Origin: a virus
Virus record (IMG/VR): IMGVR_UViG_3300035146_000036
Length of the DNA stretch: 64,000 nt
Direction: 5' to 3' (one strand)
Below the pieces are notes generated by a model. It was not told where the DNA came from, made no database searches, and saw only the letters and a program-made list of their open reading frames with translations. Positions within the stretch are counted from its first letter, which is position 1, and every line of letters begins with the position of its first letter. The position numbers and the translations under genes are program-made. This document shows positions 1-64,000 of the stretch, piece after piece.

Positions 1-1873
1 ATTTGTTCCTCCCAGTGGATGTGATGTAAAGGTACCAAACGTACATTTTTCTACATCAGATATTGCAAATTATACAAGTGGAAATACTTATCAAGATGGG
101 AGTAATTTCGAAAATAACAGATATGAAATAATCATGTCAGGAGCTGGAAAGGTTGAATTGAGTATTTGTAATATTGGCAGTTCTTTTTTTGGTACTTCTG
201 GTGCTTATTATTACTATGCTGATTATGTTGGGGCATCTGTATCTTTAGGTTCTGCTGCGTGTTTACAAAAATCCATATATAATAATTGTGTTGTAATAAA
301 TGATCCGTTTGCATTGGCGTCAAATTCAAATTCCGCAATAGGCGTTGTTGATTGCGGTAATGGTGCTGATATAATAGATTGTTTAGCTGTACAAGCATAT
401 GCTTATTGGATGTACCTTGGAGCAAATACTTCATCTAATATATTAATAAAGAATTGTATTTCCGTATTGGGCGGAAATGCTTATGGAGCGAATACGTATT
501 TATTTTGTTATTACGCTGGAAGGTGTGAAAATTTTACTATAGATAATTGCGTTGGAATATCTGCAGATATACATTCTAATGCTAAGGTTTTAGTTCTTAG
601 AGATACGAATGATGCCACGGTAACAAATATTATTGCTGCGTCTTCCCAAGATTACCAAAATCCCACTTTAACAACTAACGCAATCGCAATGGAAAACGCT
701 AAAGACGTATATTTGTGTGGTTGGAAAACATTGGGACCAGCAGGTTATAGAGTATTTTATTTCACCGATTGTAATAGAATAAAATTTAGGTGTTTAGGAA
801 GAATAGACTCTCCTGATGATATGAATAATAAAAGTCGGGAATTATTTACTCTTGTAGGAAGTTGTGTTGACATAGATATATCTAGGATATGGGCTGAAAA
901 TTCTAATTATAATTTTTCAGCCCCTCTTCCAACAACAGCAATAGGAACTTTGATTGGTAATTGTAGTTACGATTATGACCAAACATTCGATATTGCTGGG
1001 GTGGATACGGTTGTAAAAGGTTTACATGCGGGTTCTGGAAGCATTGGAGCGCCAGGCGGCATAAACGCATCTTATCCTGGCGATATTGGTGTACAAATTC
1101 ACGATGGATTTAAATCTGATACATCGGGATTTATTGTTTGTGCATTAATACCACCTTCTGATGATAATAATTATATAACTATAGTTAGTGGTAATCCCGA
1201 ATTCAATGGTGATGGTTCTTTGAATATGTCCAATGGAGATGTGATAGAAGTAGAACAAAGTTATTTTTCAAAAGGCCATATTTCGTTTACCGGTAATATA
1301 ACATCCATGTTAGGTTCAGGAGCTATTTCTTGGGGAACAGATGAATGGACGGACGTTACAGTAGAATTTCAATACGACACAGGAAGCGGTTGGAGTGGAA
1401 GTTGGTTGAATGCAAGAACAGTAGGCAATTGGACCGGAATAAGCGGCATTTCAAGCGGAATAAAATTGAAATATAGATTTACTGCTACGAATGACGTAAC
1501 GGATATGTTTCTGTTTATCACAGAAACTACTACTAGTATTGCCGTACAAGAAGCTAATTTATATTCTATTGACCAGACAGTAGTTGATTTGACAATAACG
1601 GTTGTTGATAAGAATCAAGACCCAATAAGTGGTGTACAAACTGCTATTTTTAGACAGGATAATGGTCAGCAGTTAATGAATAAAGATACCAATGTATTAG
1701 GTGTTGCAACCGAAGAATTTGTGTATTCATCAGATATTGCGATAATAATTAGATGCAGAAAATCAGAAGATATAGATGACCCTAGATATAAGCCATTTAG
1801 TACTACTGGTACAATTAGGTCTACTGGTTTTGATTTAAAAGTGACAATTCAAGAAAGTCTTGTCCTGAATTAG
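1..1873 (+). CDS. 5'-truncated structural protein with parallel beta-helix-like repeats (tailspike/fibre or depolymerase-like)
   Basis: Reading frame is open from position 2 to the window edge with no stop, so the ORF starts upstream of the window; periodic NxV/IxI/NC motifs typical of pectate-lyase-like beta-helix. Confidence 0.5.
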   Translation, partial: FVPPSGCDVKVPNVHFSTSDIANYTSGNTYQDGSNFENNRYEIIMSGAGKVELSICNIGSSFFGTSGAYYYYADYVGASVSLGSAACLQKSIYNNCVVINDPFALASNSNSAIGVVDCGNGADIIDCLAVQAYAYWMYLGANTSSNILIKNCISVLGGNAYGANTYLFCYYAGRCENFTIDNCVGISADIHSNAKVLVLRDTNDATVTNIIAASSQDYQNPTLTTNAIAMENAKDVYLCGWKTLGPAGYRVFYFTDCNRIKFRCLGRIDSPDDMNNKSRELFTLVGSCVDIDISRIWAENSNYNFSAPLPTTAIGTLIGNCSYDYDQTFDIAGVDTVVKGLHAGSGSIGAPGGINASYPGDIGVQIHDGFKSDTSGFIVCALIPPSDDNNYITIVSGNPEFNGDGSLNMSNGDVIEVEQSYFSKGHISFTGNITSMLGSGAISWGTDEWTDVTVEFQYDTGSGWSGSWLNARTVGNWTGISGISSGIKLKYRFTATNDVTDMFLFITETTTSIAVQEANLYSIDQTVVDLTITVVDKNQDPISGVQTAIFRQDNGQQLMNKDTNVLGVATEEFVYSSDIAIIIRCRKSEDIDDPRYKPFSTTGTIRSTGFDLKVTIQESLVLN

Positions 1874-1882
1874 GAGACATAT

Positions 1883-4354
1883 ATGAGTAATACAATTTTG
1901 TCAGGTGATTTAACAATTTATTATTTGTCTGAAAATAGAAGAAAACAGATTACATGGAGTGGTGGTAGTACTAAAGCAGATACACAGAAGATGATTGATA
2001 TTTATTCTGCGATGCAGGATTTATTTTCTTCTGCTCCTCAAATGGATGATGGGGTTATTTTTTCAGCTGAAACACCTGGTGAATATACAATTGGTAAAAT
2101 TGATGCTGCAGATGCTGAGCCATGGTTTATAGATTTGAGAACTATGCAGCATATAATAGGTGATTATGAGAATTTTACTGGATGTGCTTTAAAGACATCA
2201 GGATGGAAAAGAATAGTTGATAGTAATACTGGTATAGTTGTTGTTCCTGTTACAAATGCTAGTAATAATATAGTATTAGGTGATGTTGGAAATGCAATAA
2301 CTCATACAGATGGAGATGCTGGTATATTATTAGATGTTGTTGTTCCAGGTGGTACAACAGATTATTTGTTTGTAAGACCTGATTCTAGCGCTGCTGCGAA
2401 TAATTTTGACAGTAGTAGTGGAACTTTGACTTGTAATGCACATACAGCAACTCAATCGGCGGTTTCTGTTACAGGAGAGATGATTTGGGGAAATGTATAT
2501 ACGCAGGGTGGAATTTTATCTGATACTCATATTTACCTTTATCAAAATGGTGAGCGTGTTACATCTTTTGATCAGACAAATCAAGATTGGTGGGAAGATG
2601 GTCATTTGGATAGAGCTATTCCCATAACAGATTATACTACAGATAATTTTCCAGTTATAGATAGTGGTTATTTGACGGTTTATGCTAGATGTTACACAAG
2701 TGGATATTCATTTGTTGAAATTAGAATGAATACAACTTCAGGAGGTAATGTTTCTGCTCCATTGTCTTCTAGCACAGATTCTAATAATTCTACTGGATAT
2801 GCAAGTATTACTCTTTCTGGAGGGTCTGGTAATTGGAATATTGGAGATGAAATTTCAGGAGATACATCAGGTGCAAGAGGTATAATAACTCTTGTTTCAG
2901 GTACTAATCCTACCCCAACGTTGCATTTTTATTATGTAGGAGACCCATTTATAGCCTTTAATGGGTCTGAAGCAATTACAAATGAGGATGATACTGGTGC
3001 AGCAACTGGGTCTGGATCTGTTGCTAATCAAGGTCCAGCATTAACCACTTGGTTTGATGGAAATGTTTTACCAACAGTTGCTTTTACTGCGGTTACAGCC
3101 GATATTGATGATGATGGTTCAGATGAGCCATATAGTATAACATGGGATTTAAATCAAGCAAGTTTAGCTCAATTTTATGAGTATATGAAATATGTATGCA
3201 GAAGAGGTTCCACATATAATTTGGATGATCTTGATGGTCAAGAGTATATTGGTGTCACATATAGAGTAAATTATACTGGAACAGTTACAGGTACTGTAGA
3301 CGAAGGGGATTCAGTAACTGGAGTTACTTCTGGTGCTATTGGTTTAGTTCTATCTCATGATACAACTAATAAGGTTATACTTCTTAGAAATACAAGGGGT
3401 ACTTTTATAGATGGAGAGCAAATTCAGGTTGATGTAGGTAATTATATACCAGCAAGTGGAACTACTGTTTCAACAATTACTCCTATTTCTGAATGTCCGT
3501 TTGGAACATTAGCTGGTGGTATTTTCTTTGGGTCTGTTGGGGTTTTAATTTCTGATTATAAAAGTTCAGAAGAGAATTATTTTCAACTAAAAGATTCAAA
3601 TGGAGTAACTAGATCAAGGCCAACTTCTACATCTATGACTGTTTCGAATGTTGCACCATATGATTGGGTTGGAGTTTACAGGTTGTTATCTCAAGGTGGA
3701 AATATAAACAAAACAGAGTATTCCGCTGCTGGAGGGGAAACACCTGGTGATAGTACATTAGATGTGAGTGGGTCTGTAACCGTTGATACTCCAGGGAAAA
3801 CAGCTGGAGGAAGATTGGTTCTTATTGATGCTAGTGAAAATAATGCTGAATATATATTAAGATATTCTTCTTGGTCTGGTTCGCAATTTATTTTGGCAAA
3901 TTTTGCTGATACAGCAGAAGCAGGAACCAATTCAACAACGATTGTTGCTGTTGGTGCATTTTCATCTTCTGAAGTTGGAGACTTGATTTATAATGTTACT
4001 AGAGACGAAGTATCTTATATATCAGAGGTTACAAGTAATGATGAAGTTCAACTTGACCCAAATTATCCAATAGTTGGACAGACTACTGGAGATTCATTTG
4101 AGGTTAATGCTGTTCCTATAACGGTTACATCTAGTGATTATATATTTGTTCCTATTATTTTAACGTTTGTTACATCTGGTACAACAGTAAGTGCTTCGAT
4201 GGTTTTTGTTTCTCCTATTTATGGAAGAACAAGAGTTAGAAATACATCTGGTGCATCAGTTAAAATTGAGCCATTTACATCAGAGGTAACGATTCCTGCT
4301 ACTGGTGGTGAAACTGTTGCTGTTAGGAATCCTGATACGGTTTATAATGGATAA
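1883..4354 (+). CDS. Large structural protein (823 aa), fibre-like
   Basis: Long ORF with GGAG RBS; Ser/Thr/Gly-rich beta-type composition; follows the beta-helix protein. Confidence 0.45.
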   Translation: MSNTILSGDLTIYYLSENRRKQITWSGGSTKADTQKMIDIYSAMQDLFSSAPQMDDGVIFSAETPGEYTIGKIDAADAEPWFIDLRTMQHIIGDYENFTGCALKTSGWKRIVDSNTGIVVVPVTNASNNIVLGDVGNAITHTDGDAGILLDVVVPGGTTDYLFVRPDSSAAANNFDSSSGTLTCNAHTATQSAVSVTGEMIWGNVYTQGGILSDTHIYLYQNGERVTSFDQTNQDWWEDGHLDRAIPITDYTTDNFPVIDSGYLTVYARCYTSGYSFVEIRMNTTSGGNVSAPLSSSTDSNNSTGYASITLSGGSGNWNIGDEISGDTSGARGIITLVSGTNPTPTLHFYYVGDPFIAFNGSEAITNEDDTGAATGSGSVANQGPALTTWFDGNVLPTVAFTAVTADIDDDGSDEPYSITWDLNQASLAQFYEYMKYVCRRGSTYNLDDLDGQEYIGVTYRVNYTGTVTGTVDEGDSVTGVTSGAIGLVLSHDTTNKVILLRNTRGTFIDGEQIQVDVGNYIPASGTTVSTITPISECPFGTLAGGIFFGSVGVLISDYKSSEENYFQLKDSNGVTRSRPTSTSMTVSNVAPYDWVGVYRLLSQGGNINKTEYSAAGGETPGDSTLDVSGSVTVDTPGKTAGGRLVLIDASENNAEYILRYSSWSGSQFILANFADTAEAGTNSTTIVAVGAFSSSEVGDLIYNVTRDEVSYISEVTSNDEVQLDPNYPIVGQTTGDSFEVNAVPITVTSSDYIFVPIILTFVTSGTTVSASMVFVSPIYGRTRVRNTSGASVKIEPFTSEVTIPATGGETVAVRNPDTVYNG

Positions 4355-4631
4355 AAATATAAATATTGTAGAGATAAAAAGAGTTGCATCTGTTTTGTCA
4401 TGTCTAGAAAATGATTTTTTAGAGTTGGAAAAGGTAAAACATCATTTATCTAGACGAAGAGATAATTTAAATCGTCTTTTGAATGGTAGTGAATATGACA
4501 AAACTGCATTGAAATCTCAACTTGAAATGATTCCGGTTGAAGAACGAAAAGTTGATGATTTGATGTGTGAGAACAGAAGGAAAATGACGATATATAGTAA
4601 TGCAATGAAAAGATTGACATCTATAGTATAG
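4347..4631 (+). CDS. Hypothetical protein
   Basis: ORF; ATG overlaps the upstream stop (ATGGATAA). Confidence 0.4.
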   Translation: MDKNINIVEIKRVASVLSCLENDFLELEKVKHHLSRRRDNLNRLLNGSEYDKTALKSQLEMIPVEERKVDDLMCENRRKMTIYSNAMKRLTSIV

Positions 4632-4633
4632 TT

Positions 4634-5020
4634 ATGAGAATAAAAATAAAAAATAAAGATAAGGATGAGAATATTAGAAAAAAATTAAGAGCTTCTAATA
4701 TTGATAAAACTGATACTATTGAACAAAGTATAGAAGAGGTTAGATCTCTTAAAAAAGAACGTTTGAAATATATTGAAATGCGTGAAGCGTGTTCTGTACA
4801 GTATGAATATATTGACCAGATTTATTATGATGGAGAAATAGATAAGGATAATAGAGATGATATAATGGATAAAATTGAAGTTAATAAAGAGCGATTTGAA
4901 AATTTAATTGAATCATATGATTTATTAATAGAAGCTAGTGAGGATATATTAAAAAGTTTGACTGGAAGTAATTCTTTAACTGGAAAGATAAAAGATAATG
5001 GCAAGGTAAGCAAAAAATAA
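4634..5020 (+). CDS. Hypothetical K/E-rich coiled-coil protein
   Basis: ORF, charged composition. Confidence 0.4.
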   Translation: MRIKIKNKDKDENIRKKLRASNIDKTDTIEQSIEEVRSLKKERLKYIEMREACSVQYEYIDQIYYDGEIDKDNRDDIMDKIEVNKERFENLIESYDLLIEASEDILKSLTGSNSLTGKIKDNGKVSKK

Positions 5021-5640
5021 TGTCTTATTATGTAGACTGGCATAATCATTTGATTCATATTTTGGCTCCTCAAGTTGAGGTTATTGTCCAGGATTTATAT
5101 GATTTTCTTAGTGATATTATGCAGTCTCCTGTTGGTATGAATTATGATGAAATATGTTTTGCTACTGGGAAAGATTTATTGGATGAAGATATTACTACTG
5201 GTATAACATTGACTTTATATTCTCCATGGCAATTAAGATTTTGGGATGGTGCTTATGTTGCTGTAGTTAAGGGTGGAAATCTTACTGGTGGATTAGATGG
5301 TGATCCTATTGCATATACTCCTAATGTTCAGGTTATGGTTCTTCAAGCTGTTTCTTCGACGATAGTACAAACAGGAGGTACGGCACTTACTCAGGATGAA
5401 CATGATAAGTTGATGACGGGTCTTGATGAGAGTATTCCGGAAGGTGTTTGGAATGATACACCTCTTGGTGAATATTTAACAAAAGTTTTAAATATAGAGG
5501 AGGGTGATTGGCGAATAATAAATAATCAGATGATTTTTTTTGAAACAGACGGTGTTACAGAGGTAGTAAGATTTGATTTATTTGATGAAAATGGAAATCC
5601 ATCAATGGAATCAGTATATTATAGAAAGCGTGTAACATAG
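5020..5640 (+). CDS. Hypothetical protein
   Basis: ORF, start overlaps upstream stop. Confidence 0.45.
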   Translation: MSYYVDWHNHLIHILAPQVEVIVQDLYDFLSDIMQSPVGMNYDEICFATGKDLLDEDITTGITLTLYSPWQLRFWDGAYVAVVKGGNLTGGLDGDPIAYTPNVQVMVLQAVSSTIVQTGGTALTQDEHDKLMTGLDESIPEGVWNDTPLGEYLTKVLNIEEGDWRIINNQMIFFETDGVTEVVRFDLFDENGNPSMESVYYRKRVT

Positions 5641-5732
5641 TTTTTGGACATGGTAATTTTGAAATTGTAGTATATTTGTATATGTAGTATTTTGTATATG
5701 TTTGTAATATATTTAAAAATCAGGAGAATATC

Positions 5733-6062
5733 ATGACTAAAAATTTTGAAACTGTAATTTTTGTTGACCCAGTAATTTTGATTATATCTGTATTTATTTT
5801 AACGGTTGTTAGTATTTCTACTTTAGTAATTGTTTATAAAATATATAAGATGCATGATGTTAGGAATTCTGATGGCTCTTATGCCTGGATGGTACCTACT
5901 AATTTTTTTGATATTCAAAAGCAAATTACTGATAGCCAAAATAATATGGTTGTTTTAATTAAAGAAATGAATGAGCAACAGAGTCAGATTTGTGAAATTT
6001 TAAGTAATTTAGTTAGTGAAACGTCATCTTGGAGAGAACAAAAAGATGTCGAAAAAGAGTGA
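5733..6062 (+). CDS. Hypothetical membrane protein (N-terminal TM helix)
   Basis: Hydrophobic segment VILIISVFILTVVSISTLVIV; AGGAG RBS. Confidence 0.45.
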   Translation: MTKNFETVIFVDPVILIISVFILTVVSISTLVIVYKIYKMHDVRNSDGSYAWMVPTNFFDIQKQITDSQNNMVVLIKEMNEQQSQICEILSNLVSETSSWREQKDVEKE

Positions 6063-6600
6063 TGAATATGATATCCGATATTTAGGAACTCTATATGAGG
6101 ATTTATCAGAAGTTACTAAACGTCAAACTATTACTCTTCAGTCATTAGAGAGAATTGCTATAGAGACACAGACTTTTCTAGAAGCACAAGGAGAGAAGGT
6201 TGATGATAATAAGAAAACGATAAAAGATCATGATGTTAGAATAAGAAGTGTTGAGAGAAAACAGGATTTGTGTAATGCATCAGATGATATTAGTGGAATA
6301 AAGAAACAGTTGAATCGTCTTATAGCTTTTAAAGATATGATTTTGTCTAAAACAAATGAAGATAGTGGAGTTTTAGATATTCATGCATTGAGGATGAAGA
6401 AAGCTGTTGATGATGCGATGCTTAATCAAATACCTGTTAAGCTTTTGTTGATAAAAATGTTACCTTGGATGATTCTTGTTTTTGTAGTAGGTATTGTATT
6501 AGCTACTATTATTACTACTAAAATGTTTTATGATGATAAAATTATTGTTCCTAATCCGCCAATTTCGCCAATAGAAACAGAAACGAACTCGAGTTCGTGA
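6046..6600 (+). CDS. Hypothetical coiled-coil protein with C-terminal TM segment
   Basis: ORF; start placed at internal ATG after GGAGAG; C-terminal hydrophobic stretch. Confidence 0.4.
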   Translation: MSKKSDEYDIRYLGTLYEDLSEVTKRQTITLQSLERIAIETQTFLEAQGEKVDDNKKTIKDHDVRIRSVERKQDLCNASDDISGIKKQLNRLIAFKDMILSKTNEDSGVLDIHALRMKKAVDDAMLNQIPVKLLLIKMLPWMILVFVVGIVLATIITTKMFYDDKIIVPNPPISPIETETNSSS

Positions 6601-6617
6601 GTTAAAGGAGAATTGAT

Positions 6618-6884
6618 ATGCCAAAAGATATGAGAGAATTGATAGAAAAAACAAATATTGATTCAAAATTAAAAATATCATGGAATAAAATTTTTAAACA
6701 ATTAAGTGATACTTCTGAACTTGATACTGTTATTTTTCATTTTTCAAAGTCTATTTTGAGAGCTGGAATTAATAATAAAGAATTAGAAAAAAAAAGGAAG
6801 GAATTTAGAAAAGTTGCTGATGAATTAACAGAAATAATGCATGATATTGTTTATGGATATTTAGAGAAAAGATCTAATATATGA
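6618..6884 (+). CDS. Hypothetical protein
   Basis: ORF with AAGGAG RBS. Confidence 0.45.
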   Translation: MPKDMRELIEKTNIDSKLKISWNKIFKQLSDTSELDTVIFHFSKSILRAGINNKELEKKRKEFRKVADELTEIMHDIVYGYLEKRSNI

Positions 6885-7202
6885 ATAGGATTGTTACAAG
6901 AGGATTAGGTCCAACGCAATTATTGATTACTCGAGGTTATGGGTTTACTGGTGCAATAGTAAAAATTTATAGAGAAATTTTAAGATTAGTATCAAAAGTT
7001 ACTACTAGATTGGGATTAGTATCACAATGTCAGAAGAAAGATTGTGTTTAGTATCAAAAATTACTAAAGAAGTAGATTTGACATCTAATCTTAACATATC
7101 TGTCAATATTGTATCAAATATAGGATTGGTGATAGAGGATGTTTCTATGATATCTCCAGGATTGATTTTGACATCAGCATTTCATTTAGAGGAGTGCACA
7201 TA

Positions 7203-7520
7203 ATGGCTACAGTTTGTTCTAATTGTGATCTTGATGGTAAATATTATATAGGAGATATAGGTACTGAGATAATTGTAGATACTTGTGTTGATTTAGTTGA
7301 AGCTGGAGCTACAGTTACAAATTTGATTGTTGAAAAGCCAGATAGGACAGTTGAAATATGGGTTGGTTCTATTTATGGAACAACAAGTATTAAATATGTT
7401 GTTCAGGTTGGTGATTTTGACCAGGCAGGTCCATATAGAATTCAAGCATATGTTGAGATGCCTGGTTGGACTGGTAGGGGTAATACAGCAACATTCCAAG
7501 TAACGGATTTGTTTGGTTAG
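7203..7520 (+). CDS. Hypothetical small beta-rich structural protein
   Basis: ATG 8 nt after AGGAG; the ORF-track start at 7194 is GTG. Confidence 0.45.
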   Translation: MATVCSNCDLDGKYYIGDIGTEIIVDTCVDLVEAGATVTNLIVEKPDRTVEIWVGSIYGTTSIKYVVQVGDFDQAGPYRIQAYVEMPGWTGRGNTATFQVTDLFG

Positions 7521-7522
7521 TT

Positions 7523-8374
7523 TTGAGACGAATAAGAAAATATAAATGTACTAATGGGCCATCTACGTTGTGTCAGTTTTCATTAAGTAGTAAGACAATA
7601 AAATTAATGAAAGAAATTGAGAATGAATGGCCTAAAAGATTAAAGGAATCTCGTTTCTTTTTTTTACTAGATGTAGCAAATTTTTTAGTAGAGGAAGTTA
7701 AAAAGGCGAATGTATCAATTAGTATTGACGGAAAAGATAAATTATATGCAGAAGATTTGAGAATAGGGATAGTAGATAGTGAAGAAGAAAATGATGTAAT
7801 TGCTATTTATTTAGATGGTGAAAATGCAGAAGTAACAGAAGAATATGCTACAAAAACAGTATTATATTTTAATTCACATAATGGTTCACCTGAATGGATA
7901 TCTGTATTAAATAGATATGGTCCTTGGCCATCAAATATGGTTCCTATTGAAGTTAATTCGACACATGCTAGAATTGTTTCGAGATTGGCAAGAAAAGATG
8001 AAATTTTAGCATTACAAGATAGAATATTTAAGAATAGAGGTAAGATTGAATTGGATTTTTTACGGTCAGGAATTCCAAATGTTGATATTGGTGAAACAAC
8101 AAATGGAATAGGGCTTAAAGTTCATGAAGATTTGGGATATAATGTAATTAGAAAGGAATTTGGGTTTGATGGTGAAAAAGGAAGAGCGCATTGGAGGCCA
8201 GCTTTTAAGGAAACAAAAAAATATGCTATGAAGTGCATGGAAAAGGTTGTAGAATATATACAGACTGGTGATAAAAATATATTTAATTTATCATTAAAAG
8301 CTGATAGAATTAATTCGTCTGTAGTTAAATCAGGAGAGGGTTTTGCAAAAGAACTAGCTCCTTTTTTGAAATAA
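7523..8374 (+). CDS. Hypothetical protein (start uncertain; in-frame ATG at 7607)
   Basis: ORF. Confidence 0.4.
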   Translation: MRRIRKYKCTNGPSTLCQFSLSSKTIKLMKEIENEWPKRLKESRFFFLLDVANFLVEEVKKANVSISIDGKDKLYAEDLRIGIVDSEEENDVIAIYLDGENAEVTEEYATKTVLYFNSHNGSPEWISVLNRYGPWPSNMVPIEVNSTHARIVSRLARKDEILALQDRIFKNRGKIELDFLRSGIPNVDIGETTNGIGLKVHEDLGYNVIRKEFGFDGEKGRAHWRPAFKETKKYAMKCMEKVVEYIQTGDKNIFNLSLKADRINSSVVKSGEGFAKELAPFLK

Positions 8375-8391
8375 GAGTTGAGAGGTGAAAG

Positions 8392-8688
8392 ATGACAAAA
8401 TCGGTTGATATAAATCCTAATAATGTTGATAAGAATAGTAGTAAGGTTAGTAGGTTAGATGATTTGAATATTACTTTGATGGGAGTAGAGAATGATTTGA
8501 TGGGTAGAGCTTTGGATAGAAGTAGAGATGAAGTAGAAAGAGCATATGATTTTATAAATAAAGCTGCAGAGAATGATGTGATAGAAATAGATTGTGATGG
8601 TTGTGATGATGAATCTAATATTGTACAATCATCCAGTGATGAAGATAAAGATAAGAATAATGAGCCTGTTAAAGAGCCATCTGATTAA
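8392..8688 (+). CDS. Hypothetical acidic protein
   Basis: ORF with GAGAGG RBS. Confidence 0.4.
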   Translation: MTKSVDINPNNVDKNSSKVSRLDDLNITLMGVENDLMGRALDRSRDEVERAYDFINKAAENDVIEIDCDGCDDESNIVQSSSDEDKDKNNEPVKEPSD

Positions 8689-8722
8689 TTTTTTGGCGAA
8701 CTCGAGTTCGCAAGAGGATTAA

Positions 8723-9421
8723 ATGACAGTAATAGGCACTTTGGATGTTAGGGATTTTGATTTGGGGTGTATGCTTACCATTGGTGCTGAAATTGTATAT
8801 TATTCTATTGACGGTGATTTTAGAGCGCAATATGTAGTTGATGTTGATGGTGTAAATACAGATATAGATAGGTTTCAAAACAAGGTTCCTGCTTTTTTTG
8901 ATTCTCCTGAAGATGCCTATCAAGATTATATTCTTCCATGTTTTGTGTTTAAATCTAACAGTATGAATGATGCTTTTAATAGGCAACCATATGCTGGTAC
9001 TGTTGGGCGTGCTCCTTCTAAGGATGCGATTCCAATATATGGAGATAATGGTATCATAATAGGTTATAATAAATATGAAGAGCAGATTAGGCCAGACCCA
9101 TATGATATAGGTTTTGACCTTATGATTTATGCACGAAGGAAACAAGAATTAAATAGAATGGTATCTCATGTAATGAAAAAGATGAGACCGCCATACTTTA
9201 ATTTTAAAGTTGTTGACAGTTTGGGAGATGTGAGAGAATATGATGCAGGAGATATGTCATATTCTAACGCATCAGAATTGGCTGATATTGCTGACAGAAT
9301 TGCTGCTTGGACGTTGTCTTTTACTGTGCGTGGTGAAATTGACACATTTGATGGGATTTGTTCTCCAGCTATGACAGATCCTTATTCTAGCGTTCAAATG
9401 GGCGTTGAAATGGAGAATTGA
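8723..9421 (+). CDS. Hypothetical protein (possible neck/tail completion by position)
   Basis: ORF preceded by palindrome and AGAGGA RBS. Confidence 0.4.
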   Translation: MTVIGTLDVRDFDLGCMLTIGAEIVYYSIDGDFRAQYVVDVDGVNTDIDRFQNKVPAFFDSPEDAYQDYILPCFVFKSNSMNDAFNRQPYAGTVGRAPSKDAIPIYGDNGIIIGYNKYEEQIRPDPYDIGFDLMIYARRKQELNRMVSHVMKKMRPPYFNFKVVDSLGDVREYDAGDMSYSNASELADIADRIAAWTLSFTVRGEIDTFDGICSPAMTDPYSSVQMGVEMEN

Positions 9422-9422
9422 T

Positions 9423-9881
9423 ATGTCTTGGTATTATTATTCAGGAAGAGTTGTTAGGCCCGTTATGGTTGAGAAAGGACGATCTGTTTCTGTTAGACCT
9501 AATACAAAGGTTGAAATTATAGATGAATCTACGATTGAATTTAAATCGCTTTGTAGAAGAGGTTTTTTTCGTAGGACGAGTAGACCAAAAGATTTAAATG
9601 TAGATAAAAAGAATATTTCTGATAAAACATTTAAAGATGTTATTAAGAAATCAAAAATGGCAAGGCTTATTGCTGAAAAAGGTGTTACAATAGCTATGGA
9701 TGTTCCTCCAGTATCGAAAGTTAAAGTTGAATTAACTGAAGGTGAAATGGAGAATATTTCATTGGATGAAATGAGTGAAGAGAAGAAAGTTGATATAGGT
9801 GATTTTTTAGATGTTGACCAGGGTGAAGCGTTGCCGAATATTGAAATAAAAAAAGAAGAAAAAAAGAAGAAACGCCGTTAG
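9423..9881 (+). CDS. Hypothetical protein with K/E-rich tail
   Basis: ORF; ATG just after upstream stop. Confidence 0.35.
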   Translation: MSWYYYSGRVVRPVMVEKGRSVSVRPNTKVEIIDESTIEFKSLCRRGFFRRTSRPKDLNVDKKNISDKTFKDVIKKSKMARLIAEKGVTIAMDVPPVSKVKVELTEGEMENISLDEMSEEKKVDIGDFLDVDQGEALPNIEIKKEEKKKKRR

Positions 9882-9907
9882 GTCGGCTTGGCAACATGGA
9901 GTAAAAA

Positions 9908-12703
9908 ATGACTGATTACACATATCCTGGGGTCTATATTCAAGAGGTTCCTAGTGGTCCTGGTCCGATTACTGGTGTTTCAACATCTAATTTGGGTCTT
10001 ATTGGTTTTTCTACCAAAGGTCCAGTTAATGAACCAATTATATCGACAAGTTTTCAGGAATTTTCGAACAGATTTGGAAGTTTTACAGAGAAGGGTTTAT
10101 CTGCTCATGAAGCGTTTGCTTTTTTCTCTAATGGTGGACAAGTTTTGTATTTTGTTAGGGTTGTGGCTAGTGATGCTGCAACAGCTTATTGGGATTTTGC
10201 TGCAACAGTATCAAGTGAAAATGTATCAAATACTGCTGAAGGAACAGGGATTTATGATTTGGAATTAGATCATTCTCCGGTTGTTCCTGCTACATTGACA
10301 TTGACTTTTACAAATTCTGGTACACCAGCAAATCAAAACGTATTTGTTGCTGATGCTAGTGGTGTGTTAACGTTAGATACAACAGCATCGGGTGTTTCAG
10401 CTGATGGTGGTACTGGTTCTGTTGATATGGAAACAGGGGAGATTCATGTAGAATTGACTACACCTGGTCAATTTACAGGAAGTACTGATTATATTGTAGC
10501 TGAATATAATTATACGATATTCAGGTTTAGAATGGCATGGCCAGGATTGGCTGGGAATTATTTTAGAGTAAGGATAATTCCAGGAAGTGATGATTATCTT
10601 GTTCAGGCTGAAGCTAGGTGGACAAGATTTACAGTAATCGTTGAAGAAGATGTAAATTATGATGCAACAAATCGTTCATGGTCAATTGTTGAGACATGGG
10701 CAGATCTTGTATTTGATGATTCAGAGGATCCAAATTTTGTTGCTACAGTAATAAATGCTGATGGTGCTGGGTCTGATTATATCGAAGTAGTTGATTATGG
10801 AAACGGAATGAATCCTGCAGCGCTTGCAGGAACACAAATTACGTCTGAGGATATTTCTGATACTCAATTACCACAAGGCAGCACTTCTACTCCTCCTGTT
10901 GCATATGACGGAACAACAAAGGCTTGGGAATATACATTGGCAAATGCTCCATTTCAGAAGACTTTGAATATGGATTTTCAGATGGCTGATGGCTTAGTAT
11001 CTTTTACTGGTGCAGCCACAGCGGATAATGTAGTTCTTACAGATTCTGGAGCAAATTTTACTGGTGGTGGGGCAGCAGATAATTTAGCTGGTAAGATTGT
11101 TGTAAATATATCAAAGGGAGCATCTGCAGTAATAACTGCAAATGATGCAACGACAATAACAGGTGTATTAACAGGTGGGGCTGTAACATGGTTAACAGGT
11201 GATTTGTATGCTGTTATTGAGGCATCAACAAAGATAGGAACAGGAACTGCTCAAGCAAGTGGTCAAGAATCTGTAATATCACCTGGTAATACATCAAATC
11301 CTGTTCAGATTGTTCCTGGTTCAGTTGTGATGGAATTGACTCTTACTGGACCTACAACTGTTCATGTTATAGATGATGGATCTGGTAATTTATGGGATGG
11401 TTCTGGTGGATCGTTGGCAACAATTGATTATACAACTGGTCAGATTACAGGTATAAGTCCTACAACTGATGATCTTATTACGATACAGAGTGTTACAGCA
11501 TGGGCAAGTGACACAGTTGCTGTTGGTAGCGAAATTAAATTTGGTTGTATATATGCAGTTCCAATTGCATTGGAGGATGATGCGGATGGGAATATGGTAA
11601 TGTCAGATACCCAAGCAACTGGGTATCCTGCTAAGTTTTCGCTTAATCTTGTTTCTGGTGTAAATACTGTTAATTATACAACTGGTGTTGTTGATTTAAC
11701 ATGGAAAATTGAGGGTAATCCAGTTGCAGGTCCAGCAGGAGTATATTCTGAAACAGCAGATTATTATACAAATCCAGATGATGAGATAGCAACGGTATTA
11801 ACAGGAGGGTCTGATGGTTCTTCTGTTTCTAGTGATGATGTTGTAGGTGCAGATTTGGCAGTTGACCAGGAAGGCATATATGCTTTTGGAAAAGTAAATG
11901 CCTTGATGCAACTTGTAGCTGCTGATTTTCAGACAGATACAAATGTTGCTGATGCACTTATTACATATGCTGAATTGGTGAAGGATAAATTTGTTATTTT
12001 GACGGTTCCTCATGGTCTTAGTTATCAAGAGGCTGTTAATTGGAAGAAATTTCAACTTAATAAATATACTTCATATGCTGCTTTGTATTATCCGCATATC
12101 AAGATTAAGGACCCTGTGAGTGGAGTAAATCAGGATATTCCTGTTGGTGGACATGTAGCTGGGGTTTACGCAAGGACTGATACTATAAGAAATGTTGGTG
12201 AAGCTCCTGCTGGTACCGAAAAAGGTGTTTTGAATTGGTCAACTGGTCTTGAAGTTGAGTTGACTGATACACAGGTTGGTATTATATATCCAGAAAAGAT
12301 AAATGCTTTAGTAGCATGGGCTAATACTGGACGTGTTGTATGGGGTGCTAGAACATTAGATATTTCTGGAGGTGAATGGCCATATATTCAGATGCGTAGG
12401 CTTTTCATGTTTGTTGAAAAATCAGTGTTTAATAGTACTCATTTGCATGTATTTAAAAACAATGGTTCTTCATTATGGAGTGCAATAAGAACTCAGGTCG
12501 TTTCTTTCTTGTTAGGTTTGCACCAATCAGGATATTTTGCTGGAAATAGTCCAGATGAGTCATTCTTTGTGATTTGTGACCGGTCAAATAATCCTCAGAA
12601 TACAGTGGACCAAGGTATCGTGTTTTGTGATGTAGGGATTGCACCTAATAAGCCAGCGGAATTCATAGTGTTCAGATTTCAGCAAAAGGCACTCACTAGT
12701 TAA
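9908..12703 (+). CDS. Contractile tail sheath protein
   Basis: N-terminal YPGVYIQEV and C-terminal VVWGARTL motifs are characteristic of the phage/T6SS sheath family; size and position ahead of the tube genes. Confidence 0.85.
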   Translation: MTDYTYPGVYIQEVPSGPGPITGVSTSNLGLIGFSTKGPVNEPIISTSFQEFSNRFGSFTEKGLSAHEAFAFFSNGGQVLYFVRVVASDAATAYWDFAATVSSENVSNTAEGTGIYDLELDHSPVVPATLTLTFTNSGTPANQNVFVADASGVLTLDTTASGVSADGGTGSVDMETGEIHVELTTPGQFTGSTDYIVAEYNYTIFRFRMAWPGLAGNYFRVRIIPGSDDYLVQAEARWTRFTVIVEEDVNYDATNRSWSIVETWADLVFDDSEDPNFVATVINADGAGSDYIEVVDYGNGMNPAALAGTQITSEDISDTQLPQGSTSTPPVAYDGTTKAWEYTLANAPFQKTLNMDFQMADGLVSFTGAATADNVVLTDSGANFTGGGAADNLAGKIVVNISKGASAVITANDATTITGVLTGGAVTWLTGDLYAVIEASTKIGTGTAQASGQESVISPGNTSNPVQIVPGSVVMELTLTGPTTVHVIDDGSGNLWDGSGGSLATIDYTTGQITGISPTTDDLITIQSVTAWASDTVAVGSEIKFGCIYAVPIALEDDADGNMVMSDTQATGYPAKFSLNLVSGVNTVNYTTGVVDLTWKIEGNPVAGPAGVYSETADYYTNPDDEIATVLTGGSDGSSVSSDDVVGADLAVDQEGIYAFGKVNALMQLVAADFQTDTNVADALITYAELVKDKFVILTVPHGLSYQEAVNWKKFQLNKYTSYAALYYPHIKIKDPVSGVNQDIPVGGHVAGVYARTDTIRNVGEAPAGTEKGVLNWSTGLEVELTDTQVGIIYPEKINALVAWANTGRVVWGARTLDISGGEWPYIQMRRLFMFVEKSVFNSTHLHVFKNNGSSLWSAIRTQVVSFLLGLHQSGYFAGNSPDESFFVICDRSNNPQNTVDQGIVFCDVGIAPNKPAEFIVFRFQQKALTS

Positions 12704-12715
12704 TAGGGGTTTAAA

Positions 12716-13444
12716 ATGGCTCTAATAAAGGTAATTCCAAATGTGCTCATTCATGAGTTTTTGACTGGAGCTTCTTTATCAGGTGTTGCTCCAGTCAATG
12801 TAGAATATTCATTTGATTATGATAATGAAGCTAGTGGACCATTTGTAGTTGGTGACGCATTATCTTGGACTGGTGGAACGGGTCTTTTAGCAGATTTAGT
12901 AGATAATGGTACTACGGGAAGTATGACTATTGTATTGATAAGTGGAGTTGTACCAACTGATGGTTTGACTATTACAGGGGCACCGTCTGGTGCTACTTGT
13001 GATGTTGATGGTGTTGTAACATTAGTGGGTGATTGTGATTCTAATGAGACTATAAAGAGAGGGCGTTATAGAAGATATTGTAATTTGGCAGATGGTGGAT
13101 TGATAGATATTGAAGAATCTGTTGCAATAAATGGTTTCAGAGTAAAAGATGTTTTGATTAGTGCACCTGGTATTACTGCGGTTATTTTTTATGTTGTTGA
13201 TAGGGATTCGAATGCTGTATGTGCTGGTAGTGCAACTGTTACAACAGGGAATGGTTTTAATGAATGGATAGAACCTGGTTTACTTGTTGCTCCAGGATGT
13301 AAATTTAAAGTAGTTGGCACAGGTACATTAACTGATGCTGGAAGAATAATGTTTATTCTTGATAATGGATGGGGAGCAAGTGTATTTGATTTTGCACCAT
13401 CGATAGGCAGGGAAAGTCGGCCTCCTGGTATGGATAGGCCATAA
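12716..13444 (+). CDS. Hypothetical tail protein between sheath and tube
   Basis: ORF in operon. Confidence 0.4.
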   Translation: MALIKVIPNVLIHEFLTGASLSGVAPVNVEYSFDYDNEASGPFVVGDALSWTGGTGLLADLVDNGTTGSMTIVLISGVVPTDGLTITGAPSGATCDVDGVVTLVGDCDSNETIKRGRYRRYCNLADGGLIDIEESVAINGFRVKDVLISAPGITAVIFYVVDRDSNAVCAGSATVTTGNGFNEWIEPGLLVAPGCKFKVVGTGTLTDAGRIMFILDNGWGASVFDFAPSIGRESRPPGMDRP

Positions 13445-13456
13445 GGAGTTAATGAA

Positions 13457-13984
13457 ATGCGAGCAGCAAATACAGATTTCATGCAAGGTTTTAGATATCA
13501 TGTTGTGGCAAATAATGGGGAGGGCGATCCACTTCAACCATCAGTTCAATCTGATCGTGATGGTCATGATACAAATGGTCAAGCTGGTTTTCAATCGGTT
13601 ACAATTCCAGAAATTTCGGTGGAAGCAGCTGAATATAGAGAAGGTATTTTTAAATGGACAGAAAAATTTCCTGGTCCACCTACTGTATCAGAATTGACTA
13701 TGATGAGAGGTATTACAAAGCGTGATACTACATTTTATGATATGGTAATGGCATCTGTTGAAGGTGCGGAATATCGAGCAGATGTAATAATATATCATTA
13801 TCAGAGGTCTGAGATGGCTTTAGCTACATCAGCTACAGTTGGTGATGATATTCGTAGGATTGAGTGTGGAGAATGTTTTGCTATTCGTGCTAAACCAAAT
13901 GGAGATTTGGATTCTACGGCTGGAGATGTTTCTTTAGGTGAAGTAGATCTTGCAGTGGAAAAATTTGAAGTAAAATATTCTTAA
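13457..13984 (+). CDS. Tail tube protein (T4 gp19-like)
   Basis: FQSVTIPEISVEAAEYREG matches the gp19 family signature (F..VsGl..e.ev.eYrEGg); about 175 aa directly after sheath. Confidence 0.7.
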   Translation: MRAANTDFMQGFRYHVVANNGEGDPLQPSVQSDRDGHDTNGQAGFQSVTIPEISVEAAEYREGIFKWTEKFPGPPTVSELTMMRGITKRDTTFYDMVMASVEGAEYRADVIIYHYQRSEMALATSATVGDDIRRIECGECFAIRAKPNGDLDSTAGDVSLGEVDLAVEKFEVKYS

Positions 13985-14005
13985 TATTTTTATGAAGGTG
14001 CATAA

Positions 14006-14563
14006 ATGGCAAGAAATCGTTTATTGGATTTTATGCAAACTCATAAATTTTGGCTATTCGATGTAGTTCCAAGTTTGTCGCCTCCTTTTTGGGTTTTAGG
14101 GACACCCTTTTTAGGTTTTTCGAGTATTACAGCACCACAATATACTGCTGAAGTTGATAATATAAAACAGATTAATTCTATGTTTCGGAAATATGCTTAT
14201 TCTGGAGGACAAGTTGATCCAATAGTATTAACAAGAGGTGTTCGTGGTTTTGATGATACTATGTGGGAATGGATGTATAGGGCAATAACTGGTCTAGAGG
14301 TTACAAATAGACATTTGTTATTGCTTCATTTTACGAATATTAGATTATCTGATAGTCCTTTTCCAAATGTGGCTGAAGGATTTCAATTTCCGATGACTGC
14401 TGGAATTTTTCTTCCTGGTAAAGCATGGCTTCTTTGGAATTCTATTCCAATACGGTATAAAGCTGGATCAGATTTTGATGGCAAAAGTGGTGAAGTTAGT
14501 TTGGCTGAATTAGAGGTTCAGCCAGAAGCTATAACAGAATTTACATTGTTAGATCCTGTATGA
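14006..14563 (+). CDS. Tail tube paralog (gp19-like)
   Basis: Same domain pattern (LGFSSITAPQYTAEVDNIKQIN); second tube gene. Confidence 0.55.
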   Translation: MARNRLLDFMQTHKFWLFDVVPSLSPPFWVLGTPFLGFSSITAPQYTAEVDNIKQINSMFRKYAYSGGQVDPIVLTRGVRGFDDTMWEWMYRAITGLEVTNRHLLLLHFTNIRLSDSPFPNVAEGFQFPMTAGIFLPGKAWLLWNSIPIRYKAGSDFDGKSGEVSLAELEVQPEAITEFTLLDPV

Positions 14564-14576
14564 TAATTTATAGATA

Positions 14577-15056
14577 ATGGAATTTCAATATACTTCAACA
14601 ATGACGAGAAGAGAACTTGCTGTAAAACTAATGAATGTTTTACGTGAAGGGTTCAATAAAAGATTCACAAAGAGAGCTTTTATTTCTCCTGTTCCAAGAT
14701 CTTTTCCTGGTGGTCATGTAATGGTTATGTTGTCTCCGTTATATAATAAAAAAGGTGAAAATGTTGGTGAAATAAGGATTTATATCTATGTTTCAGAAGA
14801 TGAAAATATACCAATTCTTATAAGATCAGAATGGACAAGAAATGCATTTGGTTTTTGGTATAGATACGATAATAGATTATTTGATAAAGATAATGTAATA
14901 GTTGATTTGTATTCAAAAATAAGAGACATTTCAAAATGGTTTTCTGTTACAGCAGATGGGACGGTTAAGGTTTTGTCAATGAATCGTATGTTTAGAAAAA
15001 TAAAGAAAACATCTGCTCGTGACAAAGCAGTCAGAGTTGGAATGGTAATGGGATAA
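14577..15056 (+). CDS. Hypothetical protein
   Basis: ORF. Confidence 0.4.
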   Translation: MEFQYTSTMTRRELAVKLMNVLREGFNKRFTKRAFISPVPRSFPGGHVMVMLSPLYNKKGENVGEIRIYIYVSEDENIPILIRSEWTRNAFGFWYRYDNRLFDKDNVIVDLYSKIRDISKWFSVTADGTVKVLSMNRMFRKIKKTSARDKAVRVGMVMG

Positions 15057-15068
15057 GGAATTGGTAAA

Positions 15069-15392
15069 ATGAGGAATAGATTATCTGATTTTATTATTGA
15101 TAAGCCGGTTAAAGAGGAACATGTATTATCTTACAAAGGTAAACGTCTTTTTAGGGCATTAAAATCCTTGGGAGAACGTTCCATTAAAGGACGTGATGTT
15201 GATAAATATATTTTTGAAGTTGTATATAAAAATGGTGTAGAAACATTAAGAATGCTTATCGAAGGTAGACATGCTTTATCTATTAGTAATCAGATAGCAA
15301 AAGGACTTTCAAATATGGACGAACTCGAGTTCGTTGATGTTGTGAAAACAAAAAATGGTGCGAAGATTGTACTTCGTTCTATTGGAGAGTAG
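15069..15392 (+). CDS. Hypothetical protein
   Basis: ORF. Confidence 0.4.
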   Translation: MRNRLSDFIIDKPVKEEHVLSYKGKRLFRALKSLGERSIKGRDVDKYIFEVVYKNGVETLRMLIEGRHALSISNQIAKGLSNMDELEFVDVVKTKNGAKIVLRSIGE

Positions 15393-15401
15393 GAGAGTAA
15401 A

Positions 15402-15812
15402 ATGGGAAAATTAAAGATATATTCTGATAGTATAGATGAGTTACTGGTTAATAGGGTTGATGCTGATGTAATGAGTGAATCATCTGAGTTAGGTAATGAT
15501 GATGAAAAGATTGATGAGGCTTGGAAGATTGAAGACTATATGTCTAATTTTGTTTCGGTAAAAGCTTTGGTTGCGTTGTCATTGTCGATAGTAAAGCGAA
15601 TGAAAGGCAGTGCTCTTTCTAAATTTCAAGGAAAATTATCTGATATTGATAATGAGATGGAAAAAGAAATAGACAGAATGGATAGCAAAAAAGAGATGGA
15701 ATTTAATAAATTATATATGAAAAAGATAAAAGGTGTTAAGGCTAAAATATTAGAAGAATTTGGTGGCGATTTTTTGAAAGAAATTGAAGAAGATAAAAGG
15801 GAAAAAGAATGA
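15402..15812 (+). CDS. Hypothetical acidic coiled-coil protein
   Basis: ORF with GGAGAG RBS. Confidence 0.4.
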   Translation: MGKLKIYSDSIDELLVNRVDADVMSESSELGNDDEKIDEAWKIEDYMSNFVSVKALVALSLSIVKRMKGSALSKFQGKLSDIDNEMEKEIDRMDSKKEMEFNKLYMKKIKGVKAKILEEFGGDFLKEIEEDKREKE

Positions 15813-16108
15813 CAATATCTTCTGGTAATATTGCTGGTGTGATAAAACCTATTGGAATGTTAAAATTACCGTGGTGTCCATGTAGTGGTAGAATTTGTAA
15901 AATTGAAGAAATTCCAGTTAATAAAAAGAAGAAGAGAAAGATTAGTGTGTATGAGATATTGAATATTGATGGTCATACTATGCTTGAAGAAGCAAGAGAA
16001 AAACGTCATATTGTGAACGGTAAACGTGGAATATGGCGCACAATAAGAGGAAGACATTATTTTTTTCCGGATGATAAATCAGGTGTTATTCCTCCAATTA
16101 AGGGTTAA
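15809..16108 (+). CDS. Hypothetical protein
   Basis: ORF, 4-nt overlap with upstream gene. Confidence 0.35.
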   Translation: MTISSGNIAGVIKPIGMLKLPWCPCSGRICKIEEIPVNKKKKRKISVYEILNIDGHTMLEEAREKRHIVNGKRGIWRTIRGRHYFFPDDKSGVIPPIKG

Positions 16109-16110
16109 TA

Positions 16111-16320
16111 ATGGTTATTATGAAGGATATTATAGAGTCTAGTGGTTCAGAAATTATGGAGGGTATTTCATATGGTGCTGCTGAGAAGTTAGCAGATAAT
16201 ATGATAAAAAATCCTAGAAGTGTAGCTATGTTGGATAGATATGGTGTTGAGGCATCTGAGGATATTACTAGATTGAAAGATGTTCTAGTTAGATTTCTAA
16301 TAAATTATTTTAAGAGATAA
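16111..16320 (+). CDS. Hypothetical protein
   Basis: ORF. Confidence 0.3.
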   Translation: MVIMKDIIESSGSEIMEGISYGAAEKLADNMIKNPRSVAMLDRYGVEASEDITRLKDVLVRFLINYFKR

Positions 16321-16354
16321 TAAAAAAATTGATGTTTCACGTGAAACAGAGAGG

Positions 16355-16654
16355 ATGTGTAAGATGTGTAAAAAGAAGACTGTAAATGTTGTGAATTCTG
16401 ATGATTTGAGGAAGAAAGTTTCTGATGTTGAGATATTTGGTAATCCAGATACTTTTCAGTTAATTTGTAAGGCAAGTTCCAAAAATGAAGGATGGATGAA
16501 GTCAACAAAGGCTATGGAGATTCCCGGAAGAGGATGTATAATACAAGTTTCTACACAGCAAGGTGATAATGTTGCAGAAGCTATTTGTTTTGTTCCAGAT
16601 GTTGTTATTTTAGTTGATGATGAAAGTGGAAATAAAAAGATAGTAAAAGGGTAA
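16355..16654 (+). CDS. Hypothetical protein
   Basis: ORF after GTTTCACGTGAAAC palindrome and GAGAGGA RBS. Confidence 0.4.
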   Translation: MCKMCKKKTVNVVNSDDLRKKVSDVEIFGNPDTFQLICKASSKNEGWMKSTKAMEIPGRGCIIQVSTQQGDNVAEAICFVPDVVILVDDESGNKKIVKG

Positions 16655-16659
16655 TAATT

Positions 16660-16677
16660 GTGTTTTATGTCAAACAC
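16660..16677. terminator. Hairpin between convergent genes (GTGTTT-tatgtc-AAACAC), weak bidirectional terminator candidate
   Basis: 6-bp inverted repeat where plus and minus genes converge. Confidence 0.3.
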
Positions 16678-17015
16678 TTATTGATCCATTCAGTAATGAG
16701 AGCATCATAGATTTCACAGACATCGCATGGTTTAGTAAGAATATGTATATTGGGCATATCATATTTGAGTGTATAGTTTGCTGTATATATTACGAATGGT
16801 ATTGTTGAATGTTGAACTATTTTTAGTCCGTCTGATTTGTTTGGGCAATCCCAATCGCTAAGGATTATGTCAAAATTTCCGTCTTGAAGAGCTATTAGTC
16901 CATCATCACAGGAATGTTTGACTGTTATACTTTTCCAAGTATTTTTCATTACTCTGGAAAGCATACGAGTAATTTGTTCATCATCATCAATGATTAGTAA
17001 ATTCAGGTTTTTCAT
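16665..17015 (-). CDS. Stand-alone response-regulator receiver (CheY-like REC) domain protein
   Basis: LLIIDDDE...DIILSDWDCPNKSDGLKIV...LTKPCD aligns with CheY DD pocket, phospho-Asp (ISDWNMPNMDGLEL) and conserved Lys (VVKP). Confidence 0.8.
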   Translation of the reverse strand: MKNLNLLIIDDDEQITRMLSRVMKNTWKSITVKHSCDDGLIALQDGNFDIILSDWDCPNKSDGLKIVQHSTIPFVIYTANYTLKYDMPNIHILTKPCDVCEIYDALITEWINKCLT

Positions 17016-17022
17016 TGTTTTT

Positions 17023-17232
17023 TTACCATACGGCTATTTGTTTTTTGCATGAATCACAATGTTCAGTGTTTGATTTGGAGAGATGTGAATTCATAATAAA
17101 AATAGCAGTTCCTTCTTTTTCTAGTCGTTTAGCACATTCTGTACAATAGAGATAACCTCTGTTGTCGACTATTCCTGTAATTGTATTATTTGGGTCATTT
17201 TTTTGATAGATATAAATTTCTGAGGCTTTCAT
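17023..17232 (-). CDS. Small CxxC...CxxC zinc-ribbon protein, co-transcribed with REC gene
   Basis: CTEC...CDSC motifs; 8 nt upstream of the REC ORF on the same strand. Confidence 0.5.
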   Translation of the reverse strand: MKASEIYIYQKNDPNNTITGIVDNRGYLYCTECAKRLEKEGTAIFIMNSHLSKSNTEHCDSCKKQIAVW

Positions 17233-17276
17233 TAGTTTGTTCCTTTCTGTCGAAATCTTATCGACTATCTATATGA

Positions 17277-17361
17277 ATATTAACATTATGATAAAGTTTG
17301 TCAACTTTTTTGATAAAAAAATGCAAAAGTGTTGATAATAATAGTATAAAAGTGGTATTAT
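17277..17361. promoter_or_regulatory. Divergent promoter region (minus-strand TTGACA-16-TAATAT; plus-strand TTGATA-18-TATTAT)
   Basis: Hexamers read directly; located between the minus REC operon and the plus RHH gene. Confidence 0.45.
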
Positions 17362-17393
17362 TTACTCAAGTAGTGTTTTAGGAAGGTTGTTAT

Positions 17394-17573
17394 ATGCCAA
17401 GGTTGAATGTTGAAATAAAAAGTGGTGTATATAAGAGGTTTCTTGATCAATGTAAGGAGGATGGTAGAAGTGCTAGTGATGTTGTTAGAGAGTTGATTTT
17501 AGATTATGTGGAGAGAAGAGTTAGGGAAAAATTTAGGATTGCTAAAATAGAGAAAGAAGTTACAGATGAATGA
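17394..17573 (+). CDS. Ribbon-helix-helix (CopG/Arc-like) DNA-binding protein, 59 aa
   Basis: VYKRFLDQCKEDGRSASDVVRELILDYV is a typical RHH beta-strand plus two helices; GGAAGG RBS; below the ORF-track size cutoff. Confidence 0.6.
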   Translation: MPRLNVEIKSGVYKRFLDQCKEDGRSASDVVRELILDYVERRVREKFRIAKIEKEVTDE

Positions 17574-18393
17574 GATGAATGATGAAAAGGTTATCGATGA
17601 TAAAATTGTATTAGGTAAGACAAAAGGTCATGTTCTTGATATAGGGCCAGGTTGTATTACTATTGAGTTGCCAGCAGGATATATTCATGAGGATGGAGAG
17701 CTTCACGTGCATGCTGTATTACGTGAGATGAAGGGACCAGAAGAAGAATTGTTGGCTAGTAAAGGTTCAATAGTTTCTAGATTGAATGTTATAATTGGGA
17801 ATTGTTTAGAGCAAATAGGGTCTATTAGTGATAAGTCTTTATTAAGAAAAATAGCTTGTAATCTGATAGCTCAAGATAGAATGGCTATTCTTTTGGCTCT
17901 TCGTAGAATATCACTTGGTGATTTTTATGATTGTACAGTTACATGTCCAGAGTGTAATGTGAGTCAGCATGTTACGGTAAATTTATCAGAAATTGAAATT
18001 TCACCAATGCCAAATAGGATGGAAAGAGAAATGGTTAATGTTCTTCCTAGTGGAAGAGAAGTAAAATGGCATGTGATAAGGATAGAAGATGAAGAATGGC
18101 TTACAGAGCAGCGTAAAAGAAAAAGAGATAAAGAACTTTTAACATTACATTTATTGTCTCGTGTTGATTCGATTGATGATATTGAAGTAGATAGAAAGAA
18201 TAAGTATAAAGAAGCTATTGATTTGTTGATGGATTTACCGATAAGGGATAGAGCTACTTTGAGAGATCTTTTTGATAAAAAAGAAGATAATATAGATACG
18301 TTGGTGCAGTTTATGTGTGAGAGGTGTGGACATGAATGGGAAGGTAAGTTGGATGTTGGTCAGCCAAGTTTTTTCTTCCCATCGGTCAAATAG
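17566..18393 (+). CDS. Tail assembly chaperone candidate (gpG-like); -1 frameshift at 18369-18375 would extend it to 18575 (gpGT-like)
   Basis: Located immediately upstream of the tape measure gene; T TTT TTC slippery heptamer near the 3' end; the -1 frame is open to 18575. Confidence 0.5.
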   Translation: MNEMNDEKVIDDKIVLGKTKGHVLDIGPGCITIELPAGYIHEDGELHVHAVLREMKGPEEELLASKGSIVSRLNVIIGNCLEQIGSISDKSLLRKIACNLIAQDRMAILLALRRISLGDFYDCTVTCPECNVSQHVTVNLSEIEISPMPNRMEREMVNVLPSGREVKWHVIRIEDEEWLTEQRKRKRDKELLTLHLLSRVDSIDDIEVDRKNKYKEAIDLLMDLPIRDRATLRDLFDKKEDNIDTLVQFMCERCGHEWEGKLDVGQPSFFFPSVK

Positions 18394-18600
18394 ATGTCCT
18401 TGAGGATGAAATGTTTTATTTAATGGAAAGACAAGGACAGAGTTATTTGACCATTATGAATATGCCATATTCAAGAAGAAAGCGGTTTGTAGAAAAAAAA
18501 TCTTCATTAGATAGATCTGCTATGAATGTTAAAAAGAATCAGCAAAGTTATAGCAGACCAAGACGAAGAAGGTAACGAACTCGAGTTCGTGAGGTAAATA

Positions 18601-21600
18601 ATGAGTTTTCTTGGTATATCATTGGAGATGGCAGCTGTTGATGCTGGGATGAAGGATGGCATTATAAAGGCTGCAAAAGCACTTGATGATGTTAACAAAA
18701 TGTTAATAGACCAGGATAGTGTTATCAAGAAAATCAAGAAAGAGAATTTTTTTGAAGATACAGAAAAAAATGCCGGTAAAGCATCTAATAAAGTAGGTAT
18801 TTTATCTAAGACATTTAAAGAGCTTGGCAATATTGGGTCAAAATCTGCAAATAAAATAAAATCATCTTTTGATAAAATAAGAAATTCTGTGATGCAATTT
18901 AATATTGCTGATATGGCATCAAATGTTAGAACATTAACTGGAGAGACTGGTAATCTTACAAATAGTTTGGAAGCTACAATGGTGAGTATGCTTCAGTCTA
19001 CTAAACCAGTTGCTGCATCATTGAATTTATCAGGAAAGGAGATGAGGAAGTTTGCAAGTCAAGCGGCAAGTATGGCCTATAGTATGAATACATCGGCTGA
19101 TGCTGTTGCAGAGACAATGAGGTCAATTCATGTAGCTAATAAGGGAGCAACAGAGGCTATGAATGAATTGGGATTGTCTACAAAAGATTGGGTAAAAGTT
19201 GTTCAAACAACTAACGTTCCTATGTCTGAATATACAGCTATTCTTGGTGATATGACAACAAGTTGGCAAGCTTCACCAAAAGAGGCCGCTAATATGATTG
19301 ACAGCCTTATGGCAATAGGAAAGGCTGCTGGAACTGGAACTGGTGCTGTAAAGAATGCAAAAGTTCAGTTGGATGAATTAGGGGAAGTTTTTAAAACATT
19401 GCCTCCTTCTATGGCAAGAACTTCTGACGAGATAATGAGTTTAATGCAATCATCAGCTAGAATGTCTGGTGTATTTAGAGAGATGGGAGATACGCAAGAA
19501 GAAGCTATAACAAAGGCAAATACTGTAGCAAGAATGTTTGCTGAACAGGATGTAGCTATTAGAAAAGCTTTAAATATTGGTGATGACCGTGCTCTTATGG
19601 ATAATCCATTGCTTAAGTATCTTATGAGACTTGGTATTGGATTTGATTCGGCCAGAAAGATTATTGAAACTGGTAGTCGTGATGTAGTTGCTGGTATGAA
19701 GATGGTTAATAATGTTTATGCACGTTTTGGAACTGATGTGTCTCCACAAGTTCAAAGAGCTTTATCTGGATTAAGTGGTGCTCTTGGGGAAGGAGCTGCT
19801 GGATTATCATATTTGGCGACTAATACAAAACAAGGAACTGCTGCATTAGATAAAATGGCAAAAATGGCTGTTGATGGGTCTGGTGCATTAAAGAAATTTG
19901 GAAAAGATGCATATAGTTCCGGGTTAACCTTACAAGAAACATATGATAGAGCAAAAGAGTCATTTGATACAACTGTTAGAAGTATAGCTAGACAAAATGT
20001 AAGAAATCTTGTTGGAAAACAAATTGCTGGTATGCGTGAAGCAGGAAAAGAAATAAAAGAACTTGGTTCTGATAAAACTTGGGGACCATGGGTAAATGCA
20101 TTATCTCAATTTCGTCAGATGGGTATTAGTGGTGTATTTGCATCTATGGCTGAATATACAGGGGTTGGTGCTAAAAACGCGGCAAAATTTGGATCTAAAA
20201 TTGGATTAGTATTTGATACAGTTAGTCAGTTTGGAAGTGAACTTGCTCCAATAATGCATATGTTGGGTATGGCAGGTCCTCTTGCTCCATTAATTGCTGC
20301 TGGAGGTATTGGTGCTTTATTATTTATGGATGATTCGTCTGTTAGACAAATTTTAGGTCCATTTTATAAAATTTTTAATGATTTAAAAAATAAGGCTGCA
20401 AAAATATGGGATTATTTTATAGGTATTTGGGATAATAAAGTTGTTCCTAGGATTAAAGTATTTTGGAAATATGATATGAAACCAGCAATGATTGATTTTT
20501 GGAATGAAGATTTTATTCCTTTTTTGAAAGAAAATATTCCTAAATTGGGGATGGCAATATGGGATGGAATTAAGTGGGCTTGGAATAAATTAGGAGAGAT
20601 GACAGGAACTACTGGTCAGGCAGGTGTTATAGGTGGAGCTATGTTGGCTGGTTTTGGACCAGGAATGGTCGGAGCTGGTACTCAAGCTGGAATAGCTTTT
20701 TTGAAAGCTGTTGCATCTCATCCAACTGCTGCTGGTGCTACAGGTCTTGCTGGTTTAGCTGCTTATGCTGGGTGGAAAATGGCAGAGTCTATTTTTGGGC
20801 CAAAATCTGTTAGTAATGCAATAGCTGAAGCTGAGGTAATAGCTGGTGGAAGTGCTGATAAATTTGGAATGTATAAGTTGGCATGGCAGCGTAAACCGGA
20901 AGAGATGGCAGGTCAATTGGGCAGATTAAGAGCTGCTCTTAAAGCGGAAAAGGAAAGTTGGTTTCCTGATAGTGATGATGTTAAAATTCTTGAAAAAGCT
21001 ATATCTTTATTAACAGATGCCCAAAGTGAGCTTATTCTTGATAAGACGGAATCGAATGTTGAAAAATATACTTTGGGTGGAAAGACGACAGCAGAGCAAT
21101 TTATAAATGGTCTAACATCAGGATTAGAAGAAGGTAGGCAATCTGTTGATGATGGTCTTGATTTTATAGCAGATGGAATGATAGCACATTCTCCAATAAA
21201 ATCTGGTCCTCTTGCTGGTGAAGGAGAGTCTAACGCTGCATATCGTGGTGGATATTTTACGATGGAACAGTTTGCTTTAGGTATTACAGATAGTACTGAT
21301 ATTATTAGGAGAGCAATTGAAACAACTCTTAATGATTCTGTTATACTTACTATAGATACATATGCTGCTAAAATGAGAGACCTTGCTAAACAAAAGATGT
21401 TTTTGGCATCTGTTGCTAAAGCAATGGTAAAAGATTTAGGTGGAAATATAGAAACATCTATTGATTCCGAATCTGATATAAATGTGAAAAAGAATTTTGA
21501 AGCTGCTATGAATTTACCTGGTCTTGCTAGTGTTGTTTTGGCTGTTTCAAATGAAGGTGCTCAAACAAGGAAATTATTAAAACGTATTTTAGAAGAAAAT

Positions 21601-21675
21601 ATACGTCAAACTAGTGTAATGAGTGGTGGTGTGAGTATTCCTGTGACAGGAACTACTACTCCACCACCAAGTTGA
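18601..21675 (+). CDS. Tail tape measure protein
   Basis: 1024 aa, Ala/Gly-rich helical protein with hydrophobic Gly-rich segments; between chaperone candidate and baseplate genes. Confidence 0.75.
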   Translation: MSFLGISLEMAAVDAGMKDGIIKAAKALDDVNKMLIDQDSVIKKIKKENFFEDTEKNAGKASNKVGILSKTFKELGNIGSKSANKIKSSFDKIRNSVMQFNIADMASNVRTLTGETGNLTNSLEATMVSMLQSTKPVAASLNLSGKEMRKFASQAASMAYSMNTSADAVAETMRSIHVANKGATEAMNELGLSTKDWVKVVQTTNVPMSEYTAILGDMTTSWQASPKEAANMIDSLMAIGKAAGTGTGAVKNAKVQLDELGEVFKTLPPSMARTSDEIMSLMQSSARMSGVFREMGDTQEEAITKANTVARMFAEQDVAIRKALNIGDDRALMDNPLLKYLMRLGIGFDSARKIIETGSRDVVAGMKMVNNVYARFGTDVSPQVQRALSGLSGALGEGAAGLSYLATNTKQGTAALDKMAKMAVDGSGALKKFGKDAYSSGLTLQETYDRAKESFDTTVRSIARQNVRNLVGKQIAGMREAGKEIKELGSDKTWGPWVNALSQFRQMGISGVFASMAEYTGVGAKNAAKFGSKIGLVFDTVSQFGSELAPIMHMLGMAGPLAPLIAAGGIGALLFMDDSSVRQILGPFYKIFNDLKNKAAKIWDYFIGIWDNKVVPRIKVFWKYDMKPAMIDFWNEDFIPFLKENIPKLGMAIWDGIKWAWNKLGEMTGTTGQAGVIGGAMLAGFGPGMVGAGTQAGIAFLKAVASHPTAAGATGLAGLAAYAGWKMAESIFGPKSVSNAIAEAEVIAGGSADKFGMYKLAWQRKPEEMAGQLGRLRAALKAEKESWFPDSDDVKILEKAISLLTDAQSELILDKTESNVEKYTLGGKTTAEQFINGLTSGLEEGRQSVDDGLDFIADGMIAHSPIKSGPLAGEGESNAAYRGGYFTMEQFALGITDSTDIIRRAIETTLNDSVILTIDTYAAKMRDLAKQKMFLASVAKAMVKDLGGNIETSIDSESDINVKKNFEAAMNLPGLASVVLAVSNEGAQTRKLLKRILEENIRQTSVMSGGVSIPVTGTTTPPPS

Positions 21676-22073
21676 GATATAAAATGAGTATTGGAACAGA
21701 CCCAAATCCAAAGAAGAATTTATTGAGAGCTAGTACATTTTCTTATATGAATTTTATGCCTGAGCAGTTGATTTATGATAAGGAAAAGAATAATTTGATT
21801 AGATTTAGATCTATGTTTGAAATGCCTAATTGGGATGGTGTGGAGGATGGAGAATTTAGTTATGTTATTAGTGGGCAAAATGAACGTTTGGATAAAATAG
21901 CTGCTAAATTTTGGGGAATTGATAGACAGGAACTTTATTGGGTAATTGCAGCAAGAAACAATTTGGATCTTCCAGATGTTCAACTTTATCAAGGTAGGAC
22001 AATAAAAATTCCATCTAAAAGTTGGATAGATACATATTTGTTACCTCAAACACAGAATTATATTGAAAGATGA
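21672..22073 (+). CDS. LysM-domain tail protein (P2 gpX-like)
   Basis: YVISGQNERLDKIAAKFWGIDRQELYWVIAARNNL...GRTIKIP is a LysM motif; 4-nt overlap with the tape measure gene. Confidence 0.65.
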   Translation: MRYKMSIGTDPNPKKNLLRASTFSYMNFMPEQLIYDKEKNNLIRFRSMFEMPNWDGVEDGEFSYVISGQNERLDKIAAKFWGIDRQELYWVIAARNNLDLPDVQLYQGRTIKIPSKSWIDTYLLPQTQNYIER

Positions 22074-23398
22074 CAGTTAGATTTATAGATCCTGTTGCAC
22101 AAGTAATAATCAAAGACCATGAAAGTGGTGAGGAATGGCATTGGGGGTCTCCATCACATCCTTTTTTGACTTCTCTGACTATGATATGGGAAGGTGATAT
22201 GGTTATAACTGGTATAGTTATAGGTGTAGATATGCCTTATGATTATGCTATGACTGCGCTTGACGCATCAAAAACGCCATTTAAAAAAGATAATCTTGTG
22301 AGAGTTAGAATGGGATATGCATCAGGGGAATGGACAGAATGGGCTCATGGTGTATTAGCTGTTGGAGGAAAAGGATTATCAATAGGACCAGATGGTTTAT
22401 CTGGTAATTTAGAAGTTAGTCATGTACCGATGAAGCTATCGGGATATACAGTTTCGAAAGATATCTTGAAGAATGCTGGATATGATGTTGAAAAATTATT
22501 AAAATTACTAGGGGAAGAGATAGGTTGTGAAGTTGATATAACATCAAATGCTTTATCAAATATGAATGCATGGAAGCTTGCTGAACCAAGAACGATTTCT
22601 TATAAAGAAAAGGCTAATTTCTATGCTGGTCTTGAAGGTATGAGTATTTGGCAAATTTTTATAACTGTTTGTAAAGATAATGATTGTTCATTTTTTATTA
22701 AGAAATATAAGGGTGAGAAGACAATAATTGTTCATACTGAAAAAGATATAACGAGTGGTAATTTGAATGAAACTGATTATGTAAATAAATATGTAATAAG
22801 AGGTATTGTAGATCCTTTAAATAATCAATATCCTTGTTTTGGATTTACACCTAAATCTGATGAGGCAGTGTGGTTGAGTAGGATACCTAGTTCTGCATCA
22901 GCAGGAACAAATGGTAGGGGAATAGATTCTGAGACTGCTGAAGATGTTGAATATGATGTTAGGTCTGAAGATCAAGAAGATGCAAGAGATGGTAAAGTTG
23001 AGAATACTGAGCCACAAGATATAAAAGCATCTGATGGATATGAAAAATATATAGCTGATGCTTTTAAAAATGATGGTTCTCTTGGAACTTTTATGAGTGC
23101 ACCAATTTTACCATATGGAACAGAAATTTTTAAAAATCAGGTTAGAAAATTTCAACGTCAAGGTGATCCTGGTATGCATATGGAAATAAACAGTATTGGT
23201 GTTCCTAGTGAAATGGTTGGTAATCTTTGTCAGTTGTGGGGTGCTGGTGTGTTATTTAATGGTACGTTTTGTATAGAGAAGATGGTTCATTCGTGGAGTC
23301 CTGGTTCATGGGAAATGCGATTGAATGTTTATAGACGTGGATATAAGGCTGTGTCTGGAGAGCAGAAAGAATCTTCTGGAGGTCAGCTTCCAAAATGA
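22070..23398 (+). CDS. Putative baseplate hub protein (positionally equivalent to P2 gpD / T4 gp27)
   Basis: Synteny only: tape measure, LysM, this ORF, spike; translationally coupled. Confidence 0.4.
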   Translation: MTVRFIDPVAQVIIKDHESGEEWHWGSPSHPFLTSLTMIWEGDMVITGIVIGVDMPYDYAMTALDASKTPFKKDNLVRVRMGYASGEWTEWAHGVLAVGGKGLSIGPDGLSGNLEVSHVPMKLSGYTVSKDILKNAGYDVEKLLKLLGEEIGCEVDITSNALSNMNAWKLAEPRTISYKEKANFYAGLEGMSIWQIFITVCKDNDCSFFIKKYKGEKTIIVHTEKDITSGNLNETDYVNKYVIRGIVDPLNNQYPCFGFTPKSDEAVWLSRIPSSASAGTNGRGIDSETAEDVEYDVRSEDQEDARDGKVENTEPQDIKASDGYEKYIADAFKNDGSLGTFMSAPILPYGTEIFKNQVRKFQRQGDPGMHMEINSIGVPSEMVGNLCQLWGAGVLFNGTFCIEKMVHSWSPGSWEMRLNVYRRGYKAVSGEQKESSGGQLPK

Positions 23399-24345
23399 AA
23401 TGGATTGAATGGCTTAGGGATTATCTTGCAGATGTTACGCATGGTCTAGAGAGGTTCTGCGGTAGATATTATGGTAGTTATTTGGGAAGGGTAATTGATA
23501 TAGCAGACCCTGATAACAGGGGAAGGATAAGAGCTACATGTCCAGCTATAAATATGCCAAAGGCTGAAGATGTTCCAGGTGGATATTGGATATTACCATG
23601 TATGCCAGGATTAGGAGAGGATTCTGATGGAAAAATGACTGGTATATTTCATCCTCCTGAAGAAGGTTCTCTTGTGTGGCTTCAGTTTGAATTTGGTGAC
23701 CCAAGAAAACCTTTATATATGGGAGGATTTTTAACAACTAGAAATACTTCAGATACATTTTTTTCTGATGATGCTGAAAAAAAAGGGCCATCAAAGAGAG
23801 GTATAAGGACAAAAGCTGGTCATTTTTTAAGATTCAATGATGACCCAGATAAGTTGGAAATTACAATTGCTAGAGGAGATGGTGAAGGAGAGCCAACATC
23901 TCAATTCATAAGTATGACAACAGAAGGTCATACACTGATAACGAATAGTAATGGGTCTTCATTATATATGAATGCCGAAGATAATGAAACTACACTTCAG
24001 ACATTGGATTCTAATGGAAATGTATTATCGATGCTTTTTCTAGGTGATGACAAGATTACTTTGACTACAAAGTCAGGTGGTGCAATAGGTATAGATGGGA
24101 AAGATATTGTGTTAACAGGGGATAATGTTGTTGCAGATGCAAATAAACAATTTTCTGCAAATGCTGGTACTGTAATGCTTGGAAAAGGTGCATCTGAGCC
24201 AGCAATTAGGGGCAATAAGTTTGCTATTGGTTGGGGAATTATGCATCAGCATACTTCTACTGCTCCAGGAAGTCCTACAACACCAGGTGCAACACCTCCT
24301 GTGATGCTTTATAGAGAATTAAGTGAGAATGTTTTTATATCATGA
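23395..24345 (+). CDS. Baseplate central spike (gpV/gp5/VgrG-like OB-fold plus beta-helix)
   Basis: YLGRVIDIADPDNRGRIRATCP...GYWILPCMPGLG...GSLVWLQFEFGDPRKPLYMGG matches the Phage_base_V family pattern. Confidence 0.7.
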   Translation: MKWIEWLRDYLADVTHGLERFCGRYYGSYLGRVIDIADPDNRGRIRATCPAINMPKAEDVPGGYWILPCMPGLGEDSDGKMTGIFHPPEEGSLVWLQFEFGDPRKPLYMGGFLTTRNTSDTFFSDDAEKKGPSKRGIRTKAGHFLRFNDDPDKLEITIARGDGEGEPTSQFISMTTEGHTLITNSNGSSLYMNAEDNETTLQTLDSNGNVLSMLFLGDDKITLTTKSGGAIGIDGKDIVLTGDNVVADANKQFSANAGTVMLGKGASEPAIRGNKFAIGWGIMHQHTSTAPGSPTTPGATPPVMLYRELSENVFIS

Positions 24346-24695
24346 GTAAATGTAAAATTGCATTATTACCTGTTCCTGGATTAGCGATACCTATTCCACA
24401 ACCACCATTTAGTATGCCGTCAAGGCCAAAGATACCTGGGATTCCAAAGACTCCTAATATACCTGGAATAAGTATTGAGGTTAAAATTCCAAAGTTAGCG
24501 ATACCTATACCGCAACCACCATTTAGTATGCCGGCAATACCTAAGATACCTAGGATTCCCGGTAAAGTACCTGGTATTGCGGTTAGGGATTTTTCTGTTA
24601 AATTGGCAGTTCCTATACCACAACCACCATTTAGTATGCCAGCAAGGCCAAAGATACCTAATGTTCCTAAATTGCCAAGATGTCCTTTGGATTAA
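24342..24695 (+). CDS. Proline-rich protein with three tandem ~38-aa repeats (LAIPIPQPPFSMP..PKIP)
   Basis: Repeat seen at protein and DNA level (~114-bp period). Confidence 0.5.
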   Translation: MSKCKIALLPVPGLAIPIPQPPFSMPSRPKIPGIPKTPNIPGISIEVKIPKLAIPIPQPPFSMPAIPKIPRIPGKVPGIAVRDFSVKLAVPIPQPPFSMPARPKIPNVPKLPRCPLD

Positions 24696-24731
24696 TTGCG
24701 AACTCGAGTTCGTTGTGATAGGGTATAGAAT

Positions 24732-25160
24732 ATGAGTATTGTTAATACGGTTCCTTCTGCAAAAGATTTGGATATTATTAAGACGTTCAAGTTTCCATTT
24801 CAAATTGGTGCTGTTGGTTTTCCAGAAATGGAAGATCCAACAAAATATAGTTTTGCAAATATTGTAGCATTGCTTTTGACTGGTGTTGGAGAGAGGGTGA
24901 TGAATGTTGGCCTTGGGGTGAATGTTCATGATTTTTTGTTTTCAAATATGACACCTATTCAACAGGTTCGTCTTTCAAGTATGGTATCTACTGCTATAGA
25001 AACATTTATACCATGGGTTAATGTTATAAGTGTAATTCCTAGTCAATTGAAGTATGATGATGGTATTGGTTCTAAAATAACGTTTGATATTACGTATTCT
25101 GTTGGAGGACAGGACAGTACTCAACAAATAATTTATCCACCAACTGTACAAGGGTATTAA
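24732..25160 (+). CDS. Baseplate wedge protein gp25/gpW family
   Basis: LLTGVGERVMNVGLGVNVHDFLF and KITFDITYSV match GPW_gp25 conserved motifs. Confidence 0.75.
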   Translation: MSIVNTVPSAKDLDIIKTFKFPFQIGAVGFPEMEDPTKYSFANIVALLLTGVGERVMNVGLGVNVHDFLFSNMTPIQQVRLSSMVSTAIETFIPWVNVISVIPSQLKYDDGIGSKITFDITYSVGGQDSTQQIIYPPTVQGY

Positions 25161-25161
25161 A

Positions 25162-27342
25162 ATGTCAGATGACCAATATAGTCCGTTAGTTCCAGACCAA
25201 ACGTTTTTGAATGAAGTGAAATATGCTGCTCGAGATTTTGTTTCTATTGCTGATGATTTGCTTCGTAGATTAAAAATAGAATATGGTACCGTATATAATG
25301 ATTATGCAAGTACTTCTCAGGGGATAATGTTGAGAGACCTTGTGGCATGGGCTTATGCTGCTTTAACATGGTATTTGGATAGGACTGCATCAGATTGTTT
25401 TTTATCTACAGCAAGGACCAGAAGCGCAGTAGAACGACTTGTAGAACAAATTGCATATAAGATGACACCTGCTTCTCCTGCTGGAACTACGTTGGTTTTG
25501 ACTTTTCCTGGTGGAACTACATCAGGATTCATAATGAAAGATCGGTGGAGATTTCAAGGACCAAATGGATTGACTTTTGAGTCTTATGCTAAAATAACGC
25601 AATCATCTGCTTTGTCAGAAGGTGCAACAATAAATGTAGATGTAAGGCAAGGTGATACTAGGATATTAACTTATACTGCAAATGGTAGTAAGAATCAGAC
25701 ATATAGATTAGCCAATATTTTAGAAGATCGTTTTCTTGCTGTAGACGCTACTGAAGTATGGGTTGATGGTCAGTTGTGGGAAGAAAAGGATTTTTTAGAG
25801 TATGAAAAAACGAATCATTATGAGATTAGTTATTTAGCTAATCCACCGATTATTAGATTTGGTGATGGATTGGCAGGTAATATACCTGCGTCTGGTTCTG
25901 AGATAAAAATTCGTTTTTTGATTATTGATGGTAAAAATGGTAATGTAAGAAGTAATACAATACAATCTTCTATTGATACTTTGACGATAAATGGGCAACC
26001 TGTTTTATTTGATGTTAACAATACAAATCGTGCTGTAGGTGGATTAGATCCAGAAGATGCTGAGAAAGCAAAACGTTTGGCTCCTTCAAGTTTTGCTGCT
26101 CGTGGTGCTGCAATAACACAACAAGATTACGAGGCTCTTTCAAATAGTTTTGTAGATCCAGCATATGGGGCAGTTGCAAAAGCATATGCTGTTAATCCAA
26201 GGAGTTTTTATAGTGATACAGTATTTAATGCATTAGTTGTTGATATTCAAACGTTGCTTTTATCTTTTTCTAGTATTATTGGAGCAATGGAAGAGTCAGT
26301 AATTATTGATGCTGCATCTTTGACAACAGCTTTAGCATCAATAGAGACATCAGTGGATGAATTAGACACATTAAGACAACAAATATATAGTTGGTCTGGG
26401 GCTGCTTCTGCTGGTGCTTCTTCTGCTAGAAGTTCAATGAATGAGGCTTCTTCTAGAAGTACATTGGCTATGAATTTAGCTAATGATGCAATAAATACTG
26501 GTGAAGCATTAGTTCAATATATTCAGGATGGAAATACTAATATTGATCATATTTTGGCAGAAGTTAATAATATGCTTGTAGATATAACGGGTTCTCATCA
26601 GGAATCTACACAAGCTGCAAGTGTCGCATCTTCTGCATCTTCTGCTATAGAAAATGTTGTATTGTTAAATTCTAATAATATAATGAATGCTACTAATACA
26701 GATGGGGCTGTAGATATAGAAGTTAATAATATAGTTTCTCAAATATCTTCTTTGGCTATTCGTATTAGTAATATTCAAAGTACTTTATCTTCTATAGATG
26801 GTAATTTTGATTCATTATCTTCTCAAATTAATTTAATTATGTCAGATATGAAAGATAGAATAGGCGTTTTATTTTCTGATGATTGTTTGTCAAATTATGT
26901 TCAGGTTCCTATTTTGTCATTAGATTTAGATGGTAATTATTCTTCTCCATCTATTGGATTGAGGTCTGCGTTACAAGAATATTTGGATGGAATAAAAGAA
27001 GTTACACAAGTTGTAGAGGTTGTTGATGGAATTTCTGTTCTTATTTTGGCTGACATTTCTATAAAAGTTAAGATTATTGAAGCATATGTTATTTCTGAAG
27101 TTAAATCTCAGATTGAATCTGTTGTTATAAGTCTTTTAAAGGGAAGAGAGTTTAATCAACCATTATATTTGTCTGATTTATATGATATTGTTACAGAATC
27201 TTCGGCTGGGATTAATTATGTGAATATTTCTATAACTGGACCAACTGATTATTTAGTAGATGGAAATCTTATTCCAGATTCAAATCAAGTGATAGTATTG
27301 GGAAGTCTTGTTATAAAAAATGAAATAGGAGAAATATTATAA
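25162..27342 (+). CDS. Baseplate J-like protein (gpJ/gp6 equivalent)
   Basis: Position immediately after gp25/gpW and size; no motif verified. Confidence 0.45.
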   Translation: MSDDQYSPLVPDQTFLNEVKYAARDFVSIADDLLRRLKIEYGTVYNDYASTSQGIMLRDLVAWAYAALTWYLDRTASDCFLSTARTRSAVERLVEQIAYKMTPASPAGTTLVLTFPGGTTSGFIMKDRWRFQGPNGLTFESYAKITQSSALSEGATINVDVRQGDTRILTYTANGSKNQTYRLANILEDRFLAVDATEVWVDGQLWEEKDFLEYEKTNHYEISYLANPPIIRFGDGLAGNIPASGSEIKIRFLIIDGKNGNVRSNTIQSSIDTLTINGQPVLFDVNNTNRAVGGLDPEDAEKAKRLAPSSFAARGAAITQQDYEALSNSFVDPAYGAVAKAYAVNPRSFYSDTVFNALVVDIQTLLLSFSSIIGAMEESVIIDAASLTTALASIETSVDELDTLRQQIYSWSGAASAGASSARSSMNEASSRSTLAMNLANDAINTGEALVQYIQDGNTNIDHILAEVNNMLVDITGSHQESTQAASVASSASSAIENVVLLNSNNIMNATNTDGAVDIEVNNIVSQISSLAIRISNIQSTLSSIDGNFDSLSSQINLIMSDMKDRIGVLFSDDCLSNYVQVPILSLDLDGNYSSPSIGLRSALQEYLDGIKEVTQVVEVVDGISVLILADISIKVKIIEAYVISEVKSQIESVVISLLKGREFNQPLYLSDLYDIVTESSAGINYVNISITGPTDYLVDGNLIPDSNQVIVLGSLVIKNEIGEIL

Positions 27343-30300
27343 TGTCAGAAAGTCCAAGATATAATTGGCCTATTCCACAATGGAATGCTGATTGGCAATC
27401 ATGGCAGCAAAGATTTGAAGATCTTTCAAATGATATTGATTCTACTGTATTTTCAAATATGGAAGGATCTAAGTGTATATTTTATCAGCTTCCAAATGCT
27501 AGAGTTTATGATGATTCAGGTACTTATAAACTTGAGATGCTTTCTGATTTGATTCTTATTTCAAGAACTTATAATATGAAAGTTACGGTTGATTCATCAA
27601 GTGATTTAGTACTGATTCCATATAATTTGATAGGATTAACGTTTACTGCTGGAACTGTGGAAGAAACCACGGTTGAGTTCGAATTATTTAATACAGCACC
27701 AATAGATTCAGACGTTCATATTTTTGGATATGTTACAGCGGATTATTCAATAAATTGGTTTAATGGTTCAGTATTTGCTGATGGTGAAGATGCTAGACAA
27801 ATTTTTTCTTTTTTGGCATCTACAGGTGCTGATACAAATAAAGTAAAAGTTACCAATGCTGATACTACAGCTGATTTTCTAAGTAGTAAAATAACTTCTG
27901 GTTCAAATATTACGATTAATGTTTTAAATCCAGGTGGTGATGAAGAATTAGAAATAGTTGCAACTAGTGGGTATTGGAGTAGAAATGCAGTTCCAGCATA
28001 TGTGTATCCAACTACAGATACTGATGCTATGAGAATAGGAGATGGTAGTGTTTCAGTTCCAGGTATTGCATCGAAAACGTATGTTGATACAGGGTTTAGA
28101 TGGGATGTAACAGAATCTCCATCTAGTAGTAATGAAGATAGTATATATTTTGTTTCAGAGGGTAATGATGTTGCGTCAGTTTATTATGATAATACTACTT
28201 CAGAACAAGTTATTTCTTTTGTTGATGAAGCTACAAATGATAATGCAACAATAAGAAAAAGAATGGTACCAGGTACAGCATCAGATTTAGTTGTTTTTAA
28301 TATTGAAGTAGAAGGAGGAGTAAATACAGATGGTTCTCAGTTGATTTTAAAATCAATGACTAATGATGATACATCTCATCTTCAGACTTCTACTGTTGAA
28401 ATTGAAAGTATTGCTTCAGGATTGGATGCTTTGTCTGTATTAAAAGCATCAACTGGAGTAGGTGCTACATCTGGTACTGCTGAAGTACAAATTTTAGCAG
28501 AGGGATATAATGATGTAAATTGTTTAATTAGAGCTCAAGATTTGGCTGCACATACAACATCGATAGTGATATTATCTGATGGTGGGTCAGTATCGGATGT
28601 TTCGATTAAAGCAGAAGGAACTGTTCAATCAAATGCAGAATTTGGTACAGACCCAAGTACTGGTTATGCATATACAGATTTGTTTGCTATATCAACAGAT
28701 TCGTTATCAAGTATGGAGATAATTTCACAATCTGGTGGTGGTGGAAATATTGATGCTGAACTTGATATAAAAGCATTAAATAATGGTGCAGATGCATATG
28801 ATGATGCAACTGTAGTTGTTAGAAGTTATGCTGTTGCAGGTTATGCATCTGTAGTAATTGGTGCTCCAAGTACTGAGGATGTTATATTATCTGTAAGTGA
28901 TTCTGTATTTTTTAAATTTGCAGATGTAGATAAACTAGAGGTTTATCATTCTACTGATACAGTAGTGTTTAGTACCTTTGAACCAGATGATACGTTATCT
29001 GTATTAGAATTTAGTCATAAGAAGTATGCTGGAACAAGTGAAGCTGCGATTGAATTTAATGTTATTGGTGACACTGGAACAGGTGGGTCTAGATTTACTA
29101 TAAATAGTTATAATTATGAAACTACAGATAAAGCAGATATTGAGATTTATGCTAATGGTGGTACTCCCAAAATTGATATTGTAGCAACTTCTACAGGTAG
29201 TGGATTGGCAGAAGTAAATTTGTATGCTGATGGTAATGTAACTGGAGATGGAGAAGTAGATATATTAGCTACAAGTGCAACATCAAATGCTTTTGTTCAT
29301 ATTGCTGCAGAGGGAAATGTTAGTGGAATAGTGTATGTTGGATCGATATCAACAGATATAGTTGCTTTTACTGATGTATCTTCATCTGCTATTCATGGTG
29401 TATGGTCTGAAGATGCAATTCCTTTTTCTATTAGTCCATCAGAATGGACAACGTACAATTCAAATTTTGGTGAAGTATCATTATTGGCTGCATTAAATGT
29501 GGCATATACTTCAGGTGGTGGTAGTGTATCTGAGCCTGCTGGACAGATTGTGTATGGTACAGGAGCTGGTGTTGATTCCTCTTCTATATTTATGTGGGAT
29601 ACTGTAAATAGTGTTCTTATAGTAGGTCATAATGGTACTAGACAAGCTACATCTTTAGATAGTAAGGCTGAAATTCAAGATGGAATAACATCAGGAAAGT
29701 GGACAACTACATTAGCAGATTCATCAGCGTTATCATTTATAAGAAGTTATAATGTTTCTGTAGGTTCTCATACTGCTGTTCCTGCAGATGGTTATCTTGG
29801 TGAGATTAATTTTTATGGATCTACAGGAAGTGCATGGGCTGAAGGTGCTCGTATTATAGTTTCTGCTGCTAGTACTTTTTCTGGAACAAATTCTGGGTCT
29901 GATTTAAGTTTTTATATAACAGAAAAAACTACTACTACTCCAGCATTGGCTATGCGTCTTGATTCTAATGGATATCTTTCGATTACGGATTCATCTTCTG
30001 CTGCAGCAACGGCTGCTCTTGAGATATTTGGCAATGGAGATAATACATATGATAATATATTAGCTTTGTCGTTTTTTAGTGATTATACAGGTGAGCGACC
30101 GATGGTTAGGATAAGAAAATCTCAGACTGATACTATTGGGAATCATGGTGCTGTTTCTTATGGGTCGGCATTAGGTGAGATAGTTTTTCAAGCATCAAAT
30201 GGAACATCGTTTGCAAGTGCTCTTGAACTTAGGACTGTTGCTACAAGTCCATGGTCTGGGTCATCAGAAGGAGCAAAACTAGAATTATGGCAATCTCTTG

Positions 30301-31325
30301 CTGGAGATACTGGTATTGAAAGAGCGGTTGTAATTTATAGGGGTGGTGAATTATTAACAGCGAGTGGATATTCAACAGTACACATGCATATAGGTGATGA
30401 TGGTGATCATGAATCACTTGTTATAAGAGCTAATAATTTATTTGTATTTCAAGATGTTAATACTTTAGATGATTCTTATATGGGTGGTAATCTTGTTGTT
30501 GGTGGTGGAAATGATTTTGATGGGTCATATTTGTCTGATTCTATAATTGTTGGTGATTCTAATAGTTTCACTACTTCTTCAGGATTGATTTATAGAGGAA
30601 ATTCTAATACTATATCATCAGTTCAAGATTCATTATTATTGTTGACTAGTACGAATCCAACTAATATTACAAAATCTATTGCTATTTGTACTAGTTCTAC
30701 TTTTCAAAACTGTAGTAATACAATTGCTGTTGGTTCTGCGCATGTTTGTCAAAACAGTAGTTATAGTTTAATGCTTGGATATGGATGTTATAGTGATACG
30801 CATCCTGGTGTAGTTGTTAGAGGGCAAAGGTCAAAGGCTGATTTTGATTATGGTGAATTTTTTACAGCTGGAAGACTCGATGGTTCTACATTAGGTAGTT
30901 CTCAAGCATTTAAAGCTATTCCAATGATGTATAGAACTACTGATACTACACCAACGGTTCTTACTACTACTGGTTCTGGAACTACTTCTCCTTTAGTGAT
31001 AGAAGAAGAATATCTATATTGTTTTGAATGTCGTTTAGTTGGTACAGCACATGGGGCTACTGTTGATGCAATTGAGATTTGGGTTTGGGATGTTGAGGTG
31101 TGGAGGAATTCTGTGAATGGTATACAATTTCATGAAACAGAGAGATATCATATTGCTTTAAGTGGTGGAGTTGGGAATGCAAGTTGGCAAAAAAATGATA
31201 CGGATCATACATTAGAACTTGAAGTTCAAGGTACAGGTAGTGAACTTCTTGAAGTTGATTGGTTTGCTCATATATGGGGAGGAGTTAAGCTTAAAACTAC
31301 TTATGATGAAATATATGGTGGGTAG
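27342..31325 (+). CDS. Very large baseplate/tail fibre protein (1327 aa)
   Basis: Overlaps the gpJ-like stop; Ser/Thr/Gly-rich beta composition; position of gpI/fibre. Confidence 0.5.
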   Translation: MSESPRYNWPIPQWNADWQSWQQRFEDLSNDIDSTVFSNMEGSKCIFYQLPNARVYDDSGTYKLEMLSDLILISRTYNMKVTVDSSSDLVLIPYNLIGLTFTAGTVEETTVEFELFNTAPIDSDVHIFGYVTADYSINWFNGSVFADGEDARQIFSFLASTGADTNKVKVTNADTTADFLSSKITSGSNITINVLNPGGDEELEIVATSGYWSRNAVPAYVYPTTDTDAMRIGDGSVSVPGIASKTYVDTGFRWDVTESPSSSNEDSIYFVSEGNDVASVYYDNTTSEQVISFVDEATNDNATIRKRMVPGTASDLVVFNIEVEGGVNTDGSQLILKSMTNDDTSHLQTSTVEIESIASGLDALSVLKASTGVGATSGTAEVQILAEGYNDVNCLIRAQDLAAHTTSIVILSDGGSVSDVSIKAEGTVQSNAEFGTDPSTGYAYTDLFAISTDSLSSMEIISQSGGGGNIDAELDIKALNNGADAYDDATVVVRSYAVAGYASVVIGAPSTEDVILSVSDSVFFKFADVDKLEVYHSTDTVVFSTFEPDDTLSVLEFSHKKYAGTSEAAIEFNVIGDTGTGGSRFTINSYNYETTDKADIEIYANGGTPKIDIVATSTGSGLAEVNLYADGNVTGDGEVDILATSATSNAFVHIAAEGNVSGIVYVGSISTDIVAFTDVSSSAIHGVWSEDAIPFSISPSEWTTYNSNFGEVSLLAALNVAYTSGGGSVSEPAGQIVYGTGAGVDSSSIFMWDTVNSVLIVGHNGTRQATSLDSKAEIQDGITSGKWTTTLADSSALSFIRSYNVSVGSHTAVPADGYLGEINFYGSTGSAWAEGARIIVSAASTFSGTNSGSDLSFYITEKTTTTPALAMRLDSNGYLSITDSSSAAATAALEIFGNGDNTYDNILALSFFSDYTGERPMVRIRKSQTDTIGNHGAVSYGSALGEIVFQASNGTSFASALELRTVATSPWSGSSEGAKLELWQSLAGDTGIERAVVIYRGGELLTASGYSTVHMHIGDDGDHESLVIRANNLFVFQDVNTLDDSYMGGNLVVGGGNDFDGSYLSDSIIVGDSNSFTTSSGLIYRGNSNTISSVQDSLLLLTSTNPTNITKSIAICTSSTFQNCSNTIAVGSAHVCQNSSYSLMLGYGCYSDTHPGVVVRGQRSKADFDYGEFFTAGRLDGSTLGSSQAFKAIPMMYRTTDTTPTVLTTTGSGTTSPLVIEEEYLYCFECRLVGTAHGATVDAIEIWVWDVEVWRNSVNGIQFHETERYHIALSGGVGNASWQKNDTDHTLELEVQGTGSELLEVDWFAHIWGGVKLKTTYDEIYGG

Positions 31326-31346
31326 TAATAATATGAGAGGTATTTG

Positions 31347-32225
31347 ATGAATATATATTATATAAATTTGGACCGTTCAGAAGATAGAAGAGAAAAAATG
31401 GAGAAATCTTTTGAGCATGAAAAATTAATAAGGATATCCGCTATAGATGGCATGGAATGGGCTATTGAAGATACGTTTGATACTAGAGGGTTTCCTGTAT
31501 GGAATTTAGAGTATCGTGATAAATTTGTTAATGAAGGTATATTATTTGAAAATAGTATTCTTCCACCAACTCATGTTGCGTGTAATTTAAGTCATAGAAA
31601 GGCTATTCAGGAGTTTTTGAATACTGATGATGAATGGGCAATTATTATGGAGGATGATGTTGAAAAGTCAAAAGCTTATTTTAAAGATGGAGAATTGATA
31701 GAAAAAAAAGTAGTTATTCCTAGTGATGCTGATATGTTTTATTTATGTGGGACAAGACCAGATAGACGGATATACGTTTTTGATGATGGTCAAGTTAGAA
31801 AAACTAGGACATTGATGGGATATTGTATATCAAGAAGAGGTGCTGAATTATTTTTAAAATCAACAATACCAATGATGTGGCTTTCTGATTATCAATTTCC
31901 TGTTTGTTGTTTTGATAGTATGTTAAATAATATAAGAGAGATTAAAATAAGAGATAGAAAAATAGTTTTTAAAAAGCGTATATTATTTAAAGAGAACAAA
32001 GATGATAAAGGAAATATTATAAGGAAGAAAAAGGAATGTGTTTCATTTTCAATTCCAAATAAAGATAACTATAGGACTATAAAACCAATTTTTCCAAAGG
32101 AAATAGAAAGTGAAGAAAAGATAAAAGCTTTTGCTGATAAAAAAGATGGTTTAATAAGACATTCTATTTTGTCTAAGCAATCATTACTTGGTAATTATGA
32201 AGGACATGGGAAAAGATTTTATTGA
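31347..32225 (+). CDS. Glycosyltransferase family 25 (LPS-type)
   Basis: IYYINLDRSEDRREKM...ISAIDG and VACNLSHRKAIQEF...WAIIMEDDVE match GT25 signature motifs. Confidence 0.75.
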   Translation: MNIYYINLDRSEDRREKMEKSFEHEKLIRISAIDGMEWAIEDTFDTRGFPVWNLEYRDKFVNEGILFENSILPPTHVACNLSHRKAIQEFLNTDDEWAIIMEDDVEKSKAYFKDGELIEKKVVIPSDADMFYLCGTRPDRRIYVFDDGQVRKTRTLMGYCISRRGAELFLKSTIPMMWLSDYQFPVCCFDSMLNNIREIKIRDRKIVFKKRILFKENKDDKGNIIRKKKECVSFSIPNKDNYRTIKPIFPKEIESEEKIKAFADKKDGLIRHSILSKQSLLGNYEGHGKRFY

Positions 32226-32228
32226 TAG

Positions 32229-32795
32229 ATGAAGAAAGAAGAGGGTTATAAAGGTATGAAATATCGAGATGTTGATGCGTTGTTGAAGATTTTTAAAAAG
32301 CTTGCTAAGACAGTTGAAGTTATTCCAAGGTGGGAAAATGCTAAACGTGTAAAAGTATTAAAGGAGATTATTGGACCTATTGATATAGCGCGTGAAGTAA
32401 CTGATGAGATGAAATCTTATTATGAGAAACAAGATAAGATATTTGAAAAACATGGTACGCCAGTTTCTAGTCAAGGTGGAATGGGTTACAGGATTGAAAA
32501 TTGGGGACCAGTTAATGAAGAAATTGCTATTTTAAAAGAAGAGAATAAAGATCTTTTAGAGAAGGAAAGAGAAAGAAAAAAAGATATAGAACTTTTACTT
32601 GATAAGGATGTTGAAGTTAATATTGAACCAATTGATTATGAATGGTGTGGAGATTTAATTGATGGGAATGATCTTGTTGTATTAATGGATTTTAATCTTG
32701 TAAATGAACCTATGTCTGATGAAGAAGCTGAAGAAGCTGAAGATGCAAAACTTAAAAATATTAGGAATCAGAAAAAAAGAGCAAGAAAGAAATAA
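32229..32795 (+). CDS. Hypothetical K/E-rich protein
   Basis: ORF. Confidence 0.4.
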   Translation: MKKEEGYKGMKYRDVDALLKIFKKLAKTVEVIPRWENAKRVKVLKEIIGPIDIAREVTDEMKSYYEKQDKIFEKHGTPVSSQGGMGYRIENWGPVNEEIAILKEENKDLLEKERERKKDIELLLDKDVEVNIEPIDYEWCGDLIDGNDLVVLMDFNLVNEPMSDEEAEEAEDAKLKNIRNQKKRARKK

Positions 32796-32813
32796 TAGGG
32801 AGTAAAGTAAAAA

Positions 32814-35078
32814 ATGTCTCTAGCTTCTAGTAGTATAAATAAGTCTAGGATAAAGTTTCGTTTTGCTGAAAGATATGCTAGTGATGCAGCAAATATTCAG
32901 ACAGGAGTGAATAGTCCTGGTGTTTATAGAGGTGCAGAAGTATTAGAATCTGAAGGTGGAGCAGATACTTCTTTTAGAATTGAGCTCGGACCAGAAAATG
33001 ATTCATTGATTCTTCATCAGAATATTACAAATGGAATGGCCACAGTTGTTAGATTGGAATCAAGAGTCATATTAGATATGAGTTCTCAAACATGGCCTAT
33101 TCCTTCAGATGTTGAATGGGTTGTTTATATGGTTGTTAATTATCAGGATTTTCAGGATACGACTGGAGCTTTTGAGGTTGATATTCCATCTAATGTTCCT
33201 GATGATGCAGTTATTCTTGCTCATATATTGATGCAATCTGGTGATATTTCTATATTGCAATCAAGAATTAGGACTGATGGTAGTTATAGGGATAAGGTTT
33301 TAGGTAAGAAAGGGATACTTGTAAGAAGAAAAATTGAAAAAACTACTAGTAGTGCAACAAGATTTCAACTTACAGGTAGGATATCATTTGTTGATAAAAC
33401 GTATAATTGGGCTGGGAAAGTTAGACTTGTAGTCGGAATAAGTAATGATACAGGGATGATTGGAAGTAATGGTGGTGCGATATCTGCTGGGTCATGGTAC
33501 ACACAAGAAATTGGTGGTAGTGCAATAACTGTATCAGATTTGGATGAAGATGGTTGTTATACTGATCCATGGATTTCTATGTCATTTCTTGATGTTTCTG
33601 AATCTAATTGGACTGGAACGTTTGCTGTTGTTTATTGGGAATTTGTAGAGTTTGAAAATCTTGATACTGATGATGCTGTTGCTACAGATGTAAATCCTCA
33701 TGCAAACAATGTTTATTGTAAAGAAAATACAACATATACTGATGCACAATTATCTAATGGTTCATTAACTAGTCAGATTAGTAGTTTATTGTATCATATA
33801 CAACAGAGGATTAAGGATATTCATCCAGATTCTGTTTCATCTTCATGGACTTTATTATGGAGGTCAAACAATGTTATATTTGATTCTAATGTAGATGAAA
33901 AAACTGTATCGGTTTATTTTTCTAGTGAAGGTATTCTTGTATGCAAGGGTGGGTATATGAGTGGTACCAATGATTTTCATATAAATGAAATTGGTTATTG
34001 TTCTGTAGTATTTATAGATGATGACAAAATTTATAAAATGGTGAGGTCATTTATAAGTGCTCCTACTTCTGTAGATATACGCTATGATGGAGATTGGGAT
34101 TCTTGGGATAGATATGGAGCAGGCCTTTTTACATTTGGAACAAGTGGTGTTCAACGTTTATTTAATTTTTTTGAGTATGGAACTGCAAAAATGGCAGCAT
34201 TGCCTAATGAAGGAGGAAGAGATTTTCGTTTAGAAATTCTTCGTTTGGCAGAACATGTTCGTGTTTATTATACAAATCCTGATGATGGTGCATCTTTTGA
34301 AATTGCATGTGGTTGTTATTGGGATGACTCCGTTAATTTATGGAAAAGAGTAGGTACACAAGAATTTAATAGTGTATTATATTCTTTTACTAGGTCTGGA
34401 TTTGTTTTTTTTAATAAAAATCGTAATGATGCAAATTGGACAACTGGTTGGAGTTCAACGGATTTTTCTGTATCATGGTCATTTTCAGATGATACGAGTT
34501 TTTCACCGATTAAGTTAGTTGGTTCAATAAAAGAAGAATGGGATGTAGATTTTAGGGTTGTTTTATCAAATGATTTGATAAAGGCAATGGGAAAATTTGT
34601 AGGATGGGACGGTGTTGAGAGAGGAAAAAAACTTTTTTATAGAGGTGAAAGATTAATTGTACCTTCAACTGGCAATTTTTCAGTAGTAAAGAAAAGTGGT
34701 CTTAATGCGGATATAGTAGTAAGTGCTCCGACTAGTTGGGGATTTACCGCTGGAGGTCTTATATATTTAGTTGATTCTTTAGAAGGTGCAGCTATTTATA
34801 CTCTTGTTAGTGATAGAATAAATTTAATTGGATGGAATTTAGGAATAAATCCTGGTTCTCATATTTGTTTGAGAGGTGATGGAGTTAATAAATCATGGTT
34901 GGTTAAAGAAGTTTATGAGTTGGGTGGTGCAACAAATAATACATCATGTATCGTAGAAACTAATAGTGGTGTTGATAATGTTCCAACATCTGTAGGAACG
35001 AAAAAAGCGTATTATGTACCAAATTTTGATTTAGGAAGTGAAGTAACAGCTGTTTATACAATAAAATTGTTTGGATGA
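32814..35078 (+). CDS. Large structural protein (754 aa), fibre-like
   Basis: ORF with GGGAG RBS; beta-rich composition. Confidence 0.45.
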   Translation: MSLASSSINKSRIKFRFAERYASDAANIQTGVNSPGVYRGAEVLESEGGADTSFRIELGPENDSLILHQNITNGMATVVRLESRVILDMSSQTWPIPSDVEWVVYMVVNYQDFQDTTGAFEVDIPSNVPDDAVILAHILMQSGDISILQSRIRTDGSYRDKVLGKKGILVRRKIEKTTSSATRFQLTGRISFVDKTYNWAGKVRLVVGISNDTGMIGSNGGAISAGSWYTQEIGGSAITVSDLDEDGCYTDPWISMSFLDVSESNWTGTFAVVYWEFVEFENLDTDDAVATDVNPHANNVYCKENTTYTDAQLSNGSLTSQISSLLYHIQQRIKDIHPDSVSSSWTLLWRSNNVIFDSNVDEKTVSVYFSSEGILVCKGGYMSGTNDFHINEIGYCSVVFIDDDKIYKMVRSFISAPTSVDIRYDGDWDSWDRYGAGLFTFGTSGVQRLFNFFEYGTAKMAALPNEGGRDFRLEILRLAEHVRVYYTNPDDGASFEIACGCYWDDSVNLWKRVGTQEFNSVLYSFTRSGFVFFNKNRNDANWTTGWSSTDFSVSWSFSDDTSFSPIKLVGSIKEEWDVDFRVVLSNDLIKAMGKFVGWDGVERGKKLFYRGERLIVPSTGNFSVVKKSGLNADIVVSAPTSWGFTAGGLIYLVDSLEGAAIYTLVSDRINLIGWNLGINPGSHICLRGDGVNKSWLVKEVYELGGATNNTSCIVETNSGVDNVPTSVGTKKAYYVPNFDLGSEVTAVYTIKLFG

Positions 35079-35084
35079 TAAAAT

Positions 35085-37544
35085 ATGACAACGACTTTAA
35101 ATTATCCAAGTGGGACTGGTTTTTTTGGGAGGGGATATTGGGGAAGAAAAGTATTTTGGTTAAATGTACCTTCTCAATGGAGGAATTTAGACCAGTATAA
35201 TTATTTGCAAATGTTGCTTAATACATGGGGGGATGTAGGTGAGAATTTAATTGAATATATTAAACTTCTGCCTAAACAAAGAGACCCATATGAAGTTAGG
35301 ACGTTAAATACTATAGTAAAATGGTTTTATGTAACAGAAGCATTTAATTATTATGATAAAGATAAAGGAAATGTAATTAGATTAATAGGTGAGAAAAATC
35401 CAGATAGATTACCAGGATCTAGTTTGTCATCAGTGCCAAGTACTGATGAAGATGTAATGTCGGAACAATTTCCTTGGTATCCGTATGAGCCATTAGCTGA
35501 TGTAGGTAAATTTTGGCAAGTTAAATGGATGGATGCGAAGTATGAAGTTGTAAATGTAAGGGCTAGAAATTTTGACCAAGTTGAAATATATAATCAATAC
35601 ACTTCGTTGGCAAATGAGATATGGGTAAAGGGTGGAGATTTAACGTTATTATTTGATTATTTAACAAATAGGTCATGGGATAAGTCTATAGAAGATGATC
35701 TAATTCAAGGTACTGTAGAAATAGGTATTACTGATGGGTCTCAGAGACCATATGTTGAATTTCCTGTTACTCCAATAAGGCTTGAGAATAGGTGGTCTGA
35801 TGTTGTTCCTCCATCAACTTTGATTGAGTCATCTACGTTAAGAATTTATATTCCATTACAGGGTGGTGGATATAGAATACTTTATGATTTGCCAATAAGT
35901 GAAAATGAAGGGACATTACATGCAGAAAGTGGAGGAATAATAGGTGGTGCTGTTGTTGGAAATGTTAATTATTTATCTGGTAAATTAGATTTTGATTTAT
36001 CTATATTGTCTGAATTTTCATCACAGACGGCACTAGATATAAAAGCAAAATATCAAGTTAGGGGATATTATATGAAATTTAATGCGCCACCTAATATTGA
36101 TTATTTGGCGCATGATTACGGATTTAATAATGACGAGAATGACCCAGAAGATGTTCAGAGGTCATCTATAGCTAATGTAACAAAATTTTGGGGTATTAAA
36201 TCAACACAAGATTCGTATCGTATTAGAGGGGAAATAAGTCTTTTTGATGTTTATATGCAAGGTTTGTATAAAATTTGTAGTGCTGAACTTGCGTCTAAAC
36301 TTCCAAGCAATTCTGTTTATGAAGTAGGAACAACTTTTTATACTGATGTTATGCCAACATTTATACGGTATGACCATATTTCTGTAGATGAACTATTTTA
36401 TGACTATGATTCTGGTGGAAGTCCGATATGGGTTACTATAATAGATAATATGCTTATTGCATTGGATTCTTCTAGATGGGACGGCATGACAATAGGTCAG
36501 GCATATGCTGTAGATGTGACTCAGGGATATTATGCTCCAATATCAGAAGTTAATGCAGTCTTACGTGGACCCGCAACTGTTCAGTCTGTTACGCAGATTA
36601 GCCAAGAAGAGCTTGAAGAAAGAAGATGGGAGAATGGGTATAGATATGAAATAGAGATGCGTAGATGTCAGTATGAAGCGTTTAATATGATATTAGATTC
36701 TAATGGTATACAGACGAAGGAATTGTTTGCTTTATCTGTATATGATTATAATCCTGTTGGTCCAGAATATGGTATTCCACCTAATGTAAATGATGTTTAT
36801 TATTATATTGATCGTGAAGATACAACTTGGACTCTTACATCTTCTCCATCATCAGACCCAAAAGAAGATATTGGAGTTTGGACTGTAGATATTAGATTTG
36901 GAGTTGGTGTTTCTTCTCCGATACAAGTATCTGATGATATTGCTGTTAGATATTTTCCGTTATTTGATGATATGGATTGTTGTTATTGTAGAGCTAGTAG
37001 TATGCGTGCTTATATTGACGTTATAGAAGAAGCATATGATTTTTATGATACATATGAAAAAATAGAGTATGCAATTACAAGATTAAAAATGAAATTGAGT
37101 GACCTTTTGCCTATTCATACTAGAATTATTGAATGGGAGATTACAAGACGATTTCAAGAAGAATTTTATGGTGTTGAAAATGGTGCTACAGTTATTCATA
37201 CATTAACTGGAGAGCAATTTTTAAATAATACAAAAGTTTTATTATCAGTTAAATATCGTGGTGATAGTGATTCTGGAACACCTAATACAGATTTGGATTT
37301 TCGTGTATATAGTGAAGATACCGGTACTGTTTGGGAATTATTAAATTGGAATCCAGTTACTCCTGCTGGTGATAATGAAACATGGGTTGATGTTGTTACA
37401 GATGAAGAAATAATTCTTCCTGATGACCCATCAGACCCTGGTCCACCAATAGTTCCATATTATGCATCGGTTCGTGCTATTGCTGGTTCTGCGTCTTTAT
37501 ATGGTGATGTTATGTGGATTTTTAAGATTACTACTAAGGAGTAA
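35085..37544 (+). CDS. Large structural protein (819 aa)
   Basis: ORF. Confidence 0.45.
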   Translation: MTTTLNYPSGTGFFGRGYWGRKVFWLNVPSQWRNLDQYNYLQMLLNTWGDVGENLIEYIKLLPKQRDPYEVRTLNTIVKWFYVTEAFNYYDKDKGNVIRLIGEKNPDRLPGSSLSSVPSTDEDVMSEQFPWYPYEPLADVGKFWQVKWMDAKYEVVNVRARNFDQVEIYNQYTSLANEIWVKGGDLTLLFDYLTNRSWDKSIEDDLIQGTVEIGITDGSQRPYVEFPVTPIRLENRWSDVVPPSTLIESSTLRIYIPLQGGGYRILYDLPISENEGTLHAESGGIIGGAVVGNVNYLSGKLDFDLSILSEFSSQTALDIKAKYQVRGYYMKFNAPPNIDYLAHDYGFNNDENDPEDVQRSSIANVTKFWGIKSTQDSYRIRGEISLFDVYMQGLYKICSAELASKLPSNSVYEVGTTFYTDVMPTFIRYDHISVDELFYDYDSGGSPIWVTIIDNMLIALDSSRWDGMTIGQAYAVDVTQGYYAPISEVNAVLRGPATVQSVTQISQEELEERRWENGYRYEIEMRRCQYEAFNMILDSNGIQTKELFALSVYDYNPVGPEYGIPPNVNDVYYYIDREDTTWTLTSSPSSDPKEDIGVWTVDIRFGVGVSSPIQVSDDIAVRYFPLFDDMDCCYCRASSMRAYIDVIEEAYDFYDTYEKIEYAITRLKMKLSDLLPIHTRIIEWEITRRFQEEFYGVENGATVIHTLTGEQFLNNTKVLLSVKYRGDSDSGTPNTDLDFRVYSEDTGTVWELLNWNPVTPAGDNETWVDVVTDEEIILPDDPSDPGPPIVPYYASVRAIAGSASLYGDVMWIFKITTKE

Positions 37545-37546
37545 TT

Positions 37547-38335
37547 ATGGCTATTGGATTAGTAGTAAGTATTGTTGACGCAATTATGAATGGACCAGAA
37601 GGTGGTCAATATGCATCTTTAACAATTGCTGGAGTTGACCCTACTGACCCATCTAAAATATACAAAGCTGGTATTGATCCTGGAGATGATTTTGATTTTA
37701 GTGAAAGAGCACTTCAGTATTGGCCGGAAACCATACAGGATAGTATTGATATAGGATGGTCTTTGAAAGATATAGGTGGTGCTTCACACGCTCTTGCTCA
37801 ATGGTCATCAAATAATGGAAGAACGATTAGTTTTGATATTCAACTATCTAGATTTATGATGCCAGTCAAAACTAGAACGGCTAAAGAACAATTTTTGTCA
37901 TATTCAGAACCTGGGTCAAATAGATTAGAAGAAAGAGACAATAGACCATATAATGTTGATATTAAAGAACAGATTCATTTTTTGAGAGGATTTTGTTATC
38001 CAACATATAAAAGTATTGATAATGTAAAGGTGGCATATCCTCCACCGATTGTAATTTTAAATATTCCAAATTTTGGTTTAAATGAATCTGGAGGAGATGC
38101 TATTTTTTGTATAATGACTGGGTGTGATGTAACATATACATTAGCATTTAGAGATGGAACACCAAGAAGAGCAACAGTTTCTGTTACTTTTAGACAGATT
38201 GTACAAACAGCAAAGGGTATTTTGTTTAAAGGCTTTAAAGATGCTCCTTCGAAATATTCATTTGATGATAATGAAGAATTAGGAAAGAGTGCTGGGAGGG
38301 AAGTTAATGGAATAGACCCATCGATGGTGAGATGA
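37547..38335 (+). CDS. Hypothetical protein
   Basis: ORF with AAGGAG RBS. Confidence 0.45.
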   Translation: MAIGLVVSIVDAIMNGPEGGQYASLTIAGVDPTDPSKIYKAGIDPGDDFDFSERALQYWPETIQDSIDIGWSLKDIGGASHALAQWSSNNGRTISFDIQLSRFMMPVKTRTAKEQFLSYSEPGSNRLEERDNRPYNVDIKEQIHFLRGFCYPTYKSIDNVKVAYPPPIVILNIPNFGLNESGGDAIFCIMTGCDVTYTLAFRDGTPRRATVSVTFRQIVQTAKGILFKGFKDAPSKYSFDDNEELGKSAGREVNGIDPSMVR

Positions 38336-38347
38336 AAAGGTGATAAA

Positions 38348-38575
38348 ATGGTTATGAAGGCTATATCAAAAAGTAACAAACTTTCTGAAAATATTTCTAT
38401 TGATGAAAAGTATACTGGTGATGATACAGATGGTTTTGTTATGGTAATATTTCCAATTGATACGTGGAATAAAGTTCAGGAGATGAGCAAAAAGATAGGA
38501 ATTGAGACAGGAGAAGTTATTTCAGTTGCACTTGAGATGATGAAAGATGAGATGAAGAAGAAGGAAAGTAGATAG
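38348..38575 (+). CDS. Hypothetical small protein
   Basis: ORF. Confidence 0.35.
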   Translation: MVMKAISKSNKLSENISIDEKYTGDDTDGFVMVIFPIDTWNKVQEMSKKIGIETGEVISVALEMMKDEMKKKESR

Positions 38576-39397
38576 ATGAGTGGTATAAAGCGGTTTTTAG
38601 TTAGGAAATTTTGGAGAGAAAGAGGATTGGGTTGTGAACAAAATCCATATGATAAAAGAGATTTTGTTTATAGTTATAAAACTAAAAAAGGTGTTTTTCC
38701 TGAGTTTGAATCATTAGAACAATATTCAGAAGTTGTTGATCAATTAAATACCAATTCATGTGTAGGGAATGCTGTAGCTGGTGCGATAAGAATTCTTGAG
38801 AACAAAAAACGACACAATGAATCAAATTTTAAATATGGTTATCCATCTAGAATGTTTTTGTATTGGAATTCAAGAGTTCAACATGATGTTATCCCGTTAA
38901 AAGATGATGGAACATATATTAGGGCTTGTTGTAAAGGTTTGGTTAAATATGGTGTTCCAGATGAGATTAATTGGCCATTTATAAAGCGAGATATTAATAG
39001 AAAACCTGTTTTTAAAACATGGATGAGAGCAGATTCACGTAAAAATGGTAAATATTTTGCTATTTTTGAATCTGATAAAAACAGGATTGATGCAATAAGG
39101 ACAGCAATATGTGATGGTTATCCTGTAGTTTTTGGTACTAAGATTTCAAAGTCATTTATGCCTGCGGTCGGTAGAGAAGTAATATATAGGCCAGATGATT
39201 CTGATAATATTGTTGGAAATCATGCTATGGTTATTGTTGGATATAGGATAGTTGGAAGTGATATTCAATTTAGAGTTATGAATAGTTGGGGTAAATATTG
39301 GCGTGATTATGGGTATTGTTGGTTAGATTCTGAATATATTACATGGAATGAAACTAGAGATTTTACGATTATTAAAGGATGGGGAATGTTAAGATGA
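38576..39397 (+). CDS. Papain-like cysteine peptidase (C1A family)
   Basis: LNTNSCVGNAVAGAIRILE (active-site Cys region), GNHAMVIVGY (His), NSWGKYWRDYGYCWL (Asn/Trp) match papain Q-C-H-N architecture. Confidence 0.75.
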   Translation: MSGIKRFLVRKFWRERGLGCEQNPYDKRDFVYSYKTKKGVFPEFESLEQYSEVVDQLNTNSCVGNAVAGAIRILENKKRHNESNFKYGYPSRMFLYWNSRVQHDVIPLKDDGTYIRACCKGLVKYGVPDEINWPFIKRDINRKPVFKTWMRADSRKNGKYFAIFESDKNRIDAIRTAICDGYPVVFGTKISKSFMPAVGREVIYRPDDSDNIVGNHAMVIVGYRIVGSDIQFRVMNSWGKYWRDYGYCWLDSEYITWNETRDFTIIKGWGMLR

Positions 39398-39756
39398 GAA
39401 GTTTTGTTTTTGTTGGGTCAATGATGTTTGTTTCATGGTGTAGTCCAAGTCCTGTTATTCCTGAGTTACCTGTTCATGATAGTGAGATTGATACGTTTAA
39501 TCCTGTTCCAGAAGCTTTTGATAGTGATGAAAGGAGAGATAAGACGCCTTGTGAGAGAGCGTGTGATAATTTAAGGAATATGGGTTGTGATGGCTCTGAG
39601 GGGTCTCCAGGACCAGATGAGGAGTTTGGTAATAGTGATGATGTGGCTTGTGAAGATGTTTGCGAAAGGATAATGGATGAAGGTGATTTTTCTATAGAAC
39701 CAGAATGTGTTGCTAAAGCAAAGAGTTGTGAAGAAGTAGAGGAATGTGGGAAATGA
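39379..39756 (+). CDS. Secreted acidic Cys-rich small protein
   Basis: N-terminal hydrophobic signal-like segment; 10 Cys; acidic. Confidence 0.45.
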   Translation: MGNVKMRSFVFVGSMMFVSWCSPSPVIPELPVHDSEIDTFNPVPEAFDSDERRDKTPCERACDNLRNMGCDGSEGSPGPDEEFGNSDDVACEDVCERIMDEGDFSIEPECVAKAKSCEEVEECGK

Positions 39757-40160
39757 AAACAAGAAAAATTGAATTTATACAATCATGTAGATTTGTGTTG
39801 GTAATTTCAGGGAATGAATATGAGGTGTCAAGGATATCTGGAATTAGTATAGGACACGGAATGGAAAAAGGAGGATGTATATGTAGTAATGTTACAATTG
39901 AATCAGCAATGAAGAAAGATGAAGAAGGTAATCTTTTTAATTCATTATTTTATGTTTTTAAAGAATATTTTAATGGTAATAATTTTGATATAAAATTATA
40001 TTTTATTAATATAAATGGTGGTAAAGAAAATTTTTCATTTTTATTGCAAGGTTGTAAAATGTTAAATTATTTTGTTAATGATATTGATGCTGCTTGTAAT
40101 GGTTGTTTTTTAGAAAGTATTGAAGTTATTCCTAGGGATTTGATATTAAGTAATGAATAG
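39744..40160 (+). CDS. Hypothetical protein
   Basis: ORF. Confidence 0.35.
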   Translation: MWEMKTRKIEFIQSCRFVLVISGNEYEVSRISGISIGHGMEKGGCICSNVTIESAMKKDEEGNLFNSLFYVFKEYFNGNNFDIKLYFININGGKENFSFLLQGCKMLNYFVNDIDAACNGCFLESIEVIPRDLILSNE

Positions 40161-40190
40161 CGAACTCGAGTTCGCAAGAAGGAGGATGAG

Positions 40191-40541
40191 ATGAGATTTT
40201 TTGTATTGTTGGTATTAGTTTTGTCGTTGTTTGGGTGTAATAAATCAGTAGTAAGAAACAAATCGGTTTATAGAGAGGAGTTGAATTTTATTGATGCTGC
40301 TTCAGATGAAACTGTTGTGAATGGTAAAGCATTGATAGCAAGTATGTGTGAATGTTCTGAAATTGAAGGTGTAAAAGGGTTTACAACTGCTGAATGTCAG
40401 AATCTTGCTGAAACAGTGCTTGTTGTTGAGGCAAGAGTAAAGTATCATACTAATATGATGAGATTTAATAGTGGCTTGATAGAAGAAAGGCCATCAGAGG
40501 ACCCACCAGAGGTTCCTGATACTAATACGTTGTGTCCATAG
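40191..40541 (+). CDS. Putative lipoprotein
   Basis: MRFFVLLVLVLSLFGC lipobox; AAGGAGGA RBS; palindrome upstream. Confidence 0.55.
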   Translation: MRFFVLLVLVLSLFGCNKSVVRNKSVYREELNFIDAASDETVVNGKALIASMCECSEIEGVKGFTTAECQNLAETVLVVEARVKYHTNMMRFNSGLIEERPSEDPPEVPDTNTLCP

Positions 40542-40558
40542 GTTGAAAAAGGAGAAAT

Positions 40559-40951
40559 ATGATGAGTACTAAATGGGAAGAATTGATTAGTAGTATAATA
40601 AAAACGGTTGGTGTTGCTGGAGTTTCAGAACTTGAAAAAGCTCTTGCAGAGTTAGAAAGTGAAGCTAAGAAGCCATGGCAAAAAGCGATTTTAAATATTG
40701 CTGGTGATTTGCTTGCAAAACATGGTATTGATGGTATTAAGATGCTTGAGGCATTGATAGAAAACATTATGAATGATGAAGTGCCAGATTTATCTTTTGC
40801 TTCCTTAAAGGACCGTTCTGATTATTTGGCAGCTATTCAGAATATGGAAGCTGATGACAAAAAGAAAGTTAGAGAATTTTTTACGAAAATTGGATATAGT
40901 CTTGGTGTTGTAGTCAAGTCAATAATATCTGGTGTCCTCGGTTTTAATTGA
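40559..40951 (+). CDS. Hypothetical protein
   Basis: ORF with AAGGAG RBS. Confidence 0.45.
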   Translation: MMSTKWEELISSIIKTVGVAGVSELEKALAELESEAKKPWQKAILNIAGDLLAKHGIDGIKMLEALIENIMNDEVPDLSFASLKDRSDYLAAIQNMEADDKKKVREFFTKIGYSLGVVVKSIISGVLGFN

Positions 40952-41010
40952 CTAGTATCATAGTTGTTTGCTAAAAATAGTTGAAGGTTGTTCACCAAAG
41001 GGAGGCTTAG

Positions 41011-41598
41011 ATGCCAACAGGTGTTATAAAAGGTTCAGAGTCTGAGGCTATTTGGGCTAGAGCTGTGAAGACAACAGAGGAACAATATCCTGGTTTAAAA
41101 GGCAAGGATAAAAATAAATTTTATGCTATAGTTATGACTATTTATAAAAATATGTGTACAAAGCATAAATGTACTCCTAAAAATGAATCAGATATGTCTA
41201 TGATTTTGAATCGTTTAGAGCTTTTTGGAGAGTCTTTGCCTGTAGATTATACTGGATGGCAATTAGAGGAACCATTGAATGCTGAAGAGAAAAAGTTGAC
41301 ATCAAATGTTGTTAGAGATTTGAATAAAGGTATGAGAAATGCGATGTCTGGTCTTAATAAATGGATGATGAATAATTATGTTGATGTTACTAGTAGTGAT
41401 GGAATGGATAAGATAGGCAAGGAATTATCTGTTGTTTGGGGTAAGTATATTAAACCTATTATAAATAATAAAAAATATATTAGTACAGGTATAACTGATG
41501 CAGAGCCAGTATATGAAGCTGGTCAACGATTGATTAATTTTATAAAAAAATATTATGGATTAACTTCTTGGACTAGTTTAGGTGATTATATTTATTGA
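41011..41598 (+). CDS. Hypothetical protein
   Basis: ORF with GGGAGG RBS. Confidence 0.45.
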   Translation: MPTGVIKGSESEAIWARAVKTTEEQYPGLKGKDKNKFYAIVMTIYKNMCTKHKCTPKNESDMSMILNRLELFGESLPVDYTGWQLEEPLNAEEKKLTSNVVRDLNKGMRNAMSGLNKWMMNNYVDVTSSDGMDKIGKELSVVWGKYIKPIINNKKYISTGITDAEPVYEAGQRLINFIKKYYGLTSWTSLGDYIY

Positions 41599-41610
41599 GA
41601 GGTAGTAAAT

Positions 41611-42228
41611 ATGAGATTAAAGAAATTAGCTGAATCTATTCTATCTATATCTGAAGAAGCATTAATTGAATCTGCTAAATTAAAAGGTAAAGAATATGGT
41701 GATGCAGTTGCTTTTTTTAAAAAAGGTATATTGCCTGATGGTTCATCTTGGGGAAGACCATTAAATTTTAGATTTGGATATGATAACGAACCTGTTGTAA
41801 GTAGAGAGAGGATAAAGGATACAAAAACAGGCAAGGAATATAGTGCTCGTATTCATTTATTGCCAGGTAAAGGTGGTGGTTCTGGAATATCAATAGATGC
41901 ACCTGCATCAAATCATCTTTTTAATATGATGGGTACTGAACCTAAAATTATTCAGGCTGTAGGAAAAGCTTTTTTAGAAGTTGTAAAAAGAAAATCTAGA
42001 AAGCTGAATTATTCTTTTGCGAGATGGCTTAAGGAAAAAGACAATTTTTTGCATCATATTGTTGGTTGGGATAACAGAGATAAGTATAAGATTGATGATG
42101 TAATATTTAAATCTATTCGATATGAGACACCAATGGTGGACCCAACAAGAAGAAAATGGCCTTCCGGAAGGACTGAAATATGGGTTCCTGTAACTGCAGA
42201 TGTGATTATAAATTTGAAGAACAAATAA
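41611..42228 (+). CDS. Hypothetical protein
   Basis: ORF. Confidence 0.45.
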   Translation: MRLKKLAESILSISEEALIESAKLKGKEYGDAVAFFKKGILPDGSSWGRPLNFRFGYDNEPVVSRERIKDTKTGKEYSARIHLLPGKGGGSGISIDAPASNHLFNMMGTEPKIIQAVGKAFLEVVKRKSRKLNYSFARWLKEKDNFLHHIVGWDNRDKYKIDDVIFKSIRYETPMVDPTRRKWPSGRTEIWVPVTADVIINLKNK

Positions 42229-42229
42229 G

Positions 42230-42517
42230 GTGATTTGCATGAAAGATTTATTAGAAAGAGTTGAAGCAAAATGGTATAAAGATGCAAAAAAAGCTGATAG
42301 AAAAGTTAAAGATGTATATTCTAATTTGGAAAGAATAGAAAAACAAGTTGGAATTATAAGAAGAACTATGGACCGTCAAAAACAATTTCCAGGCAAGAAG
42401 GATACTATGGCTGCTGTTGAAGATAGTGGTTCAAATGCAATGATGATGATAGAGTTTGCTAAAGAGGTTTTAAAAGACATTGTTGAGATAAATAAGTATA
42501 ATGTTAGTAGTAGATAA
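42230..42517 (+). CDS. Hypothetical protein
   Basis: ORF. Confidence 0.35.
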   Translation: MICMKDLLERVEAKWYKDAKKADRKVKDVYSNLERIEKQVGIIRRTMDRQKQFPGKKDTMAAVEDSGSNAMMMIEFAKEVLKDIVEINKYNVSSR

Positions 42518-42548
42518 TTTGAAAGATAAGATTTTTGGAGGGAAATAA

Positions 42549-42914
42549 ATGACTTTATCCGTTAGTGACCAGGTTCCACCAGTAGGAACTAAATTGATTG
42601 TTAATGATGATGCTGATGAAACGTCTAATAATTCTGTAACTGGTGCATCAGGCAGTATTTATCAGCTTGAAATTGATAATACGAATAATTCTGATAATCC
42701 TGCTTACTTGAAAATATATGACAATGCATCACCAGTTGTTGGGACAACGGCACCTGATTTTATTTTTAAGGCAGCGATTAGCCAAACTATGTCTTTAGCT
42801 GTTCCAAGTGGATTACCTTTTAATAATCTTTCATTTGCTGTTGTTGTATCTGGAGGAACAGCGGGTACTACTGGACCGACGAATCCAGTTATTATAAGAA
42901 TGGTTACGTCATAA
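42549..42914 (+). CDS. Hypothetical beta-rich protein
   Basis: ORF with GGAGGG RBS. Confidence 0.45.
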   Translation: MTLSVSDQVPPVGTKLIVNDDADETSNNSVTGASGSIYQLEIDNTNNSDNPAYLKIYDNASPVVGTTAPDFIFKAAISQTMSLAVPSGLPFNNLSFAVVVSGGTAGTTGPTNPVIIRMVTS

Positions 42915-43243
42915 TGTTAAAAATGAGTGATATATTTAATATTATAGAGAGTAATAATGCAGATTTATTAAGGGCGAAAAATAGGTCTGAAAATATACAT
43001 AAAACACTTATGCCAAGAAGTGCTTCTGAATTATCTAGGTCAGGAACAATGATAAGGAAGAAGTTTGATAAATATATTGATGCTCTTAAAGATCTTATAG
43101 AAAAGGACAACCTTACTATTGATAGGATTATGTGGAAGGGTTTTTCACATGATTTTTTAATAAAAATAAATGAATTGTTGAGTTTGAATGAATGTTTTAG
43201 TGTAGTAGTTGACGAAATTAATAAAATAAACAAAAAGAAATAG
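42914..43243 (+). CDS. Hypothetical protein
   Basis: ORF. Confidence 0.4.
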   Translation: MLKMSDIFNIIESNNADLLRAKNRSENIHKTLMPRSASELSRSGTMIRKKFDKYIDALKDLIEKDNLTIDRIMWKGFSHDFLIKINELLSLNECFSVVVDEINKINKKK

Positions 43244-43274
43244 AACGAACTCGAGTTCGCACCAAGAAGGATAT

Positions 43275-43607
43275 ATGATGTTAAAACGAGATAAGAAGAT
43301 AGACCCAAAAAAATTTTCGATATTTAAAAGATTTATTCCAAGGGCCAAGGAGATTTCAAAATCTAAATTAAATAGGGGGATATATCGTGAACAGGGTGCT
43401 TGGGATAATATTAAAAATATGTCTGATAATGAATGGATAAAACGAATTATTAATCATATTCGTGCAGCAGATTTAACTATGTCAGATAATGATATGATAA
43501 AAGATCCTGGTAAAGCTATGACATATTATAGAGAAAACATCAATGAAAATGAAAATATGAGTGATATTTTGGAGAGTATTGAAAGGAAGATAAAGAATGG
43601 GATGTAA
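43275..43607 (+). CDS. Hypothetical protein (NMSDILESIE motif)
   Basis: ORF after palindrome and AAGAAGGA RBS. Confidence 0.45.
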   Translation: MMLKRDKKIDPKKFSIFKRFIPRAKEISKSKLNRGIYREQGAWDNIKNMSDNEWIKRIINHIRAADLTMSDNDMIKDPGKAMTYYRENINENENMSDILESIERKIKNGM

Positions 43608-43677
43608 GAAAAAAGGCGGAAAGAAGAAAAAGAAATAATTGTTTCACGTGAAACATTGAATATTAAGAGAGGAAGCA

Positions 43678-44205
43678 ATGGATATATTTGAAGAGAAATG
43701 GTCTGCTGATGTTGTGACAAAATGGGAACCACCAGAAGGTTTTTTTAAACAGAGTGCAGAAAAAATTGCTTCTGGATTAAAAACAGCATCGAATGATTTA
43801 AAGACTGCCATGGGTAGATTGAATTTCTATATCAATAGAGCTGGCAAAAAATTGAGCGATGAAGACAGAAGCAAGCTCGAGTCTGCAAAGAAAAAATTGA
43901 GCAAGATGTATGAAGATTCAGCACCAAGAATGAGTAATATTTTAGAGCGAATCGAGGAAAGCAAAGATAAATATTCAGCTAATATGGTAAAAGGAGCCAT
44001 AAGAGATATTGAAAAGTTATTAAACAAATACGCTTCAATGAGTGAGTTTAATAAGGAAGATTTGAAGAAACTTATTTATGGATTATTGATAAAAACATCT
44101 TATATAAGTGATGAGTTAAGTATTTTGTTGTCATCTGGTAGGGATAAGAATAAATTTAAGAAAATTTCGAGTGATATTAAAAATACAGCATTTGAAATAA
44201 AATAA
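43678..44205 (+). CDS. Hypothetical protein (paralog family with MSxILExIEE motif)
   Basis: ORF after GTTTCACGTGAAAC palindrome. Confidence 0.45.
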   Translation: MDIFEEKWSADVVTKWEPPEGFFKQSAEKIASGLKTASNDLKTAMGRLNFYINRAGKKLSDEDRSKLESAKKKLSKMYEDSAPRMSNILERIEESKDKYSANMVKGAIRDIEKLLNKYASMSEFNKEDLKKLIYGLLIKTSYISDELSILLSSGRDKNKFKKISSDIKNTAFEIK

Positions 44206-44241
44206 AAAAATAAAGCAATTAAATATACAGTTGCTAAAAGG

Positions 44242-44586
44242 ATGACAAAAAAAATGAGCGATAAAGATAATAATAGAATGAGCGATATTTTAGAAGGAAT
44301 AGAGGAAGGTATGAAAGGATTTGACCCATCCTTGAAATTGAATAAAGGAGATATTGCTCTTGGTCAAGCGATTGGACATTTATGGAAAGCAGCAGAAGAA
44401 TTAGATGCAGCAAGTGGTATGGGTAAATATGAAAAAATATTGCATGATGTTATTAATAGAATAGGTAAAGATATAGAAAGTGTTAATGATAGTCGTACAG
44501 GATATATGGATGCTATTTATGGTATATCTCAAAAAGTATGGGGAAGAGGAAGTAAATTTCCTAAGTTTGCATATACAACAAAATAA
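44242..44586 (+). CDS. Hypothetical protein (MSDILEGIEE motif paralog)
   Basis: ORF. Confidence 0.45.
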   Translation: MTKKMSDKDNNRMSDILEGIEEGMKGFDPSLKLNKGDIALGQAIGHLWKAAEELDAASGMGKYEKILHDVINRIGKDIESVNDSRTGYMDAIYGISQKVWGRGSKFPKFAYTTK

Positions 44587-44626
44587 ACAAAGCAACTAAA
44601 TATATAGTTGTTTAAAGGAGGACAAA

Positions 44627-45130
44627 ATGTCAGAAGTGCCGACAGGAAAAGAATTAAGAGTGGATAGTGCAATTCCATATGCATCCCAGATAATGAATGA
44701 TTCCACCTATCCAGGGAAGTATGTGGATGATGCGTTGGATGGAGTTTATACAACAATCGGTTGTAGACTGCGTGCGGTTGCAGAAGACTTGGATCTTCAT
44801 ACTTTGAATGATGAGGTATCTATAGCATTAGGAGGATCAGCATCTGATGCATGGCATCCAACTTTTGCTGTAGTAAAGGTAAAAACAGTTACTGGTACAC
44901 CAAGTACACCTGCAGAAATTACTATTGGGACTTCAACGGGTGGAACTCAGTTAGTTACTGCAACTGCCTTAACAAGTCTTACTACGCTTGGGGCTACGTT
45001 GATAATCTCATTTACTGGAGCTAAAGCTGCAATTACTGCTGATTCAACTATTTATGTGAAATGTACAACGGCTGAAGCTGTGGCTAGTGTATTAACTGCC
45101 GATGTTTATGTCTACGGTGAAATCCTCTAA
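44627..45130 (+). CDS. Hypothetical protein
   Basis: ORF with AAGGAGGA RBS. Confidence 0.45.
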   Translation: MSEVPTGKELRVDSAIPYASQIMNDSTYPGKYVDDALDGVYTTIGCRLRAVAEDLDLHTLNDEVSIALGGSASDAWHPTFAVVKVKTVTGTPSTPAEITIGTSTGGTQLVTATALTSLTTLGATLIISFTGAKAAITADSTIYVKCTTAEAVASVLTADVYVYGEIL

Positions 45131-45306
45131 TTTTCTTTTTTGTATGAAAAAATGTCAATAAAGTACGCAATTTTTTCTATTTGAAATCATTGGGTTTTTT
45201 AAGGTACGCAATTTTTTCACGCAAAAAGTATCCATTCTGAAAAAAGTATACAGCAAAAAAACTAATAATTTCGCGTTTTGAAAGTTGGCACGCGTAATGC
45301 AACCTA

Positions 45307-45579
45307 TTGTTGGCAGTTGCTGATGAAAGGATGATAGATAAGATGAAAGCTGAAGAAATCATTAAAATTGAAAATCCTGTTTTCAGGATAAGATGTTCAG
45401 AAAAACAATTCAGCAAATTGACAGCTACTGCTATCAAGTTTGGCAGTAAAGCTGTGCTAAAGTCGACGGGTAGAACTGTTGAACATGAGATGTTTATTGT
45501 TTCGGCAATCAGACAGGAGACACTGTTTCGGATGAGAACTCATCAATCAACACTGTTACCTGTATCTATAATTCATTAA
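45307..45579 (+). CDS. Hypothetical protein (start uncertain)
   Basis: ORF in GC-richer island. Confidence 0.3.
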   Translation: MLAVADERMIDKMKAEEIIKIENPVFRIRCSEKQFSKLTATAIKFGSKAVLKSTGRTVEHEMFIVSAIRQETLFRMRTHQSTLLPVSIIH

Positions 45580-45619
45580 TCTCTTAGATATTAAGTAGTT
45601 GATGACGAAAGGATAAATT

Positions 45620-45814
45620 ATGAGTTATCAAAAAGGCGTTACGATATATTGTGACAATTTTATTGGCGAAGAAGAGAATCAGTGTTGTGCTTCTATTTCA
45701 ACACCGTATGCTGATGTCAGAGGGGCAAGGTCTTTTGCCCGAAAAAATGGATGGAAATGTGATGGAGAGTGGGATTATTGCCCACTCTGTAAGGAAGAAC
45801 TAAAGGTCGACTAA
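45620..45814 (+). CDS. Small Cys-rich (zinc-ribbon-like) protein
   Basis: ORF with C..CC...C..C pattern. Confidence 0.4.
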   Translation: MSYQKGVTIYCDNFIGEEENQCCASISTPYADVRGARSFARKNGWKCDGEWDYCPLCKEELKVD

Positions 45815-45863
45815 TAATTGACCGAAATAAGGCCGATTTACGGCCAGAAAAAGGAGTAAGAAG

Positions 45864-46346
45864 ATGAAAGAAGAAAAAATAATATGCCCATCTTGCGGGT
45901 ATGACAGTGAAGGATATGCATCGTATCTTCCAGAGTGTCCGCATTGTGGAGAGAAGAATCCGTATCCAAATCTTATACCGCATCACCGTATTGTCAATCT
46001 TACCCCCCATAAGGTAACGTATTGGGAACGGCTTGATGCTCAGGATCATCCGCATGTCGTGGAAGAATACCCTTCGGAAGGCATCGCAAGATGCCAAGAA
46101 AAAATCAATCAGATAGGCGTCTATTACGATGCCTATGGGTATGATGGTAAATCGGCGACACCGCTGATTTACGAAACGTCATACGGTGACATAGAGGGGC
46201 TTCCTGAGCCCATGCCAGGGGTACTATTTATTGTATCAAGGCTTGTTAAACAAGCCGTACCGTACAGAGATGATTGTGTAGTGCCGTGTATGGTACTACG
46301 AGACACACAAGGATGTGTTATAGGTTGTATGGGATTTTCTCTATGA
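45864..46346 (+). CDS. Zinc-ribbon protein
   Basis: CPSCG...CPHCG N-terminus; AAGGAG RBS. Confidence 0.45.
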   Translation: MKEEKIICPSCGYDSEGYASYLPECPHCGEKNPYPNLIPHHRIVNLTPHKVTYWERLDAQDHPHVVEEYPSEGIARCQEKINQIGVYYDAYGYDGKSATPLIYETSYGDIEGLPEPMPGVLFIVSRLVKQAVPYRDDCVVPCMVLRDTQGCVIGCMGFSL

Positions 46347-46357
46347 GGATTTTCTCT

Positions 46358-46576
46358 ATGAATATTAAAAAAAATGAATGCATGTTTTGTGGAGAAAGGA
46401 TTTTAGAAGGAGTATTCTGCTCAGAGCAATGCAAGAATTTAGCCATTTCTGAAGCTGAGGATATAGACAGGAGAATTTATTTTCTTTTCGGAAAAAAATC
46501 AAATTATTGTCAAAGAAAACTTACTAAGATGTTTGACGAGATGTCAACTAAAGAAGAAAGAGGAGAAGATCAATGA
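46358..46576 (+). CDS. Small zinc-binding protein (MNIKKNECMFCGER...)
   Basis: Start ATG lies in the second copy of a 15-bp tandem duplication; CxxC...C..C. Confidence 0.4.
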   Translation: MNIKKNECMFCGERILEGVFCSEQCKNLAISEAEDIDRRIYFLFGKKSNYCQRKLTKMFDEMSTKEERGEDQ

Positions 46577-47601
46577 AAAAAGTAGAGTTATCATGGAGTG
46601 AGGGTGATACAGATGTCATTATTTTGGTGGATGATGATCCGCTGAAAATTCTGACGTATGAATTTGACTCGGATGCCGTGCATGATTTTTGTATAGCAGG
46701 GCAACTATATTATCGGTCAAAATCTGGGTTATCTGGGGCGGGTTGGGTTCCTGCCAATGATGTCTTAAAGTTGGGATGGTATCGCGTAGACATTCCTAGG
46801 CAATCTCCCGTTAATGTTGCATCAATTGGGGATGGTCTTTATATGTGGATCCCAATTCGGGGTCACAAGGGGATAGATAAAAATTATCCAGTAGTTATAT
46901 CAGACCGGTTAGACAAAGTATGGTTTTTACCAGTGAATTTTGTGCAACGCAACATTTCTTCCATCATCCAAAGTCTCGATGTCGCAATGTCGAATGATTG
47001 TTTGACCGCAAAACAGATTCCATTTACTTGGCTTGTGCCTGAGCGACCACCATTGCTTGAAGTTCGACGCTTCGATACTAACGAAAATAACGAATTAGTG
47101 GATGTATCTTATGAGTGTACTTTATATACGATGGAATCTACTGCTTCAAGACCTTCAATTAGTAGATTTCTTAATTTGGAAGAATATACCATTCCTACTC
47201 ATCAATGGTTGGGAGAACTTGCTAGGCCGCAAACAACGTGGATGAAAAATTTAGGTATTTATCAAGTCTTAGATGACCAGTGGGTTGTAGTTGGAAAAGA
47301 AGGCTTGATAGAGCATACTCTTTCATCGGACCCTCGAATGATAGATGGCGGGGAGATGTGTCATGGGTGGGCATTCGAAGGCGATGGTTTAGTTTGGCGT
47401 AGTACTTTTGATGGTATAAACACTAATATTTATGCCATAAAAGAAATTCCTAGTAGCCGCATTTCTGATGTGCATGATGTGCAGAATGATAATGATGAGG
47501 AATATATAGCGCATGAAATTACCATTAGCGAATATCAGTGGAAAGTGATGACGTCACAGGATCGTCATGCCATGATGGATAAAAACTTAAAAAAAAGTTG
47601 A
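46573..47601 (+). CDS. Hypothetical protein (342 aa)
   Basis: ORF with 4-nt overlap to the upstream gene. Confidence 0.45.
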   Translation: MKKVELSWSEGDTDVIILVDDDPLKILTYEFDSDAVHDFCIAGQLYYRSKSGLSGAGWVPANDVLKLGWYRVDIPRQSPVNVASIGDGLYMWIPIRGHKGIDKNYPVVISDRLDKVWFLPVNFVQRNISSIIQSLDVAMSNDCLTAKQIPFTWLVPERPPLLEVRRFDTNENNELVDVSYECTLYTMESTASRPSISRFLNLEEYTIPTHQWLGELARPQTTWMKNLGIYQVLDDQWVVVGKEGLIEHTLSSDPRMIDGGEMCHGWAFEGDGLVWRSTFDGINTNIYAIKEIPSSRISDVHDVQNDNDEEYIAHEITISEYQWKVMTSQDRHAMMDKNLKKS

Positions 47602-47655
47602 CAAAGCATTTTTGAGGTCTTAAAATCAGTATAGATGCTCAACAAGATGTTGAGC
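47599..47655 (+). promoter_or_regulatory. Sigma70-type promoter (TTGACA-16-TAAAAT) followed by stem-loop CTCAACAAGATGTTGAG
   Basis: Near-identical copy at 49313-49369. Confidence 0.6.
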
Positions 47656-47670
47656 GAAAGGAGAAGAAAG

Positions 47671-47991
47671 ATGAAAAACCTGATAGGGTATGAGGCAATT
47701 GATTTCAAGCGTAGTAATTCAGATTCAGTGCTCTGCAAATATGCAGACCCCATAGAAGACGCGCGTTATGACATCTCAGTAGCAGATGCTGAGGAAATCG
47801 CCAGCGAAGACCCCAGTCTCATCTTTATCTATGTCAAGCCAACGGAATTTCTAGTTTATATGGATGCGCCTCGACATTGGGCTGTAGCCGCTGTCGATCT
47901 GGATGATGATTTGAGTTGGGCGCGAAATTGTAACGGGGTATTCAAAAACCCCAAAGACGCGGAAGCCCATGCTGCGCGATTGAATGGATAG
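47671..47991 (+). CDS. Hypothetical protein
   Basis: ATG after AAGGAG; ORF-track start at 47635 lies inside the stem-loop. Confidence 0.4.
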   Translation: MKNLIGYEAIDFKRSNSDSVLCKYADPIEDARYDISVADAEEIASEDPSLIFIYVKPTEFLVYMDAPRHWAVAAVDLDDDLSWARNCNGVFKNPKDAEAHAARLNG

Positions 47992-48075
47992 AATTGATCC
48001 CGTCTACCCGTTAGCAATGTCGGTGGAATGTCGGTGGAATGTAGGCCGATTCGGCCATAACAAAGGAGATAAACT

Positions 48076-48546
48076 ATGAAAATTTATGCAACAATGCCAA
48101 CATATAGCGTAGAAGAGGATTGGATTAAGGGTTTGCTACTATTCGGTTCAGATTACGCGCGTGCGTATCTGCGTGTGTATAAGAGTCGAGACGATAACTG
48201 GCACATGATAGGACATGAAGAAAAATCCTCTCTAATAGAAGAGAAAATGCCTTCTCCATCCGACGGCGGATGGCAGAATAAACCATATTTAGTTATGGCT
48301 CCTGATATTATGGCAGTGAAAAATGATGCGCTGGGACGAGTATGGCGAGCACATGAGGCGTATGAGAGTCGATCTCGTAATACGACGTTGGTTAGGTATC
48401 GAGGTGTCAGTAGCGATGTGTACGGCTACGAGTATGTCGAGCTTATAGTCGGCGAGAAATCATCATTCATAGATTTATCCATATGCTCAGAATGGTCCGA
48501 TGGCGATGTATCCTTTGAGGATATTATAGAGTTTTTATATCAATGA
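48076..48546 (+). CDS. Hypothetical protein
   Basis: ORF with AAGGAG RBS. Confidence 0.45.
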   Translation: MKIYATMPTYSVEEDWIKGLLLFGSDYARAYLRVYKSRDDNWHMIGHEEKSSLIEEKMPSPSDGGWQNKPYLVMAPDIMAVKNDALGRVWRAHEAYESRSRNTTLVRYRGVSSDVYGYEYVELIVGEKSSFIDLSICSEWSDGDVSFEDIIEFLYQ

Positions 48547-48589
48547 ACCAGATGATTAATTTTATTGGGATTGGGTAAATAAAAAGTAT

Positions 48590-49294
48590 TTGAAGATATT
48601 TTATTTTTTATTTATAATCTCTCTTATGAGAGAATTACTTGATCGATTAGAAGAAAAAATTGCAGATATCGAGGATTCTGGTCTTGGTGGAAAATATTTT
48701 GAAAAAATATTTGTAAAGGCGTTGAATCTAATCGGTATGGAATTTATTGCTAATATAGCAAGTGGACCAGGATGGGATATTCATACCAGAGGGGATAAAT
48801 GGTTGAAGTTGATATCTGATAAAGATGTAAATATTAAGGTTTGTGGAACTAAGTGGATGTTGTCTTCATCGGAGTTGGCAAAAATTTTGCCATGGGAAAA
48901 ATTACCGGATGATTATGACAGTTTAAAATACGAAAAAAAGATTAGGCGTATTTTTGCACAAAAAAAAGTATCACAAATATATTTTTTGAAGCCAAAAACT
49001 CTTGATATACAAAATCAAATTATAATGGCTACAGAAAATGAAGATATTGATATTCTTAACAAACTTGTTGTTAAGAAAAATTTTAGGATAGAAAAACTTG
49101 GTAGAGGGTATGAAATAAAAATTCTTGATAATGGAAAAAGAATTACATCTGTTGCCATTATAAAAGATGGAAAGGTTTTCATGAGGAGTGAAAAGCCACG
49201 TAGTATTGGAGGTACAAATACTGTTGCTTTTAGATCACCTACACCCAAAATCAGTAAAATATCTAGACCTATTACTAAAAAAGAAAAACTTTAG
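48590..49294 (+). CDS. Hypothetical protein (probable start at 48626, 8 nt after a TTGAAG-17-TATAAT promoter)
   Basis: ORF; promoter hexamers read directly. Confidence 0.4.
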   Translation: MKIFYFLFIISLMRELLDRLEEKIADIEDSGLGGKYFEKIFVKALNLIGMEFIANIASGPGWDIHTRGDKWLKLISDKDVNIKVCGTKWMLSSSELAKILPWEKLPDDYDSLKYEKKIRRIFAQKKVSQIYFLKPKTLDIQNQIIMATENEDIDILNKLVVKKNFRIEKLGRGYEIKILDNGKRITSVAIIKDGKVFMRSEKPRSIGGTNTVAFRSPTPKISKISRPITKKEKL

Positions 49295-49312
49295 AGAAAA
49301 CTTAAAAAAAAG

Positions 49313-49369
49313 TTGACAAACTATTTTTAATGTCTTAAAATCAATGTAGATACTCAACAAGATGTTGAG
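49313..49369 (+). promoter_or_regulatory. Sigma70-type promoter (TTGACA-17-TAAAAT) plus stem-loop, duplicate of 47599-47655
   Basis: About 50 nt nearly identical to the upstream copy. Confidence 0.6.
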
Positions 49370-49381
49370 GAGGAGACAATT

Positions 49382-51589
49382 ATGGTTATAAAAAACAAAT
49401 TTTCGAAACGTTGTGAGTGTTGTGGAGAGCAAGTTGGCGTGGGTGACGGTTTTGCTTTCGTTGAAAATGGTACTTGGCATACAGTTTGCAAATCAACAGC
49501 TTGTCATCGAAAACTTGGCGTAGACCAGAATAGAGATAATGTCCGTAAATTGACCGAGGATGGCAAGGTCATCATGGGGTATGACAAAAATGCTATTACT
49601 CTGTTGCGTTCTATGCCTGGGGCTCGATGGAATCCAGACGAAAAGCACTGGACAGTGAGTGTCAAGACTGAGGACTTGGATAGAGTCATCGAGATTGCTG
49701 ACCAACTAAAACTCGATGTTCCTGATAGTCTAAGGAAGCGTGCTTCAATCGGTACCGTAGCCTCTCAAGAAGCTGAAAAACGAGCTGAACGTGTCAGGGT
49801 TGACGGAAGTCCTCTTTATGATTTTCAGCGTGATGGAGTTAGATTTCTTGCTCTTCATAATCATGCGTTGATGGCTGATGATATGGGACTCGGGAAAACC
49901 GTTCAGGCTCTTGTTGCCATTCCTGAGAAATCAAGAGTTTTAGTTACTTGCCCTTCTGCTGTTAAATACAACTGGAGAGATGAGATTCAACTTTGGAGAC
50001 CAGATTATTCTATTAGGATAGTCAAGGGTAAAAAAGACGATAATATTGTCCCTAACGAGGGTGAGATAGTTATTGTCAATTATGATATTCTGCCCAAATG
50101 GTTGATGCCCACAATTGATAGTGGGAAAATAAATAAGAAGGGTGACCCGATTCTGGTTGCTGATATTCCATCAGACAAACGTTCTGGTTTGAGCGAGACA
50201 ATTGTTATTTTTGATGAAGGTCATCTTGCAAAAAATTACAAAGCTAAAAGGACACAAAAGGTTACACAATTATCAAAAAATGTTGCCAAGGTTTGGGTTT
50301 TGACTGGAACTCCGTTGATGAATCGACCATTTGATTTGTGGGGTGTTTTGTGTGCGTTTGGAATGTATCCTTTGGGTGGATTTAACAAGTTTGTTAATCT
50401 TTTCAATGGTTCATGTAGTAAGTACGGTGGGTATGAGTTTGGTCTTCCCACTCAGGAAGTTGTTGAGAGAATGAAGAGAGTTATGATTCGTAGACTCAAA
50501 AAAGACGTTCTCAAAGACCTTCCTCCTAAGACTTATCAGAGGATTGAGGTTGATTGTTCTAGTAGGTCTCTCAATAAGGAATTGAAAGAACTTGCTCAAG
50601 AAATTGCCGATGCTCAAGGAATCAATTTTGATGCAGATGATTTTTCAATGTTGGACCTTGATACAATCCCTGATTTTAATGCTTTTTCTCGAGTAAGGGC
50701 TTTGTTGGCTAAAGCTAAAATTCCTGCTATGTTGAATTTAATTGAAGAGCATGAGGAAACTGATACGCCAGTCGTTGTTTTTTCTGCTCATAGATCCCCT
50801 ATAGATGAGTTGGCTAGTCGTGATGGATGGGACGTAATAACCGGTGATACGTCTGCAGAGGATAGACAGAATGTCGTAAGGAGGTTTCAATGTGGCGAAT
50901 TGAAGGGTGTTGGTTTGACAATCAAGGCTGGGGGTGTTGGTCTTACTTTGACAAGGGCTTCTAATGCGATTTTTGTTGATCTTGACTGGACACCCTCTTG
51001 GAATATTCAGGCAGAGGACAGAATTTGCAGGATAGGTCAGAAGAGTAACAATGTGACTATCAAAAGGCTGGTTTCTTCTCATCCTCTTGATATTCACATT
51101 CAAAATATTATAGAGTACAAAGTCAAACTTGCCTATATGGCTCTTGATAATGATTATGTTTTCAAGGGTGGCCAAAAAGTTTCTAGTAAAAAGTCTGATT
51201 TTGTAGATCTCAAAGAGGAGAGTGATGAAGAGCTCTCGGAAAGGATTCGCAAAGCGGAGTATGAAGCCAATCGAGAGTATTACTCTCAGAAAATCAGGAG
51301 AGTGGCTGATCGGGAATCTGAGCGGGTTTCTCATGTGCCAGAACCTGAACTAACCGAGGAAAGGAAGAGCCTACTGAGGGGCGCTCTAGGCCATCTGTGT
51401 AGTGTTTGTGATGGGGCTTTTCTGAAGGATGGAATGGGATTCAATAAGCCTGATGCCTGTATTGGGCATTGGATGAATTCTATAGATATTGAAACGGCTG
51501 AAGATGATATTTATAGAGTGCTGGAAAGAATTCTTGTGAGATATCGAAAGACTCAACTTGCGGGTAAGTTTGATGGAATTTGGAGTTGA
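49382..51589 (+). CDS. SNF2-family helicase/ATPase with N-terminal Cys-rich zinc-finger-like region
   Basis: DMGLGKTVQ (motif I), IFDEGHLAKN (motif II), LTGTPLMNRPFDLW (III), GGVGLTLT (V), QAEDRICRIGQ (VI). Confidence 0.8.
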   Translation: MVIKNKFSKRCECCGEQVGVGDGFAFVENGTWHTVCKSTACHRKLGVDQNRDNVRKLTEDGKVIMGYDKNAITLLRSMPGARWNPDEKHWTVSVKTEDLDRVIEIADQLKLDVPDSLRKRASIGTVASQEAEKRAERVRVDGSPLYDFQRDGVRFLALHNHALMADDMGLGKTVQALVAIPEKSRVLVTCPSAVKYNWRDEIQLWRPDYSIRIVKGKKDDNIVPNEGEIVIVNYDILPKWLMPTIDSGKINKKGDPILVADIPSDKRSGLSETIVIFDEGHLAKNYKAKRTQKVTQLSKNVAKVWVLTGTPLMNRPFDLWGVLCAFGMYPLGGFNKFVNLFNGSCSKYGGYEFGLPTQEVVERMKRVMIRRLKKDVLKDLPPKTYQRIEVDCSSRSLNKELKELAQEIADAQGINFDADDFSMLDLDTIPDFNAFSRVRALLAKAKIPAMLNLIEEHEETDTPVVVFSAHRSPIDELASRDGWDVITGDTSAEDRQNVVRRFQCGELKGVGLTIKAGGVGLTLTRASNAIFVDLDWTPSWNIQAEDRICRIGQKSNNVTIKRLVSSHPLDIHIQNIIEYKVKLAYMALDNDYVFKGGQKVSSKKSDFVDLKEESDEELSERIRKAEYEANREYYSQKIRRVADRESERVSHVPEPELTEERKSLLRGALGHLCSVCDGAFLKDGMGFNKPDACIGHWMNSIDIETAEDDIYRVLERILVRYRKTQLAGKFDGIWS

Positions 51590-51592
51590 ATA

Positions 51593-52156
51593 ATGAAAAT
51601 TGATTTAAGTGGAAGAAATTTGCGAGGAGCCATTTTGGAAGGGGCTGACCTCGAAGGAGCCAATCTAAAAGGGGCTGACCTTGAAGGTGCCAACCTCAAA
51701 GATGCCTACCTAAAAGGAGCCAATCTAAAAAAAGCCAACCTTGAAGGGGCCAATCTAAAAGGGGCCTTCCTCGAAGGGGCTGACCTCGAAGGGGTTAAGT
51801 TCAAAGAAGCCAACCTCAAAGGGACCAATCTTGAGGGGGCCATCCTTAAATGGGCCAACCTAGAAGGTGCCAAACTCAAAGAAGCCAACCTAAAATTGGT
51901 CAACTTTGAAGGGGCAGACCTTAAAGATGCTAACCTTGAAGGGGCCAATTTTGAAAGTGCCAACCTCTACTTGGCCAATCTTGAAAGTGCCAACCTTAAA
52001 GGGGCCAAGTTTAAAAGGGCTTACTTGGAAGGAGTCAACTTTAAAGGGGCTTACCTGGAAGGGGCTGAATTGGAAAAGACAGATTTAAGTGGGATAAATT
52101 TAGAAGGGGCCTATCTCAAAGGGTCCAACCTCGAAGGAAGAAAAAATGAAAATTGA
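51593..52156 (+). CDS. Pentapeptide-repeat protein 1
   Basis: A[DN]L[EK]GA repeats throughout; starts [13 protein letters not shown]. Confidence 0.75.
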
Positions 52157-52784
52157 TTTAAGTGGAAGAAATTTGCGAGGAGCCAACTTCGAAGGAATTG
52201 ATTTGCGAGGTGCTAAGCTAGAAAGGACCAACCTTGAAGAAGCTAACCTCGAAGGAGCCAACCTAAAAGGGGCCAAACTCGAATGGACATACCTAAGATG
52301 TGCCAATCTTGAAGGGGCAGACCTTGAAAAGGCAGACTTTACAGGGGCCAATCTTGAAGGTGCTAACCTTGAAGGTACTGACCTCAAAGGGGCAGACCTA
52401 AGAGGTGCCAATCTCGAAAGGGTCAACCTCAAAATGGCCAACATCGAAGATGCCAACCTAAGATATGCCAATTTTAAAGGGTCAGACTTTACAGGGGCCA
52501 ACCTTGAAGGGGCAGACCTTGAAATGGCAGACCTCAAAAGGGCCAATTTAGAAATGGCAGACCTAAAAAGGGCCAATCTAGAAGGGGCCATCCTTAAATG
52601 TGCCAACCTTGAAGGAGTCAATCTAGAAGGAGCCAATCTAGAAGGAGCCAACCTCGAAGGGGCCAAAATTAAAGGGGCCTACCTCAAAGGAGCCAATCTT
52701 AAAGGAGCCAATCTTAAAGAGGTCGATCTAGAAGAGGTCGATCTAGAAGGGGCCAACCTCGAAGGGATAAAAAATGAAAATTGA
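52146..52784 (+). CDS. Pentapeptide-repeat protein 2
   Basis: Tandem paralog with same N-terminus; start overlaps the upstream gene. Confidence 0.75.
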
Positions 52785-53286
52785 TTTAAATGGAAGAAAT
52801 TTGCGGGGAGCCATCCTCAAAGGGGTCAACTTCGAAGGAGCCAACCTAAAAGGGGCTGACCTCGAAGGGGTTGACCTCGAAGAAGCTAACCTCAAAGGGG
52901 CCAATCTCAAAGGGGCCAATCTTGAAAGTGCCAACCTTGAAAGTGCCAATCTTGAAAGTGCCAACCTTAAAGGGGCCAATCTTAAAGGGGTCAACCTAAA
53001 AGGGGTTGGCCTCGAAGGGGTTGACCTAAAAGGGGTTGACCTCGAAGATGCCAATCTAGAATGGGCCTACCTTAAAGATGCCAATCTTGAAGGGGCCAAT
53101 CTCAAAGATGCCAACATCAAATGGGCTTACCTTGAAGGGGTCAATCTCAAAGATGCCAATCTTGAAAGTGCCAATCTTGAAAGTGCCAACCTTAAAGGGG
53201 CCAATCTTGAAAGTGCCAACCTTAAAGAGGTCAAGTTCAAATGGGCTGGCTTCGAAGGGGCCAACCTCGAAGGAACCAAGATATAA
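52774..53286 (+). CDS. Pentapeptide-repeat protein 3
   Basis: Tandem paralog. Confidence 0.75.
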
Positions 53287-53634
53287 AAATAAATATACTA
53301 AGTAGAGGAGAGATATTATGAAAAAGAAAAGATATCCTGAACCAACTATGCCTAAGCCTGATTTGGAGCAAATTGAGAGATGGGGTTTTTCTTCGGTTTG
53401 TGAAGCAACAGATGGATGTGTAGTGGAACCTGATGGTATATGTCCACATGGATATCCATCGTGGTTATTGTATCTTGGATATATATAGACAGCGAACTCG
53501 AGTTCGCAAAGAAGAAGATTAATATGGATATTTCTAAAATAATGATTGATACGACATATGAATCTATTATTTAGTTATTTGTATGAAAGATATGGATAGG
53601 AAATTATTGGAATATTTTTTATTTAAAAAAGTAC

Positions 53635-53662
53635 TTGACAACTGTATTTCCAATAATATATA
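53635..53662 (+). promoter_or_regulatory. Sigma70-type promoter (TTGACA-16-TATATA)
   Basis: Hexamers read directly. Confidence 0.45.
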
Positions 53663-53741
53663 TTCTCTTTACATCAAAAAAAGAGCTAAGATAATGGGGA
53701 GTCAATAAGTATATAGTGTTGACAAACTATTGGAGGTTAAA

Positions 53742-54014
53742 ATGGAAGAAAAAAGTGATGATTATTTGATTGGTGAATTGGAACGATTGAATATAACATT
53801 GGAAAGTATTTTAAATATTTTTCTATCTGATAATAATGTAGATATTACGAATGAAAAAAGTGATTCAGTTGTAGTTGATATTAAAAAAATTTGTAACGTG
53901 ATTCCTGTATGCAAAAATAGGATAGAGAAATTATCTCGTATTAATAGAGAACTCATGGCAAATATGTGTGCTATAGAAGAAATTGTTATGGGTAATGAAA
54001 ATCGAGATAGTTGA
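53742..54014 (+). CDS. Hypothetical protein
   Basis: ATG after GGAGG; ORF-track start is TTG. Confidence 0.4.
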   Translation: MEEKSDDYLIGELERLNITLESILNIFLSDNNVDITNEKSDSVVVDIKKICNVIPVCKNRIEKLSRINRELMANMCAIEEIVMGNENRDS

Positions 54015-54038
54015 CAATGTAGTTTTTTTGTGTATTAT
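54011..54038 (+). promoter_or_regulatory. Sigma70-type promoter (TTGACA-16-TATTAT)
   Basis: Hexamers read directly. Confidence 0.45.
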
Positions 54039-54221
54039 CTATGACTAGATAGTTGGCAAGATGCCAAAGAAAGGTTGATTTGATAATGAAAATTGATAAA
54101 TGTAAAGTTGCTTTTTCTATTAAACTAGATCCTAAAGTGGTCAGGGAAGCAGCGTTGAGATATCCTGATAAGACTGTTTTGGATGCTTTTTTTCTTATGG
54201 GGTTTTTTATGGGGGTATTGA

Positions 54222-54404
54222 ATGTTAGATAAAGAGGATAGAAATAGAATTGTAAATATGTTAGGTATGGTAGAGAAATTGTTTGATAATATTGCTATTA
54301 TTGCTGTTGATAAGACAGATGATTCTATTGTATATGGAATTAATTATGTTAAAGAGCAAGAGGAAGAGCAAGAGGATAAATTGAAGGGGGTAGAAACGGG
54401 GTAA
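54222..54404 (+). CDS. Hypothetical small protein
   Basis: ORF. Confidence 0.3.
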   Translation: MLDKEDRNRIVNMLGMVEKLFDNIAIIAVDKTDDSIVYGINYVKEQEEEQEDKLKGVETG

Positions 54405-54406
54405 AT

Positions 54407-54793
54407 TTGGAGGATGATATGGTATCGAAAGAAGAAATTGAAAGAGTGTGGAAGGATACTTATGATGCATATGAAAAATTTGTTGAGCTTGAGAATAAAA
54501 AGATAGAGCTTTTAAATAGTTATTACTCTGATAAATATGACCTAAAGCTTGGAGAAAGTGAAGTTTATCAGGTTTTTTCAAATAAAAAGATTCTTGTTCA
54601 TGGTTTTTGTCAAGATAATGGTATCGATGATAAGCCTTCTATTATAGGCAGATTGATATTGCCTTTTGGAGTTTCGAAACAGATAAAAACATTTTCTCCT
54701 GATGCTTGGCAGACAGATAGCGAAAGGAGAGGAGAGGTTAACGGAAATATAAAAAATTCTGATAATTTTGTTAATGTAAATGGAAATTTTTAA
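54407..54793 (+). CDS. Hypothetical protein
   Basis: ORF with GGAGGA RBS. Confidence 0.4.
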   Translation: MEDDMVSKEEIERVWKDTYDAYEKFVELENKKIELLNSYYSDKYDLKLGESEVYQVFSNKKILVHGFCQDNGIDDKPSIIGRLILPFGVSKQIKTFSPDAWQTDSERRGEVNGNIKNSDNFVNVNGNF

Positions 54794-54811
54794 GATTTTT
54801 TCTATATTTTG

Positions 54812-54840
54812 TTGACAAACGTTTTTTGTTTTCATATATT
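54812..54840 (+). promoter_or_regulatory. Sigma70-type promoter (GTTGACAAAC-17-TATATT) followed by hairpin CCTCGA-ggga-TTCGAGG at 54857-54874
   Basis: Hexamers read directly. Confidence 0.5.
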
Positions 54841-54906
54841 ATATAATATGATGATGCCTCGAGGGATTCGAGGTATAGATAGTATTTTTGAAAAGGAGCG
54901 TTTGTT

Positions 54907-55923
54907 ATGGAAAAGATTTTATGGGTTTTTGTATATTTTATATCTTTGGGGTGTGCTGCTGAACCAGATGCATTTTTGGACGTCGATGCTGGATATATTT
55001 GGATAGATTCTGCTTATATTTACAGTAACAGTAATGTTTTTGATACTGGAAATGAGTATGTTGATGCAGATGCCGATTCTGATAGTGATACAGATGCCGA
55101 TACAGACGCTGATGCGGACACCGATACTGATACAGATGCAGATACTGATGCAGATTCTGATACAGATACTGATACAGATAGCGATTCTAATACAGATAGC
55201 GATTCTGATACAGATAGCGATTCTGATATGTATATAGATACTGATACAGATATCAATATTGAATGTGAAAGTGAATGTCTAAGTAGTTGTTCTTCTTTAG
55301 GTGGAATTCCTGTTAGTGGTACATGTCCTAGAGGTTTGAAATGTTGTAATATGAATGGGTATGTGGATAGTGATGCTGATACAGACTCAGATGCGGACAC
55401 GGACACGGATGCAGACTCAGATTCAGACTCAGATGCGGACACGGATGCAGACTCAGATACTGATACGGATACTGATTTTGATACGGATTTTTATGGTTTA
55501 ATGGATACTGAAACAGAAGAATCAGTATGTTTGGATAATGGATATGAATTCCCTGATGATTCTGGGATATGTTGGTATTATAGGTCAGATCTTCCAGAGG
55601 AGAGGTCAGATTGTATAAGTGTATGTCATAGTTTTGGCCTTGAATATTCTGATGATACTGAAAATGTGATTAAGGATAATCATAAGAATTGTATATCTAT
55701 AGTCCAAGGATTGGGGTTAGAAGGTGAAACTGGATATTGGTATGCTTCGATTGATTCTTGTGGAATAGGAGACCGTACATGGAATGTTGGAGCAGCTGGG
55801 TGTACATATCACAATGATTCTAGTGATATGGTTTTTCATCAGATACTTGTGGTTGTTTGTAATGGTGGGGCAATCATGTCAAATCGTAGGTCAGTAGATC
55901 CTAGATTATGTGCTTGTGAGTAA
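54907..55923 (+). CDS. Secreted/lipoprotein-like protein with Asp-dipeptide (DA/DS/DT) repeat blocks and Cys-rich modules
   Basis: N-terminal hydrophobic signal ending ISLGCAA; two (D-A/S/T)n blocks; 6-Cys block C-x3-C-x3-C-x11-C-x5-CC. Confidence 0.55.
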
Positions 55924-55926
55924 TAT

Positions 55927-56448
55927 ATGGATGTAGTAGCAAAGTATAAGTTAATTAGGAAGTTGAGAAAGATCGTTGAGAATGAAGGATCGTCTTTGTT
56001 TGAAAGAGAGAATGCCAGACTTAGGATAGTTGAGATAGAGGAAAAAATAAAAGAATATTTAGATTCAGTACAAAAAAAGGCAAAGGATAGAATGAAGCAG
56101 GATGTTTCAAGTGTCCATTTTAAAAAGCCTAACAAAAAGAATATTTTTTTTAATTTTAAAAAAAAGTTGGATGATGGAGTTAGTATACCAGTTTTTCCTG
56201 TTGATTTAGCGTTTGGATGGAATAGTGAATCTCTGGTTGAGATATCTACTTTTTTTGATGATGTTAATAAGGTTATTTTGATGGAATGGAAATGTCCATG
56301 TTGTGGGAGACATGTCGAAAGGATGATTACAAAGAAACATAGAGCAAGATTAATGGGTAAACCTGATGGAATTAAAAATTTTATTGAAGGAATAAGGGTC
56401 GGTTCAATAAACCAATTATGTGATGAATGTTATGAAAAATATAGATGA
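55927..56448 (+). CDS. Hypothetical protein with C-terminal zinc ribbon
   Basis: CPCCGRH...CDEC. Confidence 0.45.
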   Translation: MDVVAKYKLIRKLRKIVENEGSSLFERENARLRIVEIEEKIKEYLDSVQKKAKDRMKQDVSSVHFKKPNKKNIFFNFKKKLDDGVSIPVFPVDLAFGWNSESLVEISTFFDDVNKVILMEWKCPCCGRHVERMITKKHRARLMGKPDGIKNFIEGIRVGSINQLCDECYEKYR

Positions 56449-56460
56449 AAGGCACGTGAT

Positions 56461-56787
56461 ATGTTGATTGATGATTATGATAAGGCTAATGATATTTTGG
56501 GTCCAAAAACAACTTCTGAAAAAGTATTAGTGTCTTCTTTGAAGACTATTGGTTTCGGAAGAGCGATGCAATTGGTTCAAATAAATTGGGGACTTTATAA
56601 CGAATCTGGAATAGATATGTTTTGTAAACCAGGTTCTGAGTTTGTTGTTGGACCATGTAAAGCCGAAGTGGTGGCATGTGGATGTGATGATCCAGTTGAT
56701 TGCGAATGGTGTGCTGGTACTGGGTGGCTTACAAAAAAAGTGAAGAAGATGAAAGATGCAATTAGTATGGTTAAAAGATGCAATTAA
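56461..56787 (+). CDS. Hypothetical Cys-containing protein
   Basis: ORF. Confidence 0.4.
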   Translation: MLIDDYDKANDILGPKTTSEKVLVSSLKTIGFGRAMQLVQINWGLYNESGIDMFCKPGSEFVVGPCKAEVVACGCDDPVDCEWCAGTGWLTKKVKKMKDAISMVKRCN

Positions 56788-56798
56788 TATGGTGAAAA

Positions 56799-57041
56799 AT
56801 GTCAATACGAAAAAAAGATATAGGAAAAATTGATTTAAGATTTTTTGTGTTGTTGTTTATAATAAGTGGTGCAGAACTTTTTGAATTCAATTTTGATGAA
56901 TCAATAGATGGATTATTGTTTTTATTTTCGATTGCTATGATTGGAATTGAATTGATTTGGAGGTTAATTAGAAAGATTATATTATATAGAGATAGGACTA
57001 TTTTAAAGGTTGTTGAAGATACGGATAGATATTTGAAATAA
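56799..57041 (+). CDS. Small membrane protein
   Basis: Two hydrophobic segments. Confidence 0.4.
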   Translation: MSIRKKDIGKIDLRFFVLLFIISGAELFEFNFDESIDGLLFLFSIAMIGIELIWRLIRKIILYRDRTILKVVEDTDRYLK

Positions 57042-57104
57042 AATTGTGGTTTAGTCAGGTTGGTGACGAACTCGAGTTCATTAAGGTTGTAAGGTGTTGG
57101 AAAG

Positions 57105-59993
57105 ATGAAAAATGAAGTTGTTAAAGTAAAATTTAATGGTAATGAAATTGTAGTTTTTTTAGAAGAAGAAGATGTTTGGGTTTCTGTTTGGAGTGTTTGT
57201 GATGGAATTGGGATTGATAAAACGGGTCAAAAAAGAAGATTATTAACTTACGACATGGTGACATGGAAGACCTATGAAGATTCAAATGGAATTTTGAAAG
57301 ATGTTTTTTTAATTAATTTGAATGCACTTAATGATTGGTTGTATTCTATTAATAGATGGAGAATATATCCATTATCAAGGAAGAAATTGGATATATATTG
57401 TAGTGGATTATTTGATGAAATAAAAAAAAATATTGATTTTATTAATACTAACGATGATGAGAATATATACGAAATTATTGATATAGAGTTTTTAGATAAT
57501 AAGATTCAATTTATTATAGATGAATACGAAAATATATGGATTTCTGTTGAACAAATATGTGAGCATTTAAATATTGATTTGGATTGGTATATGCAAGCAT
57601 TGGTTGATTTAGCAGATTTAGCAGATCTAGGATATAATGTTTGTACGTTTAAAGTCTTTGATTCAGATGGTGAAAAATATGATGTTTTTATGATTCATAT
57701 TAATTCTGTAAAAGCATGGTTAAATGCAATACGTTTTAATGATATTAAATTTGAATTTAGGGGGATATTAACTAGATATAGAGAAGAAATAGTTGATTTT
57801 GTAATGAATGCTATTGTTGATTTTGATACTATTTCAGTATTTGGAAATGAAACTATTAATAACAATATGGTTTCTGATGAAAACAAAACAATAGAGAATG
57901 TTATAGAGAAGGAGGATACTCAAAATATTGAGTTAGGAAGAAGGATAGATGATAATAAATATGAAGCTATAGAGATTTATTTTTATGGTGGAATCATTGA
58001 ATTGGTTGAAGATGAAAATAATAATATTTGGATAAATGTTAAAAAAATATGTGATATGTTTGGAATAAGTTATTCTGAGCAACATATTAAACTTGAAAGT
58101 ATAGATTGGAAAAATTGGGTAGTTTGGAAGATTGTTAATAAGCAATTTATGATTAATTTAGATTGTTTTAAAGATTGGTTGTTAAAGATTGAACCTAATA
58201 TAGTTAGTTTAAAATCAAGACATATATTGGTGAAGTATCAGAAAGAGATTGATTCAGATATAATAAGAAAAGTATTTCGTGAAGAAATAGAGGGGGGAAA
58301 TAAAAATAATAAAGTTGATAAAGCGGATTTTTATGTTTCAAAAACAAAAAAGATAAAAAAATTAAAAAAAGATATAGATGATAATTATAAGTGTTATGTC
58401 GTAGATGTTGGTTCTAATAATAAAAAGGTTGAAGTTGTTAGAGATGGAAATGGTGGTATTTGGATATATACAAAGAGAATTTGTAAGATATTAGGTATTG
58501 ATTATAGAAATCATATGATGAAGTTAGCAAGTAAGGATTGGGCAAATTGGAAGATTATTTTTGCAGTTCATAATAATGGTAAGAAACATAAATGGTTTAT
58601 GCTTCATATAGATTGTTTTGATAAATGGATAAATAGTATTAAGAAAAATATTTTAAAAACAAAAGATAATATGTCATGGGGTGATTTTGTTGAAATAAAA
58701 AAGTATAGTTATATGATAAAGAAGGGTGTCGATAGAGCAATAAGAGAAGAAAATACAACTGTTGTTGAAGAGCATTTTGAAGGAGAAGAATTAGTTGGTA
58801 GAACTGTATATGAGACTGATGAAGAGATAGATAAATCAAAGGATGTTGTGAAATGCGACACCCTTGAAGAAGATGAAGAGCAGAGAGATGGGGGGGTGAA
58901 ACGCCCCCTCATCGAAAAAGAAGATGAAGAATACAAGGATGTCGTGAAATGCGACACCCTTGAAGAAGATAAGGAAGAAAAGATGAAGGATGAGAAGATG
59001 AGTAAAGATATAATGAATGATATAGTAAAAATGTTTGAGTATGAAGGTGAACCGTTGACGGCTCTTACTTACAAAGGACAGCCAGCAGTCATTGCTAAAG
59101 AGTTTGGAAAGTTTTTAGGATATGCAAAAGATGGATCAAAATTGGTAAGTCTTATCAATGATGAATGGAAAAAGTCTTTTGAGTCAGGAAAGCATTTTGT
59201 TGTTTTGAAGGATAAAGAACTTAAACAATTTAAGGAACTTATGAAAGTAAACCCGTCATACGGGTTTAGTCGAGCACCCCATATAATGCTTCTTTTTAGA
59301 AAAGGAATGTATAAGACAGCTTTCAAGAGTGGGAAGGAAAGAGCAGAGCCGTTAATAGATTTTGTTGTAGACGAGGTGTTTCCTCAGTTGGAGAAGTACG
59401 GAAGCTATGACCCTAATAGGATAGCAGATTCCGGGTTAGTGAAGAAGGGAGTTTGGATACCTGAGATGTCGTCTGAAGCTCTTGAAGTACTGCTGAGAGA
59501 GAGGAAGGGGCGTGAGCTTGCCGAGAAAGATAGAGATGGGGCTATAGTATTAGTTAGGGAGCAGAAAGAGAAAATAGCAGAGATGAAGGAGGATATTAAG
59601 GAGTTTCGAGCAAGAGAGGGAGGAATAACTATAGAGGAGTTTGCACGTGTAGTATGGATTGGTGGTGTTAAGTACAATAGAGATCAGATGTATGCTCTTT
59701 TGAGGGAATTAGGTTTTTTAATTGAATGTGGTGTAGGTTATAATAAGCCACGTAAAAAATATGTTGATGACAAAAAATGGTTTGATACACAGATAAGAAT
59801 AGGTAGTGATGGTTATATAAGGAGAAATGGAATTGCATTGATTTTTCCGGAAGGTGAGGATGGAGTGATTAAAGAGATGAGGAGACATCCTGAATTTTTT
59901 GGTAAAGTTATTAAGCATAGGGATAGAAAATATATAGGTGGTGAGCAAACATCTTTTGATTGGGTTGATAATAAGAATAAGACGGTAAAGTAA
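57105..59993 (+). CDS. Large antirepressor-like protein with about five tandem Bro-N/KilA-N-like modules and a C-terminal ANT/KilAC-like region
   Basis: Recurrent module [IV]W[IV]x[VT]xxIC..[LF]GI[DS] (DVWVSVWSVCDGIGID; NIWISVEQICEHLNID; NIWINVKKICDMFGIS; GIWIYTKRICKILGID); KDVVKCDTLEED duplicated. Confidence 0.5.
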   Translation: MKNEVVKVKFNGNEIVVFLEEEDVWVSVWSVCDGIGIDKTGQKRRLLTYDMVTWKTYEDSNGILKDVFLINLNALNDWLYSINRWRIYPLSRKKLDIYCSGLFDEIKKNIDFINTNDDENIYEIIDIEFLDNKIQFIIDEYENIWISVEQICEHLNIDLDWYMQALVDLADLADLGYNVCTFKVFDSDGEKYDVFMIHINSVKAWLNAIRFNDIKFEFRGILTRYREEIVDFVMNAIVDFDTISVFGNETINNNMVSDENKTIENVIEKEDTQNIELGRRIDDNKYEAIEIYFYGGIIELVEDENNNIWINVKKICDMFGISYSEQHIKLESIDWKNWVVWKIVNKQFMINLDCFKDWLLKIEPNIVSLKSRHILVKYQKEIDSDIIRKVFREEIEGGNKNNKVDKADFYVSKTKKIKKLKKDIDDNYKCYVVDVGSNNKKVEVVRDGNGGIWIYTKRICKILGIDYRNHMMKLASKDWANWKIIFAVHNNGKKHKWFMLHIDCFDKWINSIKKNILKTKDNMSWGDFVEIKKYSYMIKKGVDRAIREENTTVVEEHFEGEELVGRTVYETDEEIDKSKDVVKCDTLEEDEEQRDGGVKRPLIEKEDEEYKDVVKCDTLEEDKEEKMKDEKMSKDIMNDIVKMFEYEGEPLTALTYKGQPAVIAKEFGKFLGYAKDGSKLVSLINDEWKKSFESGKHFVVLKDKELKQFKELMKVNPSYGFSRAPHIMLLFRKGMYKTAFKSGKERAEPLIDFVVDEVFPQLEKYGSYDPNRIADSGLVKKGVWIPEMSSEALEVLLRERKGRELAEKDRDGAIVLVREQKEKIAEMKEDIKEFRAREGGITIEEFARVVWIGGVKYNRDQMYALLRELGFLIECGVGYNKPRKKYVDDKKWFDTQIRIGSDGYIRRNGIALIFPEGEDGVIKEMRRHPEFFGKVIKHRDRKYIGGEQTSFDWVDNKNKTVK

Positions 59994-59994
59994 G

Positions 59995-60318
59995 ATGAAA
60001 GTTATAGAGTATGAAGAGTGGTTAAAAGAAGCATCAAAGCGATATCCGGATAAGAATATTGTTTTTACTTGTCCTGTATGTGGATATAAGCAGTCTTTAA
60101 AGGAATTGAAGGAGGCAAAGGTACCAGAAGGTTCTTGGGGGTTTTCATGTATTGGAAGGTATATAGGTGGGCGAGATGCTATTAAAGAAAAAGGAAAGGG
60201 ACCATGTAATTATGCTGGAGGAGGTCTTTTTCAACTGAATCCTATTCATGTGAAAGATGAAGAGGGTAATATTCATCAATTGTTTGATTTTGCGGATGAC
60301 CCACTTAAGGAAAAATAA
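59995..60318 (+). CDS. Zinc-ribbon protein
   Basis: CPVCGY...C..C. Confidence 0.45.
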   Translation: MKVIEYEEWLKEASKRYPDKNIVFTCPVCGYKQSLKELKEAKVPEGSWGFSCIGRYIGGRDAIKEKGKGPCNYAGGGLFQLNPIHVKDEEGNIHQLFDFADDPLKEK

Positions 60319-60857
60319 TGAAAAAGAATGAAGAAAATGTGGAGATAGAAGTACTTGAGTTGTCTCCTGAAGATTCACTTATTTTTGCAGAAGCCATATT
60401 GAATCCAAGAGAGCCATCTGATGTTTTGAGACGAGATTTTGATCTTTACAAAAAGATGGTAATTAGTGACCAGGATGATATAGGTGAAACGAACTCGAGT
60501 TCGCCAAAAAAAGGATTATGGATGTTAAAGGATATTGTTACACCAAATGATGTGGTTGATATATTAAATAAGGTTTTAGCTATAGATTCATATGCAATAA
60601 ATCAACTTATTAATATGCGTGTTATTTGTAATAAGGATTTAGCAGATATACCAAATATACAAGTTGGAAAGAGACCAGAGGGTGGATATAGAGTAGGCAT
60701 ATTGGGTATTTTGAATGGTGTATTTGGTAAAGATGATACAACTGGATTTGGTTGTATATGTGCTAATATAAATAAAGAGACAGGTTTGGTTGAGAGATTT
60801 TCAATTTTGAATGAAAATGATTTTGAAGATATAAAAAACAATAATACGATTGCCTGA
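60318..60857 (+). CDS. Hypothetical protein
   Basis: ORF; contains a copy of the CGAACTCGAGTTCG palindrome. Confidence 0.4.
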   Translation: MKKNEENVEIEVLELSPEDSLIFAEAILNPREPSDVLRRDFDLYKKMVISDQDDIGETNSSSPKKGLWMLKDIVTPNDVVDILNKVLAIDSYAINQLINMRVICNKDLADIPNIQVGKRPEGGYRVGILGILNGVFGKDDTTGFGCICANINKETGLVERFSILNENDFEDIKNNNTIA

Positions 60858-60869
60858 AATTGAAAATAG

Positions 60870-60899
60870 TTGACAAACTGGTTGTTACGTGGTTATATA
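60870..60899 (+). promoter_or_regulatory. Sigma70-type promoter (GTTGACAAAC-17/18-TATATA)
   Basis: Hexamers read directly. Confidence 0.5.
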
Positions 60900-60943
60900 A
60901 GGCATAACTAATTGGTTAGTTGTATACAAAGAGGAGATAAAAG

Positions 60944-61255
60944 ATGAATGTTTTTTTAGTTTTTGAGATGGTTCCTGAAGATATGAAAGCATATTTTATT
61001 CAGAATGTATCTGATGAAGATCTTGATATCCTAGATAAAGCAAATGGTAAGTATATAAATACAGATTCGGATTCTGAAGCGGTATCAGAGATTTTGGATT
61101 TTGTTTCTGAAGACATATATTGTGAAGACCCAGATAAGGAGACTAACGGTAAATGGTTGAAAGATGAAGTAAAATATTCAGGGAAGAAAGGACCCTTTTT
61201 TGATGCTAGTGAACATCGTATTGATAGAGTTTATATGTGTGGAATGATAATGTGA
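60944..61255 (+). CDS. Hypothetical acidic protein
   Basis: ORF with AGAGGAG RBS. Confidence 0.45.
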   Translation: MNVFLVFEMVPEDMKAYFIQNVSDEDLDILDKANGKYINTDSDSEAVSEILDFVSEDIYCEDPDKETNGKWLKDEVKYSGKKGPFFDASEHRIDRVYMCGMIM

Positions 61256-61338
61256 TAGATTATGAAGTTTATTTTAGGTTAATAAGGAAAGGTTGTTTGT
61301 AATTTTTTATTTGGATAAATTTTAACAATAGTGAATAA

Positions 61339-61755
61339 ATGATAAGAAAAATGGAAAAGAAAAAAAGTTGGTTTTGGTTAATAGTTTTATTTATAATAAT
61401 AAGTATAGGCATTATGCTTTGGTCTGTAATATATCATTATTCGATATTGCCACATATGCCAGTTTCAGAAAGATTTGAAAAGCTTAGAGAAATAGAACGT
61501 TTAGAAATTAAATATGCACAAATAAATAATGAAATATGTGAAGATTTAATTTCTAAATTAAGATTTCTAGATAATGTAATTGATGCATGGACAAAACAAA
61601 AAAATAATTACGATGAATTGAAAGATATAAATAAAGATATATATAAATATTTTGAAGAAGATCATACTTTAAGAGATAGTATAAGAAATGCTAAATCAAG
61701 AAGACTTTTAATTTTGGATGAAATATCTAAAAATAATTGTTCTGTTGATTATTAA
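61339..61755 (+). CDS. Hypothetical membrane-anchored protein
   Basis: N-terminal TM helix WFWLIVLFIIISIGIMLW. Confidence 0.45.
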   Translation: MIRKMEKKKSWFWLIVLFIIISIGIMLWSVIYHYSILPHMPVSERFEKLREIERLEIKYAQINNEICEDLISKLRFLDNVIDAWTKQKNNYDELKDINKDIYKYFEEDHTLRDSIRNAKSRRLLILDEISKNNCSVDY

Positions 61756-61770
61756 ATATTAAAAAAACAG

Positions 61771-61843
61771 TTGACAAAAATTTGTCAATCTATATTACAC
61801 TAGAACAAGGAGAGGATATATATAGGATATATATGTTCTAGAC
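61771..61843 (+). promoter_or_regulatory. Palindromic TTGACAAAAATTTGTCAA element plus 8-bp inverted repeat (CTAGAACA...TGTTCTAG) enclosing the RBS of the next gene
   Basis: Read directly. Confidence 0.45.
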
Positions 61844-62095
61844 ATGTGGGAGATTGACATGGTTAAAGAGTTAAAAGAGAAGAAAATCAGTATTTTAGGA
61901 GAGATAGGTTCTCTTTCAAACATATTAAAAAAAGATGTTTCTAAGGATGTTATTGGATACATTAATAGCCGTTTGGCGAAGTTAAAGGCTGAATTAGACA
62001 ATGTTGAGTTTCTTTTGAAAGAGACATGTGTTACAAATAATTACAGTGTAGCGAGAAAAAGTTCAGGTTTTGTTTATTTTAATGTTTATGGCTGA
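61844..62095 (+). CDS. Hypothetical coiled-coil protein
   Basis: ORF. Confidence 0.4.
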   Translation: MWEIDMVKELKEKKISILGEIGSLSNILKKDVSKDVIGYINSRLAKLKAELDNVEFLLKETCVTNNYSVARKSSGFVYFNVYG

Positions 62096-62101
62096 TTTTT
62101 G

Positions 62102-62158
62102 TTGACAAACGGTTTTGTAGGGTTAGAATAGAGGATAGATACTGAGCAAGATGCTTAG
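62102..62158 (+). promoter_or_regulatory. Sigma70-type promoter (TTGACA-16-TAGAAT) plus stem-loop CTGAGCAAGATGCTTAG
   Basis: Third copy of the promoter plus stem-loop cassette, with compensatory stem changes. Confidence 0.5.
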
Positions 62159-62187
62159 GAAAGGAGAAACAAAAAGGAGAGTTAGAT

Positions 62188-62469
62188 ATGAATCCATATA
62201 TGGAAGAGTCAACAATTAAAGAGTTATGGTGTGATTCTTGTTTGGAGACAACATACCATGAATGGATTAATGGAAGATGGGTTTGTGTAAATAGTTTTAA
62301 ACATGACGATATATGTGAAAAACGTCATAGAGAATATGTGTTGCAACTTGCTTATGATAGAGGATTAAGGGCGAATACTTTTGCTACTAATGATGAATTG
62401 TCTGTTTTGGGATATGCAAGAGAATGGGATAGAGGGTTTAAAGAGAGAAAGACAGGAGTTAGATTATAG
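62188..62469 (+). CDS. Hypothetical Cys/His-containing protein
   Basis: ORF with AAGGAG RBS. Confidence 0.45.
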   Translation: MNPYMEESTIKELWCDSCLETTYHEWINGRWVCVNSFKHDDICEKRHREYVLQLAYDRGLRANTFATNDELSVLGYAREWDRGFKERKTGVRL

Positions 62470-62470
62470 A

Positions 62471-62546
62471 TGCGGAGTAGAGCAGTAGTTTAGCTCGCTG
62501 GTTTCATACGCCAGGTCAGTCAAGGGTTCGAATCCCTTCTCCGCAA
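62471..62546 (+). tRNA. tRNA, anticodon CAU (Met, or Ile2 if lysidine-modified)
   Basis: Cloverleaf folded by hand: acceptor TGCGGAG/CTCCGCA, D-stem GAGC/GCTC, anticodon stem CTGGT/GCCAG with loop TTCATAC, T-arm AAGGG-TTCGAAT-CCCTT; variable loop looks 7 nt. Confidence 0.6.
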
Positions 62547-62559
62547 AAATTTAGTTTAA

Positions 62560-62631
62560 GCCGATGTAACTTAATGGTAGAGTAACTGACCTGTAATCAG
62601 TTTGTTGGAGGTTCAAGTCCTCTCATCGGCT
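62560..62631 (+). tRNA. tRNA, anticodon UGU (Thr) with unusual C33
   Basis: Acceptor GCCGATG/CATCGGC, D-stem ACTT/GAGT, anticodon stem ACTGA/TCAGT with loop CCTGTAA, T-arm GGAGG-TTCAAGT-CCTCT. Confidence 0.6.
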
Positions 62632-62641
62632 TTAGGAGGTA

Positions 62642-62902
62642 TTGATTATTATCATGTTATTAGAACCTGGTTCAGTTGCTTTTGTGATAAGTAGTGATTA
62701 TGTATATGGTGGTTATCCTGTAGTTGTTGTTGAAGAAGATACTAGTAGAGAAAATTGTTTTATTGTAAGGAAAAAAATTGGTTTAATATGGTATAATCAA
62801 GTCGTTTCTAGAGATATTCTTAGGGAGTTATCTTTTGATGAGGTAGAGAAATATAAAGAAGATTTGGATTTTTTGAACATGTCGCTTCAAAAGAAGCTTT
62901 GA
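62642..62902 (+). CDS. Hypothetical small protein between tRNAs
   Basis: ORF. Confidence 0.3.
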   Translation: MIIIMLLEPGSVAFVISSDYVYGGYPVVVVEEDTSRENCFIVRKKIGLIWYNQVVSRDILRELSFDEVEKYKEDLDFLNMSLQKKL

Positions 62903-62920
62903 TTGAAACGTAATAAATAG

Positions 62921-62993
62921 TCGCCATTAGCTCAATTGGTTAGAGCGCTCGCCTTATAAGCGAGTGACCGAGGTTCAAATCCTTGATGGCGAA
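62921..62993 (+). tRNA. tRNA, anticodon UAU (Ile, AUA-decoding)
   Basis: Acceptor TCGCCAT/ATGGCGA (7 perfect bp), D-arm GCTC-AATTGGTTA-GAGC, anticodon stem CTCGC/GCGAG with loop CTTATAA, T-arm CGAGG-TTCAAAT-CCTTG. Confidence 0.7.
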
Positions 62994-63009
62994 AAGGAGA
63001 TAAAATAAA

Positions 63010-63177
63010 ATGACTAGAGATTATTATGATGATGGAATGAGAGATGGACGTGGTGATGCATGGAGAAATGGAAGTGAAGAATATCCAGAATCCGATGGTG
63101 ATAGATATTCATATCGGACTGGATATGAGGATGGTGAACGTCGTAGAAAATGGCATGAAGAAGAAGAAGATTATTGA
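63010..63177 (+). CDS. Small acidic protein (55 aa, MTRDYYDDGMRDGRGD...)
   Basis: ATG after AAAAGGAGA RBS directly downstream of tRNA; below the ORF-track cutoff. Confidence 0.4.
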   Translation: MTRDYYDDGMRDGRGDAWRNGSEEYPESDGDRYSYRTGYEDGERRRKWHEEEEDY

Positions 63178-63250
63178 TTGTTATGAAGATATACTACCTT
63201 TGGGGATTAAAATCTTCTTATCGGCTCAAAGTATATAAAGGAGATTTGAA

Positions 63251-63661
63251 ATGGGATTAATAAATAGTCCTATAGATAGAATTAGATATCCATTTGCCAT
63301 GGGAGGTTCAATTGATATTGATGAAAGTGTATCTGTAGAAGAACGATATGTTTGTATTATTGATGGTGAGGTAATATCAAAAGGGTATGGTGATAGTTAT
63401 TTAGTATGTAAATCTTGTCATGGTAAAATATATAAAAAAGATTTACTTCTTTATTGTTTTGTTTGTCCTTTGTGTGGTTTTAAAGTTGATGCTTATGGAG
63501 GTTATTCAGAATATAGAGAAAACATGGAGTTATTTAAAAAAGAAATTGTTAATCTTATTAATGAAAGTTCGTATCGTAGAGTTGCTAAAGAAAACAATGT
63601 ATCAATTGATATTTTGAAGCAATGGGTTAAAGATCATGACCTTTTAGATGACATAAAATGA
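63251..63661 (+). CDS. Zinc-ribbon protein
   Basis: CKSCHG...CFVCPLCG; AAGGAGA RBS. Confidence 0.45.
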   Translation: MGLINSPIDRIRYPFAMGGSIDIDESVSVEERYVCIIDGEVISKGYGDSYLVCKSCHGKIYKKDLLLYCFVCPLCGFKVDAYGGYSEYRENMELFKKEIVNLINESSYRRVAKENNVSIDILKQWVKDHDLLDDIK

Positions 63662-63667
63662 TAAAAT

Positions 63668-63874
63668 ATGGAACATAAAATAGAGCAGATTGAATATGAA
63701 AAGCCAAAGGATGTTCCAAAATGTCTTGGATATCATATTAATAGCGTAGATTACGGGGAAGATTTTGATTGCAGATATGACGTAACTTGGGGATGTGAAG
63801 AGTGTTTGTGTAATTGGGATATAGGTGGTTGGAAAGACCCGAGAACGCCAGAAAAATATGATGAAGAAATATAA
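63668..63874 (+). CDS. Small Cys-rich protein
   Basis: ORF; CxxC-like motifs. Confidence 0.35.
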   Translation: MEHKIEQIEYEKPKDVPKCLGYHINSVDYGEDFDCRYDVTWGCEECLCNWDIGGWKDPRTPEKYDEEI

Positions 63875-64000
63875 AGCGGGGACATTGGTAAGGGGAGAGG
63901 ATGAATAGGATTCAGGAGAAGGAGGTGTATCATGAGACGTTGCTGGTAATAGGCAACAAAAGGGCGATTGAGTCAAATAGTTTATATCATGGTGATATAA

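Follow-up and report, generated by a model that had tools for sequence, protein, structure and literature searches.

The DNA analysed here, a window of 64 kb (64,000 nt) from a phage of an uncultured myovirus clade, carries a repeated unit of ~90 nt that places a promoter, a small hairpin and a ribosome-binding site (SD) ahead of many unrelated early genes. In order, the unit consists of TTGACAAAY, 16-17 nt, TAnnnT as the -10, which ends 5-7 nt ahead of TAGAT, then a 6-7 bp stem closed by an AAGAT loop, AAAGGAG and ATG. Six copies are present in the window, five complete and one promoter-less; they are listed below with their flanking genes and covariance-model scores.

17230..17320, - strand: copy 5, within the tail-gene block; -35 TTGACA 17304-17299; TAGAT 17271-17267; arms AGTCGAT 17266-17260 and TTCGACA 17254-17248; loop AAGAT 17259-17255; ATG 17232 (-) of a 69-aa Cys-rich ORF; 43.2 bits
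46524..46575, + strand: copy 0, promoter-less leader, no -35/-10 at the usual distance; cTAAGAT 46524-46530; arms GTTTGAC 46531-46537 and GTCAACT 46543-46549; loop GAGAT 46538-46542; SD GAGGAG 46560-46565; ATG 46573; 24.2 bits, E 9e-4
46573..47601, + strand: ORF of 342 aa between copies 0 and 1; no family match
47582..47673, + strand: copy 1; A-rich upstream tract from 47582; 11/12 promoter, -35 TTGACA 47598-47603, -10 TAAAAT 47621-47626; TAGAT 47632-47636; arms GCTCAAC 47637-47643 and GTTGAGC 47649-47655; loop AAGAT 47644-47648; SD GGAG 47660-47663; ATG 47671; 46 bits
47671-47991, 48076-48546 and 48590-49294, + strand: three ORFans between copies 1 and 2; no matches in family searches
49297..49384, + strand: copy 2; -35 49313-49318; -10 49336-49341; TAGAT 49347-49351; arms ACTCAAC 49352-49358 and GTTGAGG 49364-49370; loop 49359-49363; SD GGAGGAG 49369-49375; ATG 49382 of an SNF2-family helicase gene, 49382-51589 (SNF2-rel_dom 2e-32); 37.5 bits
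54011..54088, + strand: copy 4; -35 54011-54016; -10 TATTAT ending 54038; TAGAT 54046-54050; arms AGTTGGC 54051-54057 and GCCAAAG 54063-54069; loop 54058-54062; weak SD AAAGG; ATG 54086 of a 47-aa ORF; 38.9 bits
62087..62190, + strand: copy 3; -35 62102-62107; -10 TAGAAT ending 62129; TAGAT 62136-62140; arms ACTGAGC 62141-62147 and GCTTAGG 62153-62159; loop 62148-62152; module SD AAAGGAG 62160-62166, second SD AAGGAG about 62174-62180; ATG 62188 of a 93-aa ORF, followed by tRNA-Met/Thr/Ile; 43.5 bits

The original prediction had described copies 1, 2 and 3 only. All three lie where it placed them, with the hairpins CTCAACAAGATGTTGAG (two copies) and CTGAGCAAGATGCTTAG and, in a repeat search, 90% identity over 73 nt between 47582-47654 and 49297-49369, but its count was too low; the further copies came to light when the window was scanned for hairpins with an AAGAT loop and when a covariance model was run unfiltered. 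The six copies score 24-46 bits, compared to 16 bits (E 0.12) for the next match in the 64 kb. AAGAT hairpins by themselves are not enriched in the window (11 observed versus 10.1 in shuffles); the signal is the fixed combination of promoter, TAGAT, hairpin and SD, not the hairpin motif alone. The promoter is near-consensus, of host type (sigma-70/sigma-A) and at a fixed distance from the hairpin, and all four + strand module promoters rank within the six best sigma-70-type matches (11/12) of 45-64 kb. The stop codon of the 342-aa ORF sits within the -35 of copy 1 (TTGAca). The block 47671..49294 is of mixed composition: the expected higher GC content was seen at 47.6-48.6 kb (~45%) but not in the third gene (48.6-49.3 kb, ~29%).

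Strong promoters without an AAGAT hairpin are present in the same region at 53635, 54812, 60870 and 61771, so early expression does not require the element; the leaders at 54812 and 60870 carry different, unrelated hairpins.

Compensatory change and invariant motifs in the leader hairpin

About 45 distinct copies were recovered across related metagenomic phage contigs of 33-50% GC, whereas the unit was not found in deposited phages or Rfam and is not a known RNA family. Stem sequences differ completely between copies yet still pair. When instances were picked by linear motif alone, at least 5 of 6 stem pairs were formed in 41 of 47 at related loci versus 5 of 117 on unrelated contigs. Among 29 distinct copies, 84% of stem cells are paired (66% when shuffled, at most 49% in slid registers) and 51 cells show a double change where 12 are expected, a number matched in 0 of 500 shuffles, although shared descent of the copies makes such cell counts overstate the independent events. 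Moreover, the stem tables contain ~25 G.U cells versus zero A.C cells, which means that only the sense strand folds and acts as RNA. The hairpin is kept by compensatory change as a sense-strand RNA. Both compensated stem differences pointed out earlier (C-G to G.U, A-U to G-C) were confirmed, and the proposed selection on RNA structure in the transcribed 5' leader is supported by conservation and covariation in relatives, on which that idea had been staked.

The hairpin (17-19 nt; -6 to -11 kcal/mol) reaches -10.8 kcal/mol in copy 1 (z -5.3), and none of the folds pairs the SD. RNAalifold returns the same helix with an extra A-U pair closing an AGA triloop, and the sole loop variant (A to G) retains this closing pair as G.U. 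Among the orthologues of copy 5, L128 is identical, L129 and L130 have the same stem with a GAGAT loop, and L126 has the stem replaced (AGCCAAC/GTTGGCA). Copy 4 has an orthologue in L152 (at 2587, promoter TTGACG). Conservation within the unit is highest for TAGAT before the stem (92-100%) and for the loop (C-AAGAT-G, 89-100%), while the arms vary. Since TAGAT or a near variant survives in two promoter-less copies (46524 in the window and 652 in L141), initiation cannot be the only reason for its conservation. The stem ends 0-6 nt before a strong SD in 39 of 45 copies, with the ATG mostly 15-17 nt past the stem. Promoter geometry predicts that the hairpin lies 4-5 nt from the RNA 5' end, as transcription would start at the A or G of TAGAT.

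This layout resembles Gram-positive 5' mRNA stabilisers, in which a stem-loop near the 5' end precedes a strong SD (the aprE leader with its 5' stem-loop and RBS, the cryIIIA STAB-SD, the ermC leader; PMC3997798). The unit might likewise be a passive stabiliser or insulator, with hairpin and SD blocking 5'-end-dependent decay and keeping the SD unpaired whatever the gene. No factor would then read the loop, and TAGAT/AAGAT would be kept for promoter escape, or by descent or gene conversion. The unpaired SD, the module SD that copy 3 retains though its second SD serves initiation, the unrelated hairpins behind the promoters at 54812 and 60870, and the conversion seen between copies, which could homogenise loops, all fit this explanation. 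It is nevertheless rather unlikely: loop and TAGAT are invariant despite complete stem turnover, from 33 to 50% GC and ahead of non-orthologous genes, and conversion would homogenise the flanking stem arms too. In addition, the predicted 4-5 unpaired 5' nucleotides starting with AG make a good, not a poor, substrate for a Bacillus-type RppH (PMC3997798). The known stabilisers are leaders of individual genes that require no particular loop sequence, in contrast to a repeated family with its own promoter, an invariant loop and an invariant 5' motif in front of many genes in many phages.

Lambda boxB has this layout too: a short hairpin whose small loop is conserved in sequence and which is transcribed directly downstream of early promoters. 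A nut-like role, in which an N-like protein brought in by the hairpin, or a direct effect of the hairpin on RNA polymerase, would allow read-through of terminators, could moreover suit the long, structured transcription unit of copy 3 (small ORF, then tRNA cluster). We consider it quite improbable, as the 5' tail of ~5 nt and the immediate SD and ATG leave no space for a boxA-like element, and the loop (AAGAU/AGA) differs from a GNRA-like pentaloop. At 45-64 kb there is no enrichment of terminator-like sites (6 versus 8.3 expected) and none follows a module. Moreover, the 64 kb contain six or more of these hairpins, each before its own gene, unlike the one or two nut sites per operon.

Gene exchange at the units

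Homology to close relatives is interrupted at the unit or within it (46533/47581, 47626, 62178, 62192, 60935). L133, L138 and L151 lack the 342-aa ORF and carry one module where it would lie; copy 0 coincides with their breakpoint at 46533. L091 and L127 diverge after CAAGATGT, inside the hairpin, one module type precedes four different ORFs among relatives, and a conversion patch between copies is present in L155. At copy 2, the sequence in common with relatives begins at ~49281 and includes the upstream stop codon. The double SD of copy 3 is a junction scar, because in L152 and L139 a different ORF begins right behind the first SD. Modules hold 8-9 of the 32 distinct breakpoints in less than 2% of the compared sequence; compared with all sequence this enrichment is large, but with mosaicism throughout the early region it is modest when set against intergenic junctions. 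The elements had been proposed as boundaries of gene cassettes, and gene content indeed varies at them in close relatives. The block between copies 1 and 2, however, was exchanged as one unit in no relative and is internally variable, with breaks at 47822-47859, 48044-48062 and 48544 (L133, L138, L155).

Crossover points are scattered across the unit (at its 5' edge, in the -10 and the loop, past the SD and past the ATG), a pattern that homologous exchange would produce and a fixed site would not. This bears on a DNA-level element, either a repressor operator at +1 to +25 or an attC-like single-stranded DNA hairpin used by a dedicated cassette-moving recombinase. The element overlaps the start site, a frequent target of repressors, and TAGAT and AAGAT repeat each other directly at a distance of 12 bp. 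Like the units, integron attC sites are structure-defined hairpins of variable sequence flanking gene cassettes; the CTCAAC/GTTGAG subfamily fits the integron core consensus RYYYAAC/GTTRRRY, and one junction lies directly after ...AAGATGT. However, attC sites are single-stranded DNA structures of 50-150 nt that contain extrahelical bases and on which IntI acts at one fixed point, their core is not matched by most of the stems, and no integrase or recombinase domain was found in 48 early ORFs. A duplex operator would keep its half-site sequence, whereas here only pairing is kept, with the G.U bias of one folding strand. We regard a DNA-level element as very improbable.

The original prediction had likened the unit to the PeSL cassettes of T4-like phages (Arbiol et al. 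2010, PMC2839356; Comeau et al. 2014, PMC4122927), which holds for its architecture and its role as exchange point. Both are intergenic composites of ~100 nt (an upstream stop codon within A/T-rich sequence, then a strong sigma-70-like promoter, a stem-loop that includes G.T pairs, the SD and the ATG), repeated in variable early regions ahead of ORFans, with indels and replacements in close relatives whose junctions are scattered inside the unit, loop included. PeSL stem-loops can also sit just past the -10, but they are G/C-rich (GGGG...CCCC), were shown to act as terminators and are found at five different positions relative to -35/-10 (PMC2839356). That the present stem-loop would terminate or attenuate transcription coming from upstream is extremely unlikely: the 6-7 bp stem is not G/C-rich and keeps one position past the predicted start, purines (GAAAGGAG) and no U tract follow it, and a terminator scan does not call it. 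The unit thus evolves like T4 PeSL cassettes but is not a PeSL, because its hairpin is transcribed, fixed in position, non-terminator and sequence-constrained in the loop; the covarying stem with invariant loop and TAGAT points to a sequence-specific role at the RNA level, in a phage without close deposited relatives.

A possible role as early-gene expression cassette

The explanation we favour, and hold to be somewhat probable, is that the unit is a portable expression cassette for early genes of which the hairpin is read by one trans-acting factor, with exchange homology as a by-product. Hairpin and invariant AGAU motifs would together form the recognition site of an RNA-binding protein or ribonuclease of phage or host origin that treats all these early mRNAs alike, either by protecting or defining their 5' end or by sitting beside the SD and shutting translation off as the early phase ends. 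As direct repeats of ~90 nt scattered through the early region, the cassettes would supply recombination homology as a side effect, so that genes may be inserted, deleted and exchanged behind them and one copy may convert another; a similar role has been proposed for T4 PeSLs. In the window, which is part of a genome and contains mostly ORFans, 48 early or small ORFs yielded no candidate for such a binding protein or RNase.

T4 offers a precedent for the concept that a single factor ends the early phase through a short motif shared by the translation-initiation regions of many early mRNAs: RegB cleaves GGAG in SDs and RegA represses (PMC3014915). Conversely, the sites of RegB and RegA lack structure, and structured RNA is protected from RegB (PMC3014915), whereas the shared feature here is a hairpin with AGAU motifs; the window yielded no homologue of either protein.

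As a counterpoint, the invariant motifs could be read in DNA, as initial transcribed sequence or as the direct repeat WAGAT-N7-WAGAT, with the stem serving a separate purpose.

Distribution of the promoter-leader cassette

Three copies of a promoter joined to a leader hairpin had been claimed for the window, and all three lie exactly where the original prediction put them, copies 1 and 2 being 90% identical over 73 nt. A search of the whole window for the hairpin brought the total to six:

17304, - strand: copy 5, full module
46524-46559, + strand: copy 0, hairpin without promoter
47598, + strand: copy 1, full module
49313, + strand: copy 2, full module, followed by the SNF2-family helicase gene
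54011, + strand: copy 4, full module
62102, + strand: copy 3, full module

Copies 4 and 5 emerged from inspection of the sequence after each TTGACA combined with a scan for AAGAT-loop hairpins. An unfiltered covariance model scored the five full copies at 37-46 bits, with the next non-module match at 16 bits, and the promoter-less copy 0 obtained 24 bits (E ~9e-4) with the covariance model. AAGAT hairpins by themselves are not enriched in the window (11 compared to 10.1 expected); the non-random feature is the fixed architecture, not the AAGAT hairpin alone. This architecture reads gTTGACAAAy, 16-17 nt, TAnnnT, 5-7 nt, TAGAT, a 7-nt arm, AAGAT, a 7-nt arm, aAAGGAG and ATG, and a Shine-Dalgarno sequence (SD) and an ATG stand downstream of the hairpin in every copy. 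The module promoters, conserved over 38 copies and with A-rich tracts on their 5' side, belong to the six 11/12 matches that rank highest on the + strand of 45-64 kb. The -35 box of copy 1 contains the stop codon of ORF 46573-47601, and the sequence that copy 2 has in common with relatives takes in the upstream TAG stop. The remark that copies 1 and 2 bracket a largely GC-richer block was half right, as it applies to 47.6-48.6 kb (about 45% GC) and fails for the third gene (48.6-49.3 kb, about 29%).

Near-consensus TTGACA promoters without an AAGAT hairpin occur at 53635, 54812 and 60870 (all +). Since the promoter at 54812 is followed by the leader hairpin CCTCGAGGGATTCGAGG, then TATAGATAG, and the one at 60870 carries AACTAATTGGTTAGTT in its leader, leader hairpins may be a general habit of early transcripts in this phage.

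Relatives were gathered by exact-pattern scans of viral contigs, metagenomes and species-representative genomes, and by probing with the neighbour gene of copy 5. This yielded about 35 related loci, with identities to the window of 98% (L128), 89-99% (L144, L152, L155) and about 70% (L129, L130, L126), the distant loci reaching 50% G+C. Window and relatives together hold 45 distinct copies, 41 of which have TTGACA or TTGACT at the usual spacing. With the covariance model, 50 copies came up in related loci, whereas seven loci taken as controls or chance matches gave no hit. A loose scan of viral contigs (TTGACA N27-29 TAGAT N7 AAGAT) returned at least 118 loci; all but one of those listed were rejected as chance matches, their pair counts being centred on 1-3 of 6, and were reused as a null set. 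Six further pattern matches (L143, L148, L150, L159, L161 and L162, from Yeguia, Sporolactobacillus and other contigs) had neither a hairpin nor a model match and were likewise attributed to chance. With the helicase as a probe only distant relatives were retrieved, among them L119 (53% identity, 392-kb contig, 46% GC), which is without a module. Modules are also present in three CAYUTF01 contigs (L158, L160, L163) of a genome bin labelled 'uncultured archaeon'; these are near-identical to the phage contigs L135, L137 and L152, and phage DNA has probably been mis-assigned to this bin. Among 50,697 deposited phages, neither blastn of the module nor megablast of 46.5-51.6 kb gave a nucleotide match. 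Rfam 15 returned only three tRNAs above the gathering threshold over the 64 kb, and its top match over copy 1 had 17 bits compared to a gathering threshold of 109.

Structure and possible function of the leader hairpin

The claim that compensating stem changes keep the hairpin, through selection on RNA structure, was borne out by the larger set of copies. The metagenome and genome patterns were linear motifs only, so pairing was not selected by the search; at least five of the six stem pairs form in 41 of 47 instances in related loci, compared to 5 of 117 in the unrelated loose-pattern contigs listed. Across 29 distinct cores, 24 of them picked by motif alone, 84% of cells are paired compared to 66% in shuffled sets and no more than 49% when the register is slid, and 51 cells are changed on both sides compared to 12 expected, a number reached in none of 500 shuffles, bearing in mind that the copies share descent and such cell counts overstate the independent events. 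The copies display at least ten different stem sequences, with double changes in six of the seven pairs of the proposed structure. Independently, RNAalifold arrived at the same helix plus an A-U pair in the loop that leaves an AGA triloop (double changes in five of its seven pairs), and the sole loop variant, GAGAT (L129/L130 and window copy 0), retains this pair as G.U. At the orthologous copy-5 site the window has the stem AGTCGAT/TTCGACA and L126 has AGCCAAC/GTTGGCA, with TAGATA and AAGAT the same in both. The pair tables hold about 25 G.U cells and no A.C, so that the complementary strand would not fold, which argues for a hairpin acting as sense-strand RNA and not as a duplex operator.

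When copies are aligned at the hairpin, conservation across the unit peaks at TAGAT (92-100%) and C-AAGAT-G (89-100%); both exceed the -10 and at least equal the -35, and the arms between them are variable. The hairpin has a fixed position 11-13 nt after the -10. As the -10 ends 5-7 nt before TAGAT, transcription is predicted to start at the A or G of this motif, with a predicted 5' tail of 4-5 unpaired nt before the stem. Both promoter-less copies (window 46524, and L141 652, where the palindrome CGAACTCGAGTTCG stands in place of the promoter) still carry the hairpin preceded by TAGAT or a motif close to it; initiation is thus probably not the only reason why TAGAT is maintained. The gap from stem to SD is 0-6 nt in 39 of 45 copies and the ATG mostly lies 15-17 nt past the stem; in copy 3, where the module SD is at least 22 nt away from the start codon, the gene uses a second SD. 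Single-sequence folds (-6 to -11 kcal/mol) leave the SD open and have a stem of mixed composition. An upstream mini-ORF in the leader was dropped, as the three leader ATGs are in frame in copy 1 and not in copy 2. By inspection, neither the loop nor TAGAT is complementary to the leader itself, and neither is known to pair with the 3' end of 16S rRNA.

With moderate confidence we favour a sequence-specific role of the hairpin at the RNA level, in which the 5'-proximal hairpin and the AGAU motifs would offer a handle for one factor that treats all module-bearing early mRNAs alike, either by 5'-end protection or processing or by SD occlusion as the early phase ends. As a tentative further reading, the hairpin and its two invariant AGAU motifs may be the operator for a post-transcriptional regulon not known before. 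The phage would encode its own RNA-binding protein or endoribonuclease, dedicated to recognising this operator on every early mRNA. This factor would give the RNAs a uniform, protected 5' end, regardless of whether they begin at the module promoter or come by read-through, and would later switch the early class off; the unit would at the same time serve as the vehicle by which recombination brings new genes into the regulon. Pfam and PHROGs searches of the genes behind modules and of 48 early ORFs detected no recombinase, RNA-binding protein, RNase or sigma factor.

In lambda nut sites, a boxB hairpin with a GNRA-like pentaloop has a boxA nearby, and terminators are read through by means of an N-like arginine-rich protein. 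A nut-like antitermination site is quite unlikely here and is contradicted by at least one tested feature: the loop is AAGAU (or an AGA triloop closed by A-U) and not GNRA-like, and with about 5 nt before the stem and SD and ATG after it there is no room for boxA. Small basic proteins, among which an N-like one would fall, escape assignment by sequence. That the hairpin is a terminator of the type found in the promoter-early stem-loop (PeSL) cassettes of T4-like phages is extremely unlikely, as this too is contradicted by at least one tested feature: the stem is followed by GAAAGGAG without a T tract, and a terminator scan of 45-64 kb called none at or after any module (terminator-like sites: 6 compared to 8.3 expected). 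A passive 5' stabiliser, in which a 5'-proximal hairpin and SD work with no factor reading the loop, fits known Gram-positive leaders (PMC3997798), but leaves an invariant loop next to freely changing stems unexplained, and we consider it doubtful. In the aprE/cryIIIA STAB-SD leaders a stem-loop lies within a few nucleotides of the 5' end; in the modules, a start as predicted from the -10 would leave 4-5 unpaired nt before the stem. Such leaders also have a strong SD that works even with no start codon next to it, and AAAGGAG, 0-6 nt past the stem in most copies, is a candidate for this type of SD, which in copy 3 stands without an adjacent start codon. The module SDs do not fit the RegB consensus GGAGRAYARAA (PMC3014915).

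What is new is a promoter-leader cassette with a covarying, loop-constrained RNA stem-loop. The motif is compact (about 36 nt), covaries strongly and is absent from Rfam; it serves as a marker for early genes in contigs of metagenomic phages and would imply a factor reading the AGA loop. It lets early promoters and early ORFans (probably for host takeover or anti-defence) be annotated, and the cassette is a ready promoter/leader/RBS part for trials in low-GC hosts.

Gene exchange at the cassettes

Cassette swapping had been suggested, and gene content in relatives indeed varies at the modules (L133, L138, L151, L144, L152, L139 and L091/L127). Homology of L133, L138 and L151 to the window runs until 46533 and resumes from 47581, where the shared sequence of copy 1 begins; ORF 46573-47601, flanked in the window by copies 0 and 1, is absent from all three. 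Two cassettes around an ORFan compared to a single cassette in a relative is the defining PeSL pattern (PMC2839356), and the window stands in the same relation to these three loci. L151 has a single module directly before a pentapeptide-repeat gene, about 5 kb of the window missing between; in L126, L156 and L141 each pentapeptide gene is preceded by its own module, and the copy-3 type of module precedes four different ORFs. Identity between the window and L144 extends through ATGAA, beyond which the two are unrelated, and L152 and L139 diverge from the window directly after AAAGGAGAAAYAAAAA, which accounts for its two SDs at copy 3. L091 and L127, about 96% identical, differ by a replacement with its left edge in the hairpin, after CAAGATGT. 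Across the helicase, L155 and the window share 96% identity. Copy 2 of L155 has five changes clustered from the spacer to TAGAT, of which all five match the L151 version and four the copy-1 version, and we read this as a conversion patch; the homology of L155 at copy 1 stops at 47626, within the unit.

AAGAT modules, which make up less than 2% of the compared sequence, contain 8-9 of the 32 distinct breakpoints and other promoter-leaders three, although the whole early region is mosaic and the excess over intergenic junctions alone is thus only modest. The L144 break at 60935 coincides with the 3' end of the promoter-leader at 60870, which has a different hairpin. Junctions are scattered along the unit, as are crossovers in PeSLs (PMC2839356), and this scatter fits homologous exchange, not a fixed recombinase site. 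Recombination at the units would be a by-product of repetition. Integron attC sites are imperfect palindromes of 50-150 nt with RYYYAAC...GTTRRRY cores and a fixed crossover point, acted on by the integrase IntI. A DNA operator or attC-like site is very unlikely for the units, being contradicted by at least one tested feature (one-strand folding, scattered junctions); the attC core fits in the CTCAAC subfamily only, and no integrase was found among 48 ORFs of this partial genome.

The analogy to T4 PeSLs thus holds for the layout and the role in genome evolution, and breaks down at the stem-loop. Like a PeSL, the unit has a strong promoter (TTGACA, 16-17 nt, TAnnnT; 11/12 matches) and is a composite from the stop codon of the upstream gene to the SD and ATG of the downstream one, and recombination between copies leads to indels and replacements among close relatives, the evidence for the window's units being comparative only. 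The PeSL stem-loop, however, is a G/C-rich terminator or attenuator of variable position relative to the -35 and -10, whereas the hairpin of the window is fixed and of mixed composition. Excised mini-circles during infection are a PeSL feature. In the literature searched, PeSL-type cassettes are described for T4-like phages only; the present units would carry the idea of cassettes that express new genes and give homology to acquire them beyond these phages, into an apparently unrelated uncultured clade where the stem-loop is an RNA element, not a terminator.

The palindrome TTGACAAAAATTTGTCAA at 61771-61788 forms two overlapping divergent -35 boxes and may be a bidirectional promoter or operator. 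It lies at the 5' edge of a segment, and five relatives have a breakpoint at the boundary of this segment (61754-61761).

Genome setting and other repeated elements

The window has a G+C content of 34.5%, nearly all its genes lie on the + strand, and it encodes myovirus tail genes:

9908-12703: tail sheath gene
18601-21675: tape measure gene
25162-27342: baseplate wedge gene

The tail sheath is matched by 2314 phage records, every one below 60% identity, with Bacillus phage BCD7 (33%) as the top match. From about 45 kb follow small ORFans, the SNF2-family helicase (49382-51589), three tandem pentapeptide-repeat genes and an Ant/KilAC-type protein. The pentapeptide genes (51593-53286; first one, Pfam Pentapeptide 2.6e-76) give a periodic repeat signal of 15 nt, and their products may be DNA-mimic early proteins; relatives have single pentapeptide genes. 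Gene 57105-59993 joins P22_AR_N/Bro-N and Ant/KilAC-type anti-repressor domains in one 962-aa protein and contains a 46-nt direct repeat (58834/58930). A 65-nt direct repeat occurs three times at 24381-24667 (83-89% identical, 108-114 nt spacing) within ORF 24342-24695, so that the product of this baseplate-region gene has a repeated segment.

Copy 5 drives a moron-like minus-strand pair of genes (16665-17232; ORFs of 69 aa, Cys-rich, and 116 aa) within the + strand tail-gene block. The pair is kept in L126, L128, L129 and L130, and in L128 a further 180 nt are inserted at the 3' end of the pair (window 17016/17018). Directly 3' of the gene driven by copy 3 lie tRNA-Met, Thr and Ile genes (62471-62993), an array that varies among close relatives (seven tRNAs in L152, 9571-12596; four in L144, 8114-9722).

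The perfect 14-nt palindrome CGAACTCGAGTTCG is present in 10 copies compared to 0.04 expected:

6584, 8697, 15320, 18576, 24699, 40161, 43246, 53493, 57067 and 60490, all + strand: copies of CGAACTCGAGTTCG

Each lies 10-35 nt 5' of a start codon, in most cases that of a structural (late) gene, and the sequence is invariant, not covarying. The palindrome is also found just 5' of modules in L136 and L156 and, in L141, in the promoter's place before a TAGAT hairpin, and in L147 a variant, CGAACTGGAGTTCG, follows the AAGAT hairpin and provides GGAG. Candidate roles of the palindrome are a middle/late promoter or regulator site and a hairpin for RNA processing. Finally, the related phage lineage of L127 (6573-6920) and L091 (5640-5987, - strand) encodes a tmRNA with the tag peptide VRHNDSQVWAEAA, which has its own TTGACA promoter and adjoins two module copies.

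What the first reader, a model, noticed from the sequence alone, without database searches (positions are those of the whole stretch)
51593..53286. Three tandem pentapeptide-repeat protein genes (possible DNA-mimic anti-defence or topoisomerase-protection genes)
Three consecutive paralogs of 187, 212 and 170 aa each begin MKIDL(S/N)GRNLRGA and consist almost entirely of A(D/N)L(E/K)GA pentapeptide repeats. Each start overlaps the preceding stop (…NENatgaaaattgattta). Pentapeptide-repeat proteins (Qnr, MfpA, AlbG) fold into DNA-mimicking quadrilateral beta-helices that bind gyrase. In a phage early region, three tandem copies directly after an SNF2 ATPase suggest DNA mimicry. That could serve for anti-restriction or anti-defence, or for modulating host topoisomerases.
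Basis: partly seen in the sequence, partly recalled or inferred. Interest (0 to 1): 0.7.

Follow-up and report, generated by a model that had tools for sequence, protein, structure and literature searches.

The report
Three tandem phage pentapeptide-repeat genes
An uncultured tailed phage carries three back-to-back genes for small rod-shaped "pentapeptide-repeat" proteins whose number and position differ between close relatives, which marks them as accessory genes, but their target is unknown and such proteins are already known in about 1% of sequenced phages.

Summary
Window 51593-53286 (+) holds three paralogous genes of 187, 212 and 170 aa. Each is an unbroken run of 34-42 pentapeptide repeats (Pfam PF00805, E 1e-53 to 1e-80). 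AlphaFold models of two of them (pLDDT 96.5 and 94.1) are helix-free, loop-free quadrilateral beta-helices. Genes 2 and 3 overlap the preceding stop by 11 nt. All three follow an SNF2 helicase and lie behind a consensus sigma-70-type promoter.

Close relatives of the phage carry only one copy at this site, or a fourth paralog at another site. All copies share a 30-32 nt 5' leader that is 97-100% identical. The orthologue pair evolves under purifying selection but faster than the helicase (dN/dS 0.28 against 0.12).

The gyrase/DNA-mimic reading is not established. Curated Qnr and MfpA models score far below cut-off, and the C-terminal dimerisation helix and the Qnr loops are absent. Net charge (-3, -12, -7) resembles MfpA and QnrB1 but is far from Ocr, and one orthologue is basic.

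My best reading is that these are early, copy-number-variable accessory rods that bind a host DNA-handling protein. The target cannot be identified here. This is a new member of a known kind, of moderate interest.

The parts
49297..49369 (+). Promoter/5'UTR module: A-tract, TTGACA (49313), 17-nt spacer, TAAAAT (to 49341) and a 5'UTR hairpin CTCAAC...GTTGAG. It is the likely promoter of the SNF2-PRP operon.
   Evidence: 11/12 match to the sigma-70 consensus, one of only six such sites in 64 kb, all on the + strand and all at 47.6-62.1 kb; 90% identical 73-nt copy at 47582-47654; hairpin -8.4 kcal/mol, z -3.2.
49382..51589 (+). SNF2-family helicase/ATPase (735 aa) with an N-terminal Cys-rich region and a weak HARP-like match. 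First gene of the operon.
   Evidence: PF00176 2e-32, PF00271 6e-14, HARP 2.7e-4 (below cut-off); phrog_62 DNA helicase 1e-88; only generic SNF2 matches to defence helicases.
51593..52156 (+). PRP1, 187 aa, 37 pentapeptide units, net charge -3. Starts 3 nt after the SNF2 stop.
   Evidence: AF2 model pLDDT 94.1: continuous beta-solenoid, no helix, last 4 residues disordered. Orthologue in L014/L011 is 93% identical in nt; dN/dS 0.28.
52146..52784 (+). PRP2, 212 aa, 42 units, net charge -12, with one strongly acidic face (13 acidic and 2 basic surface residues). Start overlaps the PRP1 stop by 11 nt.
   Evidence: AF2 model pLDDT 96.5, pTM 0.89, no helix or loop. Foldseek best hit is the synthetic consensus PRP 4yfo, TM 0.89.
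52774..53286 (+). PRP3, 170 aa, 34 units, net charge -7. Start overlaps the PRP2 stop by 11 nt.
   Evidence: In the 99.4%-identical strain L008 it carries 6 substitutions, five of them clustered at 52923-52935, which replace an ES unit by a KG unit.
51593..51624 (+). Conserved AT-rich 5' leader (copies also at 52146-52177 and 52774-52805). It is 97-100% identical in all paralogs at all sites, while the gene bodies are 60-80% identical.
   Evidence: The junction RNA is unstructured (z +0.38). SD-like AAGGA/GGAG lies 6-8 nt upstream of each ATG (read).
53318..53488 (+). 56-aa Cys/His-containing ORF that always follows the last PRP. Probably the last gene of the operon.
   Evidence: The same ORF follows the single PRP in L014 and L011. 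No family match.
53492..53507 (+). Perfect palindrome GCGAACTCGAGTTCGC just after the 56-aa ORF. It may be the operon-end hairpin, although no T-run follows.
   Evidence: D12, second copy at about 60490.: -8.2 kcal/mol, z -2.65.

Best explanation
The region encodes three translationally coupled paralogs of a minimal pentapeptide-repeat protein. Each has no signal peptide, no extra domain, no helix caps and no loops. Each folds into a straight quadrilateral beta-helix rod of about 8.5-10.5 coils, roughly 40-50 A long and about as wide as duplex DNA. The surface is densely charged with a Glu/Lys ladder.

The three genes are co-transcribed with an SNF2 helicase from a host-type (sigma-70-like) promoter in the non-structural part of an uncultured myovirus genome.

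Shown: the gene structure, the family, the predicted fold, the promoter motif, purifying selection, and variation in copy number and position among close relatives.

Inferred: they are early accessory (host-interaction) proteins. They would act in the cytoplasm as rigid DNA-sized decoys or binding platforms that titrate or modulate a host DNA-handling protein, either a type II topoisomerase or a DNA-targeting defence enzyme. The paralog expansion would supply dosage and/or different surface specificities. The target itself cannot be named from sequence.
For: Family and fold: PF00805 at E 1e-53 to 1e-80. AF2 pLDDT 96.5 and 94.1 with a strand every 5 residues and no helix. Foldseek TM 0.89 to a consensus PRP solenoid, with all top hits PRPs.

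Real genes: SD-like sites 6-8 nt upstream of each ATG (read from the sequences); PRP1 and PRP2 proteins 100% identical in strain L008, with one substitution in each gene; dN/dS 0.28 for PRP1 against its L014 orthologue.

Early/host-transcribed operon: the six best sigma-70-like promoters are confined to 47.6-62.1 kb on the + strand, and one lies 40 nt upstream of SNF2. The spacer is 3 nt and the overlaps are 11 nt.

Accessory character: the window and L008 have 3 copies. L011 and L014 have 1 copy between the same SNF2 and the same 56-aa ORF. L012 and L013 have a fourth paralog at the equivalent of window ~45333, flanked in L012 by a 49-nt direct repeat. dN of PRP1 is twice that of SNF2. There are repeat-unit conversions between strains. 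The neighbours are ORFans.

DNA-decoy plausibility: net charge and pI are in the range of MfpA and QnrB1, and PRP2 has one face with net -11. The only well-established biochemistry for stand-alone cytoplasmic PRPs of this size is gyrase binding as a DNA T-segment mimic (PMC10886550). PRPs in cultured phages also sit among small early-type ORFs (PMC12282133; phage L early-left orf232).
Against: There is no direct evidence for any target. The features that define the gyrase-binding PRPs are absent: the C-terminal helix dimer, the Qnr loops, and family-level sequence scores. The PRP1 orthologue in L014 is net positive (+3, pI 8.8), which fits DNA mimicry poorly. PRP1 and PRP3 have no acidic face. 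McbG and QnrB do not block BREX, so a PRP shape alone is not anti-defence activity (PMC7261183). There is no PADLOC match and no functionally named phage family match. Sequence similarity to other PRPs is consensus-driven (48-67% to unrelated proteins, similar to the 50-62% between the paralogs), so homology transfers no function. Copy-number differences rest on short-read metagenome contigs, although each arrangement is seen twice.
Confidence: 0.4

Rival explanations
1. These are true Qnr/MfpA-type topoisomerase-interacting PRPs. They bind host gyrase or topo IV as T-segment mimics to protect or modulate it during infection.
For: Size (170-212 aa), cytoplasmic location and net charge (-3, -12, -7) match MfpA (-5) and QnrB1 (-6). 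They share the same fold class. Other phages are known to target gyrase with small proteins (Igy, Gip; PMC10886550).
Against: Qnr and MfpA NCBIfam scores are 55-78 bits against cut-offs of 240 and 360. There is no C-terminal dimerisation helix and no loops A/B (defining features per PMC10886550 and PMC8145042). Foldseek TM to QnrB1, MfpA and AlbG is only 0.28-0.57, against 0.89 to a plain consensus solenoid. The L014 orthologue is basic.
Confidence: 0.15
2. These are protein-binding scaffolds unrelated to DNA mimicry. The uncapped beta-helix ends bind a partner by beta-strand augmentation, or stack end to end into homo- or hetero-oligomeric rods, and the target is some other host or phage protein.
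For: Both termini lack the alpha-helix caps present in 13 of 16 solved PRPs. An uncapped PRP edge is the binding site in SV2C-BoNT/A (PMC8145042). The N-terminal coil [13 protein letters not shown] is conserved in all paralogs. Translational coupling would favour fixed stoichiometry. Most PRPs have non-topoisomerase or unknown roles.
Against: The N-terminal conservation extends to synonymous sites, so it may reflect DNA/RNA-level constraint or gene conversion rather than a protein interface. Relatives manage with a single copy. No oligomer prediction could be run.
Confidence: 0.2
3. The PRPs are regulators or partners of the co-transcribed SNF2 helicase, for example DNA-shaped autoinhibitors or loaders.
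For: They are in the same operon, with a 3-nt gap after SNF2. The SNF2-PRP adjacency is kept in L011, L014 and L008.
Against: The nearest SNF2 homologue outside the lineage (L001, 53% identity) and six more distant ones have no PRP within the fetched flanks. PRP4 in L012 and L013 lies about 4 kb upstream of the SNF2 position, next to unrelated genes.
Confidence: 0.1
4. This is a largely functionless, self-expanding repeat array: 15-nt unit slippage and gene duplication that is tolerated rather than selected.
For: There is a 15-nt DNA periodicity with a founder-like unit GAAGGGGCCAACCTN. Codon bias is extreme (GGG 61%, GCC 74%, against 13% and 4% elsewhere). Repeat-unit indels and conversions occur between strains.
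Against: All reading frames are intact, with perfect register over 113 units. dN/dS is 0.28. Structural positions (A at i-2, L/F at i) are conserved while surface positions vary. Start sites and SD-like motifs are conserved. A PRP is present in every relative examined.
Confidence: 0.05
5. The three ORFs are joined into longer polypeptides by programmed +1 ribosomal frameshifting at the conserved A-rich junction (AGA AAA AAT GAA).
For: Each gene is exactly +1 relative to the previous one. Both junctions share AAAAAATGAAAATTGA. A +1 slip on AAA-A would read ...K-MKIDL and continue the solenoid (read from the sequence).
Against: There is no stimulatory structure (z +0.38) and no rare A-site codon. 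A -1 slip gives an immediate TGA. Each ORF has its own ATG and SD-like motif. PRP1 and PRP4 use the same leader without any upstream PRP. Overlapping stop/start is the ordinary signature of translational coupling.
Confidence: 0.03

Closest known systems
Uncharacterised pentapeptide-repeat proteins of cultured phages (Caulobacter RW/RLK gp016, Rheinheimera Barba gp041/gp043, Mycobacterium phages such as Bruin gp54, Staphylococcus Twort-like phages, Listeria P100-like CKA15_017, P22-like phage L orf232)
   Same: Same Pfam family and fold. They are found in 481-482 of 50,697 phage records and in many BFVD entries. They lie among small hypothetical genes in non-structural regions. Barba phages also have two PRP-type genes close together. 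Phage L orf232 is in the early-left operon and shows a 15-bp repeat indel between strains. Function is unknown in all.
   Different: All are below 60% identical, and the similarity is consensus-driven. Most carry extra non-repeat N- or C-terminal parts (for example RW gp016, a 1071-nt gene). A three-gene array with overlapping stop/start and a shared, near-identical 5' leader was not seen in the examples inspected.
Np275/Np276 of Nostoc punctiforme (PDB 2J8I, 2J8K)
   Same: They are adjacent genes encoding short, nearly pure PRPs with uncapped ends, interpreted as a split or duplicated PRP (PMC8145042). They are among the best natural sequence and structure matches.
   Different: The Nostoc pair is cyanobacterial and chromosomal, has an N-terminal helix cap on Np275, has an in-frame intergenic repeat (a split gene), and has no shared leader. 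Here each gene is a complete unit in a different frame.
Topoisomerase-interacting PRPs: Qnr, MfpA, AlbG, McbG, EfsQnr
   Same: Stand-alone cytoplasmic PRPs of 180-220 aa with the same fold class and similar net charge.
   Different: Those proteins dimerise head-to-head through a C-terminal alpha-helix, and Qnr and AlbG have functional loops. Here there is no helix, no loops, and curated family scores are 3-6 times below cut-off.
Synthetic consensus PRP solenoids (beta1 series, PDB 4YFO/4YC5)
   Same: They are the best sequence match (E 3e-44) and structure match (TM 0.89, rmsd 2.5 A), showing that the phage proteins are close to an idealised repeat.
   Different: The designed proteins borrow the MfpA C-terminal cap (one search shows this shared segment). 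The phage proteins have none.
Phage DNA-mimic anti-restriction proteins (Ocr, ArdA, Arn)
   Same: They are early phage or plasmid proteins proposed to imitate DNA.
   Different: The folds are unrelated. Ocr carries -28 over 117 aa (-0.24 per residue), against -0.016 to -0.057 here.

Membership tests
Pentapeptide repeat protein superfamily (PF00805, Rfr fold) | At least 8 contiguous pentapeptide repeats of consensus A(D/N)LXX | tested here: met
   There are 37, 42 and 34 uninterrupted units. Position i-2 is A in 27/37, 30/42 and 23/34 units; position i is L/F in at least 32 units of each protein. PF00805 E 1e-53 to 1e-80.
Pentapeptide repeat protein superfamily (PF00805, Rfr fold) | Right-handed quadrilateral beta-helix, four repeats per coil | tested here: met
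   This is predicted, not solved. AF2 pLDDT is 96.5 (PRP2) and 94.1 (PRP1), with one strand residue every 5 positions. All top Foldseek PDB hits are PRPs, best TM 0.89. PRP3 was not modelled.
Topoisomerase-interacting PRPs (Qnr / MfpA / AlbG / McbG) | Sequence membership by curated family HMM | tested here: not met
   NCBIfam Qnr NF033086 scores 61-78 bits against a cut-off of 240. MfpA NF000349 scores 55-78 against 360. All Qnr subfamily models score 37-84 against 425-500.
Topoisomerase-interacting PRPs (Qnr / MfpA / AlbG / McbG) | C-terminal alpha-helix mediating a head-to-head dimer | tested here: not met
   DSSP of both models shows no helix. The repeats run to within 2-7 residues of the C-terminus. 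The feature is as described in PMC10886550 and PMC8145042.
Topoisomerase-interacting PRPs (Qnr / MfpA / AlbG / McbG) | Surface loops interrupting the helix (Qnr loops A and B; AlbG loop) | tested here: not met
   The 5-residue register is unbroken, and neither model has any low-confidence or looped segment.
Topoisomerase-interacting PRPs (Qnr / MfpA / AlbG / McbG) | Predominantly electronegative, DNA-like surface | tested here: inconclusive
   Net charges of -3, -12 and -7 are comparable to MfpA (-5) and QnrB1 (-6), whose sequences were verified against the PDB. Only PRP2 has a clearly acidic face, and the L014 orthologue is +3. No electrostatic surface could be computed.
Topoisomerase-interacting PRPs (Qnr / MfpA / AlbG / McbG) | Binds gyrase or topo IV and protects it from poisons | not testable with these tools
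   This needs biochemistry, and the host and its gyrase are unknown.
DNA-mimic anti-restriction proteins (Ocr/ArdA type) | Very high density of surface carboxylates imitating the phosphate backbone | tested here: not met
   Ocr has -0.24 net charge per residue, with 34 acidic and 6 basic residues. The PRPs have -0.016 to -0.057, with acidic and basic residues nearly balanced.
DNA-mimic anti-restriction proteins (Ocr/ArdA type) | Inhibits R-M, BREX or another DNA-targeting defence | not testable with these tools
   There is no assay. The PRPs McbG and QnrB did not inhibit BREX (PMC7261183).
Known anti-phage defence components (PADLOC-DB) | Match to a defence-system protein model | tested here: not met
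   No PADLOC family matches at E<=1e-3 for any of the three PRPs.

The most novel reading that the evidence does not exclude
The cap-less PRPs are modules of a self-assembling rod. The conserved N-terminal coil of one paralog would dock on the open C-terminal edge of the previous one, giving a PRP1-PRP2-PRP3 hetero-rod of about 135 A, roughly 40 bp of DNA. The 1:1:1 stoichiometry would be set by translational coupling. The number and order of modules would be reshuffled between phage strains by recombination at the shared 30-32 nt leader, giving a modular, length-tunable DNA-shaped decoy against host defences or topoisomerases.
Probability: 0.07. Interest if true: 0.7.

Novelty: new member of a known kind. 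Interest (0 to 1): 0.35.

Why it matters
Pentapeptide-repeat proteins are abundant: about 39,000 sequences are catalogued, 1.4% of them viral (PMC8145042). They occur in about 1% of sequenced phages, yet I found no phage PRP with an experimentally known role.

This locus offers a clean natural experiment. It holds minimal, domain-free PRPs, and closely related phage strains carry one or three copies at one site, or a further paralog at a second site. That makes a host-interaction role testable by comparing strains or swapping cassettes. It also gives near-ideal, cap-less beta-solenoids for structural study.

If a DNA-decoy or counter-defence role were shown, it would assign a function to a widespread class of phage "hypothetical" genes. 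As it stands, the finding is a well-documented but unsurprising example of a known family.

Tried and rejected
1. Megablast of 49382-53500 against 50,697 phage records gave no match, so no annotated relative is available.

2. PRP2 against IMG/VR via the search for related loci gave no relative. The leader pattern in IMG/VR gave 0 hits.

3. The homologue search against 5.8 billion proteins returned 5,935 generic PRPs. All of the 120 listed were longer than the query (214-371 aa), and the ten inspected carried extra domains. None was an orthologue, so no function can be transferred.

4. Synteny via SNF2 homologues (L001-L007) showed no PRPs nearby.

5. I first argued that the proteins are "not acidic, therefore not DNA mimics". 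I dropped this after the control showed that MfpA and QnrB1 have the same net charge. It holds only against Ocr-type mimicry.

6. The NCBIfam "Alr5209 family" score passes its cut-off for PRP1 and PRP2 (176 and 152 bits against 125). However, it does so by summing 3-4 partial matches to a 113-position repeat model, so I rejected it as a repeat artefact rather than orthology.

7. Programmed frameshift fusion: a -1 slip hits TGA at once, and a +1 slip has no supporting structure. I kept it only as a 3% rival.

8. G-quadruplex idea, prompted by GGGG at 23 per kb in the region against 1.8 per kb elsewhere: only two long-loop motifs were found in the region, so I did not pursue it.

9. Horizontal transfer as the sole cause of the odd codon usage: the neighbouring island genes have raised GC3 (0.34-0.48) but not the GGG/GCC bias. 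The bias is therefore mainly a founder-repeat effect.

10. Six literature searches found no experimentally characterised phage PRP.

11. Host identification failed. One relative is binned in a MAG labelled "uncultured archaeon", but the promoters look bacterial.
Full report
OBSERVATION

Written in blocks of five, each protein keeps an unbroken pentapeptide register from Met1 to the C-terminus, with 37, 42 and 34 full units. Ala sits at i-2, Asn/Asp at i-1, Leu/Phe at i, Glu/Lys at i+1 (about 90% of units) and Gly at i+2 (about 60%). Pfam PF00805 matches at E 2.6e-76, 2e-80 and 7.9e-53.

The 32-nt leader ATGAAAATTGATTTAARTGGAAGAAATTTGCG occurs three times, against zero expected by chance. PRP2 and PRP3 start 11 nt before the preceding stop (ATGAAAATTGA), and each gene is +1 in frame relative to the one before. 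PRP1 starts 3 nt after the stop of the SNF2 gene and does not overlap it, which is a small correction to the finding. SD-like AAGGA/GGAG lies 6-8 nt upstream of each ATG, and the junction RNA is unstructured. This is the ordinary signature of translational coupling. The long antisense and off-frame ORFs across the region are artefacts of the stop-free repeat.

FOLD

AlphaFold2 models of PRP2 (pLDDT 96.5, pTM 0.89) and PRP1 (pLDDT 94.1) are continuous beta-solenoids with one strand residue every five positions. They have no helix and no loop, and only the last four residues (KNEN) are disordered. PRP3 was not modelled.

Foldseek against the PDB returns PRPs throughout the top of the list. The best match is a synthetic consensus solenoid (4yfo, TM 0.89, rmsd 2.5 A), followed by HetL and Np275/276. 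QnrB1, MfpA and AlbG align at TM 0.28-0.57. The sequence search of the PDB gives the same order. Four units per coil gives 8.5-10.5 coils. With the established rise of about 4.8 A per coil for this fold, the rods are roughly 40-50 A long.

CONTEXT

The window is a tailed-phage genome segment with all genes on the + strand. It has a tail sheath (phrog_23, 2e-58), a tape-measure-like protein, a 962-aa Ant/Bro-N/P22_AR_N protein and three tRNAs. It has no DNA match among cultured phages, and its sheath is at most 33% identical to any of them.

Upstream of the PRPs lies an SNF2-family helicase (PF00176 2e-32, Helicase_C 6e-14). The six best sigma-70-type promoters in the 64 kb (TTGACA, 16-18 nt, TAnnnT with at most one mismatch) are all on the + strand and all between 47.6 and 62.1 kb. 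None lies in the 1-47 kb structural part. One of them (49313-49341) belongs to a 73-nt module with an A-tract and a 5'UTR hairpin. This module is 90% identical to the module at 47582-47654 and lies 40 nt upstream of SNF2. No comparable promoter or terminator separates SNF2, the three PRPs and a conserved 56-aa ORF (53318-53488). These five genes are therefore most simply one operon read by host RNA polymerase. This supports, but does not prove, early or middle expression.

COMPOSITION

The PRP genes have GC3 of 0.41-0.47, against 0.12-0.26 in most of the window. They sit in a compositional island from 45.8 to 53.3 kb with GC3 of 0.34-0.48. Their extreme codon bias (Gly GGG 61%, Ala GCC 74%, Asn AAC 48%) is not shared by the other island genes (GGG 22%, GCC 18%). 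It matches a 15-nt DNA repeat, GAAGGGGCCAACCTN. The bias is therefore mainly inherited from an amplified founder unit, on top of a possibly acquired module. The nearest SNF2 homologue is on a 46.5% GC jumbo-phage contig.

RELATIVES AND DYNAMICS

This is the main new information.

- The exact PRP2 protein is encoded on a JGI contig (L008) that is 99.4% identical to the window over 11.6 kb. There PRP1 and PRP2 are identical in protein. PRP3 has six substitutions, five of them within 13 nt, which replace one ES unit by a KG unit. This looks like a repeat-unit conversion.
- A scan of metagenome contigs for the leader found four more contigs.
- In L014 (10.7 kb) and L011, which come from two samples, the same SNF2 gene (95% aa identity) is followed by a single 170-aa PRP and then by the same 56-aa ORF. 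That PRP is the orthologue of PRP1: 93% nt identity over the first 506 nt, with a different C-terminus.
- In L012 and L013 a fourth paralog (about 221 aa in L012; the gene is truncated by the contig end in L013) lies at the equivalent of window ~45333, at the head of the non-structural region. In L012 it replaces a 90-aa ORF, is flanked by a 49-nt direct repeat of the local 5'UTR, and is followed by a GC-rich hairpin.

Across all paralogs and sites, the first 30 nt are 97-100% identical, including synonymous positions. Identity then drops to 60-80%.

Between the window and L014, PRP1 has dN 0.067, dS 0.241 and dN/dS 0.28. SNF2 has dN 0.031, dS 0.261 and dN/dS 0.12. The PRPs are thus constrained, which means they are functional, but they change faster than their neighbour.

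The paralogs are only 50-62% identical in protein, no closer than unrelated consensus-type PRPs (48-67%). The duplication therefore predates the strain split, and the one-copy form may be a deletion. Each arrangement is seen in two independent contigs. They are nevertheless short-read assemblies of repetitive DNA, so long reads would be needed for certainty.

TESTING THE PROPOSED FUNCTION

The defining features of the topoisomerase-interacting PRPs are a C-terminal helix that makes a head-to-head dimer, functional loops (Qnr, AlbG), and an electronegative surface (PMC10886550, PMC8145042). The helix and loops are absent here. Curated NCBIfam models for Qnr and MfpA score 55-78 bits against cut-offs of 240 and 360.

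Charge needed a control. I verified the MfpA, QnrB1 and Ocr sequences against the PDB and computed net charges:

- MfpA: -5
- QnrB1: -6
- Ocr: -28
- PRP1, PRP2, PRP3: -3, -12, -7
- PRP4 (L012): -10
- Single-copy orthologue (L014): +3

Net charge therefore does not separate these proteins from Qnr/MfpA. It does separate them clearly from Ocr-type mimics. The basic orthologue argues against DNA mimicry as a general property.

Assigning units to the four faces shows one strongly acidic face in PRP2 (13 acidic and 2 basic residues). The faces of PRP1 and PRP3 are near-neutral Glu/Lys ladders.

PADLOC has no match. The PHROG matches are all "unknown function". McbG and QnrB do not inhibit BREX (PMC7261183). 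Six literature searches found phage PRPs only as annotations: the Listeria CKA15_017 operon, phage L early-left orf232 with a 15-bp repeat indel, and a Nitrosomonas phage "SmQnr". None had an assay.

Linkage to SNF2 is lineage-specific. The 53%-identical homologue on a 392-kb contig (L001) and six more distant ones have no PRP in their flanks, and PRP4 lies elsewhere.

WHAT IT MOST LIKELY IS

Shown: three real, translationally coupled genes for minimal, cap-less PRP beta-helices, in a host-promoter-driven operon of the non-structural region. They are under purifying selection, and their copy number and position vary among near-identical phages.

Inferred: these properties are those of accessory host-interaction genes (take-over or counter-defence). 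The rigid, DNA-width, highly charged rod suggests binding or titration of a host DNA-handling protein. I put this at about 0.4.

The rivals, with my estimated probabilities, are:

- a specific Qnr/MfpA-like gyrase role (0.15);
- a non-DNA scaffold that uses the open beta-edges, as SV2C does with BoNT/A, or that stacks end to end (0.2);
- regulation of the adjacent SNF2 (0.1);
- a tolerated repeat expansion (0.05);
- frameshift fusion (0.03).

The lack of caps at both ends is unusual among solved PRPs, 13 of 16 of which have helix caps. Together with the conserved N-terminal coil, it motivates the most novel reading that remains possible, a modular hetero-rod. That reading is untested, because only monomer prediction was available.

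NOVELTY AND VERDICT

PRPs occur in 481-482 of 50,697 phage records and in many BFVD entries. Adjacent PRP genes are known (Np275/Np276, and the two Barba phage PRP-type genes). This is therefore a new member of a known kind. Its useful extras are a tandem, coupled, leader-sharing array and natural copy-number variants. Interest is 0.35.

Noticed in passing
window 45800-53300: A compositional island. Genes here have GC3 of 0.34-0.48, against 0.12-0.26 in the rest of the window (48590-49294 is an exception at 0.21). This suggests the SNF2-PRP operon and the genes upstream of it were acquired from a GC-richer phage. The nearest SNF2 homologue is on a 46.5% GC contig.
   Followed up: partly
window 47582-47654 and 49297-49369; also 53635, 54011, 54812, 62102: A family of near-consensus sigma-70-type promoters (AAAAAAGTTGACAAA, 16-18 nt, TAnnAT/TATATT), all on the + strand and confined to 47.6-62 kb. 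Two of them lie in a 73-nt module that is 90% identical and carries a 5'UTR hairpin. None lies in the structural half of the window.
   Followed up: partly
L012 1910-2789 (- strand) compared with window 45220-45600: A fourth PRP paralog behaves like a cassette. It replaces a 90-aa ORF, is flanked by a 49-nt direct repeat of the upstream 5'UTR (window 45284-45332), and is followed by a GC-rich hairpin (CCGACCCCCCCCCGC...GCGGGCGGGTTGG) that is foreign to this AT-rich genome.
   Followed up: partly
window 54907-55923 (+): A 338-aa protein with a hydrophobic N-terminus, two long Asp-Thr/Asp-Ser/Asp-Ala repeat tracts (12/18-nt DNA period) and Cys-rich segments. It has no significant family match, and its antisense frame is also open.
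   Followed up: no
window 57105-59993 (+): A very large (962 aa) anti-repressor-like protein, with P22_AR_N matching in 4 stretches (2e-48) plus a Bro-N domain and several Ant PHROGs.
   Followed up: no
window 62471-62993 (+): A cluster of three tRNA genes: Met(cat), Thr(tgt) and Ile(tat).
   Followed up: no
L001 7914-11318: The closest SNF2 homologue (53% identity, on a 392-kb IMG/VR contig) is 1134 aa. It carries an insertion of about 400 aa immediately after the Walker-A GLGK motif. The insertion ends ...ILTHN|T, which looks like an intein. This was read from the sequence only and not tested against domain models.
   Followed up: no
L015 (CAYUTF010000016.1): A contig encoding an 82%-identical relative of the 579-aa protein at window 134-1873 is binned in a MAG titled "uncultured archaeon". 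The bacterial-type promoters and SD sites in the window argue for a bacterial host, so this is probably a binning artefact. The host remains unknown.
   Followed up: no
window 134-1873 and 1883-4354: The two large genes at the head of the structural module (579 and 823 aa), at the positions expected for a terminase and a portal, have no PHROG match at E<=1e-3. Relatives of the first exist in IMG/VR at 76-85% identity. The lineage is far from cultured phages.
   Followed up: partly
window 53492-53507 and about 60489-60504: The perfect 16-nt palindrome GCGAACTCGAGTTCGC occurs twice, each time within a conserved 29-nt context and just after a gene end. It may be a transcript-end or processing hairpin, but no T-run follows it.
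   Followed up: partly
window 51593-53286: GGGG runs occur at 23 per kb on the coding strand, against 1.8 per kb elsewhere. GGGGCC occurs 19 times in the region and never elsewhere in the window. CCCC is absent from the region. Every E-G codon pair (GAAGG) also makes an internal SD-like motif.
   Followed up: partly
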